IMG/VR virus record: IMGVR_UViG_3300007609_000005
Coordinates: 68,460-132,459 of that record
Direction: 5' to 3' (one strand)
DNA length: 64,000 nucleotides
Source: a virus
In this document: positions 1-64,000 of the stretch, in pieces
How the letters are laid out: every line of letters begins with the position of its first letter
How positions within the stretch are numbered: the first letter of the stretch is position 1
Made by a program: the position numbers and the translations under genes
The notes under the pieces: model-generated
Database searches by the model: none
Seen by the model: the letters and a program-made list of their open reading frames with translations, nothing else
Told to the model about the DNA's origin: nothing

Positions 1-1
1 A

Positions 2-907
2 CAATCTGAACTGGGTGATGATGGTAGAATAGAACGTAGTGGTGAATTTCCAGAGATAAAGACGGGGTGGGGCTGGTTCATAGACATCAAGAACCATATT
101 CCACAGATAAAGGAAAAAATAGAGGAAATAGATTGGAAGCCTGAGAGGTTTAAACAGAATGCACTAAATTGGGCAGATAACATTGAATGGGATTGGTCCA
201 TATCAAGAGAACGGTATTATGGTATTCCGATACCAGGTGAAGAAAGAATGACATTTGACACTTGGTTCATCTCTTCCCTATCGCCACAACTGGCTTGGAA
301 CTCATATACGGGTGATACTAGCCTAGATATCCCTATATTTGATATGAGATACCAAGGACATGATATTATTCGAACATGGGCTTTCTATACGATTGCAATG
401 TCATATTTTTTAAACAATCAAATACCTTGGAAGACACTTATGATAACAGGACATACACTTGATGGTAAGGGAGATAAGTTCTCCAAGTCATCTGGAAATG
501 CCACTGATCCAAGACCATATATCGATAGACACAAACCATCAGGAATAAGATGGTGGGCATGTTCAACAACCTTGGGGAATGATATAAAACTAGATGAGCC
601 AAAGATGAAAATGGGTTGGCGTATTGAGAACAAACTTCTAAACGCCAAGAAATTCATAAAAATGCAAATAGATAATGAGTGGATAGGTGAAGATGAAAGC
701 CTTATGACGGAATATTTAGACCATAAGGATCGGATACTTGAACATTTCGAAAATTATGAACTGGATAAGGCAACTGATCACATATACACATTCTTTTGGA
801 ATATATTCTGTGATAAGTGGATAGAGGCATCCAAGAAAAACCCAACTTCAATAACATTGAATAATATAATTACTGACTTCGAAAAAATAATGAATATCAT
901 ATTATGA
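2..907 (+). CDS. valS: valyl-tRNA synthetase, 5'-truncated by the window edge; minimal form apparently lacking the CP1 editing domain
   Basis: Frame open from nt 2. Motifs DWSISRERYYGIPIP, TFDTWFISS, QGHDIIRTWAFYT, KFSKS and FFWNIFCDKWIEASK. Confidence 0.88.
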   Translation, partial: QSELGDDGRIERSGEFPEIKTGWGWFIDIKNHIPQIKEKIEEIDWKPERFKQNALNWADNIEWDWSISRERYYGIPIPGEERMTFDTWFISSLSPQLAWNSYTGDTSLDIPIFDMRYQGHDIIRTWAFYTIAMSYFLNNQIPWKTLMITGHTLDGKGDKFSKSSGNATDPRPYIDRHKPSGIRWWACSTTLGNDIKLDEPKMKMGWRIENKLLNAKKFIKMQIDNEWIGEDESLMTEYLDHKDRILEHFENYELDKATDHIYTFFWNIFCDKWIEASKKNPTSITLNNIITDFEKIMNIIL

Positions 908-1539
908 GAAATAAAACATATTACCCAAATGATATGCTTGATATAGTGGAATATGTCAAAGAAAACCCAAGTGATAAATCACCAGAAGAAATTTATAACG
1001 ACTGGACAATTCATACTAATAATAAATTAACAGAACATGAAAGAGGAACACTAGGGGATATTAAAATATTCAGAGAAAAATTAAAAGGGGATTCAGAACT
1101 TGTTCTTTTTTGGGATGGTCGACAATCATCAAGAGTATTTGAACTCGCCCAAAATAAATATTTCAATGATACTAAATATTGGGATTTCAATCAAAATTCT
1201 TTTATACACGCATTCAGAATGGACATCAGTAATATAAATAGTCTATGGAGTCCATATAAGGATGATAAATATTTCCAATTTTATAAACACACATTCGATA
1301 ATGGTAATGAGATGATATTATTGTTCGGTTCTTTATCACCCGAAGACGATTCTTATAAATATGATAAATATACACTCAGTGATGTTATACGAGAAGAGGG
1401 AATATCTAAATATATGACATTCATAGAATCATCATTGTCAAATCCATGGCTTATGGTATTATTCAAGGATAATCCCGAATATGGATTTGAATATGAGAAT
1501 GGTATTGAGGTAATAGAGAAAAGATTCTCCAAAAAATAA
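904..1539 (+). CDS. hypothetical protein
   Basis: 211-aa ORF overlapping the valS stop. Confidence 0.7.
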   Translation: MRNKTYYPNDMLDIVEYVKENPSDKSPEEIYNDWTIHTNNKLTEHERGTLGDIKIFREKLKGDSELVLFWDGRQSSRVFELAQNKYFNDTKYWDFNQNSFIHAFRMDISNINSLWSPYKDDKYFQFYKHTFDNGNEMILLFGSLSPEDDSYKYDKYTLSDVIREEGISKYMTFIESSLSNPWLMVLFKDNPEYGFEYENGIEVIEKRFSKK

Positions 1540-1552
1540 ATAAACCAGTAAT

Positions 1553-2047
1553 ATGAAAAAGCCAACACGACAAGAAATCGCCAATAAGTTTGATACTTGG
1601 GTAGAGAACTATGAACCGGATACACACGATCTACAATCTATTTTTGAGGCGGGAATTGAATATGCATTTGAGTATCAAAAACCATCAAGAGTGATGAGAA
1701 CTTATACAGAACTTGGATTCCCAATAGATGTTAAACTCATACATGATATAATGACCAATAAAGTTGATCATGAATTATACGATGAGTTATACAATATGGA
1801 TAATATAGAAATCACTAAGGTTGATACATCCAGAACAGAAAGTAATTGGACTGATACGTGGATAACGATTATTTTCACTGCATGGGATAGTAATCAGGAA
1901 TATAAAAACAATACTATCAAAATTGATAACTTAGGCAGAGTGACTGTGGATATAAATGATACACCATGGGAAAGTGGGGGTGTTTCTAGAGAAATTGAAG
2001 AAATTGTTATGGGTCTAGTTACAAAAGCTAAATATGTAACTGATTGA
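1553..2047 (+). CDS. hypothetical protein
   Basis: 164-aa ORF at operon-like spacing. Confidence 0.7.
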   Translation: MKKPTRQEIANKFDTWVENYEPDTHDLQSIFEAGIEYAFEYQKPSRVMRTYTELGFPIDVKLIHDIMTNKVDHELYDELYNMDNIEITKVDTSRTESNWTDTWITIIFTAWDSNQEYKNNTIKIDNLGRVTVDINDTPWESGGVSREIEEIVMGLVTKAKYVTD

Positions 2048-2074
2048 TATAATTAAAAACGAAGAACCATAGCA

Positions 2075-2383
2075 ATGAAGAATGAATTAGTTCCAAAAAT
2101 AGGACAGCAAATAATCTGTATAAAAAGTGATCATATCACTGATATAAATGATGGTATATCTAAAGGCAAAACTTATACCATTCATGATATAACTACTCCA
2201 GAGGATAACAGAAATGGTTGGGCACATGGAACAAAAAGCTGTGTTTTCTTATTTGAACCAAAGTGGTCGATTATTATTGATAACGGAACAATAGTCAGTT
2301 ATAACCTTTCAGAATTATGTGAATATTTCAATGCTAAAGGACTACTCAGAAATGATACAATAAATAGCATACTATATGGATAG
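2075..2383 (+). CDS. hypothetical protein with C-terminal RxxxIxxIL tag
   Basis: Ends LLRNDTINSILYG; SH3/KOW-like start KIGQQIICI. Confidence 0.7.
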   Translation: MKNELVPKIGQQIICIKSDHITDINDGISKGKTYTIHDITTPEDNRNGWAHGTKSCVFLFEPKWSIIIDNGTIVSYNLSELCEYFNAKGLLRNDTINSILYG

Positions 2384-2429
2384 TTATTTTCACGGCAAAG
2401 AAAATATTGGGTAACTAAATTTCATTCCG

Positions 2430-2437
2430 TATATTTG
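2430..2437 (+). promoter_or_regulatory. Bacteroidota-type -7 promoter element (TAnnTTTG)
   Basis: TATATTTG upstream of ORF 2457. Confidence 0.6.
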
Positions 2438-2456
2438 TTCATATAATAAATATGCA

Positions 2457-2768
2457 ATGAAAATAAACCTAAGCGAAAATGTTATCATATACCCAAGTAA
2501 AGAAGGTTGGATAAAAATCTATGAAACATTTGCAAATAGGTATAGGAAACCCTATAATGAAGCAATAAACCATATAGATGAGTATAACCGAACAGATGAT
2601 AATGGATTTAAGGAACAATTATGGGTAATTATGGAAATGTATAATGGGTTATTATATAATGGAAGTACATTACTCTCTAATATGGATGTGGACCTATTGA
2701 ATAATTATACCCTATCTGAACAAGATAAAAGAAGTATTAAATTACAAAATATCTTAGACAATAAATAA
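2457..2768 (+). CDS. hypothetical protein with C-terminal tag
   Basis: Ends DKRSIKLQNILDNK. Confidence 0.7.
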   Translation: MKINLSENVIIYPSKEGWIKIYETFANRYRKPYNEAINHIDEYNRTDDNGFKEQLWVIMEMYNGLLYNGSTLLSNMDVDLLNNYTLSEQDKRSIKLQNILDNK

Positions 2769-2784
2769 TATTAAATTATTTTTG

Positions 2785-2792
2785 TATATTTG
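2785..2792 (+). promoter_or_regulatory. TAnnTTTG promoter element
   Basis: TATATTTG followed by an A/C-rich leader and ATG at 2812. Confidence 0.6.
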
Positions 2793-2811
2793 TACAAACA
2801 AACACTCACAA

Positions 2812-3246
2812 ATGGAAATTTACGAAGTAACTTACAAGAACGAATTAGCAAGAGTAAAAAAATACCCATCAGATTATTATGATATCGATGGGAAAATAGC
2901 ATTCCGTGTTGTAATCGAAGAGAATGTTCATACAGTTGTGGTTATGGCAAAAAACATAGAAGCAGTTCGTAACGTGTATAAAGAGGAAACTCACACATGT
3001 AATGGATTCACAAAACGAACATTATATGATGTTGAAATAAAACACTTACGTTCCGAAGAAAATCAATTTGAAGCACTTTTCCCAGATGATAAAGTGACTA
3101 CAGTCAAGCCACAGAAAACCAAAACAACCAGAGACATCCGGGAAGAAGATGCATTCTGTGCAGACGAAGTTCAAGAAAGGTATAGTAAATTGGATGACTC
3201 AGGTAAAGAATATATGAGAACTCACAGAGAATACTCAGATTTTTGA
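2812..3246 (+). CDS. hypothetical protein
   Basis: Start moved to MEIYEV, downstream of the promoter box. Confidence 0.7.
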   Translation: MEIYEVTYKNELARVKKYPSDYYDIDGKIAFRVVIEENVHTVVVMAKNIEAVRNVYKEETHTCNGFTKRTLYDVEIKHLRSEENQFEALFPDDKVTTVKPQKTKTTRDIREEDAFCADEVQERYSKLDDSGKEYMRTHREYSDF

Positions 3247-3279
3247 TTAAATATATAATATACAAAAAAAAGAGTCAAA

Positions 3280-3552
3280 ATGACAAAAATCAAAAAATTC
3301 ACCGAAAATACATCACCGAAAGCAAAAGATAAGTACCTAACAGTTGGGAAAATGAAAGAATTGCTTAATAAATACCAAGATGATATGCTTATTGGAGCAA
3401 TTGGACACTTTGGTGAATTCATGGAAATGACGGATTTTGATGTTTCATCAAGAAAATCATATTTAACCAATGGGTCAAGTTGGAGAAACCGTGGTGAAGA
3501 AGTAACAGTAGTGGAACTCACAGTTCCTGAAAAGGGTCCAGAGCCAGACTAA
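3280..3552 (+). CDS. putative late/internal virion protein
   Basis: Starts MTKIKKFTEN; AAATATATA at 3249-3257. Confidence 0.65.
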   Translation: MTKIKKFTENTSPKAKDKYLTVGKMKELLNKYQDDMLIGAIGHFGEFMEMTDFDVSSRKSYLTNGSSWRNRGEEVTVVELTVPEKGPEPD

Positions 3553-4931
3553 CCATAGAACTGTTTCTTATACTCTTCCTTATACTTATTGGAGATTTCA
3601 TAATAATCATAATCAACAGTCCGTATTACATTTTCAAAAATCTCTTTCATATATTTATCAATGTAGCCATCCTCATATTTATATGACATATCGGTTACAT
3701 TTACTTTATCAGACAATTTAACCTCATTCAAGTCGAAATGGGGTTTTATATAATCAGTACCCATATAGAAAGAGTATTCTAAAATATCATTCTCATTACT
3801 GAAAATAATCATTTTATAAATTCCTTTCAATTTTTCCAAATAACTTTCAACAACCTCTTTTATCTCTTTTGAGACATATGCATTATTATAATACTCACCA
3901 TCTATTTCAACATAGTCATGGTAATTATTCTTATACATCTCCCACACCTCATTATCAATTATCCTTTCGATGTCCCGGTAAAACTCTTTCTTTATATCCC
4001 CTTTGGTTTTTTTACCTACCCATTGTTTCTTTTTAAAATAATCTTCCAAGGTATCTGACTTATGTTTTCTCATATCATCACTCAACATTTTCAGAAGAAA
4101 CCTTGACATTTTGTCCGGCTTAGAACGGATGTTATGTACCATATTAGAAATAACATACACCGCCTCGTGTTCATATGGTGAACCCAATCGATAATGATTG
4201 TGTGTTTCTTTCCCCAATGTTTCGTCCAATTCTTTCTTCAACTTATCACTATTCATAAATTTAACAATCCTATCATAGTTCTTTTCATCGTTAAAAGATA
4301 AAAATGATGCCAATTTAATTTGATCATACTTAGGTACCCAAGTAGTTTTGGATTCACCATCACCCTCTTCGAAATCAGAAGATACATTTTTAATGGGGTT
4401 CTTTTGGTTTAGGAAATCTTCTTTATTTTTATATAGATACAATGGAATATCACGTTTATTACAATAATGAATCAATTCAGAAACACCATCATAATATTCA
4501 TCATCTCTCTGATATGCATCACAATGTATTTCTAAGATATACTTACTTGCATTCGGTATAACAGCATCATTTGATACCAATCTATCCTCTTGTTCAGTTT
4601 CCAATGCACTCTTATAAGAACTCACTGTTTGGTACTCATTGGGGTCCTTCGACCATTGCCAATAATCAACGGGGATTATTTTATACTTGTTCCTTAATTT
4701 ACGATCATCAAGTAATATTTTAGTATTACCCGATCGATAACCACTACTCTTACTCCTAGTCATTGAGAAAAAGAAAAATCTACCCTTATTTATTTTAAGA
4801 TCGGACGATGTTCCTGCAGCCGATGTCAAACTTATTTCATCATTCTTAAGTATGTTGGCAACATAACCACTATTTGTGAAATGGTATAAACCATAACCTA
4901 CTTTTTCCAAAAAGGTTTTTAGGAACTTCAT
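3549..4931 (-). CDS. putative internal virion protein with N-terminal ADP-ribosyltransferase-like domain
   Basis: Starts MKFLKTFLE; LYHFT...FFSMTRS...EQEDRL pattern; paralogous to 8747..9451. Confidence 0.55.
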   Translation of the reverse strand: MKFLKTFLEKVGYGLYHFTNSGYVANILKNDEISLTSAAGTSSDLKINKGRFFFFSMTRSKSSGYRSGNTKILLDDRKLRNKYKIIPVDYWQWSKDPNEYQTVSSYKSALETEQEDRLVSNDAVIPNASKYILEIHCDAYQRDDEYYDGVSELIHYCNKRDIPLYLYKNKEDFLNQKNPIKNVSSDFEEGDGESKTTWVPKYDQIKLASFLSFNDEKNYDRIVKFMNSDKLKKELDETLGKETHNHYRLGSPYEHEAVYVISNMVHNIRSKPDKMSRFLLKMLSDDMRKHKSDTLEDYFKKKQWVGKKTKGDIKKEFYRDIERIIDNEVWEMYKNNYHDYVEIDGEYYNNAYVSKEIKEVVESYLEKLKGIYKMIIFSNENDILEYSFYMGTDYIKPHFDLNEVKLSDKVNVTDMSYKYEDGYIDKYMKEIFENVIRTVDYDYYEISNKYKEEYKKQFYG

Positions 4932-4936
4932 AATTT

Positions 4937-4945
4937 TATATATTA
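4937..4945 (-). promoter_or_regulatory. putative late promoter TAATATATA
   Basis: TATATATTA on the + strand, 5 nt before the ATG at 4931. Confidence 0.6.
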
Positions 4946-4971
4946 AAAATAACTTTTAACGATTAAAATCG

Positions 4972-4979
4972 TATATTTG
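4972..4979 (+). promoter_or_regulatory. TAnnTTTG promoter of leuS
   Basis: TATATTTG 4 nt before the ATG at 4984. Confidence 0.6.
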
Positions 4980-4983
4980 TAGT

Positions 4984-6264
4984 ATGTCAAAGAATAAAAA
5001 GTATATTAATGTGATGTTCCCATACCCAAGTGGTTCAGGCCTTCACATCGGACATGTTTATAATTATGCAATAATGGATTCCTATTCCAGGTATTGGCGG
5101 TATAGAGGATATGATGTATTTCAACCATTCGGATTTGACTCATTCGGACTTCCTGCCGAAAATTATGCCAAAAAAGTTGGAAGGAAGCCAAGTGAAGTCA
5201 CATATGAGAATATTGAAAACTTCAGAAAACAAATGAGAGACATGAATACTGAATATACTGAGTTGCTAACGACTTCGGATGTTTCATATTATAAATGGAC
5301 ACAGTGGATATTCAGTAAGTTGAGAGAACATGGTTTGGCATACAAAAAAGATGGTGAAGTGAATTGGTGTACATCGTGTGAAACTGTCTTGGCAAGAGAA
5401 CAAGTTAAAGATGGTGTGTGTAAAAGGTGTAGTTCTACCGTGGAAGAGAAGGTAATGAACCAATGGTATTTCAAGATAACCGATTACAAGGACAGGTTGA
5501 TCAAAAATTTGGATCACATCGACTACCCACAATCAACTATCAATGCACAAAGAAATTGGTTGGAGAATTTGCACGATTGGTGTGTTTCAAGACAAAGAAG
5601 TTGGGGATGTCCAATTCCCGTTGAAAATGAAACAGACACATTGGATACATTTGTCGATTCATCTTTCTATTTTGTTCGATATTGTGACCCATTCAATGAT
5701 GAAGAATTGTGTTCAAGAGATAAATACCAACAAGTCGATATGTATGTTGGTGGAAGTGAACACGCCTGTATGCACTTGATATATGCCAGGTTCATTCATA
5801 TGTTCTTGTACGATATTGGTGTTGTCCCGGTCGAAGAACCATTCAAAAGTGTAAGACACCAAGGTATGATATTGAATGATGGTGAAAAGATGTCAAAGTC
5901 AAAAGGAAATACAATAAATCCCGATGATTACGACCCAGATGAGTTGAGAATGTACTTGATGTTCATTGGCCACTATTTCGATGGTGGTTCGTGGTCAGAT
6001 AAGAATATAAAGGGAATTAGACGATTCATCGGCAGGTTTAAGGAATGGATGTCGAGAGAAGGTGATCATGTTATTGACATCGAACCATTCAAAGAGAAAG
6101 TTTTCAATTATACGGAATCTTTCAAATTCAACAAAGTTGTTTCTGAGTATATGACATTGGTGAATAAGAATAGAAAATACAACATAACCCCTGAAGTTAA
6201 AAAAGAATTGACCAATATTTTGAAAATATATATCCCCGGTTTAGAATTGGGTGATGGTGATTAA
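4984..6264 (+). CDS. leuS: minimal leucyl-tRNA synthetase (426 aa; no CP1 editing or C-terminal domain)
   Basis: MFPYPSGSGLHIGH, GFDSFGLPAENYA, YYKWTQWIF, DWCVSRQRSWGCPIP, DTFVDSSFYF, YVGGSEHACMHLIYARF, KMSKS. Confidence 0.95.
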   Translation: MSKNKKYINVMFPYPSGSGLHIGHVYNYAIMDSYSRYWRYRGYDVFQPFGFDSFGLPAENYAKKVGRKPSEVTYENIENFRKQMRDMNTEYTELLTTSDVSYYKWTQWIFSKLREHGLAYKKDGEVNWCTSCETVLAREQVKDGVCKRCSSTVEEKVMNQWYFKITDYKDRLIKNLDHIDYPQSTINAQRNWLENLHDWCVSRQRSWGCPIPVENETDTLDTFVDSSFYFVRYCDPFNDEELCSRDKYQQVDMYVGGSEHACMHLIYARFIHMFLYDIGVVPVEEPFKSVRHQGMILNDGEKMSKSKGNTINPDDYDPDELRMYLMFIGHYFDGGSWSDKNIKGIRRFIGRFKEWMSREGDHVIDIEPFKEKVFNYTESFKFNKVVSEYMTLVNKNRKYNITPEVKKELTNILKIYIPGLELGDGD

Positions 6265-6329
6265 CTTCACTTTATGATTTGGTAATACATATATTTTTCG
6301 TAAATTTACATAAACAAATCAAAAATCAG

Positions 6330-6527
6330 ATGAATATCACAAACGAAAAAATGCTTTCTGATCAAGAAAACTCAAAACTGTGGTTCAATAACTTGACATC
6401 AGGTGAAGAACAAATGTTATTGTATAAATATAATCACAAAAATGCATTCCTATCAACAAAGGAGGTTGAGGAAATGTGGAAATCCGAATTATCTGAATCA
6501 TTGACCAATAGAGTGAATGACATCTGA
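6330..6527 (+). CDS. hypothetical protein
   Basis: Likely start MNITNE after an A-rich leader. Confidence 0.55.
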   Translation: MNITNEKMLSDQENSKLWFNNLTSGEEQMLLYKYNHKNAFLSTKEVEEMWKSELSESLTNRVNDI

Positions 6528-6849
6528 AATTAAAAAAAGTATATTAATATCATTATTCACAACCCAAGGAAATTATGTGAGCAATGATGGTATATTCCGA
6601 GTTGGTCCGGACTTCAAGCCATTTGACATTTTCATATTTCATAAATTAGTGGAAAGCTCAATATTACTTGAGATAAGTACTGGTATTGATGGTTCGGAAA
6701 AAGATACTAAATACAACTGGTGCTATATACTCAACCATAATAGACTTATAGAAAAAATCAAATCAATAGATGAAAAATTTACAGACTATGATTGGAATTA
6801 TCTATTAAGATTGTCAAGGGAAAATAAACTAAACAATATTCTAAGTTGA
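6517..6849 (+). CDS. hypothetical protein with C-terminal tag
   Basis: Ends LSRENKLNNILS. Confidence 0.7.
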   Translation: MTSEIKKSILISLFTTQGNYVSNDGIFRVGPDFKPFDIFIFHKLVESSILLEISTGIDGSEKDTKYNWCYILNHNRLIEKIKSIDEKFTDYDWNYLLRLSRENKLNNILS

Positions 6850-6867
6850 TCATTCAATAATATTTAT

Positions 6868-7269
6868 ATGAGAACAACACCCAAAAATATTAAGAAACTT
6901 GAAAGTAACCAAATATTTGTATTTGGCAGCAACCAATCCGGAAGACATGGGAAAGGTGCTGCGAAAACAGCACTTGGTTGGGGTGCTGTATATGGACAAG
7001 CAGAGGGTTTGCAAGGTAAAACCTATGGAATTCCAAGTAAAGATAAAAGCATAAGACGAACGTTATCCATAGAGGAAATTAAACCTTACGTTGATAGATT
7101 TATAGAATTTGCTGAAACCCACCCCGAACTAACATTCTTAGTAACTGAAATCGGTTGTGGTTTGGCAGGATTAAAGCCCAAGAATGTAGCACCCCTTTTT
7201 ACAGAATGCAAGAATCTTGAAAATGTTTGGCTACCTGCTAGGTTTTGGCATAAGTTAGGTGGAACATAA
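6868..7269 (+). CDS. A1S_2505-family phage protein (macrodomain-like)
   Basis: IFVFGSN..GRHGKGAA, GLQGKTYGIP, FLVTEIGCGLAG signature. Confidence 0.8.
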   Translation: MRTTPKNIKKLESNQIFVFGSNQSGRHGKGAAKTALGWGAVYGQAEGLQGKTYGIPSKDKSIRRTLSIEEIKPYVDRFIEFAETHPELTFLVTEIGCGLAGLKPKNVAPLFTECKNLENVWLPARFWHKLGGT

Positions 7270-7284
7270 TAACATACCCAAAAC

Positions 7285-7293
7285 TAATATATA
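7285..7293 (+). promoter_or_regulatory. putative late promoter TAATATATA
   Basis: 4 nt before the ATG at 7298. Confidence 0.6.
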
Positions 7294-7297
7294 ATCA

Positions 7298-7750
7298 ATG
7301 GATCATATATTAAATTACAATAATTTCCCAATACTTGAACAACGCAACGATGGATTAGTGGCGTATCACGGAACATCTGATAAGAACATCCAAAACATCC
7401 AAAACAATGGATTGAATAAGCCATTTTTAGCAAAAACATATGAATTGGCAGAATATTATGCAGAAGAAGCATGTGATGATATCGGTGGGAATCCAATAAT
7501 TATCGAACTTGTAGTCCCTGATATTTCAAAATTAAGATATGATGGTGCTGCGATGGATGAACCGGTTCTAGTCGATGAAAATACTGTCCAAAAGGAGTTA
7601 GATAAAGCAGAGGAAGAACACCCGGAGTGGGTCAAAGGCGATGTTATTATTATTCCAAGTGATGAGTGGGAATATTCATGGAGAGGTGCAAATTCAATTT
7701 GGTATGATGGTTATATATCAAGTGATAATTTCATTAGTGAATATGACTAA
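7298..7750 (+). CDS. ART-fold (YHGT) putative internal virion protein
   Basis: AYHGTS..NI..I..NGL, FLA...LAEYYA; N-terminus MDHILNYNNF. Confidence 0.55.
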   Translation: MDHILNYNNFPILEQRNDGLVAYHGTSDKNIQNIQNNGLNKPFLAKTYELAEYYAEEACDDIGGNPIIIELVVPDISKLRYDGAAMDEPVLVDENTVQKELDKAEEEHPEWVKGDVIIIPSDEWEYSWRGANSIWYDGYISSDNFISEYD

Positions 7751-7795
7751 TTATTTTTATATTTGTGTTAGTATTCACAGCAAATTAAAACTAAT

Positions 7796-7990
7796 ATGGA
7801 AAACATAACAGTAAATGCATTAGAATTGGCATCAGAATTAGCCGACCAAAAACTCAGAGCCGATTGGAGTGAATCCATCACCATTGATGCAGGAGATGGT
7901 GAAGAAGTATTTTACACGGAAGAGGCACAAGACCTTTTTAATGAATACTATGACAAATATTTCACCTTGATAAATTCTTGCAAGGCGTGA
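7796..7990 (+). CDS. hypothetical protein
   Basis: 64-aa acidic ORF after TATATTTG at 7758-7765. Confidence 0.65.
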   Translation: MENITVNALELASELADQKLRADWSESITIDAGDGEEVFYTEEAQDLFNEYYDKYFTLINSCKA

Positions 7991-8421
7991 TGTATAAAAT
8001 AGAACGCCATAATCTAGTAACCGAAACCATTAAAGACATTCTTTATGTTTTTGGTGGTAGGAAAATCTATACCATAGATACACATTCATCGTCTTATAAT
8101 AGTAAAAAAGCATATTTTCTAAATACTGAAGAAGAAATCCCCATACACATATACACGAAACTGTATAATGCACATCTTTTAAGTATTGAGGGTGATGTCT
8201 ACCTTGGGGAATCAAAACCATGGTATAATCAATTGAAAAGATTTCTACCCAAAGACCCAAGTGTGGAAAATAAAGTTATAACAGTTTACACATTTAACGA
8301 ACCATTGATACGGTTTCGAGTACACGGCTTAATTTCAAGTGGTGATTGGAAACAAACTGAACGGGATACATTGAAGACAATGAAGCGTAACATAAGAATA
8401 AATGAAATTTTGAGTAACTAA
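7990..8421 (+). CDS. hypothetical protein with C-terminal tag
   Basis: TGATG coupling to the previous gene; ends MKRNIRINEILSN. Confidence 0.7.
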   Translation: MYKIERHNLVTETIKDILYVFGGRKIYTIDTHSSSYNSKKAYFLNTEEEIPIHIYTKLYNAHLLSIEGDVYLGESKPWYNQLKRFLPKDPSVENKVITVYTFNEPLIRFRVHGLISSGDWKQTERDTLKTMKRNIRINEILSN

Positions 8422-8483
8422 TTGCGTACAGAAATTATACCGAACTATATTAAACTTTATCACAATAAATGTGTATAGTAAGT

Positions 8484-8693
8484 ATGGCAATATACAAACC
8501 AGACTATAAATTCAAAAAGGCAAAAGAGTTAATTAATAGCCTTGATGACACAGAAGAAAATGAATTGATTAAATACTATATCAAAAAGAAACAAGATCGT
8601 ATTGATGAACTAAACAATAGGTTGAATGAACACAACGACTTTTTCGAAAAACTTGACCGATTTTTACCAAATAGAAATCCTATCATTCGGTAG
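8484..8693 (+). CDS. hypothetical coiled-coil protein
   Basis: Start MAIYKP after AAACTT-N16-TATAGT. Confidence 0.6.
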   Translation: MAIYKPDYKFKKAKELINSLDDTEENELIKYYIKKKQDRIDELNNRLNEHNDFFEKLDRFLPNRNPIIR

Positions 8694-8746
8694 ATTTTGA
8701 CTAAATGTATATAATTATACAAGTGATAATTTTATATATATATTTA

Positions 8747-9451
8747 ATGAAACACTTGAAGAGTTTTGAGTCTAAGAATTATCCAACTTTATACCACTAT
8801 ATCCCCTTATACAACCTTATCAAAGTATTTGAGGAATATACAAGAACCGGTAAATTCTTATTAAAGACCGATGTCTGCCCAGAAAGAACCAATAACAAAC
8901 CCGTTGTTAGTTTAAGTAGAAACTCACAGATGAACAGTGTCGATTTATCGATGTCAAAACAACTATGTAGAATATCCTTTGATGGAGAAAAATTATCACA
9001 TAGATTTAAAATGAAACCATATGCCGATTCAACATACACAAAAGGTATTGATGGTGAAGAAGAAGAAATGCTATTTCTAAATGATGATGGCACTTACACA
9101 AATACAATCAACAACCAAATACCTTGTAGATATGAGGGTGATGTTACAGATTGCATAATACGAATAGATATACTCACAAAGGTCACTGAAGTCAGAAATG
9201 GTCAATCTGGGTATGTTTCTTGGTCGGATAAGTATGATGATTACAACCCAAAATACCTTAACCGAAAAGATGAACACGATGATATGCAAAGAGACCATGA
9301 TAACATGGTCCGTAAGTTATTCCAAACCATACGTGAAAATAAAATACCTTTCCCTGTCAGACTTGTTAAAAAGTTCTCAAATATAAAGTATCAAGATCGT
9401 TATATTGATAAATGGAACAGACGAAGTTATCGATATAATAAAGGTAATTGA
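8747..9451 (+). CDS. ART-like putative internal virion protein
   Basis: Likely start MKHLKSFES after a TA repeat; LYHY...VSLSRN...EEEE; paralog of 3549..4931. Confidence 0.55.
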   Translation: MKHLKSFESKNYPTLYHYIPLYNLIKVFEEYTRTGKFLLKTDVCPERTNNKPVVSLSRNSQMNSVDLSMSKQLCRISFDGEKLSHRFKMKPYADSTYTKGIDGEEEEMLFLNDDGTYTNTINNQIPCRYEGDVTDCIIRIDILTKVTEVRNGQSGYVSWSDKYDDYNPKYLNRKDEHDDMQRDHDNMVRKLFQTIRENKIPFPVRLVKKFSNIKYQDRYIDKWNRRSYRYNKGN

Positions 9452-9466
9452 GTTAATATATACTCA

Positions 9467-9895
9467 ATGAAACACATACTCCCATTCAATGAAGATAATA
9501 ATGACAATGGTCTAAGTGATGACGACATTAAAGAACATTTCTATGATCTACTGGATAAAGGCTACGAGTATTCAGCCATCGATACAAGTGATTCTCGTTA
9601 TATGAACATAAGCAAGGGATTAATGCAATCAGAGTTGAGTAGAGTTCCTGATGATGAACACCCATGGAAGAAGAAGAAAATATGTCTAAGTGGTCGAATA
9701 ATAGATAACATCCCGTTAAATATTTTTAAAAAGAAAACCGAAAATGAACAGATAGTGGTGAATGGATGTGAAACTTTAGAGAAATTGTATGATGGTAGTG
9801 TTTTGTTATACCACGTAAATACTGAGGTAAATAATCTTTATGGTGAGGGAATTCACCATGAAATAACTGTAATATTCATAGAAAGAACGTCTTAG
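9467..9895 (+). CDS. putative internal virion protein
   Basis: MKHILPFNE; TAATATATA at 9454-9462. Confidence 0.65.
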   Translation: MKHILPFNEDNNDNGLSDDDIKEHFYDLLDKGYEYSAIDTSDSRYMNISKGLMQSELSRVPDDEHPWKKKKICLSGRIIDNIPLNIFKKKTENEQIVVNGCETLEKLYDGSVLLYHVNTEVNNLYGEGIHHEITVIFIERTS

Positions 9896-9919
9896 GTTAT
9901 ACACAACCAATAATAAAAA

Positions 9920-10486
9920 TTACACTAAGTAATCGAAAGCCTCTTTGTATAGGTTTATCAAATTCTTATCATACCTAGACTCATCTCTCCAAGCAGAGAA
10001 TGATGCACTCATAGTAGAACCATCCAAAGTAGCAACCAAATATGTTTTTTTGTTTCCAACTATTTTCTGTAATTCCGATGGAGATAAACCATCCACATCT
10101 TCTTCGAAATAATCAATCTCTTGGATAGTACCAAGTGGATTCGTGTATGTTGCAGTTACCGGCAACTCTTCATAATATGTTACACCCAATTGATAAATTC
10201 CCTTTTTGACCATTAGTGCAGCCTTCTTCTCATCCACACTCGGAACAGTGTGCTTCATTATGGCAGACCAACTTGGTCTTTTCATATCTCCAACGTTCAA
10301 ATAATCTTCTACATCAAAATTATAGTGATGATAAAGAACTTGTGACAGTAACCAATACTGATTACGTTCAATGCAATCATCTACGAACGAATAATATTTT
10401 ATGAAGTTTTCACTGCCAAGTTTGGCAATTTTGTCTATCTTTCGATAGAAATTGTTCATTTGTCGTTTCTGTGATATCCAAGCCAT
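9920..10486 (-). CDS. hypothetical late protein
   Basis: 188-aa ORF; TAATATATA box at 10491-10499. Confidence 0.7.
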   Translation of the reverse strand: MAWISQKRQMNNFYRKIDKIAKLGSENFIKYYSFVDDCIERNQYWLLSQVLYHHYNFDVEDYLNVGDMKRPSWSAIMKHTVPSVDEKKAALMVKKGIYQLGVTYYEELPVTATYTNPLGTIQEIDYFEEDVDGLSPSELQKIVGNKKTYLVATLDGSTMSASFSAWRDESRYDKNLINLYKEAFDYLV

Positions 10487-10496
10487 ATCCTATATA

Positions 10497-11546
10497 TTAG
10501 AATGTACCATCAGTCCGAACTTTATCTTCGGTAGGTTGCACCTCTTCCTCATTCTGGCTTGCTTCTGCTTCTGCCTCAACTTTAACCTCTTCCTTTGGTT
10601 CTTCTGTGGCCTCTCCACTCTCTTCACTTCCTTTCTTGGTCTTTTCATCATACCTATCTACTTGGATAACTTTACCTAGATCTATTTTGAATCCCTCATT
10701 ATCACCTTCATCGGTTCTCACTTGAACTTGCCGTTTAGGACCAGAACCATCAAGTAGTTCGATGACAGTTGCCCTAGTTCCTTCATAATTATCATTATCT
10801 TGTGCATTTGACTTTGAGAAATATGTTATTTTATCACCCTTCTCTATTTCATTCTTAGGATCAAGGAAGGGAGATTCTTCCCACTGATAATTATCTGGGT
10901 CATCCATTGCCATTTCCATATCAAACTCAGAAGAAACCTCCTTAGGCTCTTTTTTAAGTGTTTCTGTTTCTTGTTTCTCCAATTCGACATTTTGTTCAGT
11001 CTTTTTTTGGAGATCGTTGGCAATATTGCTCAGATCATTATTATTCTTCAACTGTTCCTCACTTATGCCCACTTGGTCATAGATAATTGCCCTTTCCCTT
11101 TCGAGAAGTTCTTGTTGCATTTCTATTTTCATTAACTTGATATAGTTTTTCATTCGTGGGTCTTTTTCCTCTTTCATCTGTTCTTTGAAACGAATGTCAA
11201 ACTTCTCCTTGGATAATTTTATTTGCTTTTCAAAATTTTCCTTATTCTCTTTATAAGCATTACTCAGTTCTTCCATTTTCTTATCATCGACTTCCGGTTC
11301 TCCTTCTTGTGTAGTTTTAACATATTCTGCAAAATCTCTCAGAGATTTCAACATAATATTCTGTTTGGCAATCAATTCTGCTTTATAATCTTCGATTATT
11401 TTCTCAACTTCGGCTGCCGAGCCGAACATTTTGGAGAATTCTTTTGATACTTTGTTCTTAACCATATTCTTTAGTTTGTTGAACATATCTCCAACAACAC
11501 CCTCATTATATTTCTTGTGTGATTCAAATGTCCTTATATACCTCAT
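10497..11546 (-). CDS. coiled-coil acidic putative internal head protein
   Basis: MRYIRTFES start; late box 11568-11576; Glu/Lys-rich. Confidence 0.7.
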   Translation of the reverse strand: MRYIRTFESHKKYNEGVVGDMFNKLKNMVKNKVSKEFSKMFGSAAEVEKIIEDYKAELIAKQNIMLKSLRDFAEYVKTTQEGEPEVDDKKMEELSNAYKENKENFEKQIKLSKEKFDIRFKEQMKEEKDPRMKNYIKLMKIEMQQELLERERAIIYDQVGISEEQLKNNNDLSNIANDLQKKTEQNVELEKQETETLKKEPKEVSSEFDMEMAMDDPDNYQWEESPFLDPKNEIEKGDKITYFSKSNAQDNDNYEGTRATVIELLDGSGPKRQVQVRTDEGDNEGFKIDLGKVIQVDRYDEKTKKGSEESGEATEEPKEEVKVEAEAEASQNEEEVQPTEDKVRTDGTF

Positions 11547-11588
11547 AATAGCTCTTTTATTGTAACATATATATTAAATACCAATTCA

Positions 11589-12260
11589 TTAAACCTCTTC
11601 AACAAGAACTTGGCCCTTTCCCATTTCCACCAATGCTGCAAACCGGTGGTTGAAATCCGTTAACGTATATTCTTTATTATCTTTCCAATATTCCAATATT
11701 TCTTTAAATCCCATATACAGATCGTGGTCATAATCACCTTCCCTATCCTCATCATCCATTATATCTTTATTATAAACAATATCCAGATCATCTACATCTC
11801 TCACATCGGACAGTTCCATTTCATCATTGAACCCAAATTCCCAAGGGCTACTTATAATATCAAATTTACTAAGGTCAAATAACTTCATATATTCCTTAGA
11901 TAGTATCTCCCAAGCAATTTCGAAATTTTCATTTTCATCCAAATATTCTAACATCTCTTCCAAATTATTACACAACCCTAAAGGATTTGACTGAACAGGG
12001 AAGGTCTGAGTTATACCACCCTCATTGAAATATTGGATATACCTCTTTATTTGGTCCGGATAAAATAAATTCTCTTCCGTATACTCTATCAAATCCACAC
12101 TCACCATTGTATCATTCCCGGATAACTCATAAAGTATTCCATCACAATACTCATAATCATGACCATCATCAGCTACCGTTTTAGTGATATCATATTCATC
12201 ACCATCATTCAACGTATGATAAGAGGTTGCCTCATTGAATTCTTTAAAGTTTTTGATCAT
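11589..12260 (-). CDS. ParB/Sulfiredoxin-like protein with acidic insertion, putative virion cargo
   Basis: MIKNFKEFNE start; LTDFNHRFAAL resembles the ParB DGxHR motif; late box 12267-12275. Confidence 0.5.
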   Translation of the reverse strand: MIKNFKEFNEATSYHTLNDGDEYDITKTVADDGHDYEYCDGILYELSGNDTMVSVDLIEYTEENLFYPDQIKRYIQYFNEGGITQTFPVQSNPLGLCNNLEEMLEYLDENENFEIAWEILSKEYMKLFDLSKFDIISSPWEFGFNDEMELSDVRDVDDLDIVYNKDIMDDEDREGDYDHDLYMGFKEILEYWKDNKEYTLTDFNHRFAALVEMGKGQVLVEEV

Positions 12261-12326
12261 GTCATATATATATTAAAAACTTAGACATATATACATAGTA
12301 TAATAATTAAAATAGATACACAGAAT

Positions 12327-12884
12327 ATGAATTGGAAAGAATACTTACAGCTATCAGAAAAAACATTATCGACAGAATTCCATGTTGGTACAAAAACCGA
12401 AAACCTATTGCATGCAATAATGGGCATTCTCACTGAACTTGAAGAACTTATAATAAATCACGATGACGAATATGATGATGCCAATGTACTGGAAGAAGTT
12501 GGTGATATCACTTGGTATTTGGCAATAATCGGAAGGGAATATGATATTGACTGGACACCGGATGAAGATGTTTATACACAAGTTCAATGCTCCAAGACAG
12601 AATATATAATGAAAATGATAAAAGCATCACTTAAAATGTTAGATGTGATGAAAAAGAAAATTTACTATAACAAACCAATTAATGACCAATTCATAATTGA
12701 ACAAACAAGAATTGTTATGACAAACCTATATCTGTATTTTGATAAATCAAATACAAAATTCAATTCTTGTTTTGATGTTAATATTGCAAAATTGAAACAG
12801 AGATATGGTGATAAATTCACATCAGAAAAAGCAATCAATAGAGATTTGGGTTCTGAAAGAAAAATTTTGGAAAATGGAAATTAA
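12327..12884 (+). CDS. MazG-like nucleotide pyrophosphohydrolase
   Basis: GILTELEE, LEEVGDITWYLA, NIAKLKQRY. Confidence 0.85.
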   Translation: MNWKEYLQLSEKTLSTEFHVGTKTENLLHAIMGILTELEELIINHDDEYDDANVLEEVGDITWYLAIIGREYDIDWTPDEDVYTQVQCSKTEYIMKMIKASLKMLDVMKKKIYYNKPINDQFIIEQTRIVMTNLYLYFDKSNTKFNSCFDVNIAKLKQRYGDKFTSEKAINRDLGSERKILENGN

Positions 12885-12922
12885 TTTATAATTTTGTAAA
12901 ACAAACTAAAACAAACGAAGTA

Positions 12923-13186
12923 ATGAGCCACCAACAAGGAGAAATGACATTTCAAGAATTCAATGAGAGAGTTATGACCACGAAACATTCTGTGTGGTTT
13001 GATGCATTACATATCCAAAAAAGAAAAAGACTTTATAGAGAATGGGGATATTTCTCAAATGACCTAATTGGGAAAAATAAAAAACCATCACTCAGAAAGT
13101 TTATTTACAACATAAGAAATAATAGACAGTATTATACAGTACCCAAGCAGGCATTGAGAAAAAATATTTTAGATAAAATACTATGA
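12923..13186 (+). CDS. hypothetical protein with C-terminal tag
   Basis: Ends ALRKNILDKIL; TAATTTTG at 12889-12896. Confidence 0.65.
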   Translation: MSHQQGEMTFQEFNERVMTTKHSVWFDALHIQKRKRLYREWGYFSNDLIGKNKKPSLRKFIYNIRNNRQYYTVPKQALRKNILDKIL

Positions 13187-14151
13187 AGATTTTTGCAGGA
13201 TCAAATTACGAACACCTAACAGACCTGGTTATTGATGGTCTGAATGAAACAAGGTTATCAACATCGAAAGTTGATATCGGTAAATTAAAAATAGACCATT
13301 TCAAAGATGGTGAAATGTTGCCACTGTTCAAAGAATCTATTCGATCAGAACATGTTTTCTATTTGAACTCAACATCATCTTCTGATGAATGGGTGGAGAC
13401 ATTCTTGGCAATGGATGCTATCAAACGATCAGGTTGCAAAAGACTAACTCTTTTGATTCCATTCCTTGGGTATTCACGCCAAGATAAAGCCGACCACCTA
13501 CGCACTTCCATAGGTGCAAAGATGTTTGCAGATATCTTTGATAAATTGAGTGAAAAGATGCACGTTGATATGATTACATTAGACCTCCATTCCAAGGCGG
13601 TTCAAGGATTTTATGATATTCCGGTCATCCACCTTATGGGCACTCGTCTATTTGTTGAATATATCAATAAAATGAACCTTGATAATATCTGCATTGTTGC
13701 TCCGGACCGAGGTGCTGCAGACCGAGCAAATGCAGTACATAAAAAAATTCCAGGTTCAGAATTGGCAATCATCAATAAACAACGCATTGTTCCCAATAAA
13801 GTACATTCTATGGATTTGTTAGGTTCTGTTGAAGGAATGAATGTCATAATAATCGATGATATGGCAGATACTTGTGGAACTTTATGCAAAGCATCTGACC
13901 TCCTATTGGAGAATGGTGCTGAGTCAGTAAGGGCAATGACCACGCACGGCATTCTGTCAGGTGATGCACTAAATAAATTAGAAAACTCAAGTCTTGAATA
14001 CCTTATGGTATTCGACACCATATCATCTGTATCTGATAAGGAAAAGAAATGTAGCAAGTTGAAAGTAGTTACTTGCTCAACAATGCTTTACGAATCGATA
14101 AATGCATTGAACAGACATATTTCAATTCAAACAAACGTAAACGATAAGTAA
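13183..14151 (+). CDS. prs: ribose-phosphate pyrophosphokinase
   Basis: FKDGE, PFLGYSRQDK, DLHS..VQGFYDIP, VAPDRGA, IIIDDMADTCGTL, THGILSG. Confidence 0.95.
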   Translation: MKIFAGSNYEHLTDLVIDGLNETRLSTSKVDIGKLKIDHFKDGEMLPLFKESIRSEHVFYLNSTSSSDEWVETFLAMDAIKRSGCKRLTLLIPFLGYSRQDKADHLRTSIGAKMFADIFDKLSEKMHVDMITLDLHSKAVQGFYDIPVIHLMGTRLFVEYINKMNLDNICIVAPDRGAADRANAVHKKIPGSELAIINKQRIVPNKVHSMDLLGSVEGMNVIIIDDMADTCGTLCKASDLLLENGAESVRAMTTHGILSGDALNKLENSSLEYLMVFDTISSVSDKEKKCSKLKVVTCSTMLYESINALNRHISIQTNVNDK

Positions 14152-14652
14152 ATGGAACCATCTGTGGCTTTCACATCCTTCGGTATTCTTTTGGGCATTA
14201 TATTCACTTGTATGTGTCTTCTAATATTCACCTTGACCATTTCAAATAAATCACTTAAAAATGAAGTGGATTCACTTAAAAAATATAGGGAGAAATTTTC
14301 AAAACGAAAGAATAAACTAAGAAAGGGAATTTATCAGACAAAATGGTTTAATGTTAAGGATAAAGAAATAAACCCAAACAACTATGCATCATGGTCTACG
14401 ACTTTTACAGTACAAGAACTTGGAGAAAAGACCGGTAACAAAACAAAGGTTGAAATAATCGATTGCTTTTGTAGTGACCGTTCAAAGTTAGAAACATTGG
14501 ATTATTATAAGAATTGGTTGAATGATAAATATGGTGGTTATGTCGATTTGAGTAATATTGAATGGATAGAAACAAAGTCCAAAGACGAAATAAGGGGAGA
14601 AAAATTAGAAGAGATCCTATCTTCCGAAGATACAGATAAACAATATTCATAA
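14152..14652 (+). CDS. membrane-anchored hypothetical protein with C-terminal tag
   Basis: N-terminal hydrophobic helix; EIRGEKLEEILSS near the C-terminus. Confidence 0.7.
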   Translation: MEPSVAFTSFGILLGIIFTCMCLLIFTLTISNKSLKNEVDSLKKYREKFSKRKNKLRKGIYQTKWFNVKDKEINPNNYASWSTTFTVQELGEKTGNKTKVEIIDCFCSDRSKLETLDYYKNWLNDKYGGYVDLSNIEWIETKSKDEIRGEKLEEILSSEDTDKQYS

Positions 14653-14717
14653 ATTAGTGGGATATGTATAAACAAACCATACAAAATATTCTATAATTAA
14701 AAAATAGAATATTATGA

Positions 14718-15917
14718 ATGGCAGTAAAGCTTATATTAACCCAGATAATGAAAGACGAGGCACACGTTGCCCATCGAATGCTGAATTCGATTAAACCCAT
14801 TGTTGATGGCATCGTTGTTATCGATACCGGTTCAACAGACGACTCTATAAATATCGTAAAGAAATGGGGTGAAGACAATGGTGTAGAAACACACGTATTC
14901 GAAAGACCATTTGATAACTTTGAAGACTCACGTAACGAATCTTTTAAAAAGGCAAGAGAAGTATTCCTTGGTCGAGATGATAATCACACTTACTACAATT
15001 TTTGGTTGGACTTTGATGAACAATTGATAATCGACCCAAGCTTCAAAAAGAATAAACTCAATAAAGACCTTTATATGTTCAACACATATATCAAGACGAT
15101 GAAATATACTCGTAATGAACTATGTAGATTGGACAAGGATTTCCGATTCTATGGTCCGGTACATGAGTTTATTGTCCCGCCAAATGGACCAGATGGGAAA
15201 CCCGATAAAACAATTACATCTGCACTCTTAGATGGTATTACTGTCAAGGTTGAAATGGATGGTGGTTCATGGCAAGGTAATATATCACACAAATATAAAT
15301 CACATGCACATTCATTGGAGAAATATATCGATGAAAGTAGGGAAGATCCGAGATGGGTATTTTACACTGCACAATCATATCACGACTCTGCATGTGTTCC
15401 GGAAAATAAACAAGAGAATGATGAACGGCTAAGAAGATCTTTGTACTATTATAAGGAAAGAGTTCAAAGACCAGATGGTTATTATGAGGAGATTTTCTAC
15501 TCACAATACCGAATTGCCACGATAATGAGGGCAATGGAAGAACCTTGGAACTTGTGTCTTAACGAATTCTTAAAGGCACATAGTATGGATCCACTAAGGG
15601 GAGAACCAATAAAAGCAATTTCCGATTATTATTTAGCACTTGGTGAATGGAATAATGCATATATATTCACCTCACTTGGTAAAAAGTTATACCATGGAAA
15701 TAACCCATACCCAAAACGACTTCTTTTTGTTGATGAAACCATGTATGTTTGGAAATTCTTGGAGGCACATGCGGCAGCCTGTTTTTATACAAATCGAAAA
15801 TCTGAGGCAAAACAGACATATTTGGAAATGAGTTCAATAATGAAATCTCAACCACAGTTTTTCACACAAGATGATATCCAAAAAATACAATCCAATGCAC
15901 AGTTTTTCACTCAGTAG
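14718..15917 (+). CDS. GT2-family glycosyltransferase with C-terminal TPR-like region
   Basis: IMKDEA, VIDTGSTDDS, FDNFEDSRN, LDFDE, GPVHE, FYTAQSY. Confidence 0.85.
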   Translation: MAVKLILTQIMKDEAHVAHRMLNSIKPIVDGIVVIDTGSTDDSINIVKKWGEDNGVETHVFERPFDNFEDSRNESFKKAREVFLGRDDNHTYYNFWLDFDEQLIIDPSFKKNKLNKDLYMFNTYIKTMKYTRNELCRLDKDFRFYGPVHEFIVPPNGPDGKPDKTITSALLDGITVKVEMDGGSWQGNISHKYKSHAHSLEKYIDESREDPRWVFYTAQSYHDSACVPENKQENDERLRRSLYYYKERVQRPDGYYEEIFYSQYRIATIMRAMEEPWNLCLNEFLKAHSMDPLRGEPIKAISDYYLALGEWNNAYIFTSLGKKLYHGNNPYPKRLLFVDETMYVWKFLEAHAAACFYTNRKSEAKQTYLEMSSIMKSQPQFFTQDDIQKIQSNAQFFTQ

Positions 15918-16281
15918 TTTTGTGAATAATGCAATAGACCTCTTCATAGTTTTTTGTTATTTCCTTGGTGAAAGGAAGTTACCAAAATATGTGAAGAGGT
16001 CTTTTTTATTCAATAATGAACTTGAAGTAAAAGTTTGGGCACTTACTGGAAATGAGGAGGATATAACAGATGCCATCAACTCAGTATTCTTATTTGAAAA
16101 ACCCACTATCACTAATTTCCATAAACTAAGAAAACACAAACTATTGAGTAAATTCATAGAATTATGTTTAAAAAGGGAAATTTATACAAAGCCAAAGTCA
16201 ATGCTGCCATATATTAGGTGTACAACAGAATCCATACAAGTAGCCAGACGTAAAAAACTTAAAAAGATATTAGGTAAATAG
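15871..16281 (+). CDS. hypothetical protein with C-terminal tag (start uncertain)
   Basis: Ends ARRKKLKKILGK. Confidence 0.6.
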   Translation: MISKKYNPMHSFSLSSFVNNAIDLFIVFCYFLGERKLPKYVKRSFLFNNELEVKVWALTGNEEDITDAINSVFLFEKPTITNFHKLRKHKLLSKFIELCLKREIYTKPKSMLPYIRCTTESIQVARRKKLKKILGK

Positions 16282-16335
16282 GTTCATTTAACTAAATGCA
16301 AACCTTGTTTCAGGACTATCAATCAAATATTTCGA

Positions 16336-16836
16336 TTAAGCAAATAAATCTTCATCTGGCCCACTCATTCCGTCCAATTCAATTCCATCTATAAAATTGA
16401 AAAGTTCTATCAGATATTTATCTTTAATATCCTCTATATACCCATTTATTATCGATGGGTCCAATGATACTTCTTCTGTCTGAATATCTTTCCACTCACC
16501 CACTTCATAATTCTCATCAGGATCATCTGCAGAAACTTTTTTATAAAGAGTTATCCCAAGAGTATATTGGTGATTGTGAAATAAATCAACTTCTATTTGA
16601 TAGTTTTCATTTTCTGTTACCCAAGTTATATCGTCTGTATCATAATTGTGTTCCAATGCAAACCCACGGAGTTCGTGTCTAAGTGGCCACTTCTCGTAGT
16701 ACTCATCATATAATAAATCATCAAGTTCTTTGGATATTCTATCCATATCCTCTGCCTCAGAATCCACACCAACTAATTCACCTTTATCATTTACCATAAA
16801 TGATTCTTTGAATTTATTATATTTAAGTAATGCCAT
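16336..16836 (-). CDS. acidic putative internal virion protein
   Basis: MALLKYNKFKES; late box 16852-16860. Confidence 0.65.
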   Translation of the reverse strand: MALLKYNKFKESFMVNDKGELVGVDSEAEDMDRISKELDDLLYDEYYEKWPLRHELRGFALEHNYDTDDITWVTENENYQIEVDLFHNHQYTLGITLYKKVSADDPDENYEVGEWKDIQTEEVSLDPSIINGYIEDIKDKYLIELFNFIDGIELDGMSGPDEDLFA

Positions 16837-16877
16837 TATTCTTTGTTTTCTTATATATTAATATTACCTTTGTATAA

Positions 16878-17528
16878 ATGAGTAAGTACGGATCAACATT
16901 TCATTTACCATTCTCACCTGGTCTATCAAGAGATGATAAAAGGTCAAATGACCAATCACAATTGTTAGGTAAGGAAATAATCATTACTGAGAAATTAGAT
17001 GGCGAGAACACGGGGATAACAAGGCCCGGAGTTTATGCAAGAAGTCATGTTGAATTCACAAAAAACCCTTGGGCAACAATGGTTCGACAATTACACGGTC
17101 GAATCGGATATGAAATACCGGAAAATGTATTTCTATTCGGTGAAAATATGGAAGGTATCCATAGTATTGAGTATTCAAATCTAACATCACCTTTCTACCT
17201 TTTCGGAATCCGAGAGAATACAACTTGGTGGTCTTGGGATGAAGTTGAAGAATGGGCTTACCTTTTGGACATACCAGTTGCCCCCGTTCTCTTCCGAGGA
17301 AGTGTGGAATCCATAAAAGAATTACAAAACAAAATTGAAACTTTTATGGAAAGTGGTTCTATATTAGGTGGTCTTATAGAAGGGGTTGTTGTAAGAACAG
17401 CCACCGAATTTGAAGATAGTGAGTTCCAAACACACGTACAAAAGTATGTAAGAGAGAACCATGTTCAAACTGATGAACACTGGAGAGTGAATTGGAAAAG
17501 AGCAAACATTAAATTTGGAAATATTTAA
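16878..17528 (+). CDS. ATP-dependent RNA ligase family protein
   Basis: TEKLDGEN (motif I), LFGEN, FYLFGI, EGVVVR, KYVRENHVQTDEHW; TACCTTTG at 16865-16872. Confidence 0.88.
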   Translation: MSKYGSTFHLPFSPGLSRDDKRSNDQSQLLGKEIIITEKLDGENTGITRPGVYARSHVEFTKNPWATMVRQLHGRIGYEIPENVFLFGENMEGIHSIEYSNLTSPFYLFGIRENTTWWSWDEVEEWAYLLDIPVAPVLFRGSVESIKELQNKIETFMESGSILGGLIEGVVVRTATEFEDSEFQTHVQKYVRENHVQTDEHWRVNWKRANIKFGNI

Positions 17529-17559
17529 TGTTATCAATAATTAGAAAAACGAATAAAAG

Positions 17560-18060
17560 ATGACAACAACAATCAAAAATCAAAAACTGTTTTGTTCTAA
17601 ATGTGGTGGGGAATTTTCACTACAATACCCATTAGGAGTGTCCGAACTAGCAGAAAAAACCAAAGCATTTGACGAGTTACACAAAGACTGTAAACAAACT
17701 TGGACCGAACCAAAAGCAGATCAAACAAAAAGTATAAAAGAAAAGGCCATATGGTGGATGGGATGTGGTGAAAGGGGAATGAGTTCCGAAACAATGTGGA
17801 ATTTTTTTATGGGTGAAAGAAACTTCCCAATCCATCACCCATATGACCCTGGCGATTTCAAACGATGCTACAAACTATTGGAAGCCGTTCCGGAATGGAA
17901 AACGGAACTTTATGAACTCAAATCACTGTCAACTGCTTGGAGCAACTTAGTTGATAATTGGCCCGAACTAACCGAAATGTTTGAGGAAAATGTAAGAACT
18001 GAATGGAAGGAAACCAAACGAATTGGTATGTATGAATTTATGCAGACCTTAATTCGTTAA
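17560..18060 (+). CDS. hypothetical phage protein
   Basis: CxxC; GMSSETM, HPYDPGDFKRC..LL..VPEW. Confidence 0.7.
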   Translation: MTTTIKNQKLFCSKCGGEFSLQYPLGVSELAEKTKAFDELHKDCKQTWTEPKADQTKSIKEKAIWWMGCGERGMSSETMWNFFMGERNFPIHHPYDPGDFKRCYKLLEAVPEWKTELYELKSLSTAWSNLVDNWPELTEMFEENVRTEWKETKRIGMYEFMQTLIR

Positions 18061-18080
18061 TAGAGATAAAAAAGTATCAA

Positions 18081-18545
18081 ATGAAACCATTGACAATGTA
18101 TATTATTTGTGCGTTATTAATACTTGCAATAATTATAACTGTTATATCATATCAATCCAAAATTAATTCACTGAATAAAGAATATCATGGGTCAATATCA
18201 ACTGTGAAAAACTACTTAAAAGACCAACGATCATTAAAGGTAGGTGATGTCGGTATTATTCGTAACTATAAATTGGAAGTCACATCCACCGGTGAAAATT
18301 TTAAAGTTGACTTTGAAGTTATAATAACTGATGTGAGTGAGAAAGATGCAAAAATTCAAATAACTGATATGTCAAGTGTTTATTCATATGCAAAAGACCC
18401 ATCAAACCATCAAAGCATAATAAACTTTGTTGATAAAACTTGGGTATCAAAATCTACAATAAGTCCAATTATCGGAGCAAAATCATTAAGAAACGATAAG
18501 ATAGAAAAGTTATTAAACGAATACGAAGATAAAGAAAATGATTAA
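18081..18545 (+). CDS. membrane-anchored hypothetical protein with C-terminal tag
   Basis: N-terminal TM helix; LKVGD; SLRNDKIEKLLNE. Confidence 0.7.
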   Translation: MKPLTMYIICALLILAIIITVISYQSKINSLNKEYHGSISTVKNYLKDQRSLKVGDVGIIRNYKLEVTSTGENFKVDFEVIITDVSEKDAKIQITDMSSVYSYAKDPSNHQSIINFVDKTWVSKSTISPIIGAKSLRNDKIEKLLNEYEDKEND

Positions 18546-19014
18546 ATTAGTAGTTGCAATGTCTAATAACCATGTAATTGGCAAAGACAATAAACTTATA
18601 TGGAAACAATCCAATGACCTTAAAAGGTTCAAAGAACTTACATCCGGAAACACATGTATAATGGGTCGTAAAACATTTGAATCTATTGGAAAACCCCTTC
18701 CAAACCGAAAAAACTGCATCATTTCAAGAACACACCAGTCAATAGAAGGGTGTCATGTATATGACTCATTGGAAGTTGCCTTACAAGACAACCCGGAATG
18801 CTTTGTTATAGGTGGTTCTACAATATACGAACAAACAATCAATAAAGCAGATGAAATATATCTCACACTTGTTGATTGTGTAGTAGAGGGCGATGCATTC
18901 TTCCCACAATTTGAAGGATTCAAGATTGAATCCGAAGAACAATACACAAAGGATGATAAAAACCAATATGACTACAAATTTATTAAATATACAAAAGAAA
19001 ACAACAATGAATAA
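18538..19014 (+). CDS. folA: dihydrofolate reductase
   Basis: VIGKDNKLIW, DLKRFKELT, IMGRKTFESIGKPLPNRKN, VIGGSTIY, GDAFFP. Confidence 0.97.
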   Translation: MIKLVVAMSNNHVIGKDNKLIWKQSNDLKRFKELTSGNTCIMGRKTFESIGKPLPNRKNCIISRTHQSIEGCHVYDSLEVALQDNPECFVIGGSTIYEQTINKADEIYLTLVDCVVEGDAFFPQFEGFKIESEEQYTKDDKNQYDYKFIKYTKENNNE

Positions 19015-19402
19015 CTCAACAGATGAAAACGATACTAAGAAATATATGATGAAATTAAAATCCATCATAGTTCATAATATGAAGAATTCAGAATGGTCAT
19101 TTGGCGATACAAATGATGAATTTGTATCAGAATACATAGAAATATTTTACAACACCACATTTCAACAATGGAAGATTACAATATACACAAGTAAAGAACC
19201 AACAATCATAAATACCATAAATGCACCTCAATTATTCAATTGGTTCGAGTTTCATTATTACCGTGTTTTCTATATTGTTAAAAGTGCCAAAAACCACGTG
19301 AAAAGAAAAGAAGAAAAACGATTGGCCAAAATAACCAAATCCTTTATTGAGAATAACCAATCCGAAAATAGAAATGCTATATTTGAAGAATTACTAAATT
19401 AA
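19007..19402 (+). CDS. hypothetical protein with C-terminal tag
   Basis: Likely start MNNSTDE; ends ENRNAIFEELLN. Confidence 0.6.
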   Translation: MNNSTDENDTKKYMMKLKSIIVHNMKNSEWSFGDTNDEFVSEYIEIFYNTTFQQWKITIYTSKEPTIINTINAPQLFNWFEFHYYRVFYIVKSAKNHVKRKEEKRLAKITKSFIENNQSENRNAIFEELLN

Positions 19403-20245
19403 CTAGCCAACCTTTATCATTAAACAAGGTTGGTCGGTCCAACATTCTGTCCGACTATCACGGTCAATAGTAGTCTCATTATTATATTCCAATAATTGAA
19501 ATTCACCGATATATTTAGAACCCATAGGGTCAATAATCTCATCTAGTACATCATAAAACCCATTAGGGTAATTCCTTTTGAATCTCAATAGATCCTCTTT
19601 TGTATCAAACCATTTATGCCCAGCTTGATCAAATTTGCTTTTGACAATTGGGTTTTTCTCAATATCTATTTCTTGACACCGTTTCTTAAAATCATCCAAT
19701 GATAGATCTTTGGGTGCATCACCTGCATAATAATAGTCAACCAATTTTTTTGTCAGTGAATCGATATCCAATGAGCGTACATTCAATTTATTATCAACTG
19801 TCCATAGTCCAACACCAAATGAACTCCATATATCACTTGATGGTGTGAATGCAACCAAAGAATTTTCCTTTATCGGGATTACTCTATAAAGATTCTTACC
19901 ATATACACTCAATCCATAATCCTTTGTCGAACATATAACACTTTCTGACCTATTTGGCCACCCTTTCCATTCATCTATGAATAGTTGATATAATACCGGT
20001 GAATGCCTTGGACCCCTTTTATGTTTTTTTGGATCAATAAACCTTACTGCAGAATCTGCATCGACCATCCGGTACATTTTAGTCTCACAATTTTCCCAAT
20101 CATACCAAGGTGCATATTTATCAAGTGCTTCCTCTTTGGTCATTTCAAGTTTTTCTGCACGGCTTTTATTTTTATAACCATACTTCTTCCATGGATCATT
20201 GGGGTTACTATCTTCATTCACAAATTGATCAAATTTAAATATCAT
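19403..20245 (-). CDS. putative R-S-E type ADP-ribosyltransferase-like virion protein
   Basis: MIFKFDQFVNE start; MYRMV...VICST...YG..LYRVIP...TECW; GAATATATA box at 20250-20258. Confidence 0.5.
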   Translation of the reverse strand: MIFKFDQFVNEDSNPNDPWKKYGYKNKSRAEKLEMTKEEALDKYAPWYDWENCETKMYRMVDADSAVRFIDPKKHKRGPRHSPVLYQLFIDEWKGWPNRSESVICSTKDYGLSVYGKNLYRVIPIKENSLVAFTPSSDIWSSFGVGLWTVDNKLNVRSLDIDSLTKKLVDYYYAGDAPKDLSLDDFKKRCQEIDIEKNPIVKSKFDQAGHKWFDTKEDLLRFKRNYPNGFYDVLDEIIDPMGSKYIGEFQLLEYNNETTIDRDSRTECWTDQPCLMIKVG

Positions 20246-20284
20246 AACATATATATTCAGTTATATGTTCCTCAATTAACCAAA

Positions 20285-20297
20285 TGACATTTTGTCA
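20285..20297. promoter_or_regulatory. palindromic operator/enhancer upstream of dnaK
   Basis: TGACA-TTT-TGTCA perfect inverted repeat. Confidence 0.5.
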
Positions 20298-20403
20298 GTA
20301 TTATTCAATACATTTTTCACAAATTGTCTCATTTTTTTTAATTTACATATAAACTTTGCCAACTTTAATGCATATATTACACATCGATGCCGTTGAAACC
20401 AAA

Positions 20404-20418
20404 TGGCATTGAAATTGT
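20404..20418 (+). promoter_or_regulatory. sigma54-like -24/-12 promoter for dnaK
   Basis: TGGCATTGAAATTGT matches the spacing of TGGCACG-N4-TTGC. Confidence 0.5.
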
Positions 20419-20445
20419 ACATAGAACATAAAAACAATATAAATT

Positions 20446-22326
20446 ATGAGTAAAGAAACAACAATAATAGGAATCGACCTCGGAACAACAAACTCTGCTG
20501 TATCCGTTGTAGAAAATGGAGAATCAGTTATCATACCCAACAGTGAGGGCAAAAGAACTACACCTTCCATTATAGCATTCACCAAAGACGAAAGAAAAGT
20601 TGGTGATTCTGCTAAAAGACAAGCAGTTACCAATCCAGAAAAAACAATCTATTCAATTAAAAGATTTATCGGTAAAGATTTTACAAAATGTAAGGATGAA
20701 GTAAAACGTGTCCCATACAAAGTTACTAAGACCGGTAACAACGTACCTGCTGTATCAATTGATGATAAGAACTATACACCTCAGGAAATTTCTGCAATGG
20801 TCTTACAGAAGATGAAAAAGACCGCAGAGGATTATCTTGGACATGATGTTGAAAGAGCAGTCGTGACAGTACCCGCATATTTTGGGGATGCTGAACGACA
20901 AGCAACAATCGAAGCCGGTGAAATTGCCGGGCTTAAAATTGAGAGAATTATCAATGAACCAACTGCTGCTTCTCTTGCATATGGTCTTGATAAAAAGGCC
21001 AATGATACCAAGATCCTTGTGTTTGACCTTGGTGGCGGAACACATGACGTATCAATCCTTGATATTGGTGATGGTGTATTTGAAGTACTTGCGACCGAAG
21101 GAGATGTTCATTTAGGTGGAGATGATTTTGATAACAAGATTATTGACCATATGGTTAATGATTTCAAATCACAACATAACTTGGATGTATCCAAAGACCC
21201 AATGGCACTACAAAGACTTAAAGAAGCAGCAGAAAAGGCAAAAATTGAGTTATCTTCATCAACATCAACAGATATCAATTTGCCATACTTGATGCCTGGT
21301 TCAGATGGTGTCCCTGTACATTATACATCAACGATGACCAGATCAGACTTTAACAAGATCACATCTGACCTTGTTGACCGAGCAATTTCAAGTGCTAAGA
21401 AAGCACTGAAAGCCAAAAAACTAAAAAAGGATGATATCAGTGAGATTATCCTTGTAGGTGGTTCAACACGAATCCCTGCTATTCAAGAAGCACTTAAAAA
21501 AGAATTCGGCAAAGAACCAAACAAGAGTGTAAATCCCGATGAAGTTGTTGCTATGGGTGCTGCTATTCAAGGTGCTGTACTTACAGGAACAATAAATGAT
21601 GTCCTCTTACTTGATGTAACACCACTCTCACTTGGTATTGAAACAATGGGAGGTGTTTTCACCAAATTGATCGAGGCAAATACAACCATCCCAACAAAGA
21701 AATCAGAAACATTTTCAACGGCTGCTGATAACCAACCATCGGTTGAGGTACATGTTCTTCAAGGAGAAAGACCAATGGCAAAAGATAATAAATCACTTGG
21801 TCGTTTCCACTTAGATGGAATTATGCCTGCCCCAAGAGGAATTCCTCAGATTGAAGTTCTCTTTGATATTGATGCAAACGGAGTCCTATCTGTATCTGCA
21901 AAAGACAATGCATCCGGCAAAGAAAACCAAATCCGTATTGAAGGTGGTTCTCAATTATCAGAAGAAGAAATAGAAAGAATGAAGGCGGAAGCCGAAGAAA
22001 ATGCAGAGGCTGATAGAGTTGAAAAGGAAAAAGTTGATAAATTGAACACTGCAGATACTCTCATCTTCCAAACAGAGAAACAGATCAAGGAATTCGAGGA
22101 CAAACTTGAAGATTCTGATAAAGAAGAACTAAATGAGAAATTGGAAAGCCTCCGTGAATCATATAAATCACAAGATATTGATTCAATAGATGAATCTGTT
22201 GAGGCATTAAACACAACGTGGACATCCATCTCACAAAAATTGTATCAACAAACAGAGTCAACTGATACACCAGGAGAAACCGGTGATGATGACGTAACAG
22301 ATGTTGATTTCGAAGAGGTGAAGTAA
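20446..22326 (+). CDS. dnaK: chaperone DnaK (Hsp70)
   Basis: [42 protein letters not shown]-terminal DVDFEEVK. Confidence 0.99.
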
Positions 22327-22332
22327 GTTAAA

Positions 22333-22362
22333 TTGGCCGGGTACTTTATGGTATCCGGTCAA
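22333..22362 (+). terminator. hairpin after dnaK (probable terminator)
   Basis: TTGGCCGGGTAC-TTTATG-GTATCCGGTCAA stem with G-T pairs; no U tract on the + strand. Confidence 0.45.
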
Positions 22363-22491
22363 AATAATACCAAGAAACGTTATAAATTCAGTGACAAATT
22401 CAAATATATCAAGAAAGATTAATGACTTTTTTGAAACTTAATTGATACCCAACCTTATAAGAGTACATACAAAAAAGAATAAAAATCACAT

Positions 22492-22980
22492 ATGACAATT
22501 AAAGTTTATCCAGAAGACCTCATAAAATTAGGAGTATGGGACTCTTATGTTTATTATGTTGTAGGATCAGAATCCGAAGCAGAAGAACAACTTAAAAAGA
22601 ATGAAGAATTTGAAATCAAAGACACCGATGCATTGGTCATTGGACTATTGAAAGTTATCGAAACCAACAACCTCATTCACAGATTGAATGGTTATGTGAC
22701 AGACTTCTTAACAAATAAGTCAAGTAAGATGCAGGGGAAAGCACTCATTCGCAAAAAACTCATACTCAGTGCCTTTGATAAGTTCCGTAACAAATACCCA
22801 TCTTATTGGGATGCCCCAATAGATTACAAGAATGGCATTGATAATATGGATAAGTATATTGAATCAGTTGTGGAAAAAATAGAGAATTTAGAAACACATA
22901 AAGTGACTATTCAATTCGGAACTTTTGAATACCTTAGTTCAAAACAAGTTAAAAAATTATTAGAATTCAATTATCAATGA
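22492..22980 (+). CDS. hypothetical protein
   Basis: 162-aa ORF after AAACTT-N16-TATAA (22434-22460). Confidence 0.75.
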   Translation: MTIKVYPEDLIKLGVWDSYVYYVVGSESEAEEQLKKNEEFEIKDTDALVIGLLKVIETNNLIHRLNGYVTDFLTNKSSKMQGKALIRKKLILSAFDKFRNKYPSYWDAPIDYKNGIDNMDKYIESVVEKIENLETHKVTIQFGTFEYLSSKQVKKLLEFNYQ

Positions 22981-23498
22981 TGGAAACAAAAAGCATTCAA
23001 AATATCCAAGATAAGATAACAGTAGACCAAGATGGAAATCCGGTCATTATCACTGACCAAGATGGAAACAAACATAATTTGCAAAAACTTCTTGATGATT
23101 ATGCAAATTACAAAACCGAAGATCTTAAATTAAGGAACATTGCTGAGATTTCAAACATTAAGAAAAGAAAAGCCATTGAACTAAGAGATAGGACTGATAA
23201 GGTGAAGTTTGATTCACTTGAATCACTTATTGAATTAGATGACGACTTTTACAAAGCATCTAAAATGCTCAATGATGAACAACTTGCAATCATCAAACCC
23301 TTTAACGATAAACTGAAAGGAATTCTAACCAAGAATGGTATATCTGATATAGAACCAAGTGAATATGATTCAGACCAACAAGAAGTAATTTCTGTTGTTC
23401 AATCAAACCAAAATAAGATTGATGTTATATCAAAAGGCTATAAAATAGGTGAACATATATTAAGACACCCAAAAGTAGTTTTATTTAAAAATGCCTAA
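22977..23498 (+). CDS. grpE: nucleotide exchange factor GrpE (divergent)
   Basis: DDYANYK, C-terminal ISKGYKIGEHILRHPKVVL; lies between dnaK and dnaJ. Confidence 0.8.
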   Translation: MMETKSIQNIQDKITVDQDGNPVIITDQDGNKHNLQKLLDDYANYKTEDLKLRNIAEISNIKKRKAIELRDRTDKVKFDSLESLIELDDDFYKASKMLNDEQLAIIKPFNDKLKGILTKNGISDIEPSEYDSDQQEVISVVQSNQNKIDVISKGYKIGEHILRHPKVVLFKNA

Positions 23499-23943
23499 TG
23501 TCGATAGAACATTTGACTACAACCACCCAAGATTAGACAATGGTCAATATAACAAAGCATCTATTATACACTATATGAATTTTGATAGATTCGAATCACT
23601 TGAACACTTAGACGAAGGCACATTCACTCTTATGTTTCATAGGATATACACTGATGTGTATTTAGATACACCCGAAATATTGAACAATAAGAAAGATAGA
23701 TTGAATCTCTTCCAACTGTTATTTGATTGGGAGGAATTTTATGACATAGCATATAAACAGGCCATAGAAAACAGTAACATATTTGATAATTTTGATCATG
23801 TTGATAAAGACATTAAACTTTTATACACGATATCAGATAATCATGTTGGTAAAATATTAGAACAAACTATGAATGTTTTACAAGAAGATGTTAAAAAGGA
23901 AATAAGAAGATTGAAAATGCAAAAAATAACTGATCAGAAATGA
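23491..23943 (+). CDS. hypothetical protein (weak C-terminal tag)
   Basis: Ends [14 protein letters not shown]. Confidence 0.65.
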
Positions 23944-25001
23944 ACACAGAATATTATGATATACTAGGCGTGAATAAAAATGCCACAAAAGATGAAATTA
24001 AAAAAGCATATCGTAAGATGGCAGTTAAATATCATCCAGATAAGAACCCTGATAATCCAGAGGCAGAGGACAAATTTAAAAAGGCTGCCGAAGCATATGA
24101 AGTTTTATCAGATGATAATAAGAAACAACAGTATGACCGATTCGGTAAAGCCGGGTCCGGACAAGGCTTTGGTGGTGGATTTTCCATGGATGATATTTTT
24201 AGCCAATTCGGTGATATATTCGGTGGTGGTTTCGGTGGTGGTGGTTTCGGTGGACAAACTCACCGAAGAAGAAGAAGAGGTAACGACCTAAGAATAAACG
24301 TAGAACTTACACTTAATGATATTATAAATGGTTGCACAAAAAAACTAAAATACACAAGAAAAGTTGAGTGTTCAAGTTGTAATGGACAAGGTGGGACAGA
24401 TGTGGTGAATTGTGGTCAGTGCAAGGGTTCTGGGCATGTTGTTTATACACAACAAACAAACTTCGGAACAATACAACAGTCATATACCTGCCCAAAATGT
24501 CAAGGTGAGGGAAACGAAATCAAAAATGTATGTGGTAGTTGTAATGGATCAGGAACAAAAAAGAGTACCGAAATAATTGAAGTTGAAATACCTAAGGGAG
24601 CAACTGAGGGAACATATTTAAAAAAGCCACTATCCGGACATTACACGAAAAATGGAGATTTTGGTGACCTACATATACAAATATCTGAAAAACCTGAATT
24701 CAATTACATAAGAGATGGATTAAATTTAGTCCATATTGAAACTATTTCAATTATTGATGCTATAATTGGATGTAAAAAAGAACTTACACTACCAGATGGA
24801 ACAAAAACCACATATAAGATCAACCCGGGGACTGAACACGGATCTGATGTCGTATTACGTGGAAAAGGGATTCCTGATGTCAATGGGCATTACCAACCAG
24901 GAGACATTGTTATACGTTTTGGTATAAATATCCCAACAAGTATAACAAGAGAAGAAAGGGAATTAGTAGAACAATTAAGAAACCATAAAAACTTTAAATA
25001 A
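23940..25001 (+). CDS. dnaJ: chaperone DnaJ
   Basis: J-domain with HPD, G/F-rich region, four CxxCxGxG repeats. Confidence 0.98.
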
Positions 25002-25669
25002 TGAGAGACTTATTCCATTTTGATATTGAAACAGCAGGAAATTACCCCACTTGGGATGAATTTGAACTTAATGACCAAAGAGGTGCAGACCTATTCAGAA
25101 AGAAATATGATAACTATTGGATAGAAAGATATGATACAATAGAAGAAGCATATACTTCACTTGCACCAGTAGTTTCTACATTCGGTAGAATCTGTTGTAT
25201 ATCTTGTGGTTATTGGAGTGGCGATGAGAAACGTATAAGGTCATCCACTTCCACTACCAATGACGAAAAGGATATATTATTAGACTTTAAGAAAACACTT
25301 GAACAGATTGAAGTTAAGAACTTTGATCTCACTGGCTTTCGAATACGATATTTCGACATCCCATTTGTTTTACACCGAATGCACAAATATGACATAAAAC
25401 CACCTTCAATACTTCAAATATATGATAAAAAGCCTTGGGAGATGAGAGTCCGGGATATTTCGGATGATTGGAGGCAAAGTTTTGCACGAGCATTCTCATT
25501 CGATGAAGTGTGTTATGAGTTGGACTTGGAAAGTCCGAAGGATGAAATTAATGGATCAGAAGTCCATAATGAGTTTTGGAAACAAACACCCCAATCACTT
25601 GAAAGAATAAAAGTATATTGTGAAAAGGATGTTTCTTCTTCCCTTGATGTTGAACGTAAAATGTATTAA
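25001..25669 (+). CDS. PolB-like 3'-5' exonuclease (DEDD)
   Basis: FDIET, GRICCISCG, FDIPF, SPKDEINGSEV, YCEKDV. Confidence 0.85.
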   Translation: MRDLFHFDIETAGNYPTWDEFELNDQRGADLFRKKYDNYWIERYDTIEEAYTSLAPVVSTFGRICCISCGYWSGDEKRIRSSTSTTNDEKDILLDFKKTLEQIEVKNFDLTGFRIRYFDIPFVLHRMHKYDIKPPSILQIYDKKPWEMRVRDISDDWRQSFARAFSFDEVCYELDLESPKDEINGSEVHNEFWKQTPQSLERIKVYCEKDVSSSLDVERKMY

Positions 25670-25758
25670 TCATGACTGATTCAGCCACAGCAAGAGATAA
25701 CTCCATAGTGTACTCGGAATATATTTTTAAAAGATTATAATATCCAAAGCAATAAAAA

Positions 25759-26109
25759 ATGAAAGGAAAAAAGAAATTTTTTTATAACGAAGAAGAATTA
25801 GATAGAATTCTAATAAACATAATAAACTCAGATAAGAGTTACATCAAAAAGGTTAAAGCACTCGAAAAATATACCAAAAGTGCCAAGGAAAATCGATACG
25901 GTAAATGGGAATTGGGTGGTGCAGAAGAAATGGAACACATATGTGAATATTTTGACTCTGAATATGAACTTATTGAACGGGGGCACCAACTTGAAAAGGA
26001 ATCCAAAAAATCCGCAGATATAGATGTAACAAAGTTATGGGTCACAAAACCAGATGGAACTGAATATTGCCTTTGTGATAAACTATGGGAACGTAATCTT
26101 GAATTTTAA
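25759..26109 (+). CDS. hypothetical protein
   Basis: 116-aa ORF. Confidence 0.65.
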   Translation: MKGKKKFFYNEEELDRILINIINSDKSYIKKVKALEKYTKSAKENRYGKWELGGAEEMEHICEYFDSEYELIERGHQLEKESKKSADIDVTKLWVTKPDGTEYCLCDKLWERNLEF

Positions 26110-26112
26110 TAC

Positions 26113-26283
26113 ATGAGCAATGAAGGAGAATATAACCCAGATAAAGAGTTTACCAAACATGAATTGGCATTAGAAGTGTTAAAACTTGTTAATAATTTCA
26201 AATCTGATAATTATGAACTTAGTGAAGATGATAAATTGGCAGTACTCGCCAAATTGGTCAGTAAAAATTTAGATAATAGGTAA
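26113..26283 (+). CDS. small hypothetical protein (56 aa, not in the ORF track)
   Basis: MSNEGEYNPDKEFTKHELALEVLK...NLDNR* fills the gap exactly. Confidence 0.55.
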   Translation: MSNEGEYNPDKEFTKHELALEVLKLVNNFKSDNYELSEDDKLAVLAKLVSKNLDNR

Positions 26284-26285
26284 TA

Positions 26286-26558
26286 CTACTTGCCATCAAG
26301 TATAGCATTAAGTTTATTATTTCTAGTAGCCTTTGCATCAATCGTAAGCCAATGTACGCCTAGTTCAGTATACTTATCAAGTGCTATGACGTAACAGTTG
26401 TATGAATACCATTCTTCATTGGTTTCCTTAGAAATGTTGTGAATAATTGATGTTATACGAACTTTATTTTCACTAAATATTTCTTTAGTTGCATTTTCTC
26501 TGAAACTAAAGCTACAATCACAAATATCACCCACCATGAATTTTGGTTTCTTTTCCAT
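26286..26558 (-). CDS. SH3/KOW-like hypothetical protein with C-terminal tag
   Basis: Likely start MEKKPKFMVGD, 5 nt after TATATTTG (26564-26571); ends ATRNNKLNAILDGK. Confidence 0.7.
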   Translation of the reverse strand: MEKKPKFMVGDICDCSFSFRENATKEIFSENKVRITSIIHNISKETNEEWYSYNCYVIALDKYTELGVHWLTIDAKATRNNKLNAILDGK

Positions 26559-26595
26559 ACTTACAAATATAAAAATTATTCTACAATTTCGAAAT

Positions 26596-28812
26596 CTATA
26601 ATTCCAACATAAAAACACTCCCTTCTTCTTTGAATAAATAGTTCTGATATGCATCTTCTGCCAGAAATGGTGTCATTGGTGCTAAGACTCTCAACATCTT
26701 ATCTACACAATTCTTCAAAACATATTGACAATTCCGCCTCTCATTACTATCAAGATCATATTCATATAGGAATGATTTTGTTGCATCGTCAAGGTAGAAA
26801 CTCGACAACTCAGATACCCATGTAACCAATTCTCTTAGTACGAATTTAAATTCATACTCTTCATAATATTTCATAGAATCAACATACATTTTATTTGTCA
26901 TATCCAATACTTTCTTACCTCTATCAGATAAGTCGAGTGTATGGTCAACATCATAGCCATACATATTACCTAATAAGTATTTCATTGTATTTCGTAACTT
27001 GAAGTAATAACTAGCACATGTCTTTAATACATCATCACCGAGTGTTACATCATTCCCATAACTTGTCTGCGCCACCCACAACCTCAACACATCAGTATTG
27101 AACTTATCTTGTACATCTTTTGGATCAACAACATTCTTCATTGATTTACTCATCTTATGACCATTTTGATCAAGAACAAACCCATGTGTAAGAACCTTTT
27201 TATAAGGGGCTTTACCCATCGATGCAACAGATGTTAAGAGAGATGATTGGTACCACCCTCTGAACTGATCAGAGCCTTCGAGGTAGAGGTCTGAAACTTT
27301 ACCATCCATAACAGACAACCAAGACGACCCAGAGTCAAACCACACATCCAACGTATAAGTACATTTTTCCAACCCCATATTATGAAATTCAGTTGGTAGG
27401 AGTTCTTTATCTGTCATAGAAAACCACACATCTGAACCAAGTTCATTAAATAACTTATATAGATGTTTGTAAACTTTATCATCAGTGAATGGGTTTCCGT
27501 CTTTTAAGAAAACTGCCAACGGAAACCCCCATTGTCTTTGCCGGGATAAGCACCAACAATCTCTTCCCCTCAACATATTTGTTAGGCGATTACGCCACCT
27601 TTCTTCGGTCATATCAACACCATCCAATGCCTCTAATGCATCACCACTAAGTCCTTTTAAATCCAAGAAAAATTGTTCGGTCAATCGATAATAAACTGGC
27701 TTTTTTGTTCGCCAATCATGTGGATATGAGTGTGTGTATTCTTCTTTCTTTACCAGCATATCACATTTATCCATATCATCAACTACTTTAACAGAATGAT
27801 CAAGACAAAATGTTCCATCAACCCGACCCCCATTATCAGTAAGATCAACACCACTTAACCCATTCTTCTTACACACTTCGTAATCATCATCACCATGTGC
27901 AGGACACAAATGCACAAGTCCAGTACCACTATCCGCCCTTACAAATTTATCACATAGAACAACACCACGATTGCCAGTAAGTGGATTAGTGTATTCAAGA
28001 CCTTCTAATTTCTCACCCAAATACTCATCAACATCAACACCACTCAATAAATCACATTCTTGATGAAGAACGTAAGTTGTTTGGTTAACTGAAACTTCCT
28101 TATATGATAATTTGGGATTCACACAAACCGCCATATTACCAAGAACAGTCCATGGTTGTGTTGTCCAACATACAAGTTTTCTACCATCATCCAAGTCTAA
28201 CGTAAAATATGCAGATACATCAGTTCGATCTTTATATTCCAACTCAGACTCTGCAAGTACAGTTCTCGTTGATGGTGAATAATGCACTGGTCGAGTGTCC
28301 AGATAAACAAGACCCTTATTCAATAAATCATACAGAAGTCCCAATTGTTTAACTTCATATTCCTTGGAATTTGTCTGATAGTGATTATCCCAATCACCGA
28401 ACACGCCAAGAGATCTGAATGTAGCCATCTGTTTATCCACAAATGAATTTGCCAACTTGTGACACTCTTCCCTTAGTTCGAGTTGTGGTAACCTTTTTTT
28501 AACTTTTTTCTGTACGGCAAGTTCAGTTGGGAGTCCATGACAATCCCACCCGGGTCTGTAATCGACTTTGTACCCACTCATCATTTTATACTTTACAACC
28601 ATATCTTTCAGTACCTTGTTTAGTACATGGCCCACGTGAAGATCACCGTTGGCATATGGTGGTCCATCGTGAAGTAAGAATTCGGTTGAGTTCTTACTAT
28701 TCCTGTTATGTAGAACATCTTTCCACAGTTCTACCATTTCAGGTTCTTTCTTTTTATGTTCCGACCTTTGTGTAAAAGTCGTATCTGGCATATTTAGTTT
28801 TTTTGTTTTCAT
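26596..28812 (-). CDS. ileS: isoleucyl-tRNA synthetase (type 1), C-terminally shortened
   Basis: HDGPPYANGDLHVGH, PGWDCHGLP, WTTQPWT, GTGLVH, WCLSRQRQWG, EGSDQFRGW, KMSKS; start MKTKKLNMP. Confidence 0.97.
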   Translation of the reverse strand: MKTKKLNMPDTTFTQRSEHKKKEPEMVELWKDVLHNRNSKNSTEFLLHDGPPYANGDLHVGHVLNKVLKDMVVKYKMMSGYKVDYRPGWDCHGLPTELAVQKKVKKRLPQLELREECHKLANSFVDKQMATFRSLGVFGDWDNHYQTNSKEYEVKQLGLLYDLLNKGLVYLDTRPVHYSPSTRTVLAESELEYKDRTDVSAYFTLDLDDGRKLVCWTTQPWTVLGNMAVCVNPKLSYKEVSVNQTTYVLHQECDLLSGVDVDEYLGEKLEGLEYTNPLTGNRGVVLCDKFVRADSGTGLVHLCPAHGDDDYEVCKKNGLSGVDLTDNGGRVDGTFCLDHSVKVVDDMDKCDMLVKKEEYTHSYPHDWRTKKPVYYRLTEQFFLDLKGLSGDALEALDGVDMTEERWRNRLTNMLRGRDCWCLSRQRQWGFPLAVFLKDGNPFTDDKVYKHLYKLFNELGSDVWFSMTDKELLPTEFHNMGLEKCTYTLDVWFDSGSSWLSVMDGKVSDLYLEGSDQFRGWYQSSLLTSVASMGKAPYKKVLTHGFVLDQNGHKMSKSMKNVVDPKDVQDKFNTDVLRLWVAQTSYGNDVTLGDDVLKTCASYYFKLRNTMKYLLGNMYGYDVDHTLDLSDRGKKVLDMTNKMYVDSMKYYEEYEFKFVLRELVTWVSELSSFYLDDATKSFLYEYDLDSNERRNCQYVLKNCVDKMLRVLAPMTPFLAEDAYQNYLFKEEGSVFMLEL

Positions 28813-28845
28813 AATTTTAAATTTTGATTTTTGATTTTTTAAAGA

Positions 28846-28878
28846 ATAAAAAACCCAAGGACTTTTGATCCTTGGGTT
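28846..28878 (-). terminator. intrinsic terminator of the ileS attenuator
   Basis: AACCCAAGGA-TCAAAAG-TCCTTGGGTT followed by TTTTATT on the - strand. Confidence 0.85.
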
Positions 28879-28908
28879 GAAAATGGATGGTATGCACAAT
28901 AATTCACA

Positions 28909-28968
28909 TCACCATTGGAATATCCAAGGAGTTAATCTGTGAATTATAATTATACATGTGCTTCTCAT
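28909..28968 (-). CDS. ileS attenuator leader peptide MRSTCIIIIHRLTPWIFQW
   Basis: Four tandem Ile codons ATA ATT ATA ATT (28942-28953); internal TCCTTGG is complementary to the terminator 5' arm. Confidence 0.8.
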   Translation of the reverse strand: MRSTCIIIIHRLTPWIFQW

Positions 28969-28973
28969 ATGTT

Positions 28974-29897
28974 TTATATATTCTCCTTTAGTCTTTGTTT
29001 TCTAAACTTTTTTCTAAGTTTCATCCCATCGTTATAATTCAACTCTTTGATTACTCTCTTCCCACTCCTTGGATGGCTTATATATCTGGAAATGGTACTC
29101 TTACTAATCCCCGTACTTTCAGTCATTTCTTTACGTGTTCGGTAAACACCCATTAATTTATCATCTTCATAATGGGCAATCAATCTATCCATCTTCTTAC
29201 GGGTGTCTCCCGATTTCCATTTAAACCCTCTAGCAGAAACCCTTTGCCCTCTACAACACATACTTATATCGTTTTGTGCCGAGTTACTTAATCCTAATAA
29301 ATCAACGGCTTGTTTAGGACTTCTGAATTTATTAAGAACATTCCCCCTTCTATCCAATTGTACTACGGACTTACTACCTCTGAAGTTATAACCCCTCATT
29401 GGGTCCATTCGATAATTCTTATCATTCGTGAAATAACTACCATCCTTTGCAGAACGTTTTCGGTTCCCTATGAGCAATGATATTTCTGATTGATTATACC
29501 CGGTTTTCAAAGAACATTCAACTTGTGATCCATACTTACCCAACAACTTATTTTGGTGGTTGAAATGATAAACATTTTTATGTGGTTTTCTGAAATACTC
29601 CACATCAGTTGGTTTCTTTTTAACAACAACCAAATTTTCTTTTGTGTAATCAGTATTGCCACTTTTAAGGACTACACGTTCGTCATCCTTTAATCTCCGA
29701 TCATTGTACATTTCAAAAAACAAATTCTTTTTATATTGAAGTCTCCAATCATCAAGCAAAAATGGCGTTGCTATTTTATATTCATCTTCATCTTTAATAC
29801 GTTTCCATCTACCACCCGATTTCCACTTAGAATATAATTTCCCATCTTCGGTTAATTTGAAAACTTTCCTTGCACTTTCTCTATAATAAGTAGTCAT
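28974..29897 (-). CDS. NUMOD1-repeat homing-endonuclease-like DNA-binding protein
   Basis: Three NUMOD1-like repeats (e.g. VVQLDRRGNVLNKFRS...ISMCCRG..SARGFKWK); degenerate HNH-like DYTKENL; start MTTYYRES after TATATTTG at 29923-29930. Confidence 0.7.
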   Translation of the reverse strand: MTTYYRESARKVFKLTEDGKLYSKWKSGGRWKRIKDEDEYKIATPFLLDDWRLQYKKNLFFEMYNDRRLKDDERVVLKSGNTDYTKENLVVVKKKPTDVEYFRKPHKNVYHFNHQNKLLGKYGSQVECSLKTGYNQSEISLLIGNRKRSAKDGSYFTNDKNYRMDPMRGYNFRGSKSVVQLDRRGNVLNKFRSPKQAVDLLGLSNSAQNDISMCCRGQRVSARGFKWKSGDTRKKMDRLIAHYEDDKLMGVYRTRKEMTESTGISKSTISRYISHPRSGKRVIKELNYNDGMKLRKKFRKQRLKENI

Positions 29898-30014
29898 ATT
29901 TATTGTTTTTATATATAAGCCACAAATATAACAATAAATTATGAGAATAAATAGATTTGTAGCAATTAATGATATATTCAAGTCAGTCGGCAAATACCTT
30001 ATCAGATATATAAA

Positions 30015-30641
30015 TTAACTTTCATTATAACGAATTTCAAACAATTCATCATAACCGTCCCTTACTTTCAGTTGTATATCATCTGGAAGACTTTTTAGAA
30101 AAACACGATTGTCCAAAAAATATTTACTTGGCTCAATGGAATATTCAGAATTAAAAACACTTAGGTCATATTTCACATCATTACCTGCCCATTCTTCTCT
30201 TGAAATATTTTCCATTTCTATAAAATTCAAAATACTTTGCTTATCCAACTTCTCCACTTCTCCGGTTATTATGGATATTAAATAGTTTTCATTACCCATA
30301 GGGAGAGTTTTTTTATGCACCTGATCATCTTCATACAACCTACACCATATATTCCAAGCCCCACCACGAACACCACCATCCCTTGAAGGCATTAATGTTT
30401 TTGGATAAATGCTCATCATTGCATATAAATATACGTAATAGCCGAGACCCAACCCTTCTTTGGATGCCACACCACCAACATAGTTTATAGATTCATCTAA
30501 CACACCCATCCCTATCATTGATAGAACACCATAATCATCATCGGTAATAACTACAACTTGCCTATCTTGGTCAATTATTATCCTACAACCAACCAATTTG
30601 GTGTCTTCCTTAAAACTTTCCCATAGAAATAAATATTTCAT
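30015..30641 (-). CDS. GNAT-like putative virion protein
   Basis: MKYLFLWESFKE; KEGLGLGYYVY resembles an acetyl-CoA loop; late box 30646-30654. Confidence 0.5.
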   Translation of the reverse strand: MKYLFLWESFKEDTKLVGCRIIIDQDRQVVVITDDDYGVLSMIGMGVLDESINYVGGVASKEGLGLGYYVYLYAMMSIYPKTLMPSRDGGVRGGAWNIWCRLYEDDQVHKKTLPMGNENYLISIITGEVEKLDKQSILNFIEMENISREEWAGNDVKYDLSVFNSEYSIEPSKYFLDNRVFLKSLPDDIQLKVRDGYDELFEIRYNES

Positions 30642-30673
30642 TTATTATATATTATTATTATTATATTTGTGGA

Positions 30674-31123
30674 ATGGAGTATTGTCACAATAGAAGAACA
30701 AATAAAGAACTTAAACAGATTGCTAAGGATCTATATAACAACAATATATTCACTTCTATGCATTTAAGTGATCTCGATAACATCATCACACACTTTTTAC
30801 CATTAGCATTTCTAAAACCAACATACCCAACCATACCAAAAAAACAAGGCGATTTACGAAATGACCGCCACAAGACAATTGAACATATCCTTACATTAGA
30901 TGATCAAATAAAGGAGTATAAAGAAAAAAGTAAAAAATACAACAGATATGTTAAGAACATTGGTTTTGTATATGCAAATTATAAAGATGCATTACCCGGC
31001 TCAATAAATGGAAACCCCACATTCTTCACATGCACTATTTTAACAAAAGCAGATGCTAATAAAATGTTAAAGTTCTACAAAGAATATAAAGAATTGGTGG
31101 GGAATCTTGAAAAAAATTTCTGA
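30674..31123 (+). CDS. hypothetical protein (internal RxxxIxxIL motif)
   Basis: TATATTTG at 30662-30669; NDRHKTIEHIL. Confidence 0.7.
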   Translation: MEYCHNRRTNKELKQIAKDLYNNNIFTSMHLSDLDNIITHFLPLAFLKPTYPTIPKKQGDLRNDRHKTIEHILTLDDQIKEYKEKSKKYNRYVKNIGFVYANYKDALPGSINGNPTFFTCTILTKADANKMLKFYKEYKELVGNLEKNF

Positions 31124-31459
31124 TCAGTATTTGCCTTTCAACTCAGCCAATTTAGACTTAACGGTTTCGAAATCTTTATATTTAACACCGTAATACATCA
31201 ACCGTTTATCAATGAATTCACCTTCTTTCCCCATTTCATAATTATCCAACAATTTAACTATTTGGGCATCCGTAAGCCATTTATTGAGTTCTTTGTATAA
31301 TTTTAAAACAGACTCATCATTCTGTGTATCAATATTTTCACCCTCAGTCTCGAATTCTGGTTCCAAAACAGTTCCTGATTCCATATCATTAACCATCTGT
31401 TCGTAATCAAGTGTTGGTTCATCAACACCATAACTTTCATATTTCTTTAAATATTTCAT
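31124..31459 (-). CDS. putative internal virion protein
   Basis: MKYLKKYES; late box 31464-31472. Confidence 0.65.
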   Translation of the reverse strand: MKYLKKYESYGVDEPTLDYEQMVNDMESGTVLEPEFETEGENIDTQNDESVLKLYKELNKWLTDAQIVKLLDNYEMGKEGEFIDKRLMYYGVKYKDFETVKSKLAELKGKY

Positions 31460-31489
31460 ATTGTATATATTATTTTATATCTTTGTAAA

Positions 31490-31993
31490 ATGAAAAACCC
31501 AGTAGAAGGAAATAAATTGTTCGACACATGTGACCTCATTGAGTATATAGAGGCGGTACAATCAAATATCATAGATCTGTGGAACACTAAATACAAAAGA
31601 CATTATATACTCAATGAAATAATTAAATTCGAAGAGGAGAGAAATGAATCCGACCCATTTGAAGATGCACTTGATATAGATGATGTTGATATGGGGAATG
31701 ATAAATTCTTATGCTTCATTGAAGACTCATATGATGTTGATCTTGATGAATATAATAGTTTATTTGAATTCCATACCGAATTATCGGAAATGTCCGATTA
31801 TAAATATGGAGGTTCGGTAATACGTGAAGACTATTTTGTTGATTATTGTATGGATGAACTTGTCCAATTTGGCTACATTAAAGATGATATGCCCGGTTTC
31901 ATAGTAATTGATTATGAAGGAACTGCAGATAATATGAAAGATGATTATACTGAATACAGTTATAATGGCTCAACATACTATTACAGAGGTTAA
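31490..31993 (+). CDS. highly acidic protein, ArdA C-terminus-like (possible DNA mimic)
   Basis: Asp/Glu-rich; IDYEGTADNMKDDY; TATCTTTG at 31478-31485. Confidence 0.45.
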   Translation: MKNPVEGNKLFDTCDLIEYIEAVQSNIIDLWNTKYKRHYILNEIIKFEEERNESDPFEDALDIDDVDMGNDKFLCFIEDSYDVDLDEYNSLFEFHTELSEMSDYKYGGSVIREDYFVDYCMDELVQFGYIKDDMPGFIVIDYEGTADNMKDDYTEYSYNGSTYYYRG

Positions 31994-31995
31994 TA

Positions 31996-32217
31996 ATGAA
32001 AAACAATAAAATGAATATTAAAGATAAAAAAGAACTGACAGATAAAATCAAGAAAATCGATGAATTACCACACGTAGAACTATGTGTTCTGTGGAGGTTC
32101 GGTAATGAAGATGAACCACTACTGCACGGATTGGCAGGTGCTTACTTCCGAGATAGATTGTTCGGTCACTTCGGTGGTTTCGACCCACAGATAAGTAAAC
32201 AGATCGGATGGGGATAA
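31996..32217 (+). CDS. hypothetical protein
   Basis: 73 aa; LWRFG...GGFDPQISKQIGW. Confidence 0.65.
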   Translation: MKNNKMNIKDKKELTDKIKKIDELPHVELCVLWRFGNEDEPLLHGLAGAYFRDRLFGHFGGFDPQISKQIGWG

Positions 32218-32244
32218 TTCAAATATAATTCGTATATTTGTAAT

Positions 32245-32490
32245 ATGGAAGAATTTAAAAAATACACAAAACCGATGGAATTAAGACCCATCACACAAGA
32301 ACACATCGATGAATTCAATGAAACCGATGGAATTATGTATGATGGTGATGTTGCGAGATATGCACTTGATCTAGGCCGTATTAGACCAAGACCAGGAGAT
32401 ATGATTGCTCGTGACCCAAATAACCATAACCGCCAATGGTTGGTAACGGAAAGTGAATTCAAAACATATACCCAAGTAGAGAAAGATTAA
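32245..32490 (+). CDS. hypothetical phage protein (PGD motif)
   Basis: RPGDMIARDP..HNRQWLV; TATATTTG at 32233-32240. Confidence 0.7.
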   Translation: MEEFKKYTKPMELRPITQEHIDEFNETDGIMYDGDVARYALDLGRIRPRPGDMIARDPNNHNRQWLVTESEFKTYTQVEKD

Positions 32491-32536
32491 TCACACCCTT
32501 ACTATAAATTGAATCATACAAAAATAAAAAATTAAA

Positions 32537-33124
32537 ATGGGATATACAGTATTTGCAAAAGTAAAATCACCCGAAGTGGCAAAAGCATTTGGGGACTTCT
32601 TCTATGACCACTGCGAAAAGGGTATAACTGCAGTCATCAAAAGTAAGTACCCAACCTATCCGATCTCCGAGGACAAATACTCTGCATTGAGTGTGGGGAA
32701 AGATAACCTTGGTTATACCGGACATTTTAGAAATGGCGACCGTTTTATTGGTTTCGATTACAATGCAGCCGCGCCAAGTACAGAAAGAGAATTTGCCTTT
32801 GAAGTAGTCCGAATGATACAACGTGAAGAAGGAAAACCAACACATTATTATTATGATGGTTCTCTATGTAAAATTGGACCAAAGACACTCCGGACAAAGA
32901 TTCGGGGAAATGCAGAGTATCATACCAAAGAAGATCATGAGGCAGGAAGAACAGAACAAACAGTTGAGGGTCACATTGAGAAACTTACACAAATGGCGTG
33001 TTACTCATATGATTGGGACAACGTAAAACCTGATCAGATATTGACCATCATTGATGATGAAGTTGAAAGACTCCGAACATTGTGGTTGGAAAAAAGGGAA
33101 TTATATATCGAAAAATTTTCATAA
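32537..33124 (+). CDS. hypothetical protein
   Basis: 195-aa ORF. Confidence 0.7.
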   Translation: MGYTVFAKVKSPEVAKAFGDFFYDHCEKGITAVIKSKYPTYPISEDKYSALSVGKDNLGYTGHFRNGDRFIGFDYNAAAPSTEREFAFEVVRMIQREEGKPTHYYYDGSLCKIGPKTLRTKIRGNAEYHTKEDHEAGRTEQTVEGHIEKLTQMACYSYDWDNVKPDQILTIIDDEVERLRTLWLEKRELYIEKFS

Positions 33125-33148
33125 AACATATCCTAATAACAGAATAAA

Positions 33149-33367
33149 ATGGAAAGATTTAGAGTTAGTGAAAACTTAGACTTTGAAGAAATTGTAGCAA
33201 AGTTCAACACTTTACAAGAGGTTGTTGATTATTGTTATAGCAGAAAAGATATTTCCCCGGCATACTTAAATGTAGAGTGCCTAAAAGATGATATAAAAAT
33301 AGACTGTGATGAATTGTTGGGTGCTTTTGAAGATGGTAAACGCCCAATGGATTTGAAACACTTCTAA
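33149..33367 (+). CDS. hypothetical protein
   Basis: 72-aa ORF. Confidence 0.6.
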   Translation: MERFRVSENLDFEEIVAKFNTLQEVVDYCYSRKDISPAYLNVECLKDDIKIDCDELLGAFEDGKRPMDLKHF

Positions 33368-33409
33368 TACTACATATCCAATTTATAAATACACATTAAT
33401 ACGCAATCA

Positions 33410-34138
33410 ATGAAACACAATCACCCAACATTATCGGAAGACTATTATGGACACAAAGGGGAACAAGCCATTAAAGGAATTGAAAAACTTATCACTACAA
33501 ATCATAAGATAAATGATAAACCGGTTCTTGAAGAGATATTTAAACTTGGTTATAAAATGGGTGAATTAAGTAAAAAGTCACCTATGGGCGTGAGAGCCAT
33601 TACCAAATCAGGGTTTAATATTGAGAGGGATGTTGTTGAAAGAGCCTCAGAACTTAACCCAGAAAGAATTGACACTAAAAGAGATCTTGTATATAATGGT
33701 CCGGAAATAACATCCAATGATGTTATAGTAGTTGATGGCAATGTGAAACAGATTATCGAATGGCTAAAGAATAAGGATAGTGAATATATGGGGTGTGTTT
33801 ATAGGTTCGAAACCAAGGAAGAAATTGATGAAATAATTAAAGATATTGATCCTAATGATGATTTTTTTGAAGGCGAAGATGAAGCCACCTGGATATTGAA
33901 AAAGTATAATCAATCAGAAGTGAGTGTGTGGTTAACTAAACTTTATCAGATCGGATTATCGATCGGACAAGAAGAAACTGATGAAATGCCCGTAGAAGTA
34001 ATAGATTATTTCAGACAAAAACAAATGGCTGATGATTTTGCTAAAAGCAATACAATACCCAAAGAGGACGTTGAATATGCAAGAAAGAGGGCAGAGAATA
34101 TGGCTGATAGAATAGGTCATGAGGTGATTGAAGAATGA
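33410..34138 (+). CDS. hypothetical protein
   Basis: 242-aa ORF. Confidence 0.7.
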   Translation: MKHNHPTLSEDYYGHKGEQAIKGIEKLITTNHKINDKPVLEEIFKLGYKMGELSKKSPMGVRAITKSGFNIERDVVERASELNPERIDTKRDLVYNGPEITSNDVIVVDGNVKQIIEWLKNKDSEYMGCVYRFETKEEIDEIIKDIDPNDDFFEGEDEATWILKKYNQSEVSVWLTKLYQIGLSIGQEETDEMPVEVIDYFRQKQMADDFAKSNTIPKEDVEYARKRAENMADRIGHEVIEE

Positions 34139-34211
34139 CAACCCTTTAAAGATATCAGATAAACAATTTTTCAAAAATTTAGAATAGTTTAATCAAAAAC
34201 TAAGACCAATC

Positions 34212-34532
34212 ATGAAAACGTATTTTAGAGGAGGTAGTGGTATTGAAAATCCAATAGACTTTAACGGAACAGAAATAAAAGAAGGTGATATAATCACCTT
34301 TGATTGGTTTGAACACAAAGACCCAATTAATTATATGAGACAAAACTTCTCAAACATGAAAGATTGGACTGATGAACAAATATCAGAAAGACTACACCAA
34401 CCCACATTCATTGTGAAACGTAACAAAAATGGAATATTATTTGGTGAGGGAATCGAAAAACCAACCACTAAGCATTCTGGACGACTATACTTACATGATT
34501 TTAGGTTTGAATATACCAAACTATGTAAATGA
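34212..34532 (+). CDS. YopX-like hypothetical protein
   Basis: IDFNGTEIKEGDII motif. Confidence 0.55.
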   Translation: MKTYFRGGSGIENPIDFNGTEIKEGDIITFDWFEHKDPINYMRQNFSNMKDWTDEQISERLHQPTFIVKRNKNGILFGEGIEKPTTKHSGRLYLHDFRFEYTKLCK

Positions 34533-34624
34533 ACTTAATAATATGATAAAGGATTCGATTGAAAAACGTGAAGAATATATTAGGAAACAATACTATTTTT
34601 AACTACCTTTATCAAACAAACACT

Positions 34625-35035
34625 ATGAAAGAAATTCTTGAAATAACTTTCAAAAGAATGACTATAACTGATAAAGTTATATCGAGTACCATACTTATTG
34701 CAATTGTAGCAGCATTCATATTTAAGTTTTCAATTTGTATGAAAGTTATTGGTGCATTAATTGGAATGTACTATTTATTCTTTGTTAGCGCACACCTTGC
34801 ACTTGGCCTCCCACTTGGAATAGTTATTATTATAACAACAGATTTCATCAAGAAAAATAATTTTTATAAGACCGTTCGGAAAATGAGTTACTTTATATTC
34901 CTACTCGTATATTTATCAACACACCTATTATCGATATTCGTTGCATATGTAGTTGTTCCTTATATCGGTGCAATGTTCTGGAATGTGTCATTTTCTATGA
35001 TAGAGGCAACTCAATTACTACAACAGATATTTTAA
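34625..35035 (+). CDS. multi-pass membrane protein
   Basis: 3-4 hydrophobic segments; likely start MKEILE. Confidence 0.65.
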   Translation: MKEILEITFKRMTITDKVISSTILIAIVAAFIFKFSICMKVIGALIGMYYLFFVSAHLALGLPLGIVIIITTDFIKKNNFYKTVRKMSYFIFLLVYLSTHLLSIFVAYVVVPYIGAMFWNVSFSMIEATQLLQQIF

Positions 35036-35036
35036 G

Positions 35037-35345
35037 ATGATCATTAATTATCTGATAAAAGTTTCATCTCTTGATTATAATAAGGGAGAGTTCAGATTAA
35101 AGCAATCCAAACAGAATGTTGATATTGATTTTAAGGATATGCCCGTGATGGAACATCTTATTGACCGAGATGGGTATTCAACAAGACCAACAGATACATC
35201 AATAATCTTTTACGTAAATGATATTACAGGATTCATTGACAATTATTCCGACCCTAACCCAGCACAAGAAGAAATAAAAAGAGGAATTCTCAACACTATT
35301 AAAGGAGAAGCCCGAAAAGGAAAACTCAAAGACCTGTTGGAATAA
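35037..35345 (+). CDS. hypothetical protein with C-terminal tag
   Basis: Ends EARKGKLKDLLE. Confidence 0.7.
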   Translation: MIINYLIKVSSLDYNKGEFRLKQSKQNVDIDFKDMPVMEHLIDRDGYSTRPTDTSIIFYVNDITGFIDNYSDPNPAQEEIKRGILNTIKGEARKGKLKDLLE

Positions 35346-35351
35346 TAGAAA

Positions 35352-36335
35352 TCACTTATATTTCCAAACGTAGCCACCAAAACTGTCAATCAACCCCTTA
35401 CAACAATTTGATATACTGTTTGAACTACACTTGGTTTCCCTTGATGCCATTCTAACAGAAGAATATTCACATATGTAATCACCACCCATTGTATATTTCT
35501 CAACCACATATGAACTCGGTCCCTTATCCAAACCAAGGTCAAACCACTCGTCCTTATACCTCCATATAAACCCTTTTGATGTTTTCATTAATCCACGACA
35601 ACACCTTGCCACTTCTATACCAGTAACCTTCTGTACATAAACCGGACCCTCAGGCCACTCCTTTATCAAATTCCCCTCCAAATCATATTGCAATACCGTT
35701 TTAGTAGGTTGTGTAGAATATTGTTTTTTTAAAACTTCTTTCGACTTCACTATATTATATTCCTTTAAGTTTCTGAATACAGTTGTTTCACTCACACCCA
35801 ACTCTTCTGCACACTTTGGCATAGTTAAATTATCGGTAATGTACAGTTTATACAATAAATCTCTATCTATCGATTTCTTAACATTATTCCCTGAACGATT
35901 ATACATAGGATCTTCTTCGAATTTCTTCTTAACCCCCATAGAAATCTTTCCTTTATGTTCATCAGATAATGGAACCCCAAGTTTTGCATGTTGCATCTTC
36001 TTTTTGGCTTTCTTAGTGTGTTTGAAATCATTTCCACCTTGACCACCACTCGTTAAATTTGTTAATCGAAAGCCCCATACTTTAAACTGTTCGATCCAAT
36101 ACTTTTCCCAAAATTCCCATTCACTTTCAGGGACTTCGTCTATTACTTCTATTACAGGTCTTTCACCTTTATTCAATAAAGATTTTATCCAAGATATCTT
36201 ATGTGACTTTTTATTACTTTTAGTTTCAACTATATGATTATATAGGCGTTGTTTTAGGTATTGGCTAGTTTTACCAATATATCTTATATCACCTTTACCA
36301 TCAGTTAATGCATATATTTTCACCGAATTTTCCAT
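35352..36335 (-). CDS. GIY-YIG homing endonuclease with NUMOD3/HTH/NUMOD1 domains
   Basis: KIYAL...RYIGKT...R, EKYWI, LTNLTSGGQG, two NUMOD1 repeats. Confidence 0.88.
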   Translation of the reverse strand: MENSVKIYALTDGKGDIRYIGKTSQYLKQRLYNHIVETKSNKKSHKISWIKSLLNKGERPVIEVIDEVPESEWEFWEKYWIEQFKVWGFRLTNLTSGGQGGNDFKHTKKAKKKMQHAKLGVPLSDEHKGKISMGVKKKFEEDPMYNRSGNNVKKSIDRDLLYKLYITDNLTMPKCAEELGVSETTVFRNLKEYNIVKSKEVLKKQYSTQPTKTVLQYDLEGNLIKEWPEGPVYVQKVTGIEVARCCRGLMKTSKGFIWRYKDEWFDLGLDKGPSSYVVEKYTMGGDYICEYSSVRMASRETKCSSNSISNCCKGLIDSFGGYVWKYK

Positions 36336-36375
36336 ACACAATTATTAATTTTGTGTATATATAAAGTAAGGTAAC

Positions 36376-37176
36376 CTACCTTTTAACCATAAAGAAGAAA
36401 GAACTATCCGCCTGACTTTTTATTACTTCGTTTACCTCCTTAATCTCTTCATTTCCTTGTGTTATCAGGTCGGCAGAATTCATAGTAACACCACCTGGTA
36501 ATTGGAAAGTATAACGCCCGGTCAAGTTACCATACTGTTTCTTTGCCCACCCAGTGACATATTTTAAGAAAAGATCATCATTAAAAAGGTTCTCAGCCGG
36601 GATATTTGCATATGCCTCCATAACAACATCATTTTCAACATTGGTAAGAATATTCAATCTATGATTAAGTTGATTGAAGTGATATCTAAGAGTATATTTA
36701 TTCAATTGATCCATCATATCAGACATCGAATCAAGAACTGTTTTATAAACACCAAGTTCTCCTATCGTAGTCACATATGAACTAAGATAAGGCTGATTGG
36801 TGACACCAAGATTCACACTCAGATTTGGTGAATTGATACCAAGTTGATATAAAGATGTGCCTCTAACTTCATACAAATAAACAACAGATTGTATCTCACA
36901 TGGAACATCCACATATCTATATTTAGTGAATTCCTCGGTGAAAAATGCTTCCTTTTTAATGAGGAAATACATCTTTTGAACGGCATATTGATATCTACGA
37001 TAAAAATATGGAAGTGCCTTCTTCTCAATTATCCTCCTAACCTCATGATCAGGCAGGTGTTTTGGTAGAGTACAACCGATTGTTATATCATTCTGTACAG
37101 TATCAATGAGTTCTTCAATGGTCATTCCACCCTGCCAAGGTGTATACTCATTTCCATATCCATTTTCGTCAGACAT
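36376..37176 (-). CDS. neck/head-completion protein (T4 gp13-like)
   Basis: KYVTGWAKKQYGNLTGRYTFQLPGGVTMN..DLITQGNEE resembles the gp13 C-terminus; late box 37197-37205. Confidence 0.8.
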   Translation of the reverse strand: MSDENGYGNEYTPWQGGMTIEELIDTVQNDITIGCTLPKHLPDHEVRRIIEKKALPYFYRRYQYAVQKMYFLIKKEAFFTEEFTKYRYVDVPCEIQSVVYLYEVRGTSLYQLGINSPNLSVNLGVTNQPYLSSYVTTIGELGVYKTVLDSMSDMMDQLNKYTLRYHFNQLNHRLNILTNVENDVVMEAYANIPAENLFNDDLFLKYVTGWAKKQYGNLTGRYTFQLPGGVTMNSADLITQGNEEIKEVNEVIKSQADSSFFFMVKR

Positions 37177-37279
37177 ATAATTAGGTAATTTTATTGTATA
37201 TATTAAAAGAATATATGCAAGAAACTTGAAGTGGAAATAATGAATCAAAATATTTTGTATATTTACACAAAACAACACT

Positions 37280-37651
37280 ATGTTTGACATTGATATCAAA
37301 AAAGGTCTTAGATTCCGAAATAAGTATATATTCATCATAAGTGATGGTATGTATGTATCTGACTATACTAAGAATATATTAGTTAAAAAATTTGGAGATA
37401 AAAACGGATTAATAAAGATAGCCACAAAGGATCACAGATTATATACCATAACATTTAAAAAGCATGGTAATAAATCACCTGAATGGGTAGTGTGTATGTC
37501 TTGTGGTGATTATACCTATCCAAATTTTTACCACAATAAAAGTTACACGATAGGTGTTAGGAAAAGAAGAGTTTTAATAAGAAAGATAATTGAAATGTGT
37601 AGACAAACACCTATTGCACGAGACTATAAATTAGAGAATCTATTGTCTTAG
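37280..37651 (+). CDS. hypothetical protein with C-terminal tag
   Basis: Ends IARDYKLENLLS. Confidence 0.7.
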   Translation: MFDIDIKKGLRFRNKYIFIISDGMYVSDYTKNILVKKFGDKNGLIKIATKDHRLYTITFKKHGNKSPEWVVCMSCGDYTYPNFYHNKSYTIGVRKRRVLIRKIIEMCRQTPIARDYKLENLLS

Positions 37652-37698
37652 AAGGTATATACCAAATCACCAATCGGTCATTAAACCAATTCCATTTT

Positions 37699-37896
37699 TT
37701 AAGTTGTATTTACCCAATTCATAACTTTGTCCGGGTTTACTCCATCCTTTATGAGTTGAATACCTTCATGTATAAGTATTTTCAGCAATGCCGTTGACCC
37801 ATACATCCTATCTTCCAATTTGTTTATTATCGTCACTGCACGACTATCAAGTTCCCCATCTGAGTTATTTTCCTTAAAACTTTTTAAATGATCTAT
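37699..37896 (-). CDS. small putative virion protein with non-canonical ATA start, or pseudogene
   Basis: (I)DHLKSFKE begins 5 nt after TAATATATA (37902-37910). Confidence 0.45.
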   Translation of the reverse strand: MDHLKSFKENNSDGELDSRAVTIINKLEDRMYGSTALLKILIHEGIQLIKDGVNPDKVMNWVNTT

Positions 37897-37996
37897 AACA
37901 CTATATATTAAATACTTAAACAATAAATCCCAATTAATACTCTTTTCATAGAATGCAAAGATATAAAATAATATATAATAAAAAATAGATATTAAT

Positions 37997-38299
37997 ATGA
38001 ATAATATAAAGAGGGTAAATGAATTCTTTGGTGGTGATAAAAATGATGATGATTTCTTAGAACAGGCGTTTATGAATAGTACTAATGTAGCACAAGATGA
38101 AATACACAAAGCAGTAGATTTTGTCCATGAAATAGAAGATTACGTAAAAAACAAAGAACAAATGGGAGGGTTCAGAAACCACACATTACCACATTTGAGA
38201 AAGTTGGCATCCATTGTTAGAAATAATCCAGATATATTAGATACACTGAAAAAGTTATCAGAAATAAATGATGATGAATTTGAAAGAATATTTAATTAA
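37997..38299 (+). CDS. putative internal virion protein
   Basis: MNNIKRVNEF; TAATATATA at 37969-37977. Confidence 0.65.
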   Translation: MNNIKRVNEFFGGDKNDDDFLEQAFMNSTNVAQDEIHKAVDFVHEIEDYVKNKEQMGGFRNHTLPHLRKLASIVRNNPDILDTLKKLSEINDDEFERIFN

Positions 38300-38330
38300 T
38301 ATATAACACATTAAATCGAAAAGTATAAAT

Positions 38331-38702
38331 ATGCAGTCCTTAGAATCAATATATCAAGAATTGAAAACCTATTACGAATCAAATGGGAACCAAATAGATG
38401 ATTCAAGAATAAGACAAATTGCTTGGCTAAAAAGAGATCGAATGATGTTCGAACAATTTAACCATTCAAATACAAGACCAACCAATGCATCAACATCGGG
38501 TGGTGGTTCAAATAGGACGAATCTATTAAAAACACCATTAACAACCCCATTCACTATAGGTACAAACGAATCCTTTACAATTGAAGGTGACCTTGTCCTA
38601 AATGCACAGTTAATAATTGAACCAGGTGGTGAATTAACAGTTATTGGTAATATAATTGAAAATGTTGCAATTATAAATAATGGTATAATAAATTTACTAT
38701 AA
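38331..38702 (+). CDS. late protein with beta-rich C-terminus, possibly structural
   Basis: TAATATATA at 38297-38305; IEPGGELTVIGNI..N...INNG. Confidence 0.6.
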   Translation: MQSLESIYQELKTYYESNGNQIDDSRIRQIAWLKRDRMMFEQFNHSNTRPTNASTSGGGSNRTNLLKTPLTTPFTIGTNESFTIEGDLVLNAQLIIEPGGELTVIGNIIENVAIINNGIINLL

Positions 38703-38722
38703 AAAAAAAAACAAAAATTAAA

Positions 38723-39346
38723 ATGAGTGGTATTTATCAGAAACATGTAAACCAATCAACCGTTACAAACCCACCAAATGAGTCAACATTTGTGGGTGTT
38801 AATGAAGCAGGTAAATTGTTTACAAAAAATGAATCAGGAACGACTTATGTAGTATCAAACACACAATCAGTCCCAAAATCCTACCTCTTTGATGTTATGA
38901 GTGTGTTTAGTTCTATAGTAGGATCATTCTCATCAGACGATTGGACATCATCTCACATTATTGAATTACCTGGTGAGTTTGAGAACTATGGCCAATATGA
39001 AACACAAGGAAACTTTACCGATGAACCATCTTCAAATAATATTATCGGTATATCCAATAACGAAGATAATGGCACAAAAGAGGTTGTATTCGCAAACTAT
39101 TCAGTGAGATTCTCTGGTGGTACTATACTTGGATCATTTGAAGAATCATCATCAGCAAGAGTTGGTGGTTTTAATAATATTGAATATACATATAAATATG
39201 AATTCGATAGTAATGCAAGTGGTTCAAATCCACAACATATACACGACTTCAGAATCATAGCTGATAGTACAATCATACTTGGTTATGTTGTAATTAATGC
39301 AGATGGTAGTGATTTTAACAACTTTATTATAGATAGTCCAGCATAA
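38723..39346 (+). CDS. putative structural (fibre/decoration-like) protein
   Basis: S/N/G/T-rich; GKLFTKNESG motif; follows a late gene. Confidence 0.55.
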   Translation: MSGIYQKHVNQSTVTNPPNESTFVGVNEAGKLFTKNESGTTYVVSNTQSVPKSYLFDVMSVFSSIVGSFSSDDWTSSHIIELPGEFENYGQYETQGNFTDEPSSNNIIGISNNEDNGTKEVVFANYSVRFSGGTILGSFEESSSARVGGFNNIEYTYKYEFDSNASGSNPQHIHDFRIIADSTIILGYVVINADGSDFNNFIIDSPA

Positions 39347-39491
39347 TAAAAAATAAATTAAATGATATGAAAGAATTAAAAGAAGCAAGTAAAAAAATTA
39401 AAGAAGCAAAGCTAATTTCTATAATAGAAAATAAAACGCTTAAAGAAGCTTTGAGAGAAGTTTTACAAAAAAAATGAACATTTTAAATTAA

Positions 39492-40172
39492 ATGTCCAAA
39501 AGTGTAATAAAATATAAAGATTTTTTCGAAAAACTTGTTCTAAGTGACTATGATAAATATATCAAGATAGTTGCAGAGGCTTATGAGGCTGGACCCGAAT
39601 ATGATACATCACAGATATATAGATGGAAGTTACTCAGTGATCACTGTTATGTTATGTTCAAAAGACTTACAAGTAGAATAGATGTTACATTCTATACACT
39701 CGATAAGGAGTTGGAGGGTTCAATAGAAATTGATGGGAAAGAATATCCGATAGTTCACGGTGAAAAGGATGGTGAAGGTGGTCCATATGATTCACACCAA
39801 GAAATGGTTGATGATGCAAAGGTCAATAAAAAACTAAAAATATCAATCGATTACTCAACCCATCCAGTATTCTCAGTTGTAGATAATATTGTCCTTAGAA
39901 CAGTACATGATTATATAGTTCATATATTGGCAGATGTTGATTTCACCGGGAAAGGTGAGATTGCAGCCTTCAATGCCCATGCAAAACTTGCACCGAATGA
40001 AGCAATACCCGCCATATTCACAGAGGTTGTTGGACAGGCGTGTTATTACATAACATATGGTGAATTCCCCGTACAGAAGATTGCAATACTGGAAGGATTT
40101 GATTATTACAATGTTGGAGAAGTTGATGGGTATGAGGTAGTGAATAAGAAACTTGTTAAGATCTTAGGATAA
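39492..40172 (+). CDS. phage protein with HDxxxH motif, putative virion cargo
   Basis: MSKSVIKYKDFFE; NIVLRTVHDYIVH...KGEIAAFNAH...FTEVVGQ. Confidence 0.7.
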   Translation: MSKSVIKYKDFFEKLVLSDYDKYIKIVAEAYEAGPEYDTSQIYRWKLLSDHCYVMFKRLTSRIDVTFYTLDKELEGSIEIDGKEYPIVHGEKDGEGGPYDSHQEMVDDAKVNKKLKISIDYSTHPVFSVVDNIVLRTVHDYIVHILADVDFTGKGEIAAFNAHAKLAPNEAIPAIFTEVVGQACYYITYGEFPVQKIAILEGFDYYNVGEVDGYEVVNKKLVKILG

Positions 40173-40779
40173 ACCGTGAATGATGTGTTATCATATCGTC
40201 ATTCAATATTTCTTCTTTTGTGAATAAACCAATTGTAGTTTCATCTCTAATAGCCAATTCACCAAGCCTATCCATTGTCCATTTATCAAAATGAACATCA
40301 TAGATGTCAAAGAATCTTTCAGTTATTACCTCACCCCTAATATCAGATTTCACCGATCTATCCCTCACAATTCCCCGAAATTTTTCGAAAATGTTATCAA
40401 GTCTCAAAATCTCAAGTAATTTCTCCTCATCGACCAATTCTTCAATTATTTCTCTTTTACTTGATATTTCTCTACCAACCCTTTTATGATACCAATCTGA
40501 AAAGTCTGGAATAACATCTTCAGTTGTTTTGAATCTGAGGTCCGGTGTTTTTCTTTCATATTCCAATACAAATCTATTTAAGAATTTCTGTGACTCTGCT
40601 TCATATTCAAGTGCCCCACCAAGTGGTCCATACCTCAAATACCCATTATCACGTAATTTTGCATTTTGAACAAGTAGATATTTATCATCTATTTGTATGG
40701 AAGCCAAACCAGCACAACTAACTCTTATTTCATTGGATTTTGACTCACGAAACATACCATAATTTAATATTCTCGACAT
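40156..40779 (-). CDS. stand-alone SMODS-associated NUDIX domain protein
   Basis: IRVSCAGLASIQIDDKYLLV, YGPLGGAL, DLRF, DWY...RE, REIIEELVDE; no TM helices; late box 40784-40792. Confidence 0.75.
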   Translation of the reverse strand: MSRILNYGMFRESKSNEIRVSCAGLASIQIDDKYLLVQNAKLRDNGYLRYGPLGGALEYEAESQKFLNRFVLEYERKTPDLRFKTTEDVIPDFSDWYHKRVGREISSKREIIEELVDEEKLLEILRLDNIFEKFRGIVRDRSVKSDIRGEVITERFFDIYDVHFDKWTMDRLGELAIRDETTIGLFTKEEILNDDMITHHSRFILRS

Positions 40780-40929
40780 ATACTATATATTCCCTTTTTT
40801 CATAGACATCTATGAAGTTAGCAAAAAACACTTTATGTGTAACAAAAACGACAAAATGATACAAAAGTGTAGAAGTATAGAAAGGAAACTCCTCTTATTG
40901 TATATATACATACAAAATGAACAAATATT

Positions 40930-41793
40930 ATGGTCTTTGATGAAATTAAGGTAAGAGAGATAGAAACAAAATACAAGAACGGTGAAAGGTTAAAACGTTC
41001 AGAAAGAATATACTACCAGGGGATGTTTGGTATACGAAGAGATGATATCAAGTACTATATGAACTCATATGAACTCAATGAATATGTAATATCTAAAACG
41101 GATATCAACTATTTTATTGAAAAGTATATGGGTATATTTTTAAATGATGCACAAAAAAAAGTTATGGAATCATACCACGAGAATAGGTTTAATATTTATA
41201 TGGCATCAAGGCACATTGGAATTGAGAATATATTTATATACACAACACTACATACCTTACTATTCAACAACAAAACCATTTTATTCATTGACAATGATGC
41301 AGATAGTGCATATGAAAAGATCAACACATTAAAGACGTATTTAACCAAACTCCCTTTTTTCCTCAAACAAGGTGTTAATACATTGAACAAATCAGCCATT
41401 AAATTTGAAAATGGAAGTTCTTTATTCGTTAGTAGTAGTAAGCCAATAATAATGTCGAGATATTACAATGAAATATTCTTATTCGATATGGCACTTTGGT
41501 CTAATAAAAAAGCAAATGACATCTATTCATTATCTATACCATCAATATCATCTGATCATAATAATAAATTAACAATCATATCACCACCAAATGGGCATAA
41601 TAAGTTCTATGAATTATTTCGGAATGCAGAACTACCCGAAGATGATCCAGGAAAAACACAATTCTATGCAACGAGAGTTTATTGGTGGGAAATTCTCGGA
41701 AATGATATACAATGGAAAAGTAATATGTTGATGGACTATGGACAAGAATACTTCAATAAGTATATCGATATGAAATTTTATTCCAAGGAATAA
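40930..41793 (+). CDS. degenerate terminase large-subunit ATPase-like protein (no nuclease domain)
   Basis: YFIEKY, ENRFNI.MASRHIG, LPFFLKQG, IKFENGS, ISPPNGHNKFYELF, VYWWEI; Walker A/B residues substituted. Confidence 0.8.
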   Translation: MVFDEIKVREIETKYKNGERLKRSERIYYQGMFGIRRDDIKYYMNSYELNEYVISKTDINYFIEKYMGIFLNDAQKKVMESYHENRFNIYMASRHIGIENIFIYTTLHTLLFNNKTILFIDNDADSAYEKINTLKTYLTKLPFFLKQGVNTLNKSAIKFENGSSLFVSSSKPIIMSRYYNEIFLFDMALWSNKKANDIYSLSIPSISSDHNNKLTIISPPNGHNKFYELFRNAELPEDDPGKTQFYATRVYWWEILGNDIQWKSNMLMDYGQEYFNKYIDMKFYSKE

Positions 41794-41863
41794 TATACAC
41801 TCTATAAATTTGGAAGTATATTGATTTTTTATTATCTTTGTATAAACAAACAAACAAACAACT

Positions 41864-42979
41864 ATGAAGATTAAAACAAACAAAATTTCCATTTCACTTG
41901 ATAGAAAAATCAAATCTTTCATTACTGATAATGGTGAAGTTTTTAACATTACACAAGAAGAACTTAAACAGAGAGTTGATGCTTTCGTAGATAATATTAT
42001 CAATGAACACCACGAAAAATCGAATAAATTGGGCAAAAGTATTGACACGACTCACCAATTCGAAACATTCCAAGTTGATAACAAAGTTCTACATGGTGGA
42101 TATGATGAGTCTGATAAGGAATCATATAAACACTTCATCCATAAATATCTTAGAGATTTTTATGCAGATGATGATGGTAAATCTTACCAACCAACCAATC
42201 TGAAACATGAACGTTTATTGAATGGTAAGAAACACGAATATGAGTTAGATGTCAGAGATAGTATAATGGCAAATAATTTAAAGACCATCAAAACAGCCGA
42301 AGAATTGAAAGACCTTATCCGTTTTATGTTGGATAGTAAAATGGTGGATGTCAATGAAAGAATAATGTTCAAGCATAAAACGAAGCATTCCATTAATCTC
42401 TACAACACATCAGTTCCTGCTTTTATCATAAAGAAGTGTTACCACCTGACGGATGGTAAAGAACTTGAAGTACTCCAATGGGTATATGATGAATATGGAA
42501 TGGACTTAACTAAAATAGATACCGAACTAGATGATAAAAGTTATGAAATTTGGTTCTCTAAGAATCGAGTTTCACTGATGCCGTTTATCATAAACAACAT
42601 CTACAATTACCGAATCCATAGTACATATAACAATGGACTTTCGTGCAGAAAGTATGAGTTTGATGGAACACCAAAAGACTCGTCCGAAAGGGGTTTCCAG
42701 AATTTATTTAATAAGTTTGTCCGAGTGATATCCTTTTTGGTAGAAAAACATCCAACATTAAAGTATGAAGTGAAATATGTGGATCGTGAAGTGGAAAAAT
42801 TCAATGATGTTTATAACTATCTTAAATCTTATTATCTTTCAGATAGGGATATATACAGACCAGATTCAAGAGAATCAGCCGATGAAATGTTGGAATGTTT
42901 CGAAAAGTATTCAACAGAACTACCAGAAAACACACTTGAAGAGTCTTTGACCCATATGATTGATCAAATGAACCAATAA
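41864..42979 (+). CDS. hypothetical protein
   Basis: 371-aa ORF after TATCTTTG at 41833-41840. Confidence 0.75.
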   Translation: MKIKTNKISISLDRKIKSFITDNGEVFNITQEELKQRVDAFVDNIINEHHEKSNKLGKSIDTTHQFETFQVDNKVLHGGYDESDKESYKHFIHKYLRDFYADDDGKSYQPTNLKHERLLNGKKHEYELDVRDSIMANNLKTIKTAEELKDLIRFMLDSKMVDVNERIMFKHKTKHSINLYNTSVPAFIIKKCYHLTDGKELEVLQWVYDEYGMDLTKIDTELDDKSYEIWFSKNRVSLMPFIINNIYNYRIHSTYNNGLSCRKYEFDGTPKDSSERGFQNLFNKFVRVISFLVEKHPTLKYEVKYVDREVEKFNDVYNYLKSYYLSDRDIYRPDSRESADEMLECFEKYSTELPENTLEESLTHMIDQMNQ

Positions 42980-43189
42980 TGAAAACAATTATTCAATGTA
43001 ACAGTTAATGAGCAATTTCAAAATAAAGGTGTGGGTAAACGGATGTATAACGATGTAATAAACGAACTCAAAAAGGAAGGTGTTACCAAATTAGTATCTG
43101 ATAAGACCATAAACAGTCAATGGGTGAATCGAATTTGGAAGAATATGAATTCTGACTTCATCGATGGTAGATATGTATTACATATCTGA
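42979..43189 (+). pseudogene. GNAT acetyltransferase fragment (frameshifted or truncated)
   Basis: Frame 42983-43189 reads KQLFNVTVNEQFQNKGVGKRMY...IW; the ATG at 42979 is out of frame by one base. Confidence 0.5.
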
Positions 43190-44830
43190 TGGGAGATTGT
43201 CCAATAAACGGTCCACAAAAATTTCTTTTATGAAACTAGGATACAGATTCTCATCACTTGGGTCTGGTGTATCACCTGTTTCATATAAGGCCTGTTCAAG
43301 CAAATATATTAAATATGGATCAGGATCATCCAAATGATAATCTGCATCCATATATGCTTCCAAATAATAATCAAGGTCACCTATTTTTATCATAAGTTCC
43401 GGACTACCACCATCTTCATTTTCATCTGGATATAACCAACTAAACTCCTCACTATCATTTAGTTCACTTATCACAGCATTTGTCCAATGTTCCCAAACAA
43501 CATCAGTATAACCACTTGCAAGAGATTGGCCATATGAATCTTTAACTTCATCTGGAACTAAGTCACTATCATGGCTCCATATTTCATAAATATCAACATC
43601 CATATAATTATTTTCAGTTACTGTTATTTCCTCATCATCAATTTCCACACTCACACCAATCATCAATTTCCGTATCCCCTTGTTCACATTTTCATTTTCT
43701 TTCATAACACCAATAACATTATCTATATTATCTTCATTATAATCATCACTCATCCAACCATCGGTATAATAATAATCCACCCACGAATCAATATTGAATG
43801 TTAATACATCCCGTGCAACATCTTCGTTCTTATAAAGACCAACCAACCCTTCCCAACCATGTACCACAAGGTAATCTTTGTCATCCTTTCTCATATAATC
43901 TCCAATACGATTATTACCAAGTCTTTTCCTAAGCCGCAAAAGGTATGTACATAACGGAATATCATCTGCATATTGGGGTTTATTTTTGAAAACTTCTATC
44001 AACCTTTCATCTAAACCACCACTACTGAATATAAGGATATCATTTATTAATTTCCTTACATTGTCTTCTTTATCCTCTTTCATATGATTATTCACTACAT
44101 TACTCAATATCCACTCCTTAATAGCATTTATCGGTTCTTTATTATCATCAATATATCTATCCAATTCTATCGGAGAATCATCTTCATCCATAAACTGCAT
44201 AGTTGGTGAGTGAAATTGGTATTTCTCATTCTTCTCCCGATCTATAATTATATAAAGGTTTCCATCACGGTCATAACCTTTAAATAAATTCTGTGATTCT
44301 CGTGCAGCCGTACACCATCTTGTACCTTGTCCATAATAACAAGAAGATTCCTCTGACTTTGGCACTACCACAAGGTAATTTTCATTATCCAATATTTTTA
44401 TAGTTTTTTCATCGATTCTGGCTTTTCTTTCGGCTTCTTCTTCCGCATCTTCTTCTTCCTTTTCAACAAACACCTGTAATTTATCGGTCGCATCCAAAAA
44501 CTCATTTATCGATTTAAATTTATTCACATCACGTAAACCAACATCTAGTTTGTGTTTTAATCTGTGAAATATTATCAATCCATCTGATATCTTATAAAGG
44601 TCTTCCTCAAAACGTCCTTTATTCTTTGAATTGATATATAATTTGATTATCCAATCAGAATATCTCCCCTTTTTTACCGGAACATCACCTTTCTTTCTGG
44701 TAGTAGGGTCTGCCAAGATCAACTTCTTAAAAACAGACATATCAATCTTCCCCTTATAAAACTTATCATATATTTTATCAAGGGACATTGCCTCATTTAT
44801 AAATGTCCAATAATGTTTAATGAATTCCAT
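43178..44830 (-). CDS. large putative virion protein with a PcfJ-like domain
   Basis: MEFIKHYWTFINE; VVPKSEESSCYYGQGTRWCTAA...LYIII..KYQFH; late box 44835-44843. Confidence 0.7.
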   Translation of the reverse strand: MEFIKHYWTFINEAMSLDKIYDKFYKGKIDMSVFKKLILADPTTRKKGDVPVKKGRYSDWIIKLYINSKNKGRFEEDLYKISDGLIIFHRLKHKLDVGLRDVNKFKSINEFLDATDKLQVFVEKEEEDAEEEAERKARIDEKTIKILDNENYLVVVPKSEESSCYYGQGTRWCTAARESQNLFKGYDRDGNLYIIIDREKNEKYQFHSPTMQFMDEDDSPIELDRYIDDNKEPINAIKEWILSNVVNNHMKEDKEDNVRKLINDILIFSSGGLDERLIEVFKNKPQYADDIPLCTYLLRLRKRLGNNRIGDYMRKDDKDYLVVHGWEGLVGLYKNEDVARDVLTFNIDSWVDYYYTDGWMSDDYNEDNIDNVIGVMKENENVNKGIRKLMIGVSVEIDDEEITVTENNYMDVDIYEIWSHDSDLVPDEVKDSYGQSLASGYTDVVWEHWTNAVISELNDSEEFSWLYPDENEDGGSPELMIKIGDLDYYLEAYMDADYHLDDPDPYLIYLLEQALYETGDTPDPSDENLYPSFIKEIFVDRLLDNLPSDM

Positions 44831-44917
44831 TAATTATATATTAACTCATATAAGTACTTATTTTGTCGTCTTAAATATTATTACTAACTTTACAAGACAA
44901 ACAACAAAACAAAAAAT

Positions 44918-45187
44918 ATGCAAGCAACAAAAGAAGTATTCGAATTTTTACTAAAAGGCGATAACCAAAAAGTACTTGTCACAAAACTAAAACGTTCTTG
45001 GACATGGGAAATTGTTATGGATGGTCAGTCAGATGATGGTGTACAAACCGTCCAAGGTAAAGGAAGTTACACAGAGAACAAGACATTTGCAAAGATATTT
45101 GACCGACTTTACAAACTTTATCCAAATGATAATGATGCAAAAAGATTGGTTCGGAATATCCAATTAACCAGGTTATTGCAAAAATAA
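44918..45187 (+). CDS. hypothetical protein with C-terminal tag
   Basis: Ends LVRNIQLTRLLQK. Confidence 0.65.
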   Translation: MQATKEVFEFLLKGDNQKVLVTKLKRSWTWEIVMDGQSDDGVQTVQGKGSYTENKTFAKIFDRLYKLYPNDNDAKRLVRNIQLTRLLQK

Positions 45188-45188
45188 T

Positions 45189-45431
45189 ATGAGTAAAGAA
45201 TTGAAAATGGCATTAAATGACCCCATGTGGAAATCCCACCGTCTTGGTGATGAATATCTTATGGATGATAAGGGTTCTTGGAAGATAACCTATTATCCAC
45301 TGTTCGAATGTGGTAAGACCGGTGAGGTTTATGGAGAACCAAGGGCACTTGTGGAAACTCAAAAGGTTTTCGATGGCGTTGAGGGAACTGATTTCAGAGA
45401 AGTCCCATTGAGATATTTAAAAAGAAAATAA
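45189..45431 (+). CDS. hypothetical protein
   Basis: 80-aa ORF. Confidence 0.65.
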   Translation: MSKELKMALNDPMWKSHRLGDEYLMDDKGSWKITYYPLFECGKTGEVYGEPRALVETQKVFDGVEGTDFREVPLRYLKRK

Positions 45432-45611
45432 ATAAGAATTATTAAAAGAATTTAAATATGAAAGAACTATTCAGAATAATTAAAGAAGGTGTTTATACAT
45501 TGACAATCCAATCGGTGAAAACAGGGGAAACTTATGAGATTTTAAAAAAATCAATTGTTCAGTAAACTTTTCATTTTTATTACTTATAAAGCATAACTAA
45601 ACAATTTTATA

Positions 45612-46763
45612 ATGAAGAGATTAATAACAAGTGAATCTGTGTCATACGGACACCCTGACAAAGTTGCTGACCAAATTTCTGATGCCATATTAGATGCATA
45701 TCTTGAAAAAGATCCCGATGCAAAAGTAGCAGTTGAAACAATGGTCAAAGACAATACTGTTGTTCTTGGTGGTGAGGTTAAATCAACTGCCAATATAAAT
45801 TATGATGCCATTATCAGAGAATGTGTGAAAGATATCGGTTATGCAGATGCAGAACACGGATTCTATTACAAAACCCTTACAATCCTAAACCTTGTTGGAG
45901 AACAATCACCCGAAATAAATAAGGCGGTTGAACTCGATGAGATTGTAACTGCAGGTGACCAAGGGTTTATGACCGGGTATGCAACAGTTGAAACATCCAA
46001 TTATATGCCCCTTGGTATGCACATTTCACGAAAGTTGGTAGATTATGTATGCACTGTCCCACACCTCGGTCCGGATGTGAAATCACAAGTCACAGTTGAA
46101 GAATCCGATGAAGGCAATAGAATTGACAACATCCTCATATCCACAATGCACTCAAAGGCAATTGATGTGAGGGATGTCCGTACAATACTAACACAGGGGG
46201 TCGAATCCAATAAAATGAATTTGGACACACATATATTCAAACTCATTGATTCCGAAACAAAAATACATATTAATCCAGCAGGCTGCTGGAATATTGGTGG
46301 ACCAGTTTCAGATTGTGGTTTAACCGGACGAAAAATAGTTGTTGACCAATATGGTCCATATTGTCCCGTTGGTGGCGGTGCATTTGCGGGAAAATGCCCA
46401 AGCAAAATCGATCGATCTGGAGCATATTATGCTCGATACATTGCCAAAAATATTGTAGCAGCAGGCATTGCTAATGAATGCAAAGTGGAAGTATCATATA
46501 TGATCGGTGTGGCTGAACCCTCATCATTTAACATTGATACATTTGGTTCGTACCACAATGATGAGGAATTATGTAACATTGTACGTGACATCTTCCCATT
46601 AACACCACAGGAAATAATTGATCATTTTGATTTAACATCACCAATATATCGTGAAACTTCAAAACATGGACATTTTGGCAATGACCTATTTGCATGGGAA
46701 CAATTAGATAAAATCGATGAATTGAATCAAAAACTCAAACCGGCAATGTCTAAAGAAATTTGA
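45612..46763 (+). CDS. metK: S-adenosylmethionine synthetase
   Basis: TSESVSYGHPDKVADQISDAILD, AGDQG, GLTGRKIVVDQYG, GGGAFAGK.PSKIDRSGAY. Confidence 0.98.
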   Translation: MKRLITSESVSYGHPDKVADQISDAILDAYLEKDPDAKVAVETMVKDNTVVLGGEVKSTANINYDAIIRECVKDIGYADAEHGFYYKTLTILNLVGEQSPEINKAVELDEIVTAGDQGFMTGYATVETSNYMPLGMHISRKLVDYVCTVPHLGPDVKSQVTVEESDEGNRIDNILISTMHSKAIDVRDVRTILTQGVESNKMNLDTHIFKLIDSETKIHINPAGCWNIGGPVSDCGLTGRKIVVDQYGPYCPVGGGAFAGKCPSKIDRSGAYYARYIAKNIVAAGIANECKVEVSYMIGVAEPSSFNIDTFGSYHNDEELCNIVRDIFPLTPQEIIDHFDLTSPIYRETSKHGHFGNDLFAWEQLDKIDELNQKLKPAMSKEI

Positions 46764-46787
46764 CCAATTTCACTTTTCACAAATTGG

Positions 46788-46820
46788 AAGACCTAGAATG
46801 AATAATTCTAGGTCTTTTTT
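46788..46820 (+). terminator. intrinsic terminator after metK
   Basis: AAGACCTAGAAT-GAATA-ATTCTAGGTCTT followed by TTTT. Confidence 0.8.
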
Positions 46821-46845
46821 CATTCCAAAAATTAATAAATACAAC

Positions 46846-47277
46846 ATGAAGTATTTAGAGTCTTACAAATCACACAGATGTCAGAAAATAATAAATGAAA
46901 TAAATTCTACCAAAATAGGTGATATTCTACCCGAATCCACAATATATCAATATGTTGAATGCTTACATGGTAATGATGACTTTGTTGATGGAAACCTTGG
47001 TGAAAGAATAGAATGGTATCCTGAATACGAATTGATAGAAATAGAACCATATAAACTGAACCTAGATGACTACTATCTATTTGACGATCTTAAAGATGAG
47101 TATAAAGACAAATACACTAAAACAGATTATTACCCACCCATAGTAATAGACCATAATAATATACTCATTGATGGCAATCATAGGGGCAATGCTTTAAATG
47201 AACTCGGAATAAAGAAAATAATGGCATTCAGAGGAATTGGTAATGAAATGGATTTTGATCCACACCAAAATGAATAA
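46846..47277 (+). CDS. ParB/Srx-like nuclease-domain protein, putative virion cargo
   Basis: Likely start MKYLESY, 4 nt after TAATAAATA; PPIVID...LIDGNHR. Confidence 0.7.
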   Translation: MKYLESYKSHRCQKIINEINSTKIGDILPESTIYQYVECLHGNDDFVDGNLGERIEWYPEYELIEIEPYKLNLDDYYLFDDLKDEYKDKYTKTDYYPPIVIDHNNILIDGNHRGNALNELGIKKIMAFRGIGNEMDFDPHQNE

Positions 47278-47308
47278 TTTTTCGTATATTGTCACCAAAT
47301 AAAGACAC

Positions 47309-47869
47309 ATGATAACATCATATTTAAACCGGCCGAAAACATATAAGGTCATAACAAGTCATAAATCAGTATCCCGGAAAAATAAATATGTAGATGTAAT
47401 AGTAAATGAACCAACTAGTAATAAAACAAAATCAGCCGCCATCCTTCTCAATGACCGACTGTCAAAATTGGAAGTAGATTCATTGATAGAGGAGGTGAGT
47501 GGGAGTGTTCGGGGAAGATTGAAAAACTTCAAAAAACGATATAACATCAAAAACCCCAAGAAAATTAAAAAATTAATGATCACATTCAATAATGAACACT
47601 TTCTTGAAGTACAACACAAACGAACAAATGGTAATCTTAGGTGTGAGTATTGTTTCAAACCTGTTAGAATCTACAATATAGACAGCCGACATAAGTTCAG
47701 AGAAAGTGATGGTGCAACTGCTGACCACAAAGTACCCATTTCTTTAGGTGGTGAAAAATATGATTTTGAAAACCTTGCAACTTGTTGTTATAGATGTAAT
47801 CAAAGAAAATCTAATATGCCATGGGAACAATGGAAAGAGATAGTCCCATCTTTGGAAAAGTATCAATAA
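47309..47869 (+). CDS. HNH endonuclease
   Basis: CEYC...ATADHKVPISLGG...NLATCCYRCNQRK. Confidence 0.9.
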   Translation: MITSYLNRPKTYKVITSHKSVSRKNKYVDVIVNEPTSNKTKSAAILLNDRLSKLEVDSLIEEVSGSVRGRLKNFKKRYNIKNPKKIKKLMITFNNEHFLEVQHKRTNGNLRCEYCFKPVRIYNIDSRHKFRESDGATADHKVPISLGGEKYDFENLATCCYRCNQRKSNMPWEQWKEIVPSLEKYQ

Positions 47870-48579
47870 TCATCTTCAAATTCGGGTAATAGTTTAACCC
47901 TTTTGTGTAAATATGTTGACGAACCGAAATTCTTATCTGTTTCAAGACCTCTTTTCAAATAGGTATTTGTTATCGATTTTAACTTCTCACCATATTGATA
48001 AACATCCCACTTCTTAAATTTCCTCTCACCTATCCTTTTAAACGTTACCTCTCCTATTTTATAATCATCTACCATAACATCCTTATCAACCATTTTACCA
48101 CCTTCATTAAATCGATAAGAGTCAGATATCTCAACATCGACAAAAGAAACAACTATTGGTACTTTATTATCTTTGGCAAGATTGTATATCCATGCAGTAT
48201 ATCCCTTTTCTCTTGAAAATTCATACTTCCCATCCAAAACATCCGTTCCTGGTTCATGAACATACCCACTTGTTTTTGAATTCAAATCATATATTTCACT
48301 TACGGGTATTTTACATACATAAACATATTTATGACCCCCTCCAATATTATCATATATGTACCCATTTTTTGTACAATAGAAAAATGCACGGTTTTTGCCC
48401 CATGATTTATATTCCCCAGTAGAATGCATTCTTTGGGGCATACCAGGGGAAACAAACCCATCTGTTATATTGACATCTGAATAATGCCAAACCGTCATCA
48501 TACCATCTTCAATGGTCAATAATGACTCATCTATTGTTTCGGAAGAACTTGGTTCAAAATTTTCAAAGAATTTAATCAT
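47863..48579 (-). CDS. ART-like putative internal virion protein
   Basis: MIKFFENFE; VWHYS...AFFY...YVYVCKIP..IYDL; TA box at 48584-48592. Confidence 0.45.
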   Translation of the reverse strand: MIKFFENFEPSSSETIDESLLTIEDGMMTVWHYSDVNITDGFVSPGMPQRMHSTGEYKSWGKNRAFFYCTKNGYIYDNIGGGHKYVYVCKIPVSEIYDLNSKTSGYVHEPGTDVLDGKYEFSREKGYTAWIYNLAKDNKVPIVVSFVDVEISDSYRFNEGGKMVDKDVMVDDYKIGEVTFKRIGERKFKKWDVYQYGEKLKSITNTYLKRGLETDKNFGSSTYLHKRVKLLPEFEDDY

Positions 48580-48610
48580 AGTGTATATATAAATTTCTTA
48601 TCTTTGAACA

Positions 48611-48946
48611 ATGTTAGGAATAAACATACATATAGTATCATTTATAAACAAGACAATTATTGGATTAGTCCACCATATTAATCAGCTAAAGATAAAATAC
48701 TATAATAAACCTCACAAAAATCCATATTATGTGGGAGATGAGGTTAAAGTATGGGCATTATTTAAGGAATGGGATTGTATAATAAAAAGGTTTTCCATAT
48801 CAAAAAACAATGATCAGTGGATATATCACATAATATCTAAGTGTGGCAACGTAGATGGTTATTTTACCATAGATAAAATCTATGATTGTAAAAGATTGGA
48901 ACGAAATAAAAAACTTAATAAGTTACTTACCAATGGTAAGAAATAA
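48611..48946 (+). CDS. SH3/KOW-like hypothetical protein with C-terminal tag
   Basis: YYVGDEVKV; ends LERNKKLNKLL; TATCTTTG at 48599-48606. Confidence 0.7.
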   Translation: MLGINIHIVSFINKTIIGLVHHINQLKIKYYNKPHKNPYYVGDEVKVWALFKEWDCIIKRFSISKNNDQWIYHIISKCGNVDGYFTIDKIYDCKRLERNKKLNKLLTNGKK

Positions 48947-49148
48947 TCAAATATACATTATTTGTGATGCTTGCTCATTTGAAAGTCCATACAATGGACC
49001 AGTCGATCATACATCAATGAATTTTGGCTTTGTTATAAGGAGAAATTGTATGAGGTGTGATAATTATATAGTCACTACTGTATCACAAGAAAACATTACG
49101 GCTATTAAAAGACACAAAATAATCAAAAAAATTTTAACAAAATCATAA
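48882..49148 (+). CDS. zinc-ribbon protein with C-terminal tag (start probably MVRNN)
   Basis: CDAC...CMRC; ends IKRHKIIKKILTKS. Confidence 0.6.
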   Translation: MIVKDWNEIKNLISYLPMVRNNQIYIICDACSFESPYNGPVDHTSMNFGFVIRRNCMRCDNYIVTTVSQENITAIKRHKIIKKILTKS

Positions 49149-49178
49149 ACTTTGAACACATTTTATAATACCTAATAT

Positions 49179-49661
49179 ATGTTAGAGATCGAAAGAAAAT
49201 TCCTACTTAAAAGACTTCCCATTGAACCACCAAGTGAAGTATTGCTAATAAAGCAGTGGTACATGGATGTAAATGGTGTTATGGTGAGAGTACGAAAGGT
49301 TGAATTCAATGATGGTTCATTTGATTTTATCAAAACAATTAAAACACCCATAGATGAAATGACCTATGAGGAAAATGAATCACAGATGCTTCCAAAAGAT
49401 TTTTATGATTTTGTGGATGAATGTCTGGTCTCCGACAACTCTTATTACATAGCAAAAAAAAGGCACATCTATGTCAATGATAATGATAAATGGGAAGTTG
49501 ACCAATATCTCGATTTTGACTTGGTTGTGGCAGAACTTGAAATTCCCCACAAGGAATATTCTTTCGAGATTCCTGAACACATAAAAGATGAACTTATTAT
49601 GGAAGTAACCGGTAAAAGGGAATTTTCCAATTTTAGTTTATCAGAAAAATTAAACGACTAA
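49179..49661 (+). CDS. CYTH-domain (triphosphate tunnel) protein
   Basis: EIERKFLL, RVR, KKRH, WEVD, VVAELE. Confidence 0.9.
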   Translation: MLEIERKFLLKRLPIEPPSEVLLIKQWYMDVNGVMVRVRKVEFNDGSFDFIKTIKTPIDEMTYEENESQMLPKDFYDFVDECLVSDNSYYIAKKRHIYVNDNDKWEVDQYLDFDLVVAELEIPHKEYSFEIPEHIKDELIMEVTGKREFSNFSLSEKLND

Positions 49662-50267
49662 ATGGAAAATAAATTAGAACTTAGGCTTTATGGATTGGTT
49701 CCATATAACATCTCACCTATCCAACAAGGAATACAGTTTGGACATGCTGCTGTTCGATATTCAAGGCTCATCGAAAAGTTATATGAAAAACACCCAGATT
49801 CCCAACAAGTAACCGATATGAAAAATAAATATATCGATTGGGCAGATAATTGGGAAACCTTCATTATTCTCAATGGGGGAACAACCAATAAAGAACTGGG
49901 CAATGATCTACAACCAATTGGAACTTTAAACCAACATATGGAAACCCTAAAGAGAAATGGCATCCCTATTGGCTCAATGTATGAACCCGACTTGGGTAAT
50001 CAATTAACTGCAGTTGTATTCGTTGTAGATGAACGAGTTTTCAATAAAAAAGATTATCCGGATTTTAGAGAATATGTTGAAACTAAATTAAATGATAAAG
50101 AATTTGAATCAATAGTAGAAAACTATGGGAAGTATTTTACATTCAATGACCTATCCCACTCAACAGATATTCAACTACTTGAAACTTCCAAGGAATGGAG
50201 AGATATGGTTGGTGGTGACAAAAATGTTTTTTTGAAAGAGTTCTTGGAAGGTTTCAGATTGGCATAA
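49662..50267 (+). CDS. Pth2-like peptidyl-tRNA hydrolase family phage protein
   Basis: ISPIQQGIQFGHA, TFIILNGG, EPDLGNQLTAV. Confidence 0.6.
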   Translation: MENKLELRLYGLVPYNISPIQQGIQFGHAAVRYSRLIEKLYEKHPDSQQVTDMKNKYIDWADNWETFIILNGGTTNKELGNDLQPIGTLNQHMETLKRNGIPIGSMYEPDLGNQLTAVVFVVDERVFNKKDYPDFREYVETKLNDKEFESIVENYGKYFTFNDLSHSTDIQLLETSKEWRDMVGGDKNVFLKEFLEGFRLA

Positions 50268-50282
50268 AAATAAAAAACACAT

Positions 50283-50672
50283 GTGAAAAATATTACAATC
50301 GATAATTCTAATTTCTCATACACGAATATGGACATACAGACATCCATCACGAATGAAGTTACACTACACCTAAAATTTGACCGTAGGTTAATCAATGAAT
50401 CATTCATATATGACCTTTATGATAGACAATTTACAACCGTATATGTAAGCAATTATAAATTTGATATCAAACATTCTCTTGGTTCATTTTATGGATGTAT
50501 AATAAAGAAATTAGATACTTACCAAAACAATATTGAACTTGAAATAATATCCGATCACAACAATGCAAAACCACTTAAAGAACATCGATCAGAATTTATT
50601 AAGAATATTTTATCAACTCATGAAGATGAAAATAGTATAAAGAATAATAATAACGCAAATAAAATAAAGTGA
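50283..50672 (+). CDS. hypothetical protein with near-C-terminal tag
   Basis: EHRSEFIKNILST. Confidence 0.6.
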   Translation: MKNITIDNSNFSYTNMDIQTSITNEVTLHLKFDRRLINESFIYDLYDRQFTTVYVSNYKFDIKHSLGSFYGCIIKKLDTYQNNIELEIISDHNNAKPLKEHRSEFIKNILSTHEDENSIKNNNNANKIK

Positions 50673-52790
50673 ATGATGGAAAAAGACAATTACATGAAGA
50701 CAGAGAATGATATTCAGAACACCGTTGATGATAGTGGCGATGGGTATGATGATGCTTATGGAGATAGTGGTAATAAGGGCAAAGGAAAGGATAAGGGAGT
50801 CAAGAATTCTAAAACCCCGGTACTTGACAATTTCTCACGTGATCTTACAGCAATGGCAAGTGATGATAAATTAGACCCAATTGTTGGTAGAGAAAAGGAA
50901 ATCGAACGGGTATCACAGATCTTATCAAAAAAGAAAAAGAACAACCCGGTGCTTATAGGTGAGCCAGGTGTTGGTAAGTCTTCCATTGCAGAAGGACTTG
51001 CACTTCGAATTATCGAACGAAAATGTTCAAGAATCCTGTTTGATAAGAGAGTTGTCATGTTGGACTTGGCAGCAATGGTTGCCGGTACTAAATATCGTGG
51101 TCAATTCGAAGAGAGAGTAAAGGCACTTATGAATGAACTTGAAGATAACAAGGATGTTATCTTATTCATTGACGAAATTCATACTATGGTCGGTGCAGGT
51201 GGTTCATCCGGTTCTCTTGATGCATCCAATATGTTAAAACCGGCATTGGCAAGAGGTGAAATCCAAATCATTGGCGCAACAACACTTGACGAATATCGAA
51301 AACACATTGAGAAAGATGGTGCATTGGACCGTAGATTCCAAACTGTAATTGTTGAACCTGCAACAGAAGAAGAAACAATTGAAATTCTCAATAATATTAA
51401 AGAACGATATGAGAAGCACCACCACGTTAGTTATTCAGAGGATGCTATAAAGGCGTGTGTTGATCTAACTACACGATATATTACTGATAGATTTCTACCA
51501 GACAAAGCAATCGATGCCTTGGATGAAGTTGGTTCAAGAGTACACATCTCGACAATTGTTGTTCCCGAAGAAATAACAGACCTCGAAGAAAGAATAGCCG
51601 AAATAAAGAAAAAGAAAGATGATGTTATCCGAAACCAAAGGTATGAAGAAGCAGCAACACTAAGAGACGTTGAAAGACAACTGAAAGAACAATTGGAAGA
51701 AGAGAAGGAAAAGTGGTACAAAGTATCTGAACACCTTAGACAACCAGTTGAAGAGGAAGATGTTGCAGAAGTGGTTTCTATGATGAGTGGTATTCCACTC
51801 AATAAAGTTTCAACTGATGAGAACGAAAAACTTTCAAATATGCACGATTCTATCAAAGGGTCTGTCATTGGACAAGATGATGCAGTTCAGAAGGTAGTTA
51901 GAGCCATTCAGAGAGGCAGAGTTGGGCTAAAAGATCCAAATAAACCAATTGGGAGTTTTATCTTTCTTGGTCCAACAGGGGTCGGTAAAACGGAATTGGC
52001 GAAACAGATCACAAATTATATGTTCAATTCAGAAGATGCACTTATCCGTGTTGATATGAGTGAATTTATGGAGAAATTTGCAGTATCAAGATTGATCGGA
52101 TCGCCCCCTGGATATGTTGGACACGAAGAAGGTGGGCAACTTACTGAAAAAGTAAGACGAAATCCATATTCAGTTATATTATTGGATGAGATCGAGAAAG
52201 CACACCCGGACGTATTTAACCTTTTGCTTCAAATGTTAGATGATGGTCAATTGACAGATTCCCTTGGAAGAAAAGTCAATTTCAAGAACACTGTTATCAT
52301 CATGACATCTAATACAGGAAGCCGTAAATTACAGGATTTTGGTTCAGGTGTCGGTTTCTCCACATCAAGTAAAGTACAAAACATTGTAAATGATAACAAA
52401 GGTGTAATTGAGAAAGAGATGAAAAAAACATTCTCTCCCGAATTCTTGAACCGTATTGATGAAGTAATCACTTTCAATTCTTTGGACAAAGAAGATATAA
52501 GAAAAATCATTGATATTGAAGTCAAAAAGGTATATGATAGAGTTGAAGATATCGGATACTCACTGAAATTGAATGAGAGTGCAATTAACATCATTGTTGA
52601 AAATGGATTTGACCCCAAATTCGGTGCAAGACCATTGAAAAGAGCAATTCAAAAGTATGTTGAAGATGTTGTAACAGAAGAAATTGTTGAAAGAAATCCA
52701 GAAGCCGGTTCTAAATTCAGCCTTACTTGGGATTCCAAGAAAGAAGAAATGAAAGTTCGTGTAACACAAAAAAGAAAGGCAAATGGATGA
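50673..52790 (+). CDS. clpC: ClpC-type AAA+ chaperone lacking the N-terminal Clp domain
   Basis: Two AAA modules ([16 protein letters not shown]), UVR middle domain [11 protein letters not shown], ClpP-binding GVGF loop. Confidence 0.92.
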
Positions 52791-53533
52791 GATATTTCAA
52801 CAAAGAAAGGGATTTATTCTACATACACATACATAAATGTGGTGGCACTAGTATAATAGAAACCCTTGGGCTTGATAGCATATCTGATACGATGATAGAG
52901 GAGAGGATCAATGATCCCCTCCTCAAACGTCATTTTGATGGAAGTAAAAGTTATTACTATAATGGTTCAGTGTATGATATAATGTCGGACTATTTCAAAG
53001 AAGATTTTGTAAATGGTTTGGTCATATCATCTATACGTGACCCATATGCAAGATTTGTGTCATTCTTCAAATATTTCCGATCTAACCCAATGTTCTTCCG
53101 AACACCCGTTAAGGACTTAAACAATTTCATACAATACTTTATGTATTTCAGAAAGGTTGAAGAAAAGGAAAGAATTGAGGAGGTTGAATCCAATTGGACA
53201 CATCCTCGTATATTTACAACACCAGGTCGCCAAGATAAATACTTAACAAGACATGTGGTATCATATCACGGTGATCCCTATACACAACACTTATCTGATA
53301 AAGGTGGCAACCCAAGACCCGACTTTATATTCATACTTGAAAATATGAAAGAATCACAAGATAAATTCAATGAATTATATGGGTCTAAGATAACGTTCAA
53401 ACATCTTAATAAAACCGGTAACTTTTCAAATAACAAAGATTACTTAAAATTTTATGATGAAAAATCATATGATTTTGTTACCAACTTTTATAAGAAAGAT
53501 ATCGAATTTTATAAAAAAATGACAAATATATGA
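52787..53533 (+). CDS. sulfotransferase family protein
   Basis: YIHIHKCGGTSI, IRDPYARFVSFF; likely start MRYFNK. Confidence 0.8.
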   Translation: MRYFNKERDLFYIHIHKCGGTSIIETLGLDSISDTMIEERINDPLLKRHFDGSKSYYYNGSVYDIMSDYFKEDFVNGLVISSIRDPYARFVSFFKYFRSNPMFFRTPVKDLNNFIQYFMYFRKVEEKERIEEVESNWTHPRIFTTPGRQDKYLTRHVVSYHGDPYTQHLSDKGGNPRPDFIFILENMKESQDKFNELYGSKITFKHLNKTGNFSNNKDYLKFYDEKSYDFVTNFYKKDIEFYKKMTNI

Positions 53534-54384
53534 AAGAATATACCGAAAGAACAATGAAATTGTTTCCAAATGTAAGTGATATCCTTACACCCGAAGAAGG
53601 TAACAAGTTAATATTGGATTCTTTGAATGGAAACCCACATATGCCATTTTCAGCCGGTAGAGCCGGTAGTACTGAGACAAATGGAATATTGCACTTCTTG
53701 GCAAAGAAACCAATACCTGCCGATATGTTATGTACATTTTCAGGTGTTAATCTTCCAACACAAGCAGAATACCAGAAATTCGCACTCCATTATATACAAT
53801 GTATAAAGAATATAGATCTTATGGGACTTTGGAGACAAGAAGAAAATTATTACATACAAACCGGTATAGTGAAGAATAAAAAAACATTACTTAGAGGCAT
53901 TGAACCATACTATTTCGAATCACCTTGGTCAGCCGGATTAGAAGGCAAAAAAGTTCTAATAATACACCCATTTGTCGAATCTATGAAAAAGCAGATGGAG
54001 AAAAGAGAAAAACTTTGGCCAAATACAAATGTGCTTCCCGAATTTGACCCACTTTATCTGAAATCACACCAATCACTGGGCGATAAAGACTCTAATTGGT
54101 TTGACAACCTGAATAATATGAAAGACTCGATGCTTAAGGCGGATTATGATGTTGCACTTATAGGATGTGGTGCATATGGACTCCCACTTGCATCACATGC
54201 AAAAAATATGGGAAAGAAAGCCATACACGTTGGGGGTGCATTACAGATTCTGTTCGGTATAAAAGGTAAAAGATGGGATACACATGATATAATCTCCAAA
54301 TTCTATAATGAACATTGGACCAGACCATTAGAAGAAGAAAAATCAAAGAACTTTCAAATGGTAGAAGGTGGTTGTTATTGGTAA
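53530..54384 (+). CDS. polysaccharide-locus protein (glycosyltransferase-like)
   Basis: LEGKKVLIIHPF, DVALIGCGAYGLPLA, HVGGALQILFGIKGKRW. Confidence 0.7.
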   Translation: MKEYTERTMKLFPNVSDILTPEEGNKLILDSLNGNPHMPFSAGRAGSTETNGILHFLAKKPIPADMLCTFSGVNLPTQAEYQKFALHYIQCIKNIDLMGLWRQEENYYIQTGIVKNKKTLLRGIEPYYFESPWSAGLEGKKVLIIHPFVESMKKQMEKREKLWPNTNVLPEFDPLYLKSHQSLGDKDSNWFDNLNNMKDSMLKADYDVALIGCGAYGLPLASHAKNMGKKAIHVGGALQILFGIKGKRWDTHDIISKFYNEHWTRPLEEEKSKNFQMVEGGCYW

Positions 54385-54400
54385 AAAATTAAAAAATTGA

Positions 54401-55105
54401 ATGATATTACTAACAGAATACTTTGTCTCTGACAATGCAGATAGGCAAAAAGAATATGAAAAATGTCTTAATAAGAACATAGAGAATAAGCACATCGATA
54501 CAATCGTGCTGTTCAATTCCGATAACTCAGAACTTACCATAGAATCAGATAAGATAGTTATGAGACATCTCGATAAAAGACCCACTTATCGTGAAATATT
54601 TGATATATGCAATGAAGAATATGTGGGTGAAATATGCATTATATCAAATGCTGATATCATATTCGATGATACATTGTCAAATGTAACAAAGGAAAATATT
54701 AAAGATAAATTCCTAGCACTATCAAGGTGGGACATCAGAGAAGATGGCATGGCACAATTATATGATTGGTCATACTCACAAGATTGTTGGATGTATTTAA
54801 GTCCAAATGAATTCCAAGGGTGTGATTATAAAATGGGTACATTGGGATGTGATAACCGAATTGCCTTTGATGCAAACATCTCAGGTCTTAAAACACATAA
54901 TCCCGCCAAGTTAGTCAAAACTTTTCACTTACACAATTCAAATCACAGAACATATAACCAAAACAGTATTCTTATGGGTAAATATATGTTTGTTGAAACA
55001 TCTAATACAATGGATAAAGTATCTGAAAATATTGTATGTAACCCACAAACACTAAACCAAGCAGTTGCATACGTAAGAAGAAAAAAACAACAAACCCAAG
55101 TATGA
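54401..55105 (+). CDS. GT-A-like glycosyltransferase
   Basis: ISNADIIFD, ALSRWD, SQDCW, GCDNRIA; paralog of 57829. Confidence 0.65.
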   Translation: MILLTEYFVSDNADRQKEYEKCLNKNIENKHIDTIVLFNSDNSELTIESDKIVMRHLDKRPTYREIFDICNEEYVGEICIISNADIIFDDTLSNVTKENIKDKFLALSRWDIREDGMAQLYDWSYSQDCWMYLSPNEFQGCDYKMGTLGCDNRIAFDANISGLKTHNPAKLVKTFHLHNSNHRTYNQNSILMGKYMFVETSNTMDKVSENIVCNPQTLNQAVAYVRRKKQQTQV

Positions 55106-55764
55106 AATTATTAACATTCTATTCAGATAGTCACGAAGAAATGTATGAGAACTATTTCTTGGAATCATACAATAAATACCTATCTGATTCATTTGATCTA
55201 TTGCCAAACAAAATTGAACAAATATGTGAATCCGGTGAATATGGTTCTGATGGGTTTTCCCATGCAATGTTGGAAAAAATAAACCATATTATAAATAACA
55301 TTGATACCAATGATAATGAATTACTTGTTTTCGCAGATTGTGATGTGCAGTTTTTTTCAGATTTTTCAAAAGAAATAACTGAAGAATTAGGAAATTATGA
55401 TATAAAATTCCAAAGTGACGTTACGTGCTTGTGTGCTGGATTCTTTGTCTGTAAACAATCCAGTGAAGTACTTAAATTCTTCAACACTGTTAAGTCAATT
55501 TTAAAGACAGTTATGGATAAAAAAGTAGATGACCAACAAGTAATAAACCACATTATACAGAAATACCCAATTAAATGGGGAATGTTATCAAATAAGTTTT
55601 TTACGGTTGCTATGGCTACTGGACCAAAACAATGGAATGGTGAAGATTTTTCATTGAAAGAAGACATCTACACACATCATGCAAATTGGACGGTTGGTTT
55701 AGAAAACAAATACAAGTTATTGGATATGTCAAGAGAAAAAATGAATGTTACAAATGCTAATTAA
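55102..55764 (+). CDS. nucleotide-diphospho-sugar transferase (GT77-like)
   Basis: FADCDV, CAGFF, DDQ, HHANW. Confidence 0.75.
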   Translation: MKLLTFYSDSHEEMYENYFLESYNKYLSDSFDLLPNKIEQICESGEYGSDGFSHAMLEKINHIINNIDTNDNELLVFADCDVQFFSDFSKEITEELGNYDIKFQSDVTCLCAGFFVCKQSSEVLKFFNTVKSILKTVMDKKVDDQQVINHIIQKYPIKWGMLSNKFFTVAMATGPKQWNGEDFSLKEDIYTHHANWTVGLENKYKLLDMSREKMNVTNAN

Positions 55765-56551
55765 GAGAATAAATAATATTCAATACTGTCCATATATAAG
55801 AACTGAGGAAACAATATTTGAATTACTTGAACGGGATCGTGACCTAATAAGTGATGATTATGAACTGATATGTCTTCCTTTAGCACATCTTATAAACACC
55901 ATAGGAGTACCAAGGACAAACCAAATAATCAATTCTATTAGATCACCCAAGAAAAGAGTTTTCGTATGTCAGCATATACACATCACACATCTGCAGTTTG
56001 ACAAAGAAGATATTATATTCTCACCACACGCATCCATAAATGATAGATATATCTCAATACCACATTATGCAGTCACACAAGATATTAACTTAGCATCTGA
56101 TCATAGGGAAATGTTATATTCTTTCATTGGATCGACCTCAACACATTGGACCAGAAAAAAAATTGTTGAACTATATAATAACTGTTTCGATAGTGGAAAG
56201 CATTGGGGACTAGAAACAAATGATGATGAATTCCGAAAAAGATATATCAATATGCTGGGTAATTCAGAATTTTCTTTATGCCCAAGAGGAACAGGTATAT
56301 CATCAGTTCGAACATTTGAAAGTATGTCAATGGGTAGTTTTCCAGTATTCATAGCCGATGGATATGAACCACCAATGAAAGATGAAATAGATTGGGAATC
56401 CATATCAGTGTCAATACCAGAGAACTCAGTTGATAAAATAGGAGATATACTCACCGAAAAATCACTCAATAGGGATAAACTATTTGAAATCTACAACGAA
56501 TATCTCAGCAATGAGAATTTACATAAATCAATAATTAGAAAACTTGGATAA
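55745..56551 (+). CDS. exostosin/GT47-like glycosyltransferase
   Basis: SFIGS, SEFSLCPRGTG.SSVRTFESM..G..PVFI. Confidence 0.8.
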   Translation: MLQMLIKRINNIQYCPYIRTEETIFELLERDRDLISDDYELICLPLAHLINTIGVPRTNQIINSIRSPKKRVFVCQHIHITHLQFDKEDIIFSPHASINDRYISIPHYAVTQDINLASDHREMLYSFIGSTSTHWTRKKIVELYNNCFDSGKHWGLETNDDEFRKRYINMLGNSEFSLCPRGTGISSVRTFESMSMGSFPVFIADGYEPPMKDEIDWESISVSIPENSVDKIGDILTEKSLNRDKLFEIYNEYLSNENLHKSIIRKLG

Positions 56552-57209
56552 ATTAAATTTTTTACATATCGGAAAAACCGGGGGCTCAACAATAAAAGAA
56601 TCTCTTATTGAATTTGAGGGAACTAAAACCAAATTCGGTGAAATTATTTTTACAGGACACCATGGAACATTACAACCCATCAATAATAATATATTCTTTC
56701 TTAGAAATCCAGTTGATAGATATGTTTCGGCATACCTATCCGGATATAGACAAGGACTTCCAAGGTATAATGTGCCATGGACACCTGCTGAGAAATATTA
56801 TTTTGGGAAGTTCCCAACCCCTAACGATTTAGCAGAGGCTTTATTTGTAGATAAAGAGGCGCACCAAGCCATTATGAATTTAAGACATGTCAATAGGCCA
56901 TTCATAAGTTACATTGGCAATCACGAAAATATCCAAAAGTGCAAAGATAATATATTATATATTGGTATTATGGAAACATTAGAGGATGATTTTGAGAACA
57001 TATGCAAACTTATTGGTGTAGATGCATCTATTACAACAGATGAAATAAAATCACACAAAACACCCAATAAATACAATGATATGAAATACTTGTCAAGTAA
57101 ATCAATTGATAATATACGTAGGTTGTATGATGTGGATTATAAAATATTCAAAACCCTATTAGATATGGGTAAAATATCTAACGAAAAATATAAAAAAATA
57201 ACAAAATGA
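56544..57209 (+). CDS. sulfotransferase family protein
   Basis: FLHIGKTGGSTI, LRNPVDRYVSAY, YDVDY. Confidence 0.8.
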   Translation: MDKLNFLHIGKTGGSTIKESLIEFEGTKTKFGEIIFTGHHGTLQPINNNIFFLRNPVDRYVSAYLSGYRQGLPRYNVPWTPAEKYYFGKFPTPNDLAEALFVDKEAHQAIMNLRHVNRPFISYIGNHENIQKCKDNILYIGIMETLEDDFENICKLIGVDASITTDEIKSHKTPNKYNDMKYLSSKSIDNIRRLYDVDYKIFKTLLDMGKISNEKYKKITK

Positions 57210-57811
57210 ATATAAAATATTTAGGAACTGCTTATGGTGGGTGGGTAATCGACCTCGACTCAATAAATGAAGGAGATACTATCGTGTGTGGCGGTGCAGG
57301 CGAAGACATCACCTTTGAAGAAGAGCTTATGAAGCATAAGAATATCAATATAATTGAAGTTGATCCCACCGAGAAAAGTCATAAGTTCATGGAGAGTAAA
57401 TTGGAGAAATATAGTAATATAAAATTGATAAAAGCAGCCATCGAAAAACATGGAACTGAAAAAATCACATTATATAAGAACAAGAAGCCCACACATGTGA
57501 GTGAATCAATATACATTAACCATCAATCAGTATTAAATAGTGGTCAATCATATGAAACAAAATGTATTTCAATTAAACAATTAAAAGAGAAATATAATCC
57601 ATCATTCATAAAAATAGATATAGAAGGATCGGAGTATAATGTTGTTGATGAATTAATTGGAACAAAACAAGTTTGTATTGAATTTCATCACCATTGCATT
57701 CCAAATAAAACAATAATGGACACCACAAACATAATAACTAAATTCATTGATGCTGGGTATGAAATAATAGACAATAGAAACTTACACGAAATAACTTTCC
57801 TTAAAAAATAA
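57206..57811 (+). CDS. FkbM-family SAM-dependent methyltransferase
   Basis: GTAYGGW, GAGEDITFE, IKIDIEGSEY, QVCIEFHH. Confidence 0.85.
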   Translation: MNIKYLGTAYGGWVIDLDSINEGDTIVCGGAGEDITFEEELMKHKNINIIEVDPTEKSHKFMESKLEKYSNIKLIKAAIEKHGTEKITLYKNKKPTHVSESIYINHQSVLNSGQSYETKCISIKQLKEKYNPSFIKIDIEGSEYNVVDELIGTKQVCIEFHHHCIPNKTIMDTTNIITKFIDAGYEIIDNRNLHEITFLKK

Positions 57812-57828
57812 TCATATTAGATTCACAA

Positions 57829-58488
57829 ATGATTACTAGATTATTCATAAACTATTACACATCTGAAAACAAAGAAAGACAAACAGAATTAAACTATTGC
57901 ATTTCTAAGAACTCTGAAAATGTATTCATTGACCAATTGAATATATTAGTGGAGAAGAATGATATAAAAAGCCTAGAAAGGGTAATAAAACTGAATAACG
58001 AAAAAATAAATATAATTCAAATAGAAAATATCCCAACTTTTAAAGAGGTAGTGAATGCCATAGAAAACACTACTACTATTGATGATGTAAATATAATTGT
58101 GAATTCTGATTGTTACCTCAATGATACTGCTTCAAAATTCAAATCCATTGGGGCGAATGAATTATGGGCACTCAGTAGATATAATCTCATAGATGAGTCT
58201 GGAAAAACAGAACCATACCATGGTGGGATGACACAAGATGCATGGGCATTCCTTGGAAAGCCAAAGAAGATAGATAATATTGATTTTCACTTTGGTAAAC
58301 CGGGATGTGATAATAGATTTGCTTTCGAAACACATAGTGCCGGTTATAATGTCATAAATCCATGTCTTGATGTTATGGTTATACATTACCACATTTCAGA
58401 AAAAAGAACATATGGTAATGGTAGTGTAAGAGAGAAAAACAGAATCAATGGGGGATACAAAAAAGTAACTCCACAAAAATTGCAATAA
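57829..58488 (+). CDS. GT-A-like glycosyltransferase
   Basis: VNSDCY, ALSRY, TQDAW, GKPGCDNR; paralog of 54401. Confidence 0.65.
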   Translation: MITRLFINYYTSENKERQTELNYCISKNSENVFIDQLNILVEKNDIKSLERVIKLNNEKINIIQIENIPTFKEVVNAIENTTTIDDVNIIVNSDCYLNDTASKFKSIGANELWALSRYNLIDESGKTEPYHGGMTQDAWAFLGKPKKIDNIDFHFGKPGCDNRFAFETHSAGYNVINPCLDVMVIHYHISEKRTYGNGSVREKNRINGGYKKVTPQKLQ

Positions 58489-58494
58489 ATAGTT

Positions 58495-59232
58495 ATGAAA
58501 TATGTATACTTGACACAAACTGAAAGTGATATAGATGACCACAGAAAGGGTATAATAAAATCTGATAATTCGGACCTTATTGTTCTTTCGTGGAAAAGAG
58601 AAACAACAAGGAATCCATTTTTACCAAATTCTTCTTGGAACGAGGGTAGAAACTATTTGAGAAAATTGGCACTTGAAAAATACCCAGATGCTGATTATTA
58701 TATATTTTTTGATGATGATATATCACTTAAAGTAAATAATGGTGGAAATGCATTCAGAGAATTTGAGGTATTATTGGAAAAATACAAACCATTAGTAGCA
58801 ACCCCATTTTACAACCACCACATTAGACACGGATGGAAACCTGGCAAAGAATTTCATAAATTATATTACTTCGATGCTAATTTTAATGCTTTCAGTAAAA
58901 AAGCAGTTAATGAGATACTTCCTTACTATGAGGGGTTTGATAAAGAATCATGGCACTATTCACAAGTTGTCGTATTTCAAATGTGTAAAATGCTATACAG
59001 TGGTCATTGTTATCAATTCGACAATATAATTCTTGATAAATATCTGAAAATACAAAGGGAATATCCAAGGAATCGAAAATTGAATAAGGCAGATGACCTT
59101 ATAATATCTAACCTTATAGATGAAAAGTATAGCAACGAAATAACAGGAGAATCACCAATGTGGTATAAAGAAAATACACAAAACGAACTTAGAAAATTCG
59201 AAGATGTATTTAAAACAGATTTCAAGAAATGA
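58495..59232 (+). CDS. GT2-like glycosyltransferase
   Basis: SWNEGRN, YYIFFDDD. Confidence 0.65.
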   Translation: MKYVYLTQTESDIDDHRKGIIKSDNSDLIVLSWKRETTRNPFLPNSSWNEGRNYLRKLALEKYPDADYYIFFDDDISLKVNNGGNAFREFEVLLEKYKPLVATPFYNHHIRHGWKPGKEFHKLYYFDANFNAFSKKAVNEILPYYEGFDKESWHYSQVVVFQMCKMLYSGHCYQFDNIILDKYLKIQREYPRNRKLNKADDLIISNLIDEKYSNEITGESPMWYKENTQNELRKFEDVFKTDFKK

Positions 59233-60179
59233 AGAAAGCAATAATCATAACAACTATAAACGAATCAAATAAGAACCTTGAAAAGTTCTCAAAATCTGAT
59301 TATGATCTGATATTGATCGGTGATAAAAAATCTCCCAAAAATTATAATTTGAATTGTACTTATTTGGATGTAGAATCACAAGTAAATTCATATGATAAGA
59401 TATCAAACCTATTGCCATATAACCACTATTCTCGGAAGAATATTGGATACATCTATGCAATAGAAAATGGATATACACAAATAGCAGAAAGTGATGATGA
59501 TAATTACCCACTTGATAATTGGGGCGTAATACCAAATGACTATAAATCAATAATGAATGATGATGTGGTCAATATCTATTCATTGTTCACCCAAGAAAAA
59601 GTTTGGGCAAGAGGATATCCAATTAATAGATTGAACTCCCAATGTGAAATAAAATTATCTTATGAAAAACTAAATCCGGTTGTTTGGCAATATATGGTAG
59701 ATGGTGACCCAGATGTTGATGCTATTTACCGAATGACAGTAGGGAACAAAGACTTCACATTCACGGATGGTGATTATGTACTCAGTGAAAGGGCAATTTC
59801 ACCATTCAACACACAAAATACAATTTGGACAGACCCTAAGTATTTTGTTTATACATACTTACCATCAACCGTTTCATTCAGATTCACTGATATATTAAGG
59901 TCATATATTGCACAGTTCGGTATATGGGCAATGGGTGGTAATTTAGGATACTCATCACCAACAGTCATACAAGATAGAAATGAACATGATCTTATGATAG
60001 ATTTCGAAAGTGAGGTTGAGATGTACATCAATTATGATAAGATAATCAAAACACTCAAAAGACTAAAACTAAACGGTGATAAAAGTGATATAATAACTAT
60101 GTATAGATCATTACTTGATATAGATATAGTAACTAAAAAAGAAATAGAAATTTTACATGAATGGATCAAATACTTTTAA
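59229..60179 (+). CDS. STELLO/DUF288-like glycosyltransferase
   Basis: IITTIN, IGDKKSP, YSRKNIGYIYAI, DDDN, DPDVDAIYR, FRFTDILRSY, QDRNEHDLM.DF. Confidence 0.85.
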   Translation: MKKAIIITTINESNKNLEKFSKSDYDLILIGDKKSPKNYNLNCTYLDVESQVNSYDKISNLLPYNHYSRKNIGYIYAIENGYTQIAESDDDNYPLDNWGVIPNDYKSIMNDDVVNIYSLFTQEKVWARGYPINRLNSQCEIKLSYEKLNPVVWQYMVDGDPDVDAIYRMTVGNKDFTFTDGDYVLSERAISPFNTQNTIWTDPKYFVYTYLPSTVSFRFTDILRSYIAQFGIWAMGGNLGYSSPTVIQDRNEHDLMIDFESEVEMYINYDKIIKTLKRLKLNGDKSDIITMYRSLLDIDIVTKKEIEILHEWIKYF

Positions 60180-60756
60180 ATACTTTTTTGTTTCATATGG
60201 CGGTGTAGGTGCCCATATGATGTTAGACATCTTTAAAAATGTTGAAATGGTGAATATCGATTCTTTTCAAAAACACCATATAAAAACCCCACCTAAATCA
60301 TTTGGAACAGACACCAAAGTAGTTTATTTATATGGTGATCCATATAATGCCATACTTTCTTATTTCAGAAGACGAAAACAAGAGTATATAACTTGGACCA
60401 AAAAACACTGTGAGAATATTAGAGGTGATTATAAAAAAATGGATATCAATTGGGATGTTAAAGATTATCTTAAAAATGGCGAAGACCTTTTCAAATTAGA
60501 AGAACATTTCGACAATTGGACGAATGTCACCGAAAAAGATTATGAGATATGCACATTCAAATATGAAGATACTCCGAATAATATCGAAAAGTTATATGGT
60601 TTTTTAGATATAATAGAACCCAAACACAAAACCCCATTCAAACCAAGAAGGTCTGATTGGAGAAACGAAGACCAGGAAACTAAGGAATTGCTTAAAAATA
60701 TGTATGGTGCTTTCTATGAAAAATATGACAATCACCCATCATTCAATATATATTAA
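60157..60756 (+). CDS. sulfotransferase-like protein
   Basis: SYGGVG, VYLYGDPYNAILSYF, HFDNW, FKYE. Confidence 0.55.
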   Translation: MNGSNTFKYFFVSYGGVGAHMMLDIFKNVEMVNIDSFQKHHIKTPPKSFGTDTKVVYLYGDPYNAILSYFRRRKQEYITWTKKHCENIRGDYKKMDINWDVKDYLKNGEDLFKLEEHFDNWTNVTEKDYEICTFKYEDTPNNIEKLYGFLDIIEPKHKTPFKPRRSDWRNEDQETKELLKNMYGAFYEKYDNHPSFNIY

Positions 60757-60759
60757 CAT

Positions 60760-61635
60760 ATGAAAGTAGCAGTATTCAATAATAGCAATGATATTCTATA
60801 TGATAAGATGATGGGAAGACCCTTCTCATTTAACATAGATAAAATTGAAATACTTTCCTCTTTGGAAGATGCTGATTATATACTTGGATATATCGGTATA
60901 AACGAATGCAACAAACTATTCACAGAAATATGTCAAACAAAAGAATATGAGAAATATTCACATAAATTTGTCTTTATGGCAATACACGATAACCCAAAAT
61001 TTGCATATAAGGACAAAAAATCAATAAAATTCATAGCACAACCACTACATAACCACTTGGTCAACTCTGAACACAATGTAATTGTACACCCAATACAAAT
61101 GAGGAAATTTGAGTATGAAATAATTAAAGATACCGAATTCATAGAAGAACTCAGACAAGCCCCGAAAGAATATGATTTCACATTTATTGGGAATATGACA
61201 TTACCAAACCGAGGATTTCTCCGAAACATAAATTACCCCATGTCAAACATAAGACACGGCAAGAAAATATGGAAACTCCAAAAAATCGAAGATAGAGTTC
61301 CCGTATTAAAGGATTTTTACCGTGAATTGGCAAGATCACGGTTTTCATTTTGTCCAAGGGGTGTTGGATCATCCTCTTTCAGATTATACCAATCACTTAT
61401 GGTGGGCAGTATTCCAATAGTATTCGGAATGAATGATTATCCATTTGAAAAAGAAGTGGATTGGGATTCATTTTCAATAAGAAATATATCAAAGACTACA
61501 GATTTCGAACAATATATAAAAAATGTCGATTATGACTCAATGAGAAGAAATGGTATGGATTTTTGGGACCGGTTTGTTGATATGAGAAAGTGTGACGAAA
61601 GGCTATTTCAAATTTTAAAAAATAGATTAGGATAA
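60760..61635 (+). CDS. exostosin/GT47-like glycosyltransferase
   Basis: FTFIG, SRFSFCPRGVGSSSFRLYQSLMVGSIPIV. Confidence 0.8.
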   Translation: MKVAVFNNSNDILYDKMMGRPFSFNIDKIEILSSLEDADYILGYIGINECNKLFTEICQTKEYEKYSHKFVFMAIHDNPKFAYKDKKSIKFIAQPLHNHLVNSEHNVIVHPIQMRKFEYEIIKDTEFIEELRQAPKEYDFTFIGNMTLPNRGFLRNINYPMSNIRHGKKIWKLQKIEDRVPVLKDFYRELARSRFSFCPRGVGSSSFRLYQSLMVGSIPIVFGMNDYPFEKEVDWDSFSIRNISKTTDFEQYIKNVDYDSMRRNGMDFWDRFVDMRKCDERLFQILKNRLG

Positions 61636-62369
61636 TGAATTACATTAAAGTGGGTAAATTGGCAGGTAGAATGGGACACCAATTGGCAGAATGGAACACT
61701 GCATTAAGTGTAGCAGAATATTATGCATTGGGATTCATACACCAACCACTGAAACATGGGTGGGAAGATAAATTTAAATTTGGAGAAAATGAACTTAGAC
61801 AGAATTCCATAAAATTCAACAACATTATAAACTTACCAAAATTCAATCGAACTGATATAGAATCTATACGACCACAAATAGAATCAAATGACAATACGTT
61901 ATTTATATTAGCAGATAGTCAAAATTTGGAAAGCCACTGGATAACAGAAAAGATACTCAAAGATAAGTGGAAAACATCACCCATAAATCAACCATTCGAA
62001 GAAGGCTTTAATATCGGAATACACATACGAAGAGGTGATGTGACAAAAGAAAGGTATCCAAATAGATGGGTAAGTAATAATGAATATGTAGAAATTATTG
62101 AAACACATCTAAGTAAATATAAAAACTACAAACTCCATATTTTCTCAGAAGGTACCGAAAATGAATTCAAAGAATTCAAAAATCACAACCCAATATTCCA
62201 TTTGAATGGTGATCAATATAAGACATTTAACAAAATGGTCAAATGTGATGTATTGGTGACCGGGAAATCCGGATATTCATATTTTGCATCCATAATATCA
62301 GAAGGAGATATTATTGCAATCCCTTTTTGGCATTCATATCCCAATATCAAAAGAATAACTAAATTGTGA
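61635..62369 (+). CDS. fucosyltransferase-like protein (GT11/GT23)
   Basis: GRMGHQL, IGIHIRRGD, IFSE, KSGYSY. Confidence 0.75.
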   Translation: MNYIKVGKLAGRMGHQLAEWNTALSVAEYYALGFIHQPLKHGWEDKFKFGENELRQNSIKFNNIINLPKFNRTDIESIRPQIESNDNTLFILADSQNLESHWITEKILKDKWKTSPINQPFEEGFNIGIHIRRGDVTKERYPNRWVSNNEYVEIIETHLSKYKNYKLHIFSEGTENEFKEFKNHNPIFHLNGDQYKTFNKMVKCDVLVTGKSGYSYFASIISEGDIIAIPFWHSYPNIKRITKL

Positions 62370-62424
62370 TTAAATTCAATGAAAAGTATGAATATGGCAT
62401 TTAATACTTAATATATAGTTTATT

Positions 62425-62742
62425 ATGGAAATTAAACGATTCAACCAATTCAACGAAAACTCAACAGATTACGACATAGATGATGTTGATGTTGCAGGAC
62501 TTAGAGACACAAAGGGGAATGTGAAAACACACACAGGACCAGATAGAAGACAACAGAACTTCTCAGATTATTACCACGGAAAACGTATTGTCGGTAAATC
62601 TAAATATGAGTTAAATGATGCAGTTTTTAAAATGGCCGAAAGAGATGATGAAATAGGCATTTTAGCACAGTACATCCTTCAATTAGAAAGGGATTCTATG
62701 GCAATGGACTACGAGATTAAACATGATACAGGCATTGCATAA
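62425..62742 (+). CDS. putative internal virion protein
   Basis: MEIKRFNQFNE; TAATATATA at 62409-62417. Confidence 0.65.
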   Translation: MEIKRFNQFNENSTDYDIDDVDVAGLRDTKGNVKTHTGPDRRQQNFSDYYHGKRIVGKSKYELNDAVFKMAERDDEIGILAQYILQLERDSMAMDYEIKHDTGIA

Positions 62743-62881
62743 TAATATTTATTGTGCCTAACGGTTGGGTTTATGTAAATGGAAAACATTATGATGCGGA
62801 AGAGGTAAATGGTGTTATAAATTTTTATGATTTACCAATTTTCAGACGACATGCTGATCAGAACGATGAACGGAACACTTA

Positions 62882-62974
62882 CACATAACGGTTTTTAATA
62901 TGAAAAGCAGCACCGAACAGACGTTTCAATTTAGCACAATGCCTGCCGCTGTTTTTGATATTTATTGTTGTGTG
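62882..62974 (+). repeat. attC-like imperfect inverted repeat
   Basis: CACATAAC...AATATGAAAAGCAGC / GCTGTTTTTGATATT...GTTGTGTG. Confidence 0.6.
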
Positions 62975-63093
62975 GAGCGTGGGTTTCAGGCGTTGGCCTT
63001 AGTTTATTTTTTGAAGGGCGGGAATTATTTTTACCCAAATGTTTGGGCATTACGATATTTATCCGTATATTTGGTGAAACAAACACAGAAATT

Positions 63094-63408
63094 ATGAAGC
63101 AAGAACAAAAACTTTTTAATCTCATTGAAAATCTTGATGAGGACAATATGAGCGAAACTTCATTTTCGTTTCACGACATTAGCGACCATATTAATGGTTC
63201 TAAATTTAGATGCTACCATTCAGATGGATATTCATTTGAAATCCTTAGAGAGTTTTCTGCCGATGAAGGAGAAGCTGGTTTGCTTGATACTGATGAAGAA
63301 GGATATTGGTATAACTATTACGACCTATCAGAAGATACAACTGGATACAAAGAATTGCCGATTAAAAACGCAATTAAGATGGTTATGGATGAAGGTGTGT
63401 TCGTATGA
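63094..63408 (+). CDS. acidic hypothetical protein (cassette gene 1)
   Basis: Start MKQEQK after TATATTTG at 63066-63073. Confidence 0.65.
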   Translation: MKQEQKLFNLIENLDEDNMSETSFSFHDISDHINGSKFRCYHSDGYSFEILREFSADEGEAGLLDTDEEGYWYNYYDLSEDTTGYKELPIKNAIKMVMDEGVFV

Positions 63409-63779
63409 AACTATACGTAAGTCATTCTCCTGCAAACGGGAAAATCAAGCGTGGCACTTTCAAGGTTCGCTGGAGCAAATCAATTAAAGATCAAAAGACA
63501 ATAGGAGGTAAAATCGTTATAACTGTTTATGGCGACACTAAACAAGAAGTAAACGATTTGGCGGCTCATTTGGTTGAAATATACAATATGGAGAAGAAAG
63601 AAATAGTTGACTGGCTACAATTGAACAAGGATGAACTTTCCTTTAATCGTATTGAAACGAAAAACGGCATTCCTCAAGGTACTTTGAGCAAAGTTGTCAA
63701 GGGTAAAATCAAACTTCCGAAAAAGTGGGAACCTGTCCTAATCGCTTTGCAAAAGCGAATGTGCGGTGGGAAAAAATAA
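63405..63779 (+). CDS. protein with C-terminal HTH (cassette gene 2)
   Basis: LSFNRIETKNGIPQGTLSKVVKG HTH-like segment. Confidence 0.65.
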   Translation: MKLYVSHSPANGKIKRGTFKVRWSKSIKDQKTIGGKIVITVYGDTKQEVNDLAAHLVEIYNMEKKEIVDWLQLNKDELSFNRIETKNGIPQGTLSKVVKGKIKLPKKWEPVLIALQKRMCGGKK

Positions 63780-63783
63780 ATTG

Positions 63784-63915
63784 CACACAACGGTTACAAA
63801 TATATGTAATTTTTGGTATGTTTGAAAAATAAAACTTAAATAATATGAATAAAGATAATAAGAACACAGAACTTGATAACACGGATAAAAAATTACATAT
63901 ATCTGATGTTATAGT
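63784..63915 (+). repeat. attC-like imperfect inverted repeat
   Basis: CACACAAC...TATATGTAATTTTT / AAAAATTACATATA...GTTATAGT. Confidence 0.6.
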
Positions 63916-64000
63916 TAGTTCATCTATGTGGTATGATAATTTTAAAATTGGTGATACAATAAGATACGATATTAATATTAATTACAGAAAGACTGGTGAA
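63845..64000 (+). CDS. hypothetical protein, 3'-truncated; its start lies inside the attC-like hairpin
   Basis: MNKDNKNTELDNTDKKLHISDVIVSSSMWY..., open to the window end. Confidence 0.55.
   Translation, partial: MNKDNKNTELDNTDKKLHISDVIVSSSMWYDNFKIGDTIRYDININYRKTGE

What the first reader, a model, noticed from the sequence alone, without database searches (positions are those of the whole stretch)
2075..50672. Shared C-terminal R-x-x-K-[LI]-x-x-[LI]-L tag on about 17 unrelated small proteins
Seen: otherwise dissimilar ORFs carry the same amphipathic helix at or near the C-terminus: RNDTINSIL (2075), RSIKLQNIL (2457), RENKLNNIL (6517), RNIRINEIL (7990), RKNILDKIL (12923), RGEKLEEIL (14152), RRKKLKKIL (15871), RNDKIEKLL (18081), RNAIFEELL (19007), RRLKMQKIT (23491, weak), RNNKLNAIL (26558-), RKGKLKDLL (35037), RDYKLENLL (37280), RNIQLTRLL (44918), RNKKLNKLL (48611), RHKIIKKIL (48882), RSEFIKNIL (50283). 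Internal copies occur in 30674 and 31490. I did not see it on the recognisable enzymes or on the N-tagged late proteins. Carriers include TM-anchored, SH3/KOW-like and Zn-ribbon proteins, several behind host-type promoters. The DNA is not a repeat, so the conservation is at protein level. Inference: a phage-wide addressing signal, such as a docking helix for one hub protein or compartment, or a degron read by the phage ClpC.
Basis: partly seen in the sequence, partly recalled or inferred. Interest (0 to 1): 0.85.

Follow-up and report, generated by a model that had tools for sequence, protein, structure and literature searches.

The report
Shared C-terminal address tag, huge phage
About one protein in six of this uncultured giant phage of Bacteroidota, all small, early-class and otherwise unrelated, ends in the same short helix with a fixed arginine, which behaves like an address label whose reader is still unidentified.

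Summary
All 17 listed C-termini are present. With my own gene call, 37 of 202 proteins of the 132-kb record (16 of 101 in the window, plus one uncalled ORF) carry R-x-x-x-[LIMF]-x-x-[LIVM]-[LI] in their last 25 residues. Shuffles give 1.3-1.6. Codon use shows selection on the peptide, not the DNA.

Carriers are unrelated to each other, have no Pfam domain, evolve fast and belong to the host-promoter (early) class.

The record is a fragment of a Mahaphage-clade huge phage. The tag marks 129 of 943 proteins in LR745206 and 90 of 912 in LR756504. A variant marks 29 of 999 in LR756501. It is absent from Lak-A1 and LR756508.

The ClpC-degron idea is only circumstantial. Tag-rich genomes encode N-domain-less ClpC, ClpP and ClpS, but such ClpC also occurs in tag-free phages. 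Two perfect tags in an unrelated complete 34.6-kb phage hint at a host reader.

This scan has found the same tag before on other DNA of this clade. My searches found no paper describing it.

The parts
2348..2374 (+). tag RNDTINSIL, 2 aa before stop of ORF 2075-2383 (102 aa)
2730..2756 (+). tag RSIKLQNIL, 3 aa before stop of ORF 2457-2768
6817..6843 (+). tag RENKLNNIL, 1 aa before stop of ORF 6517-6849
8386..8412 (+). tag RNIRINEIL, 2 aa before stop of ORF 7990-8421
13157..13183 (+). tag RKNILDKIL, last residues of ORF 12923/12944-13186
14593..14619 (+). tag RGEKLEEIL, 10 aa before stop of ORF 14152/14164-14652; the protein has an N-terminal hydrophobic segment
16246..16272 (+). tag RRKKLKKIL, 2 aa before stop of ORF 15871/15991-16281
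18489..18515 (+). tag RNDKIEKLL, 9 aa before stop of ORF 18081-18545; the protein has an N-terminal hydrophobic segment
19370..19396 (+). tag RNAIFEELL, 1 aa before stop of ORF 18893/19007-19402
23905..23931 (+). weak tag RRLKMQKIT, 3 aa before stop of ORF 23491-23943, between the DnaK and DnaJ genes; its LR745206 orthologue ends RDIKIKSIT
26298..26324 (-). tag RNNKLNAIL, 3 aa before stop of minus-strand ORF 26286-26537/26558
35313..35339 (+). tag RKGKLKDLL, 1 aa before stop of ORF 35037-35345
37619..37645 (+). tag RDYKLENLL, 1 aa before stop of ORF 37280-37651
45152..45178 (+). tag RNIQLTRLL, 2 aa before stop of ORF 44918-45187
48902..48928 (+). tag RNKKLNKLL, 5 aa before stop of ORF 48611-48946
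49110..49136 (+). tag RHKIIKKIL, 3 aa before stop of ORF 48882-49148; my gene call dropped this ORF because it overlaps its neighbour; it has a CxxC...CxxC pattern
50586..50612 (+). tag RSEFIKNIL followed by a 19-aa polar tail; ORF 50283/50328-50672 lies directly upstream of ClpC and is conserved there in relatives (L110, L114, LR745206)
50694..52790 (+). ClpC-type unfoldase of 698 aa without the N-domain and with the VGF ClpP-docking loop; candidate reader only, unproven

Best explanation
The peptide R-[N/D/E]-x-K-[L/I]-x-x-[I/L]-L, followed by 0-6 polar residues and the stop, is the end of a C-terminal amphipathic helix. It serves as a portable address label.

SHOWN: it is selected at the protein level. 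It sits on about 18% of the proteins of this record. Carriers are small, mutually unrelated, fast-evolving proteins without known domains. They lie in transcription units with host-type (Bacteroidota TAnnTTTG) promoters. They are almost never behind the TAATATATA promoters that go with a separate N-terminal tag. The tag is kept in orthologues of 21-54% identity, and its wording shifts between phage lineages.

INFERRED: one partner reads the helix in trans (R1, K4, L5, I8 and L9 fall on one face), so the whole early accessory class is handled together. My committed mechanism is a turnover or hand-over tag. The helix would dock early proteins onto a Clp-type AAA+ unfoldase/protease. This could be the phage's own N-domain-less ClpC with ClpP and ClpS, or the host's equivalent. 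Early proteins would then be short-lived and disappear once early transcription stops.

I put about 0.75 on the general claim (a label read by one partner) and about 0.35 on the Clp-turnover version. The confidence field gives the latter.
For: Enrichment and position bias: 37 of 202 against about 1.5 expected; 34 of 37 within 5 aa of the stop; 129 of 943 against 10.5 in LR745206.

Peptide-level selection.

Unrelated bodies without domains: 0 of 741 pairs; 0 of 30 reach a Pfam cut-off; 0 of 10.

Fast turnover of carriers: (5 of 38 tagged against 62 of 164 untagged proteins have a reciprocal best hit in LR745206).

Tag kept in diverged orthologues: and (R171, K174, L175 and L179 invariant among 4 orthologues of 31-54% identity).

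Early class. In LR745206, tagged genes fall 71 in host-type units against 16 in TAATATATA units. Other genes fall 209 against 395 (Fisher 8e-17). Both tags sit on one protein in 2 of 943 cases.

Lineage-specific wording: (R-K-x-[KR]-I in LR756504; K-R-T-K-L-[IM]-D-x-M-L-N in LR756501).

Helix: (AF2, mean pLDDT 87.6). The tag is the last helix, residues 169-179, after a low-confidence linker at 143-158.

Clp module: ClpC without N-domain, VGF loop kept; 72% identical ClpC in LR745206 and LR756502, 44% in LR756504; 2-3 ClpP each. Searches find ClpS in LR745206, LR756502, LR756504 and the 508-kb record behind L115. They find none in LR756501, Lak-A1 or LR756508, which are tag-poor or tag-free.
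Against: No binding or stability data exist, and no complex could be modelled with these tools.

N-domain-less ClpC is not specific to the tag. LR756508 has one (657 aa) and carries 2 tail hits in 688 proteins against 4.3 expected. Of 80 IMG/VR loci with a ClpC relative, only L115 (7) and L110 (2) show more than one tag in the flanks. Flanks of 10 kb can miss tag clusters.

The ClpC of LR756504 lacks the acidic N-terminal extension seen in our subclade. That of LR756501 has a long N-terminal region. So no single ClpC feature follows the tag.

All co-occurrence is confounded by phylogeny, with only 7 (near-)complete genomes.

A complete 34.6-kb phage has two perfect tags and no Clp gene.

Known C-terminal Clp degrons need the very end of the chain. 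Here 0-10 variable polar residues follow the motif.

The promoter class of the Clp genes is mixed and does not show a late 'clearing' wave.
Confidence: 0.35

Rival explanations
1. Non-degradative docking label. The helix plugs the early proteins into one hub, probably host-encoded (for example a clamp, RNA polymerase, a chaperone or a pole/membrane scaffold). This localises or concentrates them without affecting their lifetime.
For: It shares all the address-label evidence above.

Two strict tags (REQKLNKLL-stop, RNKKINQILNEN-stop) sit on small proteins of an unrelated, CheckV-complete 34.6-kb phage. That phage has Bacteroidota-type promoters. It shares no gene with the huge phages except a repeat protein and one weak hit. 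One of the two tags is guaranteed by the way the phage was found. The second is expected about 0.02 times.

Counted from position 2, the spacing [DEN]-x-x-[IL]-x-x-[IL]-L equals that of a PIP box (recalled).
Against: The small-phage evidence rests on only 2 tags in 43 proteins. The wording of the tag shifts between phage lineages, which fits a co-evolving phage reader at least as well. More than 100 clients per genome is far more than known hub motifs serve in a virus. No hub was identified. No PDZ domain or S41 peptidase is encoded.
Confidence: 0.3
2. Self-association helix. The tag has no separate reader but makes small proteins dimerise, or co-assemble with each other, as a generic oligomerisation or solubility module.
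For: It is an amphipathic helix at the end of small proteins. In the one confident model it is the last of two short helices after a floppy linker.
Against: Nine to thirteen residues are short for a stable oligomer. An invariant Arg and a near-invariant Lys on the hydrophobic face, and the strict closeness to the C-terminus, suggest a specific socket. No SHOCT or other Pfam hit appeared in 40 carriers. Charge pairing between positions 2 and 6 is not consistent.
Confidence: 0.1
3. Capsid or compartment targeting. The tag loads the proteins into the prohead or another protein shell, in the manner of the T4 CTS, encapsulin cargo peptides or microcompartment encapsulation peptides.
For: Terminal targeting peptides on unrelated cargo are the closest known precedent. 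The helical pattern resembles microcompartment encapsulation peptides (recalled).
Against: Carriers are anti-correlated with the late-type promoter class that holds the N-tagged proteins. No BMC shell gene was found in 5 records. The motif lacks the encapsulin-type wording (recalled).
Confidence: 0.08
4. Membrane-targeting amphipathic helix, in the manner of MinD or FtsA.
For: The helix is basic and hydrophobic and lies at the C-terminus.
Against: It has only three hydrophobic positions. Position 2 is acidic or amide in 111 of 127 tags of LR745206. The Arg is invariant. Some carriers already have an N-terminal hydrophobic anchor.
Confidence: 0.04
5. Not a signal. It is a relic of one diverged paralogue family, a DNA-level element read in frame, or a by-product of K/N/I/L-rich composition.
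For: In LR756501 the variant tail sits mainly on tandem small paralogues.
Against: Shuffles that keep tail composition give 1.6 against 37 observed. Synonymous codons are mixed. Bodies range from 43 to 305 aa with 0 of 741 related pairs. Tagged and untagged paralogues and orthologues exist: g044 against g168, and the gene 54 family.
Confidence: 0.03

Closest known systems
C-terminal degrons and adaptor-tether peptides of Clp unfoldases (ssrA tag, MuA-type C-motif 2, SspB XB peptide); recalled from the literature, no paper read here
   Same: A short C-terminal peptide on unrelated proteins is read by one AAA+ machine. The tag-rich phages encode ClpC, ClpP and ClpS.
   Different: The wording differs. 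The tag is helical with an invariant Arg, is followed by 0-10 variable residues, marks 14-18% of a viral proteome and is tied to one expression class. No degradation has been shown.
Capsid targeting sequence (CTS) of phage T4 internal proteins (recalled; cited by earlier notes as PMC3012670, not read here)
   Same: A phage-encoded terminal peptide shared by unrelated proteins acts as an address.
   Different: The CTS is N-terminal, is cleaved, sits on a handful of late proteins and directs them into the prohead. Here the tag is C-terminal, sits on more than 100 proteins per genome and belongs to the early class.
PIP-box and other sliding-clamp-binding peptides (recalled)
   Same: They are often at the extreme C-terminus and flanked by basic residues. 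Counted from position 2, the hydrophobic spacing x-x-h-x-x-h-h is identical.
   Different: The tag has no Gln and no aromatic pair, and an invariant Arg lies one residue upstream. The number of clients is far too large for replication-linked partners. Binding was not tested.
Encapsulation peptides of bacterial microcompartments and cargo-loading peptides of encapsulins (recalled)
   Same: They are short terminal peptides, amphipathic helices in the microcompartment case, joined by a loose linker to unrelated cargo.
   Different: No BMC shell gene was found. Expression is early-class. The wording differs from the encapsulin type.
   Same: It is a short C-terminal helical module on diverse bacterial and phage proteins.
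   Different: No SHOCT hit appeared in 40 carriers scanned against Pfam. The tag is 9-13 residues, not about 28.

Membership tests
ssrA-type / C-motif Clp degron | The critical residues are the last residues of the chain, with the free carboxylate | tested here: not met
   The motif ends 0-10 residues before the stop, with a mode of 1-2, and variable polar residues follow it
ssrA-type / C-motif Clp degron | A cognate Clp unfoldase and peptidase are available | tested here: met
   ClpC with a VGF loop lies in the window. ClpP and ClpS are present in complete relatives. No ClpP was found in the 132-kb fragment itself
ssrA-type / C-motif Clp degron | The tag shortens protein half-life in a Clp-dependent way | not testable with these tools
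   This needs a reporter assay
T4 capsid targeting sequence | N-terminal position with a prohead-protease cleavage site | tested here: not met
   The tag is C-terminal
T4 capsid targeting sequence | Cargo is made late, together with the prohead | tested here: not met
   Tagged genes fall 16 in late-type against 71 in host-type units in LR745206, and 2 against 12 in this record
PIP-box / clamp-binding motif | Q-x-x-[LIM]-x-x-[FY]-[FY] (recalled consensus) | tested here: not met
   The spacing fits from position 2. However, position 2 is D/E/N (111 of 127) and the last two positions are I/L/V and L/I, never aromatic
SHOCT domain (PF09851) | A match to the Pfam model | tested here: not met
   0 of 30 carriers of this record (E up to 0.01) and 0 of 10 large carriers of LR745206 matched
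Microcompartment encapsulation peptide | BMC shell proteins are encoded alongside | tested here: not met
   PF00936 was absent from this record, LR745206, LR756502, LR756504 and the 508-kb record behind L115
PDZ-read C-terminal tails (Tsp/Prc, DegP type) | A PDZ domain or S41 peptidase is encoded by the phage | tested here: not met
   PF13180 and PF03572 were absent from 5 huge-phage records. Host enzymes were not tested

The most novel reading that the evidence does not exclude
Huge phages of Bacteroidota run a two-label protein-sorting code. Early accessory proteins carry the C-terminal R-x-x-K-L-x-x-I-L helix. Proteins made from the phage-specific TAATATATA promoters carry an N-terminal M-K-H-L-K-K-F-N-E-type label. 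The two labels are almost never on the same protein (2 of 943). Both labels are present in the same clade and absent from Lak phages. Both would be read by clade-specific machinery, such as the ClpC/ClpP/ClpS module and the M16 and M28 peptidases. This would be a virus-encoded system that sorts or times a third of its proteome by terminal tags.
Probability: 0.2. Interest if true: 0.9.

Novelty: new variant of a known kind. Interest (0 to 1): 0.7.

Why it matters
Terminal address peptides are known for a few phage proteins, such as the T4 CTS, and for cellular degrons and shells. A single label on 14-18% of a viral proteome, tied to the early class and kept while the proteins themselves turn over beyond recognition, has not been described in the papers I could search.

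If one partner reads it, that partner controls more than a hundred unknown early proteins at once. This gives one experimental handle on the 'dark matter' of the largest known phages. The peptide would also be a ready-made portable tag for Bacteroidota. The possible use of the same label by an unrelated small phage would point to a host hub that phages converge on.

Tried and rejected
DNA repeat or promoter read in frame: rejected, because synonymous codons are mixed.

Composition artefact: rejected by whole-protein and tail-only shuffles.

One paralogue family: rejected.

Internal copies as part of the system: rejected, at 20 interior hits against 12.7 expected.

Pfam annotation of carriers: nothing. 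0 of 30 and 0 of 10 reach a cut-off, with four weak sub-threshold hits.

Fold of one carrier: confident AF2 model but no PDB match (best Foldseek E 0.16, TM 0.2). The second AF2 model was too poor to use (pLDDT 51.9). The ESM Atlas search on the tag region gave only generic helix matches.

DnaK as a specific reader: not supported. DnaK is present in all 5 megaphages, including tag-free Lak-A1.

ClpC N-terminal acidic extension as the docking site: seen only in our subclade, not in LR756504 or LR756501.

Comparative fishing: 68 LR745206 genes are shared with LR756504 and LR756501 and absent from Lak-A1 and LR756508. Pfam on 30 of the 68 gave an RF-1 domain, bS21, M16, three M28-like proteins, NusG, Dam, NUDIX, DUF4326, one weak sub-threshold pentapeptide-repeat hit and 19 unknowns. 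This list is phylogenetically confounded and names no reader.

Stop-codon bias: tagged genes use more TGA in LR745206 and LR756504 but not in this record. I read this as a feature of the gene class.

Cultured relative: Chryseobacterium phage MA9V-2 shows no tag in its first 50 kb, with 2 chance-level hits in 59.

Only 2 database homologues were found for one carrier, so the alignments are shallow.

Literature: searches found no description. I saw only passages of PMC7162821 and PMC9723777, and their main texts contain 'C-terminal' 0 times. Supplements are closed and may hold annotations I could not see.

I did not use sequencing runs, Rfam or tRNA tools.

Full report
WHAT THE WINDOW IS. The window is the last 64 kb of a single 132,459-bp virus record. 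The record has 31-35% G+C and a CheckV completeness estimate of 52%. It encodes Hsp70/DnaK, DnaJ, a ClpC-type ATPase, class I aminoacyl-tRNA synthetases and a SAM synthetase. It also encodes T4-type topoisomerase II subunits. The nearest named records by the topoisomerase large subunit are the uncultured huge phages LR745206 (635 kb, 60% identity) and LR756502 (642 kb, 57%). LR756504 follows at 42%, Lak phages at 37% and LR756501 at 36%. Passages of PMC7162821 place all genomes above 634 kb in the 'Mahaphage' clade, with predicted Bacteroidetes hosts. Passages of PMC9723777 treat LR745206 and LR756502 as sister megaphages. Many genes here are preceded by TAnnTTTG a few bases before the ATG. 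From recall, I recognise this as the Bacteroidetes -7 promoter element.

THE OBSERVATION. All 17 listed C-termini are there (tag coordinates). I made my own gene call from codon-usage score and greedy overlap removal. It gives 202 genes and 92% coding, and all counts depend on it.
- The loose motif R...[LIMF]..[LIVM][LI] lies in the last 25 residues of 37 of 202 proteins.
- Shuffling whole proteins gives 1.3 (max 8 in 500). Shuffling only the last 25 residues gives 1.6 (max 6).
- The strict motif R..[KR][LIM]..[LI]L has 24 tail hits and 1 interior hit, against 0.04-0.10 in shuffles.
- 34 of the 37 end 0-5 residues before the stop.
- Interior loose hits number 20, against 12.7 expected (max 25).
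- In the window, 16 of 101 called genes carry the tag, plus the ORF 48882-49148 that my caller dropped.
- About 20 further carriers lie upstream of the window.

PEPTIDE, NOT DNA. The invariant Arg is coded by AGA 17, CGT 7, AGG 6, CGA 5 and CGG 2. The final Leu is coded by TTA 10, CTA 9, TTG 9 and CTT 5. Position 5 uses ten different codons. Position 10 is mostly N, D, S, T or G. In LR745206 position 2 is D, E or N in 111 of 127 tags and position 4 is K in 81. Weak preferences at -7, -4/-3 and 0 continue the hydrophobic stripe. The tag is therefore the end of a longer amphipathic helix.

WHO CARRIES IT.
- The bodies are unrelated: 0 of 741 pairs among 39 bodies reach E<0.05, and the best is 0.053.
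- None of the 30 carriers scanned reaches a Pfam cut-off. Nor do 10 large carriers of LR745206.
- Carriers are short, with a median of 113 aa against 145 overall in LR745206.
- They evolve fast. Only 5 of 38 have a reciprocal best hit in LR745206, against 62 of 164 untagged proteins.
- Where orthologues can still be recognised at 21-54% identity, the tag is kept. In one family of four, R171, K174, L175 and L179 are invariant.
- Tags are also lost and gained. The 599-aa gene 54 product has a degenerate tail here but a full tag in two relatives. The tagged g044 has an untagged paralogue, g168.
- AF2 on the four-row family gave a confident model (mean pLDDT 87.6). The tag is its last helix (169-179), behind a short helix and a low-confidence linker (143-158). 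The fold has no PDB match.

EXPRESSION CLASS. A TAATATATA-like element 10-25 nt before the ATG precedes 48 of 163 untagged genes but only 1 of 39 tagged genes. I assigned each gene the first promoter-like element found walking upstream in its same-strand run. On that basis, tagged genes of LR745206 fall 71 in host-type against 16 in TAATATATA-type units. All other genes fall 209 against 395 (odds ratio 0.12, Fisher 8e-17). In this record the split is 12 against 2 for tagged genes and 41 against 49 for the others (p = 0.008). The N-terminal M-K-[HY]-[LI]-K-x-[FY]-N-E label, noted by other readers of this genome, behaves in the opposite way: 34 against 3 by own promoter. It shares a protein with the C-tag in only 2 of 943 cases. 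These are regex-level promoter calls, not transcription data.

DISTRIBUTION. The tag is present in relatives sampled around the topoisomerase gene: 4 of 33, 8 of 30, 15 of 64 and 13 of 59 ORFs. Whole-genome counts of loose tail hits against tail shuffles are:
- LR745206: 129 of 943 against 10.5.
- LR756504: 90 of 912 against 10.3.
- LR756501: 29 of 999 against 5.4.
- Lak-A1 (read with TAG as Gln): 4 of 584 against 3.4.
- LR756508: 2 of 688 against 4.3.
An unbiased scan for any three-residue gapped pattern enriched in the last 14 residues recovers the tag in each positive genome, each with its own wording. This record and LR745206 have R-[DEN]-x-K-[IL]. LR756504 has R-K-x-[KR]-I-x-x-L-L. LR756501 has K-R-T-K-L-[IM]-D-x-M-L-N, mostly on tandem small paralogues. 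The scan finds nothing in Lak-A1 or LR756508. The N-terminal label has the same distribution. The cultured Chryseobacterium phage MA9V-2 shows none in 50 kb.

The window's 698-aa protein aligns with ClpC of S. aureus and B. subtilis from chain residue about 153 onwards. It therefore lacks the N-domain, and it keeps the VGF loop. Relatives of it occur as follows:
- LR745206 and LR756502: 72% identity.
- LR756504: 44% identity, 666-aa frame.
- LR756501: a 752-aa frame with a long N-terminal region.
- LR756508: 657 aa.
- Lak-A1: none.
ClpP is encoded 2-3 times in LR745206, LR756502 and LR756504. LR756508 has only one weak match, and the 132-kb fragment has none. ClpS is encoded in LR745206, LR756502, LR756504 and the 97%-complete 508-kb record behind L115, all of them tag-rich. 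It is absent from LR756501, Lak-A1 and LR756508. The Bacteroides control genome also lacks it. This makes a phage Clp proteolysis module a reasonable candidate.

Three points weaken it. N-domain-less ClpC is common in viral contigs that show no tag in their 10-kb flanks: 71 of 80 loci show none, 7 show one, and only L110 (2) and L115 (7) show more than one. LR756508 is a whole-genome counter-example. Every co-occurrence here is confounded by phylogeny.

DnaK is in all five megaphages and so is not specific. No PDZ domain, S41 peptidase or BMC shell gene is encoded.

Of 119 matching stretches, 12 were in frame, at most 8 residues before a stop and behind at least 30 open codons. Most of these are fragments of huge phages. 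Two (L263, L273) belong to a small phage. Its 34,605-bp record is rated 100% complete and has no topoisomerase II. It carries two strict tags on proteins of 56 and 73 aa (REQKLNKLL-stop and RNKKINQILNEN-stop) and two partial ones. Tail shuffles of the loose motif give 0.25, and 10 of 300 shuffles reach 2. It shares only a repeat protein and one weak hit with the huge phages. Its divergent early promoters read TTTG...TAtcTTTG. One tag is guaranteed by the search, so the independent evidence is a single extra tag with an expectation of about 0.02. This is thin, but it argues for a reader that a 34-kb phage can also use, which would be a host protein.

VERDICT. The address-label reading is well supported. 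I commit to a Clp-type turnover or hand-over tag at about 0.35, and to a non-degradative (probably host) hub at about 0.30. The same tag has been reported several times by this scan on other fragments of the clade. I found no paper that describes it. Supplementary files could not be read.

Noticed in passing
window 3549-4931(-), 8747-9451(+), 10497-11546(-), 31124-31459(-), 62425-62742(+) and others: There is a second, N-terminal label (MKHLKSFES, MKFLKTFLEK, MRYIRTFESH, MKYLKKYES, MEIKRFNQFNE). It sits on proteins whose genes lie 10-25 nt behind TAATATATA. It is found in the same clade as the C-tag and is absent from Lak-A1. Both labels share a protein in only 2 of 943 cases in LR745206.
   Followed up: partly
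window 50694-52790(+): The ClpC of this subclade has about 30 extra N-terminal residues ending in a run of Asp (DDDDxDD). It also has a Lys-rich C-terminal tail. Both are missing from the roughly 672-aa N-domain-less ClpC of other viral contigs and from the LR756504 copy.
   Followed up: partly
window 49179-52790(+): The gene order is conserved: a 160-aa ORF starting M-L-E-I-E-R-K-F-L-L (CYTH-like by recall, not tested), a 201-aa ORF, a tagged ORF of about 115 aa with a long polar tail, then ClpC. The same order occurs in IMG/VR loci L110 and L114. The first ORF also sits next to ClpC in L111 and L119.
   Followed up: no
LR745206 (W01): 310766-311875, 226974-228071, 276022-277188, 401118-402320, 180414-180695, 48061-48477, 296645-296839: The clade-specific conserved genes include an M16 (insulinase-type) peptidase, three M28-like peptidases, ClpS, an RF-1-domain protein and ribosomal protein bS21. 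They are shared with LR756504, and all except ClpS (no match in LR756501) also with LR756501. None has a tblastn hit in Lak-A1 or LR756508. Together with ClpC and ClpP this is a sizeable proteolysis toolkit.
   Followed up: partly
LR756501 (W05) 215833-223697 and 274369-278528: Two arrays of tandem small genes (65-153 aa) all end in (E/D)EWKN-x-KRTKL-[IM]-D-x-ML-N. This is a paralogue family carrying that lineage's version of the tail.
   Followed up: no
LR745206 123556-124221(-): The phage ClpP's own C-terminus (…RYGMIDEIL…) fits the loose tag pattern. This is the usual end of ClpP (recalled), so I count it as a false positive. It is strikingly like the LR756501 tail wording (…RTKLIDKIL…).
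   Followed up: no
IMG/VR record behind L263 (34,605 bp; loci L370-L371), genes 5541-5711(-) and 10398-10619(-): This is a complete small phage with Bacteroidota-type promoters, unrelated to the huge phages. It carries two perfect copies of the tag on proteins of 56 and 73 aa in its early region.
   Followed up: partly
LR745206 and LR756504, whole genomes: Tagged genes end in TGA more often than other genes: 30% against 17%, and 38% against 11%. There is no difference in this record. This probably reflects tightly packed early operons.
   Followed up: no
G000 31592-33442(-) and orthologues in L005, L006, L008, L009: The topoisomerase II large subunit ends in a conserved W-F-G-K-[DN]-S-x-x-R-K-x-E-[LMI]-[LM]-K. 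This is a different basic and hydrophobic tail on a recognisable enzyme.
   Followed up: no

Follow-up and report, generated by a model that had tools for sequence, protein, structure and literature searches.

A predicted minimal leucyl-tRNA synthetase lacking the editing and C-terminal domains in a very large soil bacteriophage

A very large soil bacteriophage, whose host is probably a member of the Bacteroidota, was found to carry a gene (Table 1) whose product, here called mini-LeuRS, is the catalytic core of a bacterial-type leucyl-tRNA synthetase (LeuRS) from which the CP1 editing domain is cleanly absent. The gene lies in the window analysed here, a stretch of 64,000 nucleotides (positions 68,460 to 132,459 of IMG/VR record IMGVR_UViG_3300007609_000005). 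We think it rather probable that mini-LeuRS is a working, minimal and editing-free LeuRS of this huge phage.

Table 1. Position of the mini-LeuRS gene, its motifs, deletion scars and upstream box in the window
Feature	Position	Strand	Details
TATATTTG box	4972..4979	+	4 nt before ATG
mini-LeuRS gene	4984..6264	+	ATG start, open reading frame, 426 codons plus stop, 426 aa
HIGH motif, H21-I-G-H24	5044..5055	+	residues 21-24; H21 and G23 invariant, H24 nearly invariant (59 sequences)
ZN1 module, C129, C132, C146, C149	5368..5430	+	cysteines nearly invariant (alignment A2)
CP1 deletion scar, W192-L-E-N-L-H-D-W199	5557..5580	+	alignment A1
ZN2-like insert deletion scar, P210-I-P-V-E-N-E-T217	5611..5634	+	alignment A1
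KMSKS motif, K302-S306	5887..5901	+	K302, M303 and K305 invariant (59 sequences)
Helical anticodon-binding domain remnant, four helices, residues 339-413	5998..6222	+	DSSP of AF2 model

Catalytic core and lost domains

The open reading frame translates as the sequence-only reading of this DNA had claimed, giving 426 aa with intact HIGH and KMSKS motifs and with two uninterrupted junctions, QRNW(192)-LEN-LHDW(199)CVSRQ and GCPIP(212)-V-ENETDTLDTF, which read as contiguous. The best family for the protein was TIGR00396 leuS_bact (E 9.7e-125; 417.6 bits, below the curated cut-off of 548.4 bits), the runner-up was ValRS at 149 bits, and Pfam matches were obtained to tRNA-synt_1 and tRNA-synt_1g. 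The leucine pocket of T. thermophilus LeuRS, which we take to be formed by M40, F41, Y43, D80, F501, Y507, E540, H541 and H545, is represented in an alignment with that enzyme by M11, F12, Y14, D52, F223, Y229, E259, H260 and H264 of mini-LeuRS, all of which are invariant or nearly so among 59 sequences. Upstream of KMSKS, a short N-D-G-E segment (298-301) stands where the leucine-specific domain would be. This is not a loss peculiar to mini-LeuRS, because the closest full-length relatives share the short form (alignment A1).

The AF2 model of the protein (pLDDT 91.8, pTM 0.91) could be superposed on T. thermophilus LeuRS (VIA-align, Z 38.1, rmsd 2.4 Å, 425 residues aligned), on M. mobile LeuRS (VIA-align, Z 37.6, rmsd 1.9 Å, 426 of 426 aligned) and on the E. 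coli LeuRS-tRNA complex 4aq7 (Z 34.9). Comparison with the E. coli and T. thermophilus enzymes, which the sequence-only reading had recommended, matched the LeuRS fold, and the structural match stops at residue 795 of the 878 in the T. thermophilus enzyme and at residue 778 of the 860 in that of E. coli. What has been retained and conserved is the catalytic core with its Rossmann fold, along with the ZN1 module, the KMSKS loop and four anticodon-domain helices.

The sizes of the losses were measured in alignment A1 against the full-length LeuRS of C. kluyveri (P0184, 811 aa). Relative to this protein, mini-LeuRS is without 25 aa at the N-terminus (the N-terminal helix), 185 aa of CP1 (P0184 223-407), 52 aa of the ZN2-like insert (P0184 426-477), 14 and 8 aa within the anticodon-binding domain and 69 and 18 aa at the C-terminus, stopping 87 residues short of the P0184 end. 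Three residues, L-E-N (193-195), replace the 185-195 aa of CP1 and two linker strands, the full-length insert after residue 195 being 185 aa in P0184 and 195 aa in P0128; the insert after residue 213 is 52-54 aa in P0184, P0128, P0245 and P0248. A gap of this extent agrees with the earlier claim that CP1 was lost with deletions at domain boundaries, and mini-LeuRS has no Pfam match to the editing domain PF13603. There was also no match to the anticodon domain PF08264, though the four helices at 339-413 superpose on that domain as far as residue 795 of the T. thermophilus enzyme. The last anticodon-domain helix and the entire C-terminal tRNA-elbow domain are absent; these losses, together with that of the N-terminal helix, had gone unremarked in the sequence-only reading.

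It is the loss of the C-terminal tRNA-elbow domain which matters most for mechanism. Deletion of this domain abolishes aminoacylation in the LeuRS of E. coli and T. thermophilus, and an M. tuberculosis LeuRS construct without it has tRNA binding cut to about 30%, according to the part of the source covered (PMC3561953). Its absence is the main doubt over charging by mini-LeuRS, and the three-residue CP1 link and the TIGR00396 score are also counted against a working LeuRS. With regard to the tRNA, the identity of E. coli tRNA-Leu is described, in the text covered, as residing in A73 and the D/T-loop core and not in the anticodon or long arm (PMC9976931).

Searches with a full-length LeuRS query found no detached CP1 or C-terminal domain at E<=1 in the relatives G001-G005. 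Using a C-terminal profile built from the last 95 aa of 111 LeuRS, no detached C-terminal domain was found when this contig and the complete relative G004 were translated in all six frames (best E 0.68), nor was a detached CP1 found in either; PF13603 in this contig matches only the IleRS. The stand-alone editing domain that the sequence-only reading had proposed to look for was therefore not recovered from this contig or from G001-G005.

Arc1p assists yeast MetRS and GluRS in trans, and mini-LeuRS might likewise be a genuine LeuRS needing a separate phage or host tRNA binder, either a Trbp111-type elbow binder or another synthetase, to make up for its lost C-terminal domain. We judge this improbable. 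Stand-alone tRNA_bind (PF01588) ORFs of 118 and 121 aa do occur in G003 and G005, two of the four near-complete relatives searched, and as the ValRS of the same phage has also lost the equivalent parts a shared helper would be economical. G001, G004 and this contig, however, have no PF01588, the ORF is not adjacent to the mini gene (it lies ~10 kb away in G003), and the family as a whole has no conserved neighbour.

Conservation and comparison with known synthetases

All relatives among the 120 90% clusters listed, which are metagenomic and come from contigs of up to 780 kb, are 385-472 aa in length, with 69-81% identity to mini-LeuRS when its own cluster is left out; no family member from a cellular genome is present among the relatives listed. 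The same length and the same junctions recur in all 120 clusters listed and at 32 of the 33 mini loci in viral contigs, and at L036 the gene is split into two ORFs. Comparison of mini-LeuRS with 25 relatives gave pS values of 0.70-0.88 and pN values of 0.14-0.28, and the median dN/dS was 0.13 with a maximum of 0.24 (75 of 325 pairs, those with 0.05<dS<2). The gene is thus under strong purifying selection and not in decay, as the sequence-only reading had maintained and as the uniform lengths also indicate. That it is a decaying fragment or an assembly artefact, as its score below the curated LeuRS cut-off and the two ORFs of L036 might suggest, is scarcely credible in view of this dN/dS, the constant length and junctions and the compact, high-confidence AF2 model. 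In one relative (P0122), an intein is inserted between KMSK and S.

The literature covered holds no account of a truncated phage LeuRS, and none of an arm-less phage tRNA-Leu was found there; mini-LeuRS is kin to known CP1-less LeuRS. In their main text, Al-Shayeb et al. (2020) report up to 15 synthetases per huge phage, with truncation unmentioned in the part of that text covered, and their Supplementary Tables 6-7 may list these genes (PMC7162821).

The closest solved relative is M. mobile LeuRS, which gave the best sequence hit (E 7.5e-89) and was among the top structural hits (TMq 0.91). The part of the publication covered presents this enzyme (PDB 3ZIU, 637 aa) as an "exceptionally small" natural LeuRS that is functional without CP1 and without the leucine-specific domain, the nonapeptide KEEIDGKIT at the CP1 site being important for activity (PMC3643597). 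Both proteins have a bacterial-type core with no CP1, and in both the leucine-specific domain is reduced to a four-residue segment (GKDG in M. mobile, NDGE in mini-LeuRS). However, mini-LeuRS is 211 aa shorter and is without the N-terminal helix, ZN2 region, complete anticodon domain and C-terminal domain which M. mobile LeuRS keeps, the structural alignment spanning 3ziu residues 33-556 only, and its CP1 scar is of three residues as against the published nonapeptide. It is also phage-borne, whereas the M. mobile enzyme is the only LeuRS of the cell.

A number of metagenomic LeuRS of 569-653 aa on short contigs (P0245, P0253, P0250, P0248, P0267 and P0371) also have no CP1 but, unlike mini-LeuRS, they retain the ZN2-like insert, a Pfam-detectable Anticodon_1 and the C-terminal domain. 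In the tree, two of them, P0245 and P0253, are sister to the mini family (SH-aLRT 92). The LeuRS of the 735-kb phage LR756501 (508 aa) shares with mini-LeuRS the absence of CP1 and of the C-terminal domain as well as the same end helix. It is 35% identical to mini-LeuRS, from which it differs in keeping the ZN2-like insert, in having lost the ZN1 cysteines and in carrying KMSKN, and it branches elsewhere in the tree, with a joint origin with the mini family not rejected (AU p 0.26).

Sulfolobaceae LeuRS-I and haloarchaeal LeuRS2 are additional LeuRS copies whose editing is damaged or missing and whose C-termini are altered. In contrast to mini-LeuRS they are archaeal-type, full-size and cellular, and they are reported to charge tRNA barely or not at all; LeuRS-I binds tRNA-Leu and forms the adenylate without aminoacylating, as described in the portion of the source covered (PMC9437257). 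The engineered LeuAC urzyme is likewise a LeuRS stripped of CP1 and tRNA-binding parts, and the covered part of that report states that a plasmid carrying a mutant leuS lost both CP1 and the anticodon domain by deletion in E. coli (bioRxiv 10.1101/2025.04.05.647346). LeuAC is, on the same account, a far smaller laboratory construct derived from an archaeal enzyme, whereas mini-LeuRS occurs naturally under purifying selection and has retained ZN1, the KMSKS region and some of the anticodon domain.

Mitochondrial LeuRS retains CP1 and the C-terminal domain. Minimal mitochondrial systems, which are organellar and not viral, resemble the phage case in combining a reduced synthetase with tRNAs of altered shape and in keeping A73 as leucine determinant; the texts covered describe a human mt-tRNA-Leu(UUR) without the long arm (PMC9976931) and a C. 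elegans mt AlaRS with a residual C-Ala domain (PMC8887476).

Phage tRNA-Leu genes and leucine codons

In viral contigs, 38 loci were found, 33 of which carry the mini gene, and tRNAs were counted in their 8-kb flanks. At the mini loci, tRNAs were present in the flanks of 12 and absent from those of the other 21. Over all 38 loci, tRNA-Leu accounts for 33 of 122 flank tRNAs (28 of 107 without the duplicate L028), against a background share of 9.6% (251 tRNAs in five relatives), an enrichment with P 6e-7 in counts which are not phylogenetically independent. Where a same-strand tRNA lies upstream within 2 kb, the nearest one is Leu at five of seven distinct loci (P 1.4e-4), and in relatives the mini gene is directly downstream of phage tRNA-Leu arrays. 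The LR756501 LeuRS gene similarly lies ~800 nt downstream of five tRNA-Leu genes, an array which includes short-arm tRNA-Leu. All five near-complete relatives encode 4-6 tRNA-Leu genes each, tRNA-Leu(CAA) included, and the discriminator is A in 26 of 27 flank tRNA-Leu.

A search of the genome for tRNA-Leu genes, likewise proposed in the sequence-only reading, found none on this contig, which is about half complete (CheckV) and has a single tRNA, Met, located outside the window. In many relatives, some of the tRNA-Leu in the arrays are without the class II long arm. Short-arm tRNA-Leu was rejected as an obligatory substrate, since G003 and G005 show long tRNA-Leu only in the parts covered (47 of 55 and 55 of 62 tRNAs seen). 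Overall, the genomic evidence suggests that mini-LeuRS still serves the phage's own tRNA-Leu.

The leucine codons of the gene are also unusual, with TTG making up 19 of 23 in mini-LeuRS compared to 24% genome-wide (P 6e-9), the highest share among 141 genes. Leu was the sole strongly deviant codon family of the 18 tested (G 37.1, P 6e-7), and because only Leu and, weakly, Phe deviate, foreign codon usage was rejected as the source of the bias. Among the 27 genes counted, the TTG share is 100% in four relatives and at least 0.9 in six more. At L013, the sole locus with tRNA-Leu(CAG), CTG makes up 19 of 20 leucine codons. The TTG monotony is weak or absent in eight of the 27, leucine codons being mixed with a TTG share of <=0.37 at L015, L025, L026, L027, L030 and L037, and the share being 0.10 at L039 and L045. 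The LR756501 LeuRS avoids the amino acid itself, with no Leu in 508 aa, whereas mini-LeuRS favours one codon.

Avoidance of the cognate amino acid was also seen in other synthetases of this contig. In 2440 ORF-by-amino-acid depletion tests, the top three were IleRS for Ile (4 versus 60 expected), AsnRS for Asn (0 versus 25) and ValRS for Val (1 versus 25), with GlnRS for Gln ranking 7th, these four proteins being nearly devoid of their own amino acid. The IleRS, GlnRS and AsnRS are ordinary-looking and score above a curated cut-off, which ties this signature to the supply of charged tRNA. The sequence-only reading had put forward an error-prone, a phage-tRNA-specific and a repurposed enzyme as possible functions; a predicted charging of tRNA-Leu that is linked to the phage tRNAs is favoured by the gene order, the codon use and the avoidance of cognate amino acids.

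These observations bear on whether mini-LeuRS might activate leucine but no longer charge tRNA, producing leucyl-adenylate for another acceptor or acting as a sensor or regulator of leucine or tRNA-Leu, for which Sulfolobaceae LeuRS-I would be the model. The absence of the C-terminal domain, with no trans copy found in this contig or G001-G005, is consistent with such a loss, as is the existence of LeuRS paralogs with adenylation only or with very low charging in the source covered (PMC9437257). We nonetheless regard it as unlikely, as adjacency to tRNA-Leu arrays recurs in two very distant lineages and the same cognate avoidance occurs in the ordinary-looking synthetases. There is also no conserved neighbour to serve as alternative acceptor: no partner gene conserved across the family was found when the window ORFs (first 16 kb) were compared by BLASTP with the flanks of the 38 loci or by all-against-all clustering, and synteny is limited to a subgroup of nine loci. 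One sublineage does fuse the mini gene to a PCMT-like methyltransferase, or places it beside one. This fusion (P0121) was rejected as a functional clue, being limited to one 90% cluster and split in its other members.

Predicted role and upstream region

As a working synthetase, mini-LeuRS would activate leucine with ATP and transfer it to the 3' end of tRNA-Leu. Its substrates would be mainly the phage's own tRNA-Leu set, presumably recognised by the core through the acceptor end and A73, with neither post-transfer proofreading nor contact to the elbow through a C-terminal domain. The gene appears written for translation under scarce charged tRNA-Leu, having few leucines, nearly all of them TTG codons that the phage-encoded tRNA-Leu(CAA) would read, and for this reason mini-LeuRS could set leucylation going again, or maintain it, in late infection or during host shut-off.

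More tentatively, and with doubt outweighing confidence, a self-contained leucylation module of huge phages may be envisaged. It would comprise the smallest natural LeuRS, a core-only enzyme without proofreading or an elbow-binding tail, together with phage tRNA-Leu arrays recognised solely by acceptor end, A73 and D/T core. The mRNA would use nearly all one leucine codon matched to a dedicated phage tRNA-Leu (mostly CAA, CAG in L013), by which means the module could bootstrap when host charged tRNA-Leu collapses, for example through Abi or MenT-type toxins preferring class II tRNAs. The mini-ValRS of the same genome would fall under the same design rule.

If tRNA is indeed charged, mini-LeuRS would be the smallest natural LeuRS, ~210 aa under the published minimum, and a bacterial-type LeuRS could dispense with both its editing domain and a C-terminal domain which the E. 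coli and T. thermophilus enzymes are considered to require. Minimal tRNA-Leu recognition, phage tolerance of mistranslation and huge-phage translation during host shut-off would then be opened to test. Such compact pairs of synthetase and tRNA are also candidates for use as orthogonal pairs in engineering the genetic code, and the way in which the phage synthetase genes are designed, in codons and in amino acids, points to self-sufficient expression as a general rule.

With regard to expression, no RNA runs holding the stretch are listed, and the single DNA run holding it may be the source sample. Around the mini-LeuRS gene there is no sigma-70-type excess and no intrinsic terminator. A leader-peptide attenuator was rejected, since the intergenic stretch of 52 nt and the divergent upstream gene leave it no room. 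The TATATTTG octamer occurs 20 times in the window compared to 9.9 expected, a count reached in 0 of 100 shuffles, and the copy before the start codon may be a promoter element, in which case the mRNA would have almost no leader.

Anatomy of the mini-LeuRS

The source record, of 132,459 bp, has a G+C content of 30-37% and is estimated to be about half complete. For the mini-LeuRS, the half-size leucyl-tRNA synthetase encoded in the window, the top family was the bacterial LeuRS model TIGR00396 (E 9.7e-125, 417.6 bits), with the ValRS, IleRS and MetRS models reaching at most 150 bits. This score is below the curated LeuRS cut-off of 548.4 bits, and the protein also departs from the family in three domains. 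Pfam matched class I catalytic families only, with no match to an editing or anticodon domain. By sequence, the closest solved structure was the LeuRS of Mycoplasma mobile (3ziu, E 7.5e-89), followed by that of T. thermophilus.

The protein was aligned with five other mini members, six LeuRS lacking the CP1 editing domain (569-653 aa) and four full-length LeuRS, and gap sizes were measured against the 811-aa C. kluyveri enzyme. Missing were 25 residues at the N-terminus, 185 of CP1 including both linker strands (leaving W192-LEN-LHDW199), 52 of a ZN2-like insert (leaving GCPIP-V-ENETDT), 14 and 8 internal residues of the anticodon-binding domain, and 87 at the C-terminal end, comprising one helix and the C-terminal domain. 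Immediately ahead of KMSKS, the short NDGE segment is no loss specific to the mini-LeuRS, as it is common to the nearest full-length relatives. The HIGH and KMSKS motifs, four ZN1 cysteines and leucine-pocket positions are kept and are conserved across a 59-sequence alignment. A confident AlphaFold2 model from this alignment (pLDDT 91.8, pTM 0.91) was superposed, over 425-426 of its 426 residues, on the LeuRS of T. thermophilus (Z 38.1, rmsd 2.4 A, chain 27-795 of 878), M. mobile (Z 37.6, rmsd 1.9 A, chain 33-556) and E. coli in its aminoacylation complex (Z 34.9, chain 30-778). The open frame, gaps, kept motifs and superpositions confirmed and extended the sequence-only reading of a half-size LeuRS devoid of CP1.

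Coordinates of the features discussed (G000, contig of the window; G001, G003 and G005, near-complete relatives; L-numbers, loci in viral contigs)
Feature	Location	Strand	Remarks
mini-LeuRS ORF	window 4984..6264	+	open frame, 426 codons
mini-ValRS, 456 aa	window 1-907, starts 463 nt before window (G000:C1:67996-69363; L002:1456-2826)	+	ValRS PRK13208
IleRS, 767 aa	window 26596-28899	-	TIGR00392, 690 bits, above cut-off; CP1 kept
AsnRS, 388 aa	G000:C1:8954-10117, outside window (L198)	-	0 Asn
GlnRS, 522 aa	G000:C1:958-2523, outside window (L198)	+	1 Gln
LR756501 LeuRS, 508 aa	5986-7509 of L076 (LR756501.1 185955-199463, reverse complement)		
tRNA_bind ORF (PF01588, Trbp111-like)	G003:C1:102849-103121	+	stand-alone
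tRNA_bind ORF (PF01588, Trbp111-like)	G005:C1:290795-291028	-	stand-alone
Class II-shaped tRNAs, examples	G001:C1:219872-219959, 231626-231712, 255781-255866, 257011-257097		
Short tRNA-Leu / 73-nt tRNA-Tyr set	L010, L013, L014, L027, L029, L052, L055, L060, L076		
ORF with terminal T9SS type A sorting domain	G000:C1:42736-43872 (L199:736-1872)	+	28.1 bits, cut-off 23
Phage DnaK, full-length	window 20446-22326	+	PRK00290, 948 bits

Family and origin

Of 8000 proteins scored in a search of 5.8 billion, 7911 matched at E<=0.001. The top 120 of these were all 385-472 aa long and, the query's own cluster aside, 69-81% identical to the query, on contigs of up to 779,616 bp. Clustering at the 50% level reduced the family to essentially one representative (P0241, 429 aa) and fragments, every other strong match being either a full-size LeuRS or a form of 530-706 aa without CP1. 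A copy 79% identical is carried by the published uncultured huge phage LR745206 (634,780 bp). The gene was present in 33 of the 38 loci found in IMG/VR, split into two ORFs in one, and for five of these loci the record is 452-519 kb long with a completeness rating of 97-100%. Among prokaryotic genomes (one per species), the best 80 loci listed held ordinary LeuRS only, at up to 54% identity over residues about 2-193; a 60-80% identical member, had there been one, would rank first. Members bear the JGI label 'leucyl-tRNA synthetase', and no description of a truncated phage LeuRS was found in the portions of literature searched or in the main text of the huge-phage paper (Al-Shayeb et al., 2020).

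Against 25 relatives, synonymous sites were saturated (pS 0.70-0.88) with pN of 0.14-0.28, and dN/dS had a median of 0.13 and a maximum of 0.24 across the 75 pairs, out of 325, whose dS was usable. In one metagenomic member (P0122, 813 aa), a Hint and LAGLIDADG intein ending in HN splits the KMSKS loop exactly into KMSK and S, a position which fits a site held constant by function. The mini-LeuRS represents a family rather than an accident.

A quick maximum-likelihood tree (56 rows hand-picked from the match lists, 425 columns, LG+G4, SH-aLRT support only) placed the 14 mini sequences in a single group on a long stem (support 100). Their sisters were two CP1-less LeuRS of 569 and 580 aa (support 92), both still possessing the ZN2-like insert, anticodon domain and C-terminal domain, which suggests a stepwise reduction in which CP1 was lost first and other parts later. 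Both groups lie near LeuRS source-named Patescibacteria, Gracilibacteria and Peregrinibacteria (support 90, drawn open). CP1 loss requires at least five changes on this tree and is therefore recurrent. Phage LR756501, of 735 kb, encodes a LeuRS of 508 aa that likewise has neither CP1 nor the C-terminal domain; its leucine-free sequence reads, for instance, IHMGH, FGMPAEN and KMSKN. It was placed elsewhere, with a grouping with the mini family not rejected (AU p 0.26). The ancestor of the mini-LeuRS is a bacterial LeuRS, and the protein would work like one, with a charging activity that we infer.

Evidence for a probable charging of tRNA-Leu

Three independent genomic lines, namely gene order, codon design and cognate avoidance, suggest that the mini-LeuRS still serves tRNA-Leu. 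Around the 38 loci, ARAGORN identified 122 flank tRNAs, 33 of them tRNA-Leu, an excess over the 9.6% Leu share among 251 tRNAs of five relatives (P 6e-7, relatedness ignored). At L010, L013, L014, L027 (=L028), L029 and L034 the gene is immediately preceded by an array on its own strand, with seven consecutive tRNA-Leu at L013, and the nearest upstream tRNA within 2 kb was Leu in five of seven distinct loci (P 1.4e-4, relatedness ignored). The same arrangement is found in LR756501, where five tRNA-Leu occur ~800 nt upstream of the LeuRS gene. No tRNA is nearby at 21 of 33 mini loci, and there is no tRNA-Leu on the roughly half-complete contig of the window; tRNA-Leu(CAA) is present in all five near-complete relatives.

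TTG supplies 19 of the 23 leucine codons of the mini-LeuRS gene, against 24% in the contig's 171 ORFs (P 6e-9), the highest share among 141 genes. Leucine alone is strongly deviant among 18 codon families, and a foreign codon dialect is therefore rejected as the cause. Among 27 family genes counted, the TTG share was 100% in four, at least 0.9 in six more and weak or absent in eight; at L013, the sole locus with tRNA-Leu(CAG), CTG makes up 19 of 20. Phe codons are skewed to TTC (18/23 vs 46% genome-wide, P 1.3e-3). According to a passage of PMC3783181, leucine starvation in E. coli affects UUG and UUA less than the other leucine codons.

Depletion was assessed for 20 amino acids in 122 contig ORFs (2440 tests). 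The three strongest depletions were in IleRS (4 Ile, 60 expected), AsnRS (0 Asn, 25) and ValRS (1 Val, 25), with GlnRS seventh (1 Gln, 14 expected). Leucine is mildly depleted in the mini-LeuRS (23 vs 33 expected, P 0.034) and absent from the 508 residues of the LR756501 LeuRS (P 5e-19). Avoidance of the cognate amino acid thus extends to all synthetases found on the contig, though in LeuRS it is only mild. If the job of a synthetase is to restore a charged tRNA, it makes sense that its own synthesis should need none of the amino acid concerned, or should draw on a single sheltered codon for it.

The weak point is the C-terminal domain, the deletion of which, according to part of PMC3561953, left the LeuRS of T. 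thermophilus and E. coli unable to aminoacylate and lowered tRNA binding in an M. tuberculosis construct. Searches with full-length LeuRS found no detached C-terminal or CP1 domain in five relatives. In six-frame translations of the contig and the complete G004, a C-terminal tail profile found none (best E 0.68) and a CP1 profile matched IleRS only. With this domain absent and no detached copy found, the mini-LeuRS might instead be an adenylating or regulatory protein, which we consider unlikely. Dependence on a helper appears less likely still: stand-alone tRNA-binding ORFs (118 and 121 aa) occur in two of four near-complete relatives searched, but none was found in G001, G004 or the window's contig, and no neighbour gene is conserved family-wide. 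Excerpts of PMC9976931 locate the identity of E. coli tRNA-Leu at A73 plus the D/T-loop core; variants stripped of the anticodon and variable arms are still substrates. This favours a core-only mechanism, as does the discriminator position, which is A in 26 of 27 flank tRNA-Leu. The mini-LeuRS is probably a self-sufficient LeuRS.

Editing, unusual tRNAs and host

In M. mobile, whose LeuRS has no CP1, Leu codons are mistranslated up to ~1 in 200 (as paraphrased in PMC3553970), and by analogy the phage protein should likewise be without post-transfer editing. It differs from the M. mobile type in the additional loss of the ZN2-like insert and C-terminal domain. Within the same phage, IleRS, ending at profile position 802 of 861, retains CP1 and ValRS does not. 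The latter (PRK13208 top family, 347 bits vs cut-off 738) has ~36 residues in place of the CP1 domain of T. thermophilus ValRS (residues about 190-377), a truncated anticodon domain and no C-terminal coiled coil; its ortholog is found in G003 only (48% identical).

Some tRNA-Leu are short, measuring 74-77 nt, with 4-5 nt in the variable loop and anticodons taa, caa and tag; such forms make up 10 of the 27 listed flank tRNA-Leu, with none seen in G003 or G005. A tRNA-Leu-like D arm is present in some of them, and others resemble ordinary class I tRNAs; an intermediate of 81 nt was also seen, as was one 73-nt tRNA-Tyr at L013. As the AbiEii and MenT3 toxins prefer class II tRNAs (part of a preprint), the short forms suggest a possible escape from such toxins. 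In the near-complete relatives G001-G005, normal tRNAs of 72-77 nt are accompanied by others of 83-92 nt whose variable arm forms a stem-loop (class II shape), the latter with anticodons for Lys, Glu, Ile, Asn, Thr, Met, Gln, His, Trp, Arg, Gly or Cys.

The octamer TATATTTG, of which the window has 20 copies (one at 4972-4979) vs 9.9 expected, fits the Bacteroidetes TAnnTTTG promoter box. Together with the T9SS sorting domain, it hints at a Bacteroidota host.

Follow-up and report, generated by a model that had tools for sequence, protein, structure and literature searches.

A likely ribosome-mediated isoleucine attenuator upstream of a phage isoleucyl-tRNA synthetase gene

We analysed a 64,000-nt stretch of viral DNA (the window; positions 68,460 to 132,459 of IMG/VR record IMGVR_UViG_3300007609_000005) whose minus strand carries an isoleucyl-tRNA synthetase gene, ileS. 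The gene product scored 690.6 bits against the NCBIfam ileS equivalog, above the cut-off of 621.4. Upstream of ileS lies a short leader ORF with a run of Ile codons, followed by a hairpin and a T tract, and only 6 nt separate the leader ATG from the end of a homing-endonuclease-like gene. The features of the locus are listed in Table 1. Both the 19-codon ORF with its ATA-ATT-ATA-ATT run and the terminator with T tract ahead of the ileS ATG had been described in an initial annotation, and both were confirmed.

Table 1. Positions of the leader, pairing elements and genes of the ileS locus, numbered within the window
Feature	Position	Strand	Basis or remark
ATATATAA box, promoter-like	28974..28981	(-)	sequence; 5 nt upstream of leader ATG
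Leader ORF, 19 codons + TGA	28909..28968	(-)	reads MRSTCIIIIHRLTPWIFQW and stop; ATG 28968, TGA 28911-28909
Putative sensing codons ATA ATT ATA ATT (four consecutive Ile)	28942..28953	(-)	sequence
P1 5' strand, Ile codons and next four nucleotides	28938..28957	(-)	minimum-energy folds, covariation
Element A, TCCTTGG, putative antiterminator strand	28924..28930	(-)	leader codons 13-15
Element B, CCAATGG, decoy	28912..28918	(-)	resembles terminator 5' arm; holds A in apical hairpin P2 (predicted)
P1 3' strand	28892..28908	(-)	immediately 3' of leader stop codon
P3, alternative hairpin ATGGTGATG...CATACCAT	28882..28916	(-)	predicted to form once P1 is opened; shortens the A:C-closed loop
Intrinsic terminator hairpin, AACCCAAGGA / TCCTTGGGTT	28852..28878	(-)	11 pairs, 5 G-C, loop 5
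Element C, CCAAGGA, in terminator 5' arm	28875-28869	(-)	sequence
Element D, terminator 3' arm (TCCTTGGGTT)	within 28852..28878	(-)	sequence
T-rich terminator tail, TTTTATT	28845..28851	(-)	sequence
A-rich spacer, terminator to ileS	28813..28844	(-)	no promoter motif
ileS, isoleucyl-tRNA synthetase, 738 aa	26596..28812	(-)	ATG 28812; regulated gene in the proposed model

The initial annotation had also placed a 'late-type' box 6 nt upstream of the leader. The box is indeed a recurrent gene-start motif, but the distance is 5 nt and nothing shows it to be 'late'. ATATATA[AC] occurs at 68 sites in the 132-kb record, 28 of which have the ATG of an ORF of at least 60 aa within 45 nt, and in 13 of these 28 the ATG follows 3–5 nt downstream. 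The ATATATAA box also precedes the glnS and valS leaders, and its role as a promoter is inferred rather than shown. No Shine-Dalgarno sequence is found at the usual distance before the leader (an AAGGAG ends 14 nt upstream of the ATG), so that translation would have to start in the Bacteroidota style or on a leaderless RNA.

The device, comprising leader, elements A and B and terminator, precedes ileS in all eight distinct related phage loci that were fetched (L001, L007–L011, L013 and L015; L012 duplicates L011), which encode IleRS proteins of 61–79% identity and make nine loci with the window. It is complete in 8/8 although the upstream genes differ, indicating that its conservation goes with ileS rather than with whatever gene lies upstream. 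It was absent from L014, where IleRS identity is 39%. The search for Ile-rich leaders upstream of ileS in relatives, suggested at the outset, thus returned one at every distinct locus (9/9 including the window), and a hairpin with a T tract stands between leader and ileS in each. From the terminator T run to the ileS start there are 25–37 nt (35 nt in the window) of A-rich, unstructured spacer. Neither TAnnTTTG nor ATATATA was found in the terminator–ileS spacer of any of the nine loci, and transcripts of ileS would therefore be expected to run through the terminator. Because the nine leaders share ancestry, these counts are not independent events.

In the eight relatives, the leader ORF spans 18–21 codons, with IIII at codons 6–9 or 7–10, and the in-frame ATG and stop are retained across all nine leaders. 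Every leader uses both ATA and ATT but never ATC in the Ile run (pooled counts 18, 18 and 0), against a genome-wide Ile codon usage of.47 ATA,.35 ATT and.18 ATC. The only variable sites of the Ile block are three third positions (chance 0.018), which never change to ATG. Sensing of both Ile isoacceptors by this mixture is compatible with the data, though not shown. The phage also has a tRNA(CAT) gene (18354-18430 in G000) that may be a tRNA-Ile2. Outside IIII the peptide is poorly conserved, apart from a PW retained in 8/9 leaders. That PW and the constant ORF length are what would be expected if the ORF encoded a functional hydrophobic micro-protein whose transcript is merely closed by the terminator. 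We give this idea next to no credence, since little of the peptide beyond IIII is kept, each sister leader described below is rich in the amino acid of the synthetase it precedes, and TCCTTGG is invariant as nucleotides in 9/9 loci, including L010, where the reading frame after the Ile run differs. Element A starts 11 nt after the Ile run in eight loci and 10 nt after it in L010.

In the predicted minimum-energy fold of the free leader RNA of the window, the helix P1 joins the Ile codons to the stretch that follows the leader stop codon. This helix had been overlooked in the initial annotation. The hairpin noted there, formed by ATGGTGATG and CATACCAT (P3), is real, with an equivalent in 9/9 loci, but folds of the window locus show it solely when a ribosome occupies the Ile codons. 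The 121-nt leader folded with a z-score of -4.74, none of 200 shuffles folding equally well, and z-scores across the nine loci ranged from -4.55 to -7.32. Compensatory stem changes, which the initial annotation had proposed looking for, were found in the P1 core: five of its nine pairs are changed on both sides, and 87% of cells are paired. The P1 covariation score was 0.216, compared with 0.155 in shuffles (0/500 reached the observed value) and 0.057–0.099 with slid partners.

RNAalifold run on the MAFFT alignment (A3) detected the apical stem and a portion of the terminator but no more, owing to misaligned 3' strands. A covariance-model alignment (A4) repaired P1 but not the register of the terminator 3' arm, so the 80.7% pairing obtained for helix 4 understates the terminator, which forms an unbroken hairpin in each sequence. 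The apical P2 stem, UUGG/CCAA, is present in 9/9 sequences; its closing pair is UA in four and CG in two sequences in A3, and standard in only 3/9 in A4 (UG in two, AU in one, other in six). Terminator stem bases vary (AACCC, ACCCC, AGCCC, AGUCC) with matching 3' arms, around a core, CCAAGGA, that is fixed across loci and reads CCAGGGA in L009. The sequence of element A is that of the core of the terminator 3' arm. The alternative pairing of TCCTTGG with CCAAGGA inferred from the window alone was borne out as possible in 9/9 loci; it comprises only 7 bp and is mutually exclusive with the terminator. As A and C are invariant, save for a single A-to-G substitution in L009 that still allows a wobble pair, the A:C pairing has no covariation support.

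We modelled a ribosome as a mask from -15 to +13 nt, a textbook figure for the footprint. With the mask on the Ile codons and the RNA ending at C, A:C was the minimum-energy fold in 9/9 loci, stalled-state energies being -14.5 to -17.9 kcal/mol with C versus -8.4 to -12.2 kcal/mol without it. With the full RNA and the ribosome either at the stop codon, which in the window lies 12 nt past the end of element A, or absent, the terminator formed in 9/9. Folding with and without masked Ile codons therefore gave the predicted switch between antiterminator and terminator. When the full-length RNA was folded with the Ile-codon mask, the terminator was still the minimum-energy fold in 9/9. Its greater stability at equilibrium means that an antitermination switch must be kinetic. 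In the nascent RNA up to C without a ribosome, A:C was predicted in 4/9 loci, and the default state may thus be leaky.

These energetics bear on the output of the device. If the translated leader senses Ile but a stall favours termination, or acts on the translation or stability of ileS mRNA, then a terminator that is thermodynamically dominant in every state and a short A:C pairing would cause no difficulty, and transcription–translation coupling is unknown for the presumed host group. Such an output is nevertheless very unlikely in our judgement. The stalled folds free A and yield A:C in 9/9 loci, while a ribosome at the stop covers both A and B; the hairpin carries a canonical T tract, and the ileS start lies beyond it at a distance of 25–37 nt in an unstructured A-rich spacer. 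Moreover, lower IleRS production under a shortage of Ile-tRNA would have no evident rationale.

P1 is a well-supported helix, the A and C cores are invariant as RNA whatever the reading frame, and leader translation has not been shown. The leader might therefore be a translation-independent structured RNA that binds IleRS, uncharged tRNA-Ile or another factor, the ORF being incidental to an AU-rich helix. A small chance remains that this is so, but such an RNA would not account for an Ile block that changes at third positions only and remains in the frame set by a conserved ATG and stop, or for the fixed 10–11 nt between Ile run and A. Leaders enriched in the cognate amino acid precede six other synthetase genes, a feature that binding of a protein or tRNA would not call for. 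There is also no match to the T-box or any other Rfam family: no family reached its gathering score over the 64-kb window, and a search of positions 28700-29100 gave nine weak matches, the best of which reached 23.4 bits where the gathering score is 99, with T-box not among them. The device works like the curated Rfam amino-acid leaders but matches none of those sequence families.

The combination of Ile run, A and C is rare. As a pattern it matched seven stretches in 2.9 million IMG/VR contigs, all seven being these ileS leaders; in 185,579 species genomes it gave three chance matches in unrelated sequence and no genuine case. A looser DNA pattern matched at least 119 stretches, and among those listed only three had an Ile run, all at known loci. 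Megablast of the locus against GenBank phages gave no match. A single-protein IleRS scan of IMG/VR likewise returned none, although an alignment-based scan did find relatives; a scan with a 50%-identity IleRS group (A2) yielded no further contigs. Roughly 80 phage-type IleRS relatives (P0003-P0085) at 46–76% identity were also identified. Within the 132,459-bp record, both strands together contain 2,706 ATG-started ORFs of 8–35 codons, 28 of which have at least four identical residues in succession. A terminator follows within 120 nt in only two of the 28, the ileS leader and the NNNN leader of asnS.

IIII occurs in seven of these 28 ORFs, so that IIII short ORFs are not rare here (7 in 132 kb), and the endonuclease-like gene ends close to the leader ATG. 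A plain terminator of that gene, with a chance small ORF in an AT-rich spacer, could be read from these two facts. We regard this explanation as extremely improbable and already contradicted, given that leader and terminator stand before ileS in eight distinct relatives with differing upstream genes, that no other IMG/VR stretch matched the combined pattern, and that covariation is accompanied by third-position-only variation.

Cellular ileS loci served as controls. From at least 598 metagenome IleRS matches, 80 with 35–40% identity were kept; eight were left out because their upstream sequence was too short, leaving 72 with at least 300 nt upstream. None of these 72 cellular-type loci had an IIII short ORF upstream of ileS. 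In the phylum of the Chitinophagaceae genome G005, an Ile-rich short ORF was found at 3/30 ileS loci, one of them an IIII ORF without a terminator. A host origin of the device was considered and rejected, as no terminator lay within 160 nt upstream of ileS at any of the 30 loci of this phylum.

In our view the leader is likely to act by ribosome-mediated (leader-peptide) transcription attenuation, reporting the speed of Ile-codon decoding and setting phage IleRS expression. This reading rests on sequence anatomy, conservation, P1 covariation and predicted folds, without RNA or experimental data. A short ORF rich in cognate codons stands just before the regulated gene; an intrinsic terminator separates the two, with no promoter motif after it; a segment can pair with the terminator 5' arm to the exclusion of the terminator, although without covariation; and in the masked folds the geometry is such that a stall on Ile frees A and a ribosome at the stop blocks it. 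Every computable test named in the initial annotation, which had proposed an isoleucine-sensing attenuator, was favourable to that proposal.

In the proposed mechanism, transcription would start at or just past the ATATATAA box, and the 19-codon leader would be translated immediately. With ample charged tRNA-Ile, the ribosome would reach the stop codon and cover elements A and B; without a ribosome, the leader hairpin P1/P2 would form. In either case C would remain free and C:D would pair, and the polymerase would halt at the T tract, some 35 nt short of ileS. When Ile-tRNA-Ile is scarce, the ribosome would stall on the four Ile codons and thereby open P1, whose 5' strand consists of these codons, and the released segment after the stop would refold as P3. 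Lying 10–11 nt past the last Ile codon, A would be just outside the stalled ribosome and could pair with C before D is transcribed, so that the terminator would be pre-empted and the polymerase would continue into ileS. That the leader is translated, that this translation is coupled to transcription, where the transcript starts, and in which direction and how strongly the device responds are all inferred. The phage thus probably makes IleRS mainly when ribosomes decode Ile codons slowly. The earlier statement that the enzyme is made only when charged tRNA-Ile is scarce was too absolute, as an attenuator modulates and the terminator is more stable at equilibrium.

In the trpL, ilvGMEDA and ilvBN leaders, the regulatory codons lie in one strand of a leader helix, a stall opens that helix, and the antiterminator pre-empts a stabler terminator. 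Trp-type attenuators terminate when the ribosome is at the stop codon or absent altogether. In the proposed model, the phage ileS leader has the same codon-in-helix logic and the same three ribosome states. The topology differs: the trp antiterminator is made by pairing of the terminator 5' arm with the 3' strand of the first hairpin, whereas in the phage leader that arm would pair with element A, the 5' strand of the apical hairpin, enclosing the decoy B and P3. The target also differs, being a synthetase rather than a biosynthetic operon as in trp and ilv.

Synthetase genes behind cognate leader ORFs are known (PMC1262725). Such cases, pheM among them, share with the phage leader the short ORF rich in cognate codons, the terminator and the alternative pairing. 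The phage device differs in being viral, in its ileS target, in lacking the usual Shine-Dalgarno sequence and any sequence relation, and in being one of a set for at least six amino acids. In Firmicutes and Actinobacteria, T-box ileS leaders sense tRNA-Ile charging through a terminator or sequestor switch (PMC1262725), that is, they control the same gene in response to the same physiological signal. However, a T-box works by direct binding of uncharged tRNA and does not depend on translation, and the phage device matches no T-box model. Huge phages carry up to 15 tRNA synthetases (Al-Shayeb 2020, PMC7162821), and the main text of that article, in which 'attenuat' and 'leader' each occur 0 times, does not address synthetase regulation. 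A full-text literature search found no published account of such a phage ileS attenuator.

The leader is thus probably a case of classical ribosome-mediated attenuation, in a viral setting that is new, and would extend a mechanism known from bacterial textbooks to viruses as well as to ileS. If so, the phage would not merely contribute capacity for translation: by way of the ribosome it would detect which charged tRNA is running short during infection and respond gene by gene, and its synthetase genes would form a regulated supply system rather than cargo. The leader would also be a compact, portable, amino-acid-specific sensor, likely functional in a Bacteroidota-type host without Shine-Dalgarno sequences.

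Comparable leaders precede other synthetase genes. In the same phage, the asnS leader contains NNNNHN, the leader of the glnS operon has 7 Gln among 19 residues, and the valS leader has 5 Val among 20, including VVV. In the relative G001 (508 kb), the leuS, valS and hisS leaders carry LLLL, VVVV and HFHFHF, respectively. The cognate-leader set spans at least six amino acids in the phage clade, and these sister leaders give the same predicted switching in folds. The G001 aspS leader (DD and a final D) was ambiguous as a cognate leader and was left out of the count. G001 also has leaders before tRNA arrays, spelled in the amino acids of those arrays. We raise as a tentative idea, with somewhat less than even chances, that the phage runs an amino-acid-resolved feedback network in which the ileS leader is one node. 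In such a network, the leader of each synthetase gene, and in relatives of each tRNA block, would gauge decoding speed, the limiting charging part would be supplied independently of host control, and the constant ATA/ATT mixture would cover both tRNA-Ile isoacceptors, among them the one that requires lysidine.

In G001, nine terminator sites have a short ORF in which four of eight residues are identical. No Pfam family was detected in three other ORFs downstream of such sites, and only three sites precede synthetases. The device is not unique to ileS, a point that had been overlooked in the initial annotation.

The window makes up the right-hand half of an IMG/VR virus record of 132,459 bp (~52% complete, 33% G+C). 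As the initial annotation had claimed, ileS on its minus strand is preceded by an Ile-rich leader, TCCTTGG (element A) and a terminator, an arrangement that was confirmed in relatives as well. The 738-aa product exceeded the NCBIfam ileS equivalog cut-off (690.6 versus 621.4 bits). On both strands of the whole record, 2,706 ORFs start with ATG and span 8-35 codons. Of these, 28 contained at least four identical residues in a row (IIII in seven), and only two of these 28 had a terminator within the following 120 nt, namely the ileS leader and an NNNN ORF before asnS. The 121-nt ileS leader folded with z = -4.74, and none of 200 shuffles was as stable.

Features of the ileS locus, of related synthetase genes and of leaders before tRNA arrays. 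Positions are those of the window unless prefixed G000:C1 (G000, the whole record); G001 is a 508-kb relative phage.
Feature	Position	Strand	Remarks
Homing-endonuclease-like gene, 339 codons	28974-29993	minus	NUMOD1 and I-HmuI-like NUMOD domains
Stop of the 339-codon open frame	28976-28974	minus	
ATATATAA box	28981-28974	minus	
ileS leader ORF MRSTCIIIIHRLTPWIFQW	ATG 28968, stop 28911-28909	minus	ATG 5 bases past box
Ile codons ATA ATT ATA ATT	28953-28942	minus	inside MRSTCIIIIHRLTPWIFQW
Terminator hairpin AACCCAAGGA-TCAAAAG-TCCTTGGGTT	28878-28852	minus	T-rich tail
Spacer, terminator to ileS		minus	A-rich, 35 nt
ileS, 738 aa	26596-28812, ATG 28812	minus	NCBIfam ileS equivalog
asnS leader MKSLSINNNNHNRKP	G000:C1:10252-10149, asnS ATG 10117	minus	outside window; TAtaTTTG motif, 12-bp terminator
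Gln-rich leader MSQTQTHIQQLQQQFDTKG	G000:C1:377-491	plus	outside window; ATATATAA box and terminator
valS leader MNNKSENNLVVVTDIVKMLV	G000:C1:67887-68037		~420-570 nt left of window start; ATATATAA box
Minimal leuS-like gene, 426 aa	4984-6261	plus	best NCBIfam match leuS_bact, below cut-off
G001 leader ...ISRSRSSRS...			before Ser/Arg tRNA array
G001 leader ...YIGYIAEGGYEAG...			before Glu/Tyr/Gly/Ile/Ala tRNA array
G001 leader ...HKHFSKSNKWF...			before His/Lys/Trp/Phe tRNA array

The frame upstream of the leader looks like a homing endonuclease because of its NUMOD domains, and its stop overlaps the box of the leader. Such genes directly adjoin synthetase leaders here and, in another genome (G004), before valS (L235), where the gene lies between the expected leader position and valS.

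A tblastn search of GenBank phages yielded one close IleRS (63.6% identity), encoded in the 634,780-bp sequence of an uncultured phage, LR745206.1. Leader MNFNTIIIIRYSIPWSIPIG and then a terminator lie upstream of its ileS, and the gene before that leader is a 63-aa ORF, unlike the preceding gene in the window. An alignment-based IMG/VR scan with IleRS returned nine loci, eight of them with IleRS 61-79% identical (two sharing identical upstream sequence). All eight carried a leader of 18-21 codons with exactly four Ile codons at positions 6-9 or 7-10, an invariant TCCTTGG, a CCAA..GGA-like decoy (element B) ahead of the leader stop, and CCAAGGA (element C; CCAGGGA once) in the 5' arm of the terminator. 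The distance from leader stop to ileS was 79-93 nt in relatives and, from the coordinates, 96 nt in the window. No such leader device was seen at the ninth locus, whose IleRS is 39% identical. When 2.9 million viral contigs were searched for the Ile run with A and C, seven stretches matched, all of them these ileS leaders; the same pattern had three matches in 185,579 species genomes, none leader-like.

Nine distinct leaders, those of the window and eight relatives, were then compared. The 12-nt Ile block varied at three sites only, all third codon positions and always A or T (chance of all three landing there, 0.018). It comprised 18 ATA and 18 ATT codons and no ATC or ATG, with ATC making up 18% of Ile codons in the genome. 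Start and stop were kept and the remaining peptide was not; in one relative (L010), the frame is shifted after the Ile run (ending SYSVLGSS) with the TCCTTGG nucleotides unchanged. Because of this third-position-only variation and the intact TCCTTGG behind a frame shift, we infer from the alignment that conservation acts on the Ile run at the coding level and on TCCTTGG at the RNA level.

Folded singly, all nine leaders adopted the same shape (z = -4.55 to -7.32). In a long helix, P1, the Ile codons together with a few bases beyond them are paired with a segment starting at or just past the leader stop; an apical hairpin, P2, joins UUGG (element A) to CCAA (decoy B); the terminator completes the structure. 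Compensatory changes, proposed initially as a check on the leader structure, were indeed found in P1, a helix that the first reading had itself overlooked. In a covariance-model alignment, both partners had changed in five of the nine P1 core pairs, and 87% of cells were paired. The covariation score of the whole structure was 0.216, compared with 0.155 for column shuffles (none of 500 reached the observed value) and 0.057-0.099 for slid partners. One covarying pair includes the third base of Ile codon 3 (A-U in some loci, U-A in others). Element A and the core of C were invariant except for one A-to-G change in L009, with wobble retained with both partners. This invariance fits bases obliged to pair with two partners, and gives no covariation.

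To model the switch, a ribosome was represented by masking its footprint (a textbook value, -15 to +13 nt relative to the A site) and the RNA was then folded. When the mask covered the Ile codons and the RNA ended at C, a 7-bp A:C helix was the minimum-energy fold in all nine leaders. Inside it lies a new hairpin, P3, built from the 3' strand that P1 has released and from sequence around the stop codon. Folding energies ranged from -14.5 to -17.9 kcal/mol, compared with -8.4 to -12.2 kcal/mol when C was withheld. In eight leaders element A starts 11 nt past the last Ile codon, and in L010 10 nt past it, which places it just outside the stalled ribosome. With the full RNA and the ribosome at the stop codon or absent, the terminator formed in nine of nine, so the masked folds behaved as initially predicted. 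Two results count against the switch. On full-length RNA, the terminator was the best fold in all nine even with the Ile codons masked, which leaves only a kinetic route to pre-emption. In addition, four of nine favoured A:C when nascent RNA reaching as far as C was folded with no ribosome. The trp attenuator, too, has a terminator more stable than the antiterminator that competes with it.

Conservation, coding signature, covariation and masked folds all support the first reading. The explanation that we favour, and consider quite probable, is that phage ileS is controlled by a classical transcription attenuator, ribosome-mediated and Ile-sensing, unusual in topology and belonging to a set of cognate leaders over the phage's charging genes. 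Our confidence stops there because RNA and functional data are lacking and the antiterminator is short and invariant. Full-text literature searches, supplements excluded, turned up no description of a phage synthetase gene controlled by leader-peptide attenuation. One article (PMC1262725) lists classical attenuation for pheST and as predicted for trpS and leuS in Streptomyces, and ileS under T-boxes.

The box before the leader is present, but nothing supports its description as late-type. Gene-start motifs were judged across the whole record by nearby ATGs of ORFs of at least 60 aa. TAnnTTTG, which resembles the Bacteroidetes -7 promoter element, occurred at 215 sites, 50 with an ATG within 45 nt (4-5 nt downstream in 15 of the 50); ATATATA[AC] occurred at 68, 28 with such an ATG (3-5 nt downstream in 13). 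The latter type precedes the ileS, glnS and valS leaders and the former that of asnS. Two motifs peaking 3-5 nt before the ATG suggest two promoter classes, and the short spacing suggests that many mRNAs may be leaderless or near-leaderless. Neither motif type was found between terminator and ileS in any of the nine loci.

According to Al-Shayeb et al. (PMC7162821), Bacteroidetes are the predicted hosts of the largest huge phages (over 634 kb). An IIII short ORF upstream of ileS was absent from all 72 cellular-type metagenome loci, and no terminator lay within 160 nt upstream of ileS in 30 loci from the phylum of a Chitinophagaceae-titled genome. IleRS frames in those 30 Bacteroidota-phylum loci were of a different, longer type (1,050-1,261 aa). 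On these three grounds, the device is, within this sample, judged not to be copied from a host-phylum ileS leader.

Cognate leaders, rich in the amino acid of their own synthetase, preceded other charging genes. In the asnS leader (asnS identified by TIGR00457, above cut-off), the Asn codons are complementary to AUUAUUAUU past the stop; LR745206.1 asnS follows leader MKTMTINNRNRLTDII. The operon behind the Gln-rich leader holds a HAD_SAK_2-family gene (512) and glnS (958; TIGR00440, above cut-off). The valS leader is followed by a 15-bp hairpin, whose T tail is weak, and a minimal valS (442 aa; 3' part at window 1-907), and valS in relatives follows Val leaders MKTINLNNLVVVNVSV (LR745206.1) and MNINLNIVVVSTSVRCW (G003). 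The leuS-like gene in the window had no leader; its ATG comes 4 nt after the end of a TAtaTTTG motif. Its orthologue in G001 (97% complete) has leader MITTMNTNLLLLADS (ending NLLLLADS) and a terminator. G001 also carries valS-like and hisS-like genes behind leaders ending NNVVVVNRNPVC and THFHFHFENLELGVH; its leuS-, valS- and hisS-like identities are best NCBIfam matches under cut-offs. Whether its aspS leader is cognate is ambiguous. Gln leader MNNLVQQVQQQQINLMIDWTRIG and a terminator lie ahead of four tRNA-Gln genes and glnS in G001, and its lysS comes after tRNA-Lys genes, themselves behind a Lys-rich leader. Between G001 319612 and 432061, 61 tRNA genes form arrays, several behind leaders spelled in the arrays' amino acids; four of the seven arrays listed, including the three tabulated, have a terminator ahead of the first tRNA.

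In predicted folds of six further synthetase leaders, the regulatory codons lay within a leader helix. Few or no bases of the terminator 5' arm were paired when the ribosome was absent (0-4 nt) or stood at the stop codon (0-5 nt), leaving the arm free. Placing the ribosome on the regulatory codons engaged 4-14 nt of the arm, though only weakly in the leuS and asnS leaders.

A strong 12-bp terminator at G000:C1:42683-42709 (+) lies 26 nt before a 379-aa ORF of unknown family (ATG 42736), upstream of which no amino-acid-rich short ORF was seen. Compared with cellular synthetases, those of the phage are much shorter, with 738 aa for IleRS, 442 aa for ValRS and 426 aa for the LeuRS-like protein. 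The sole tRNA found in the record by ARAGORN (G000:C1:18354-18430, minus strand) has anticodon CAT and could be a tRNA-Ile2 reading ATA rather than tRNA-Met; ATA makes up 47% of the phage's Ile codons, more than either synonym.
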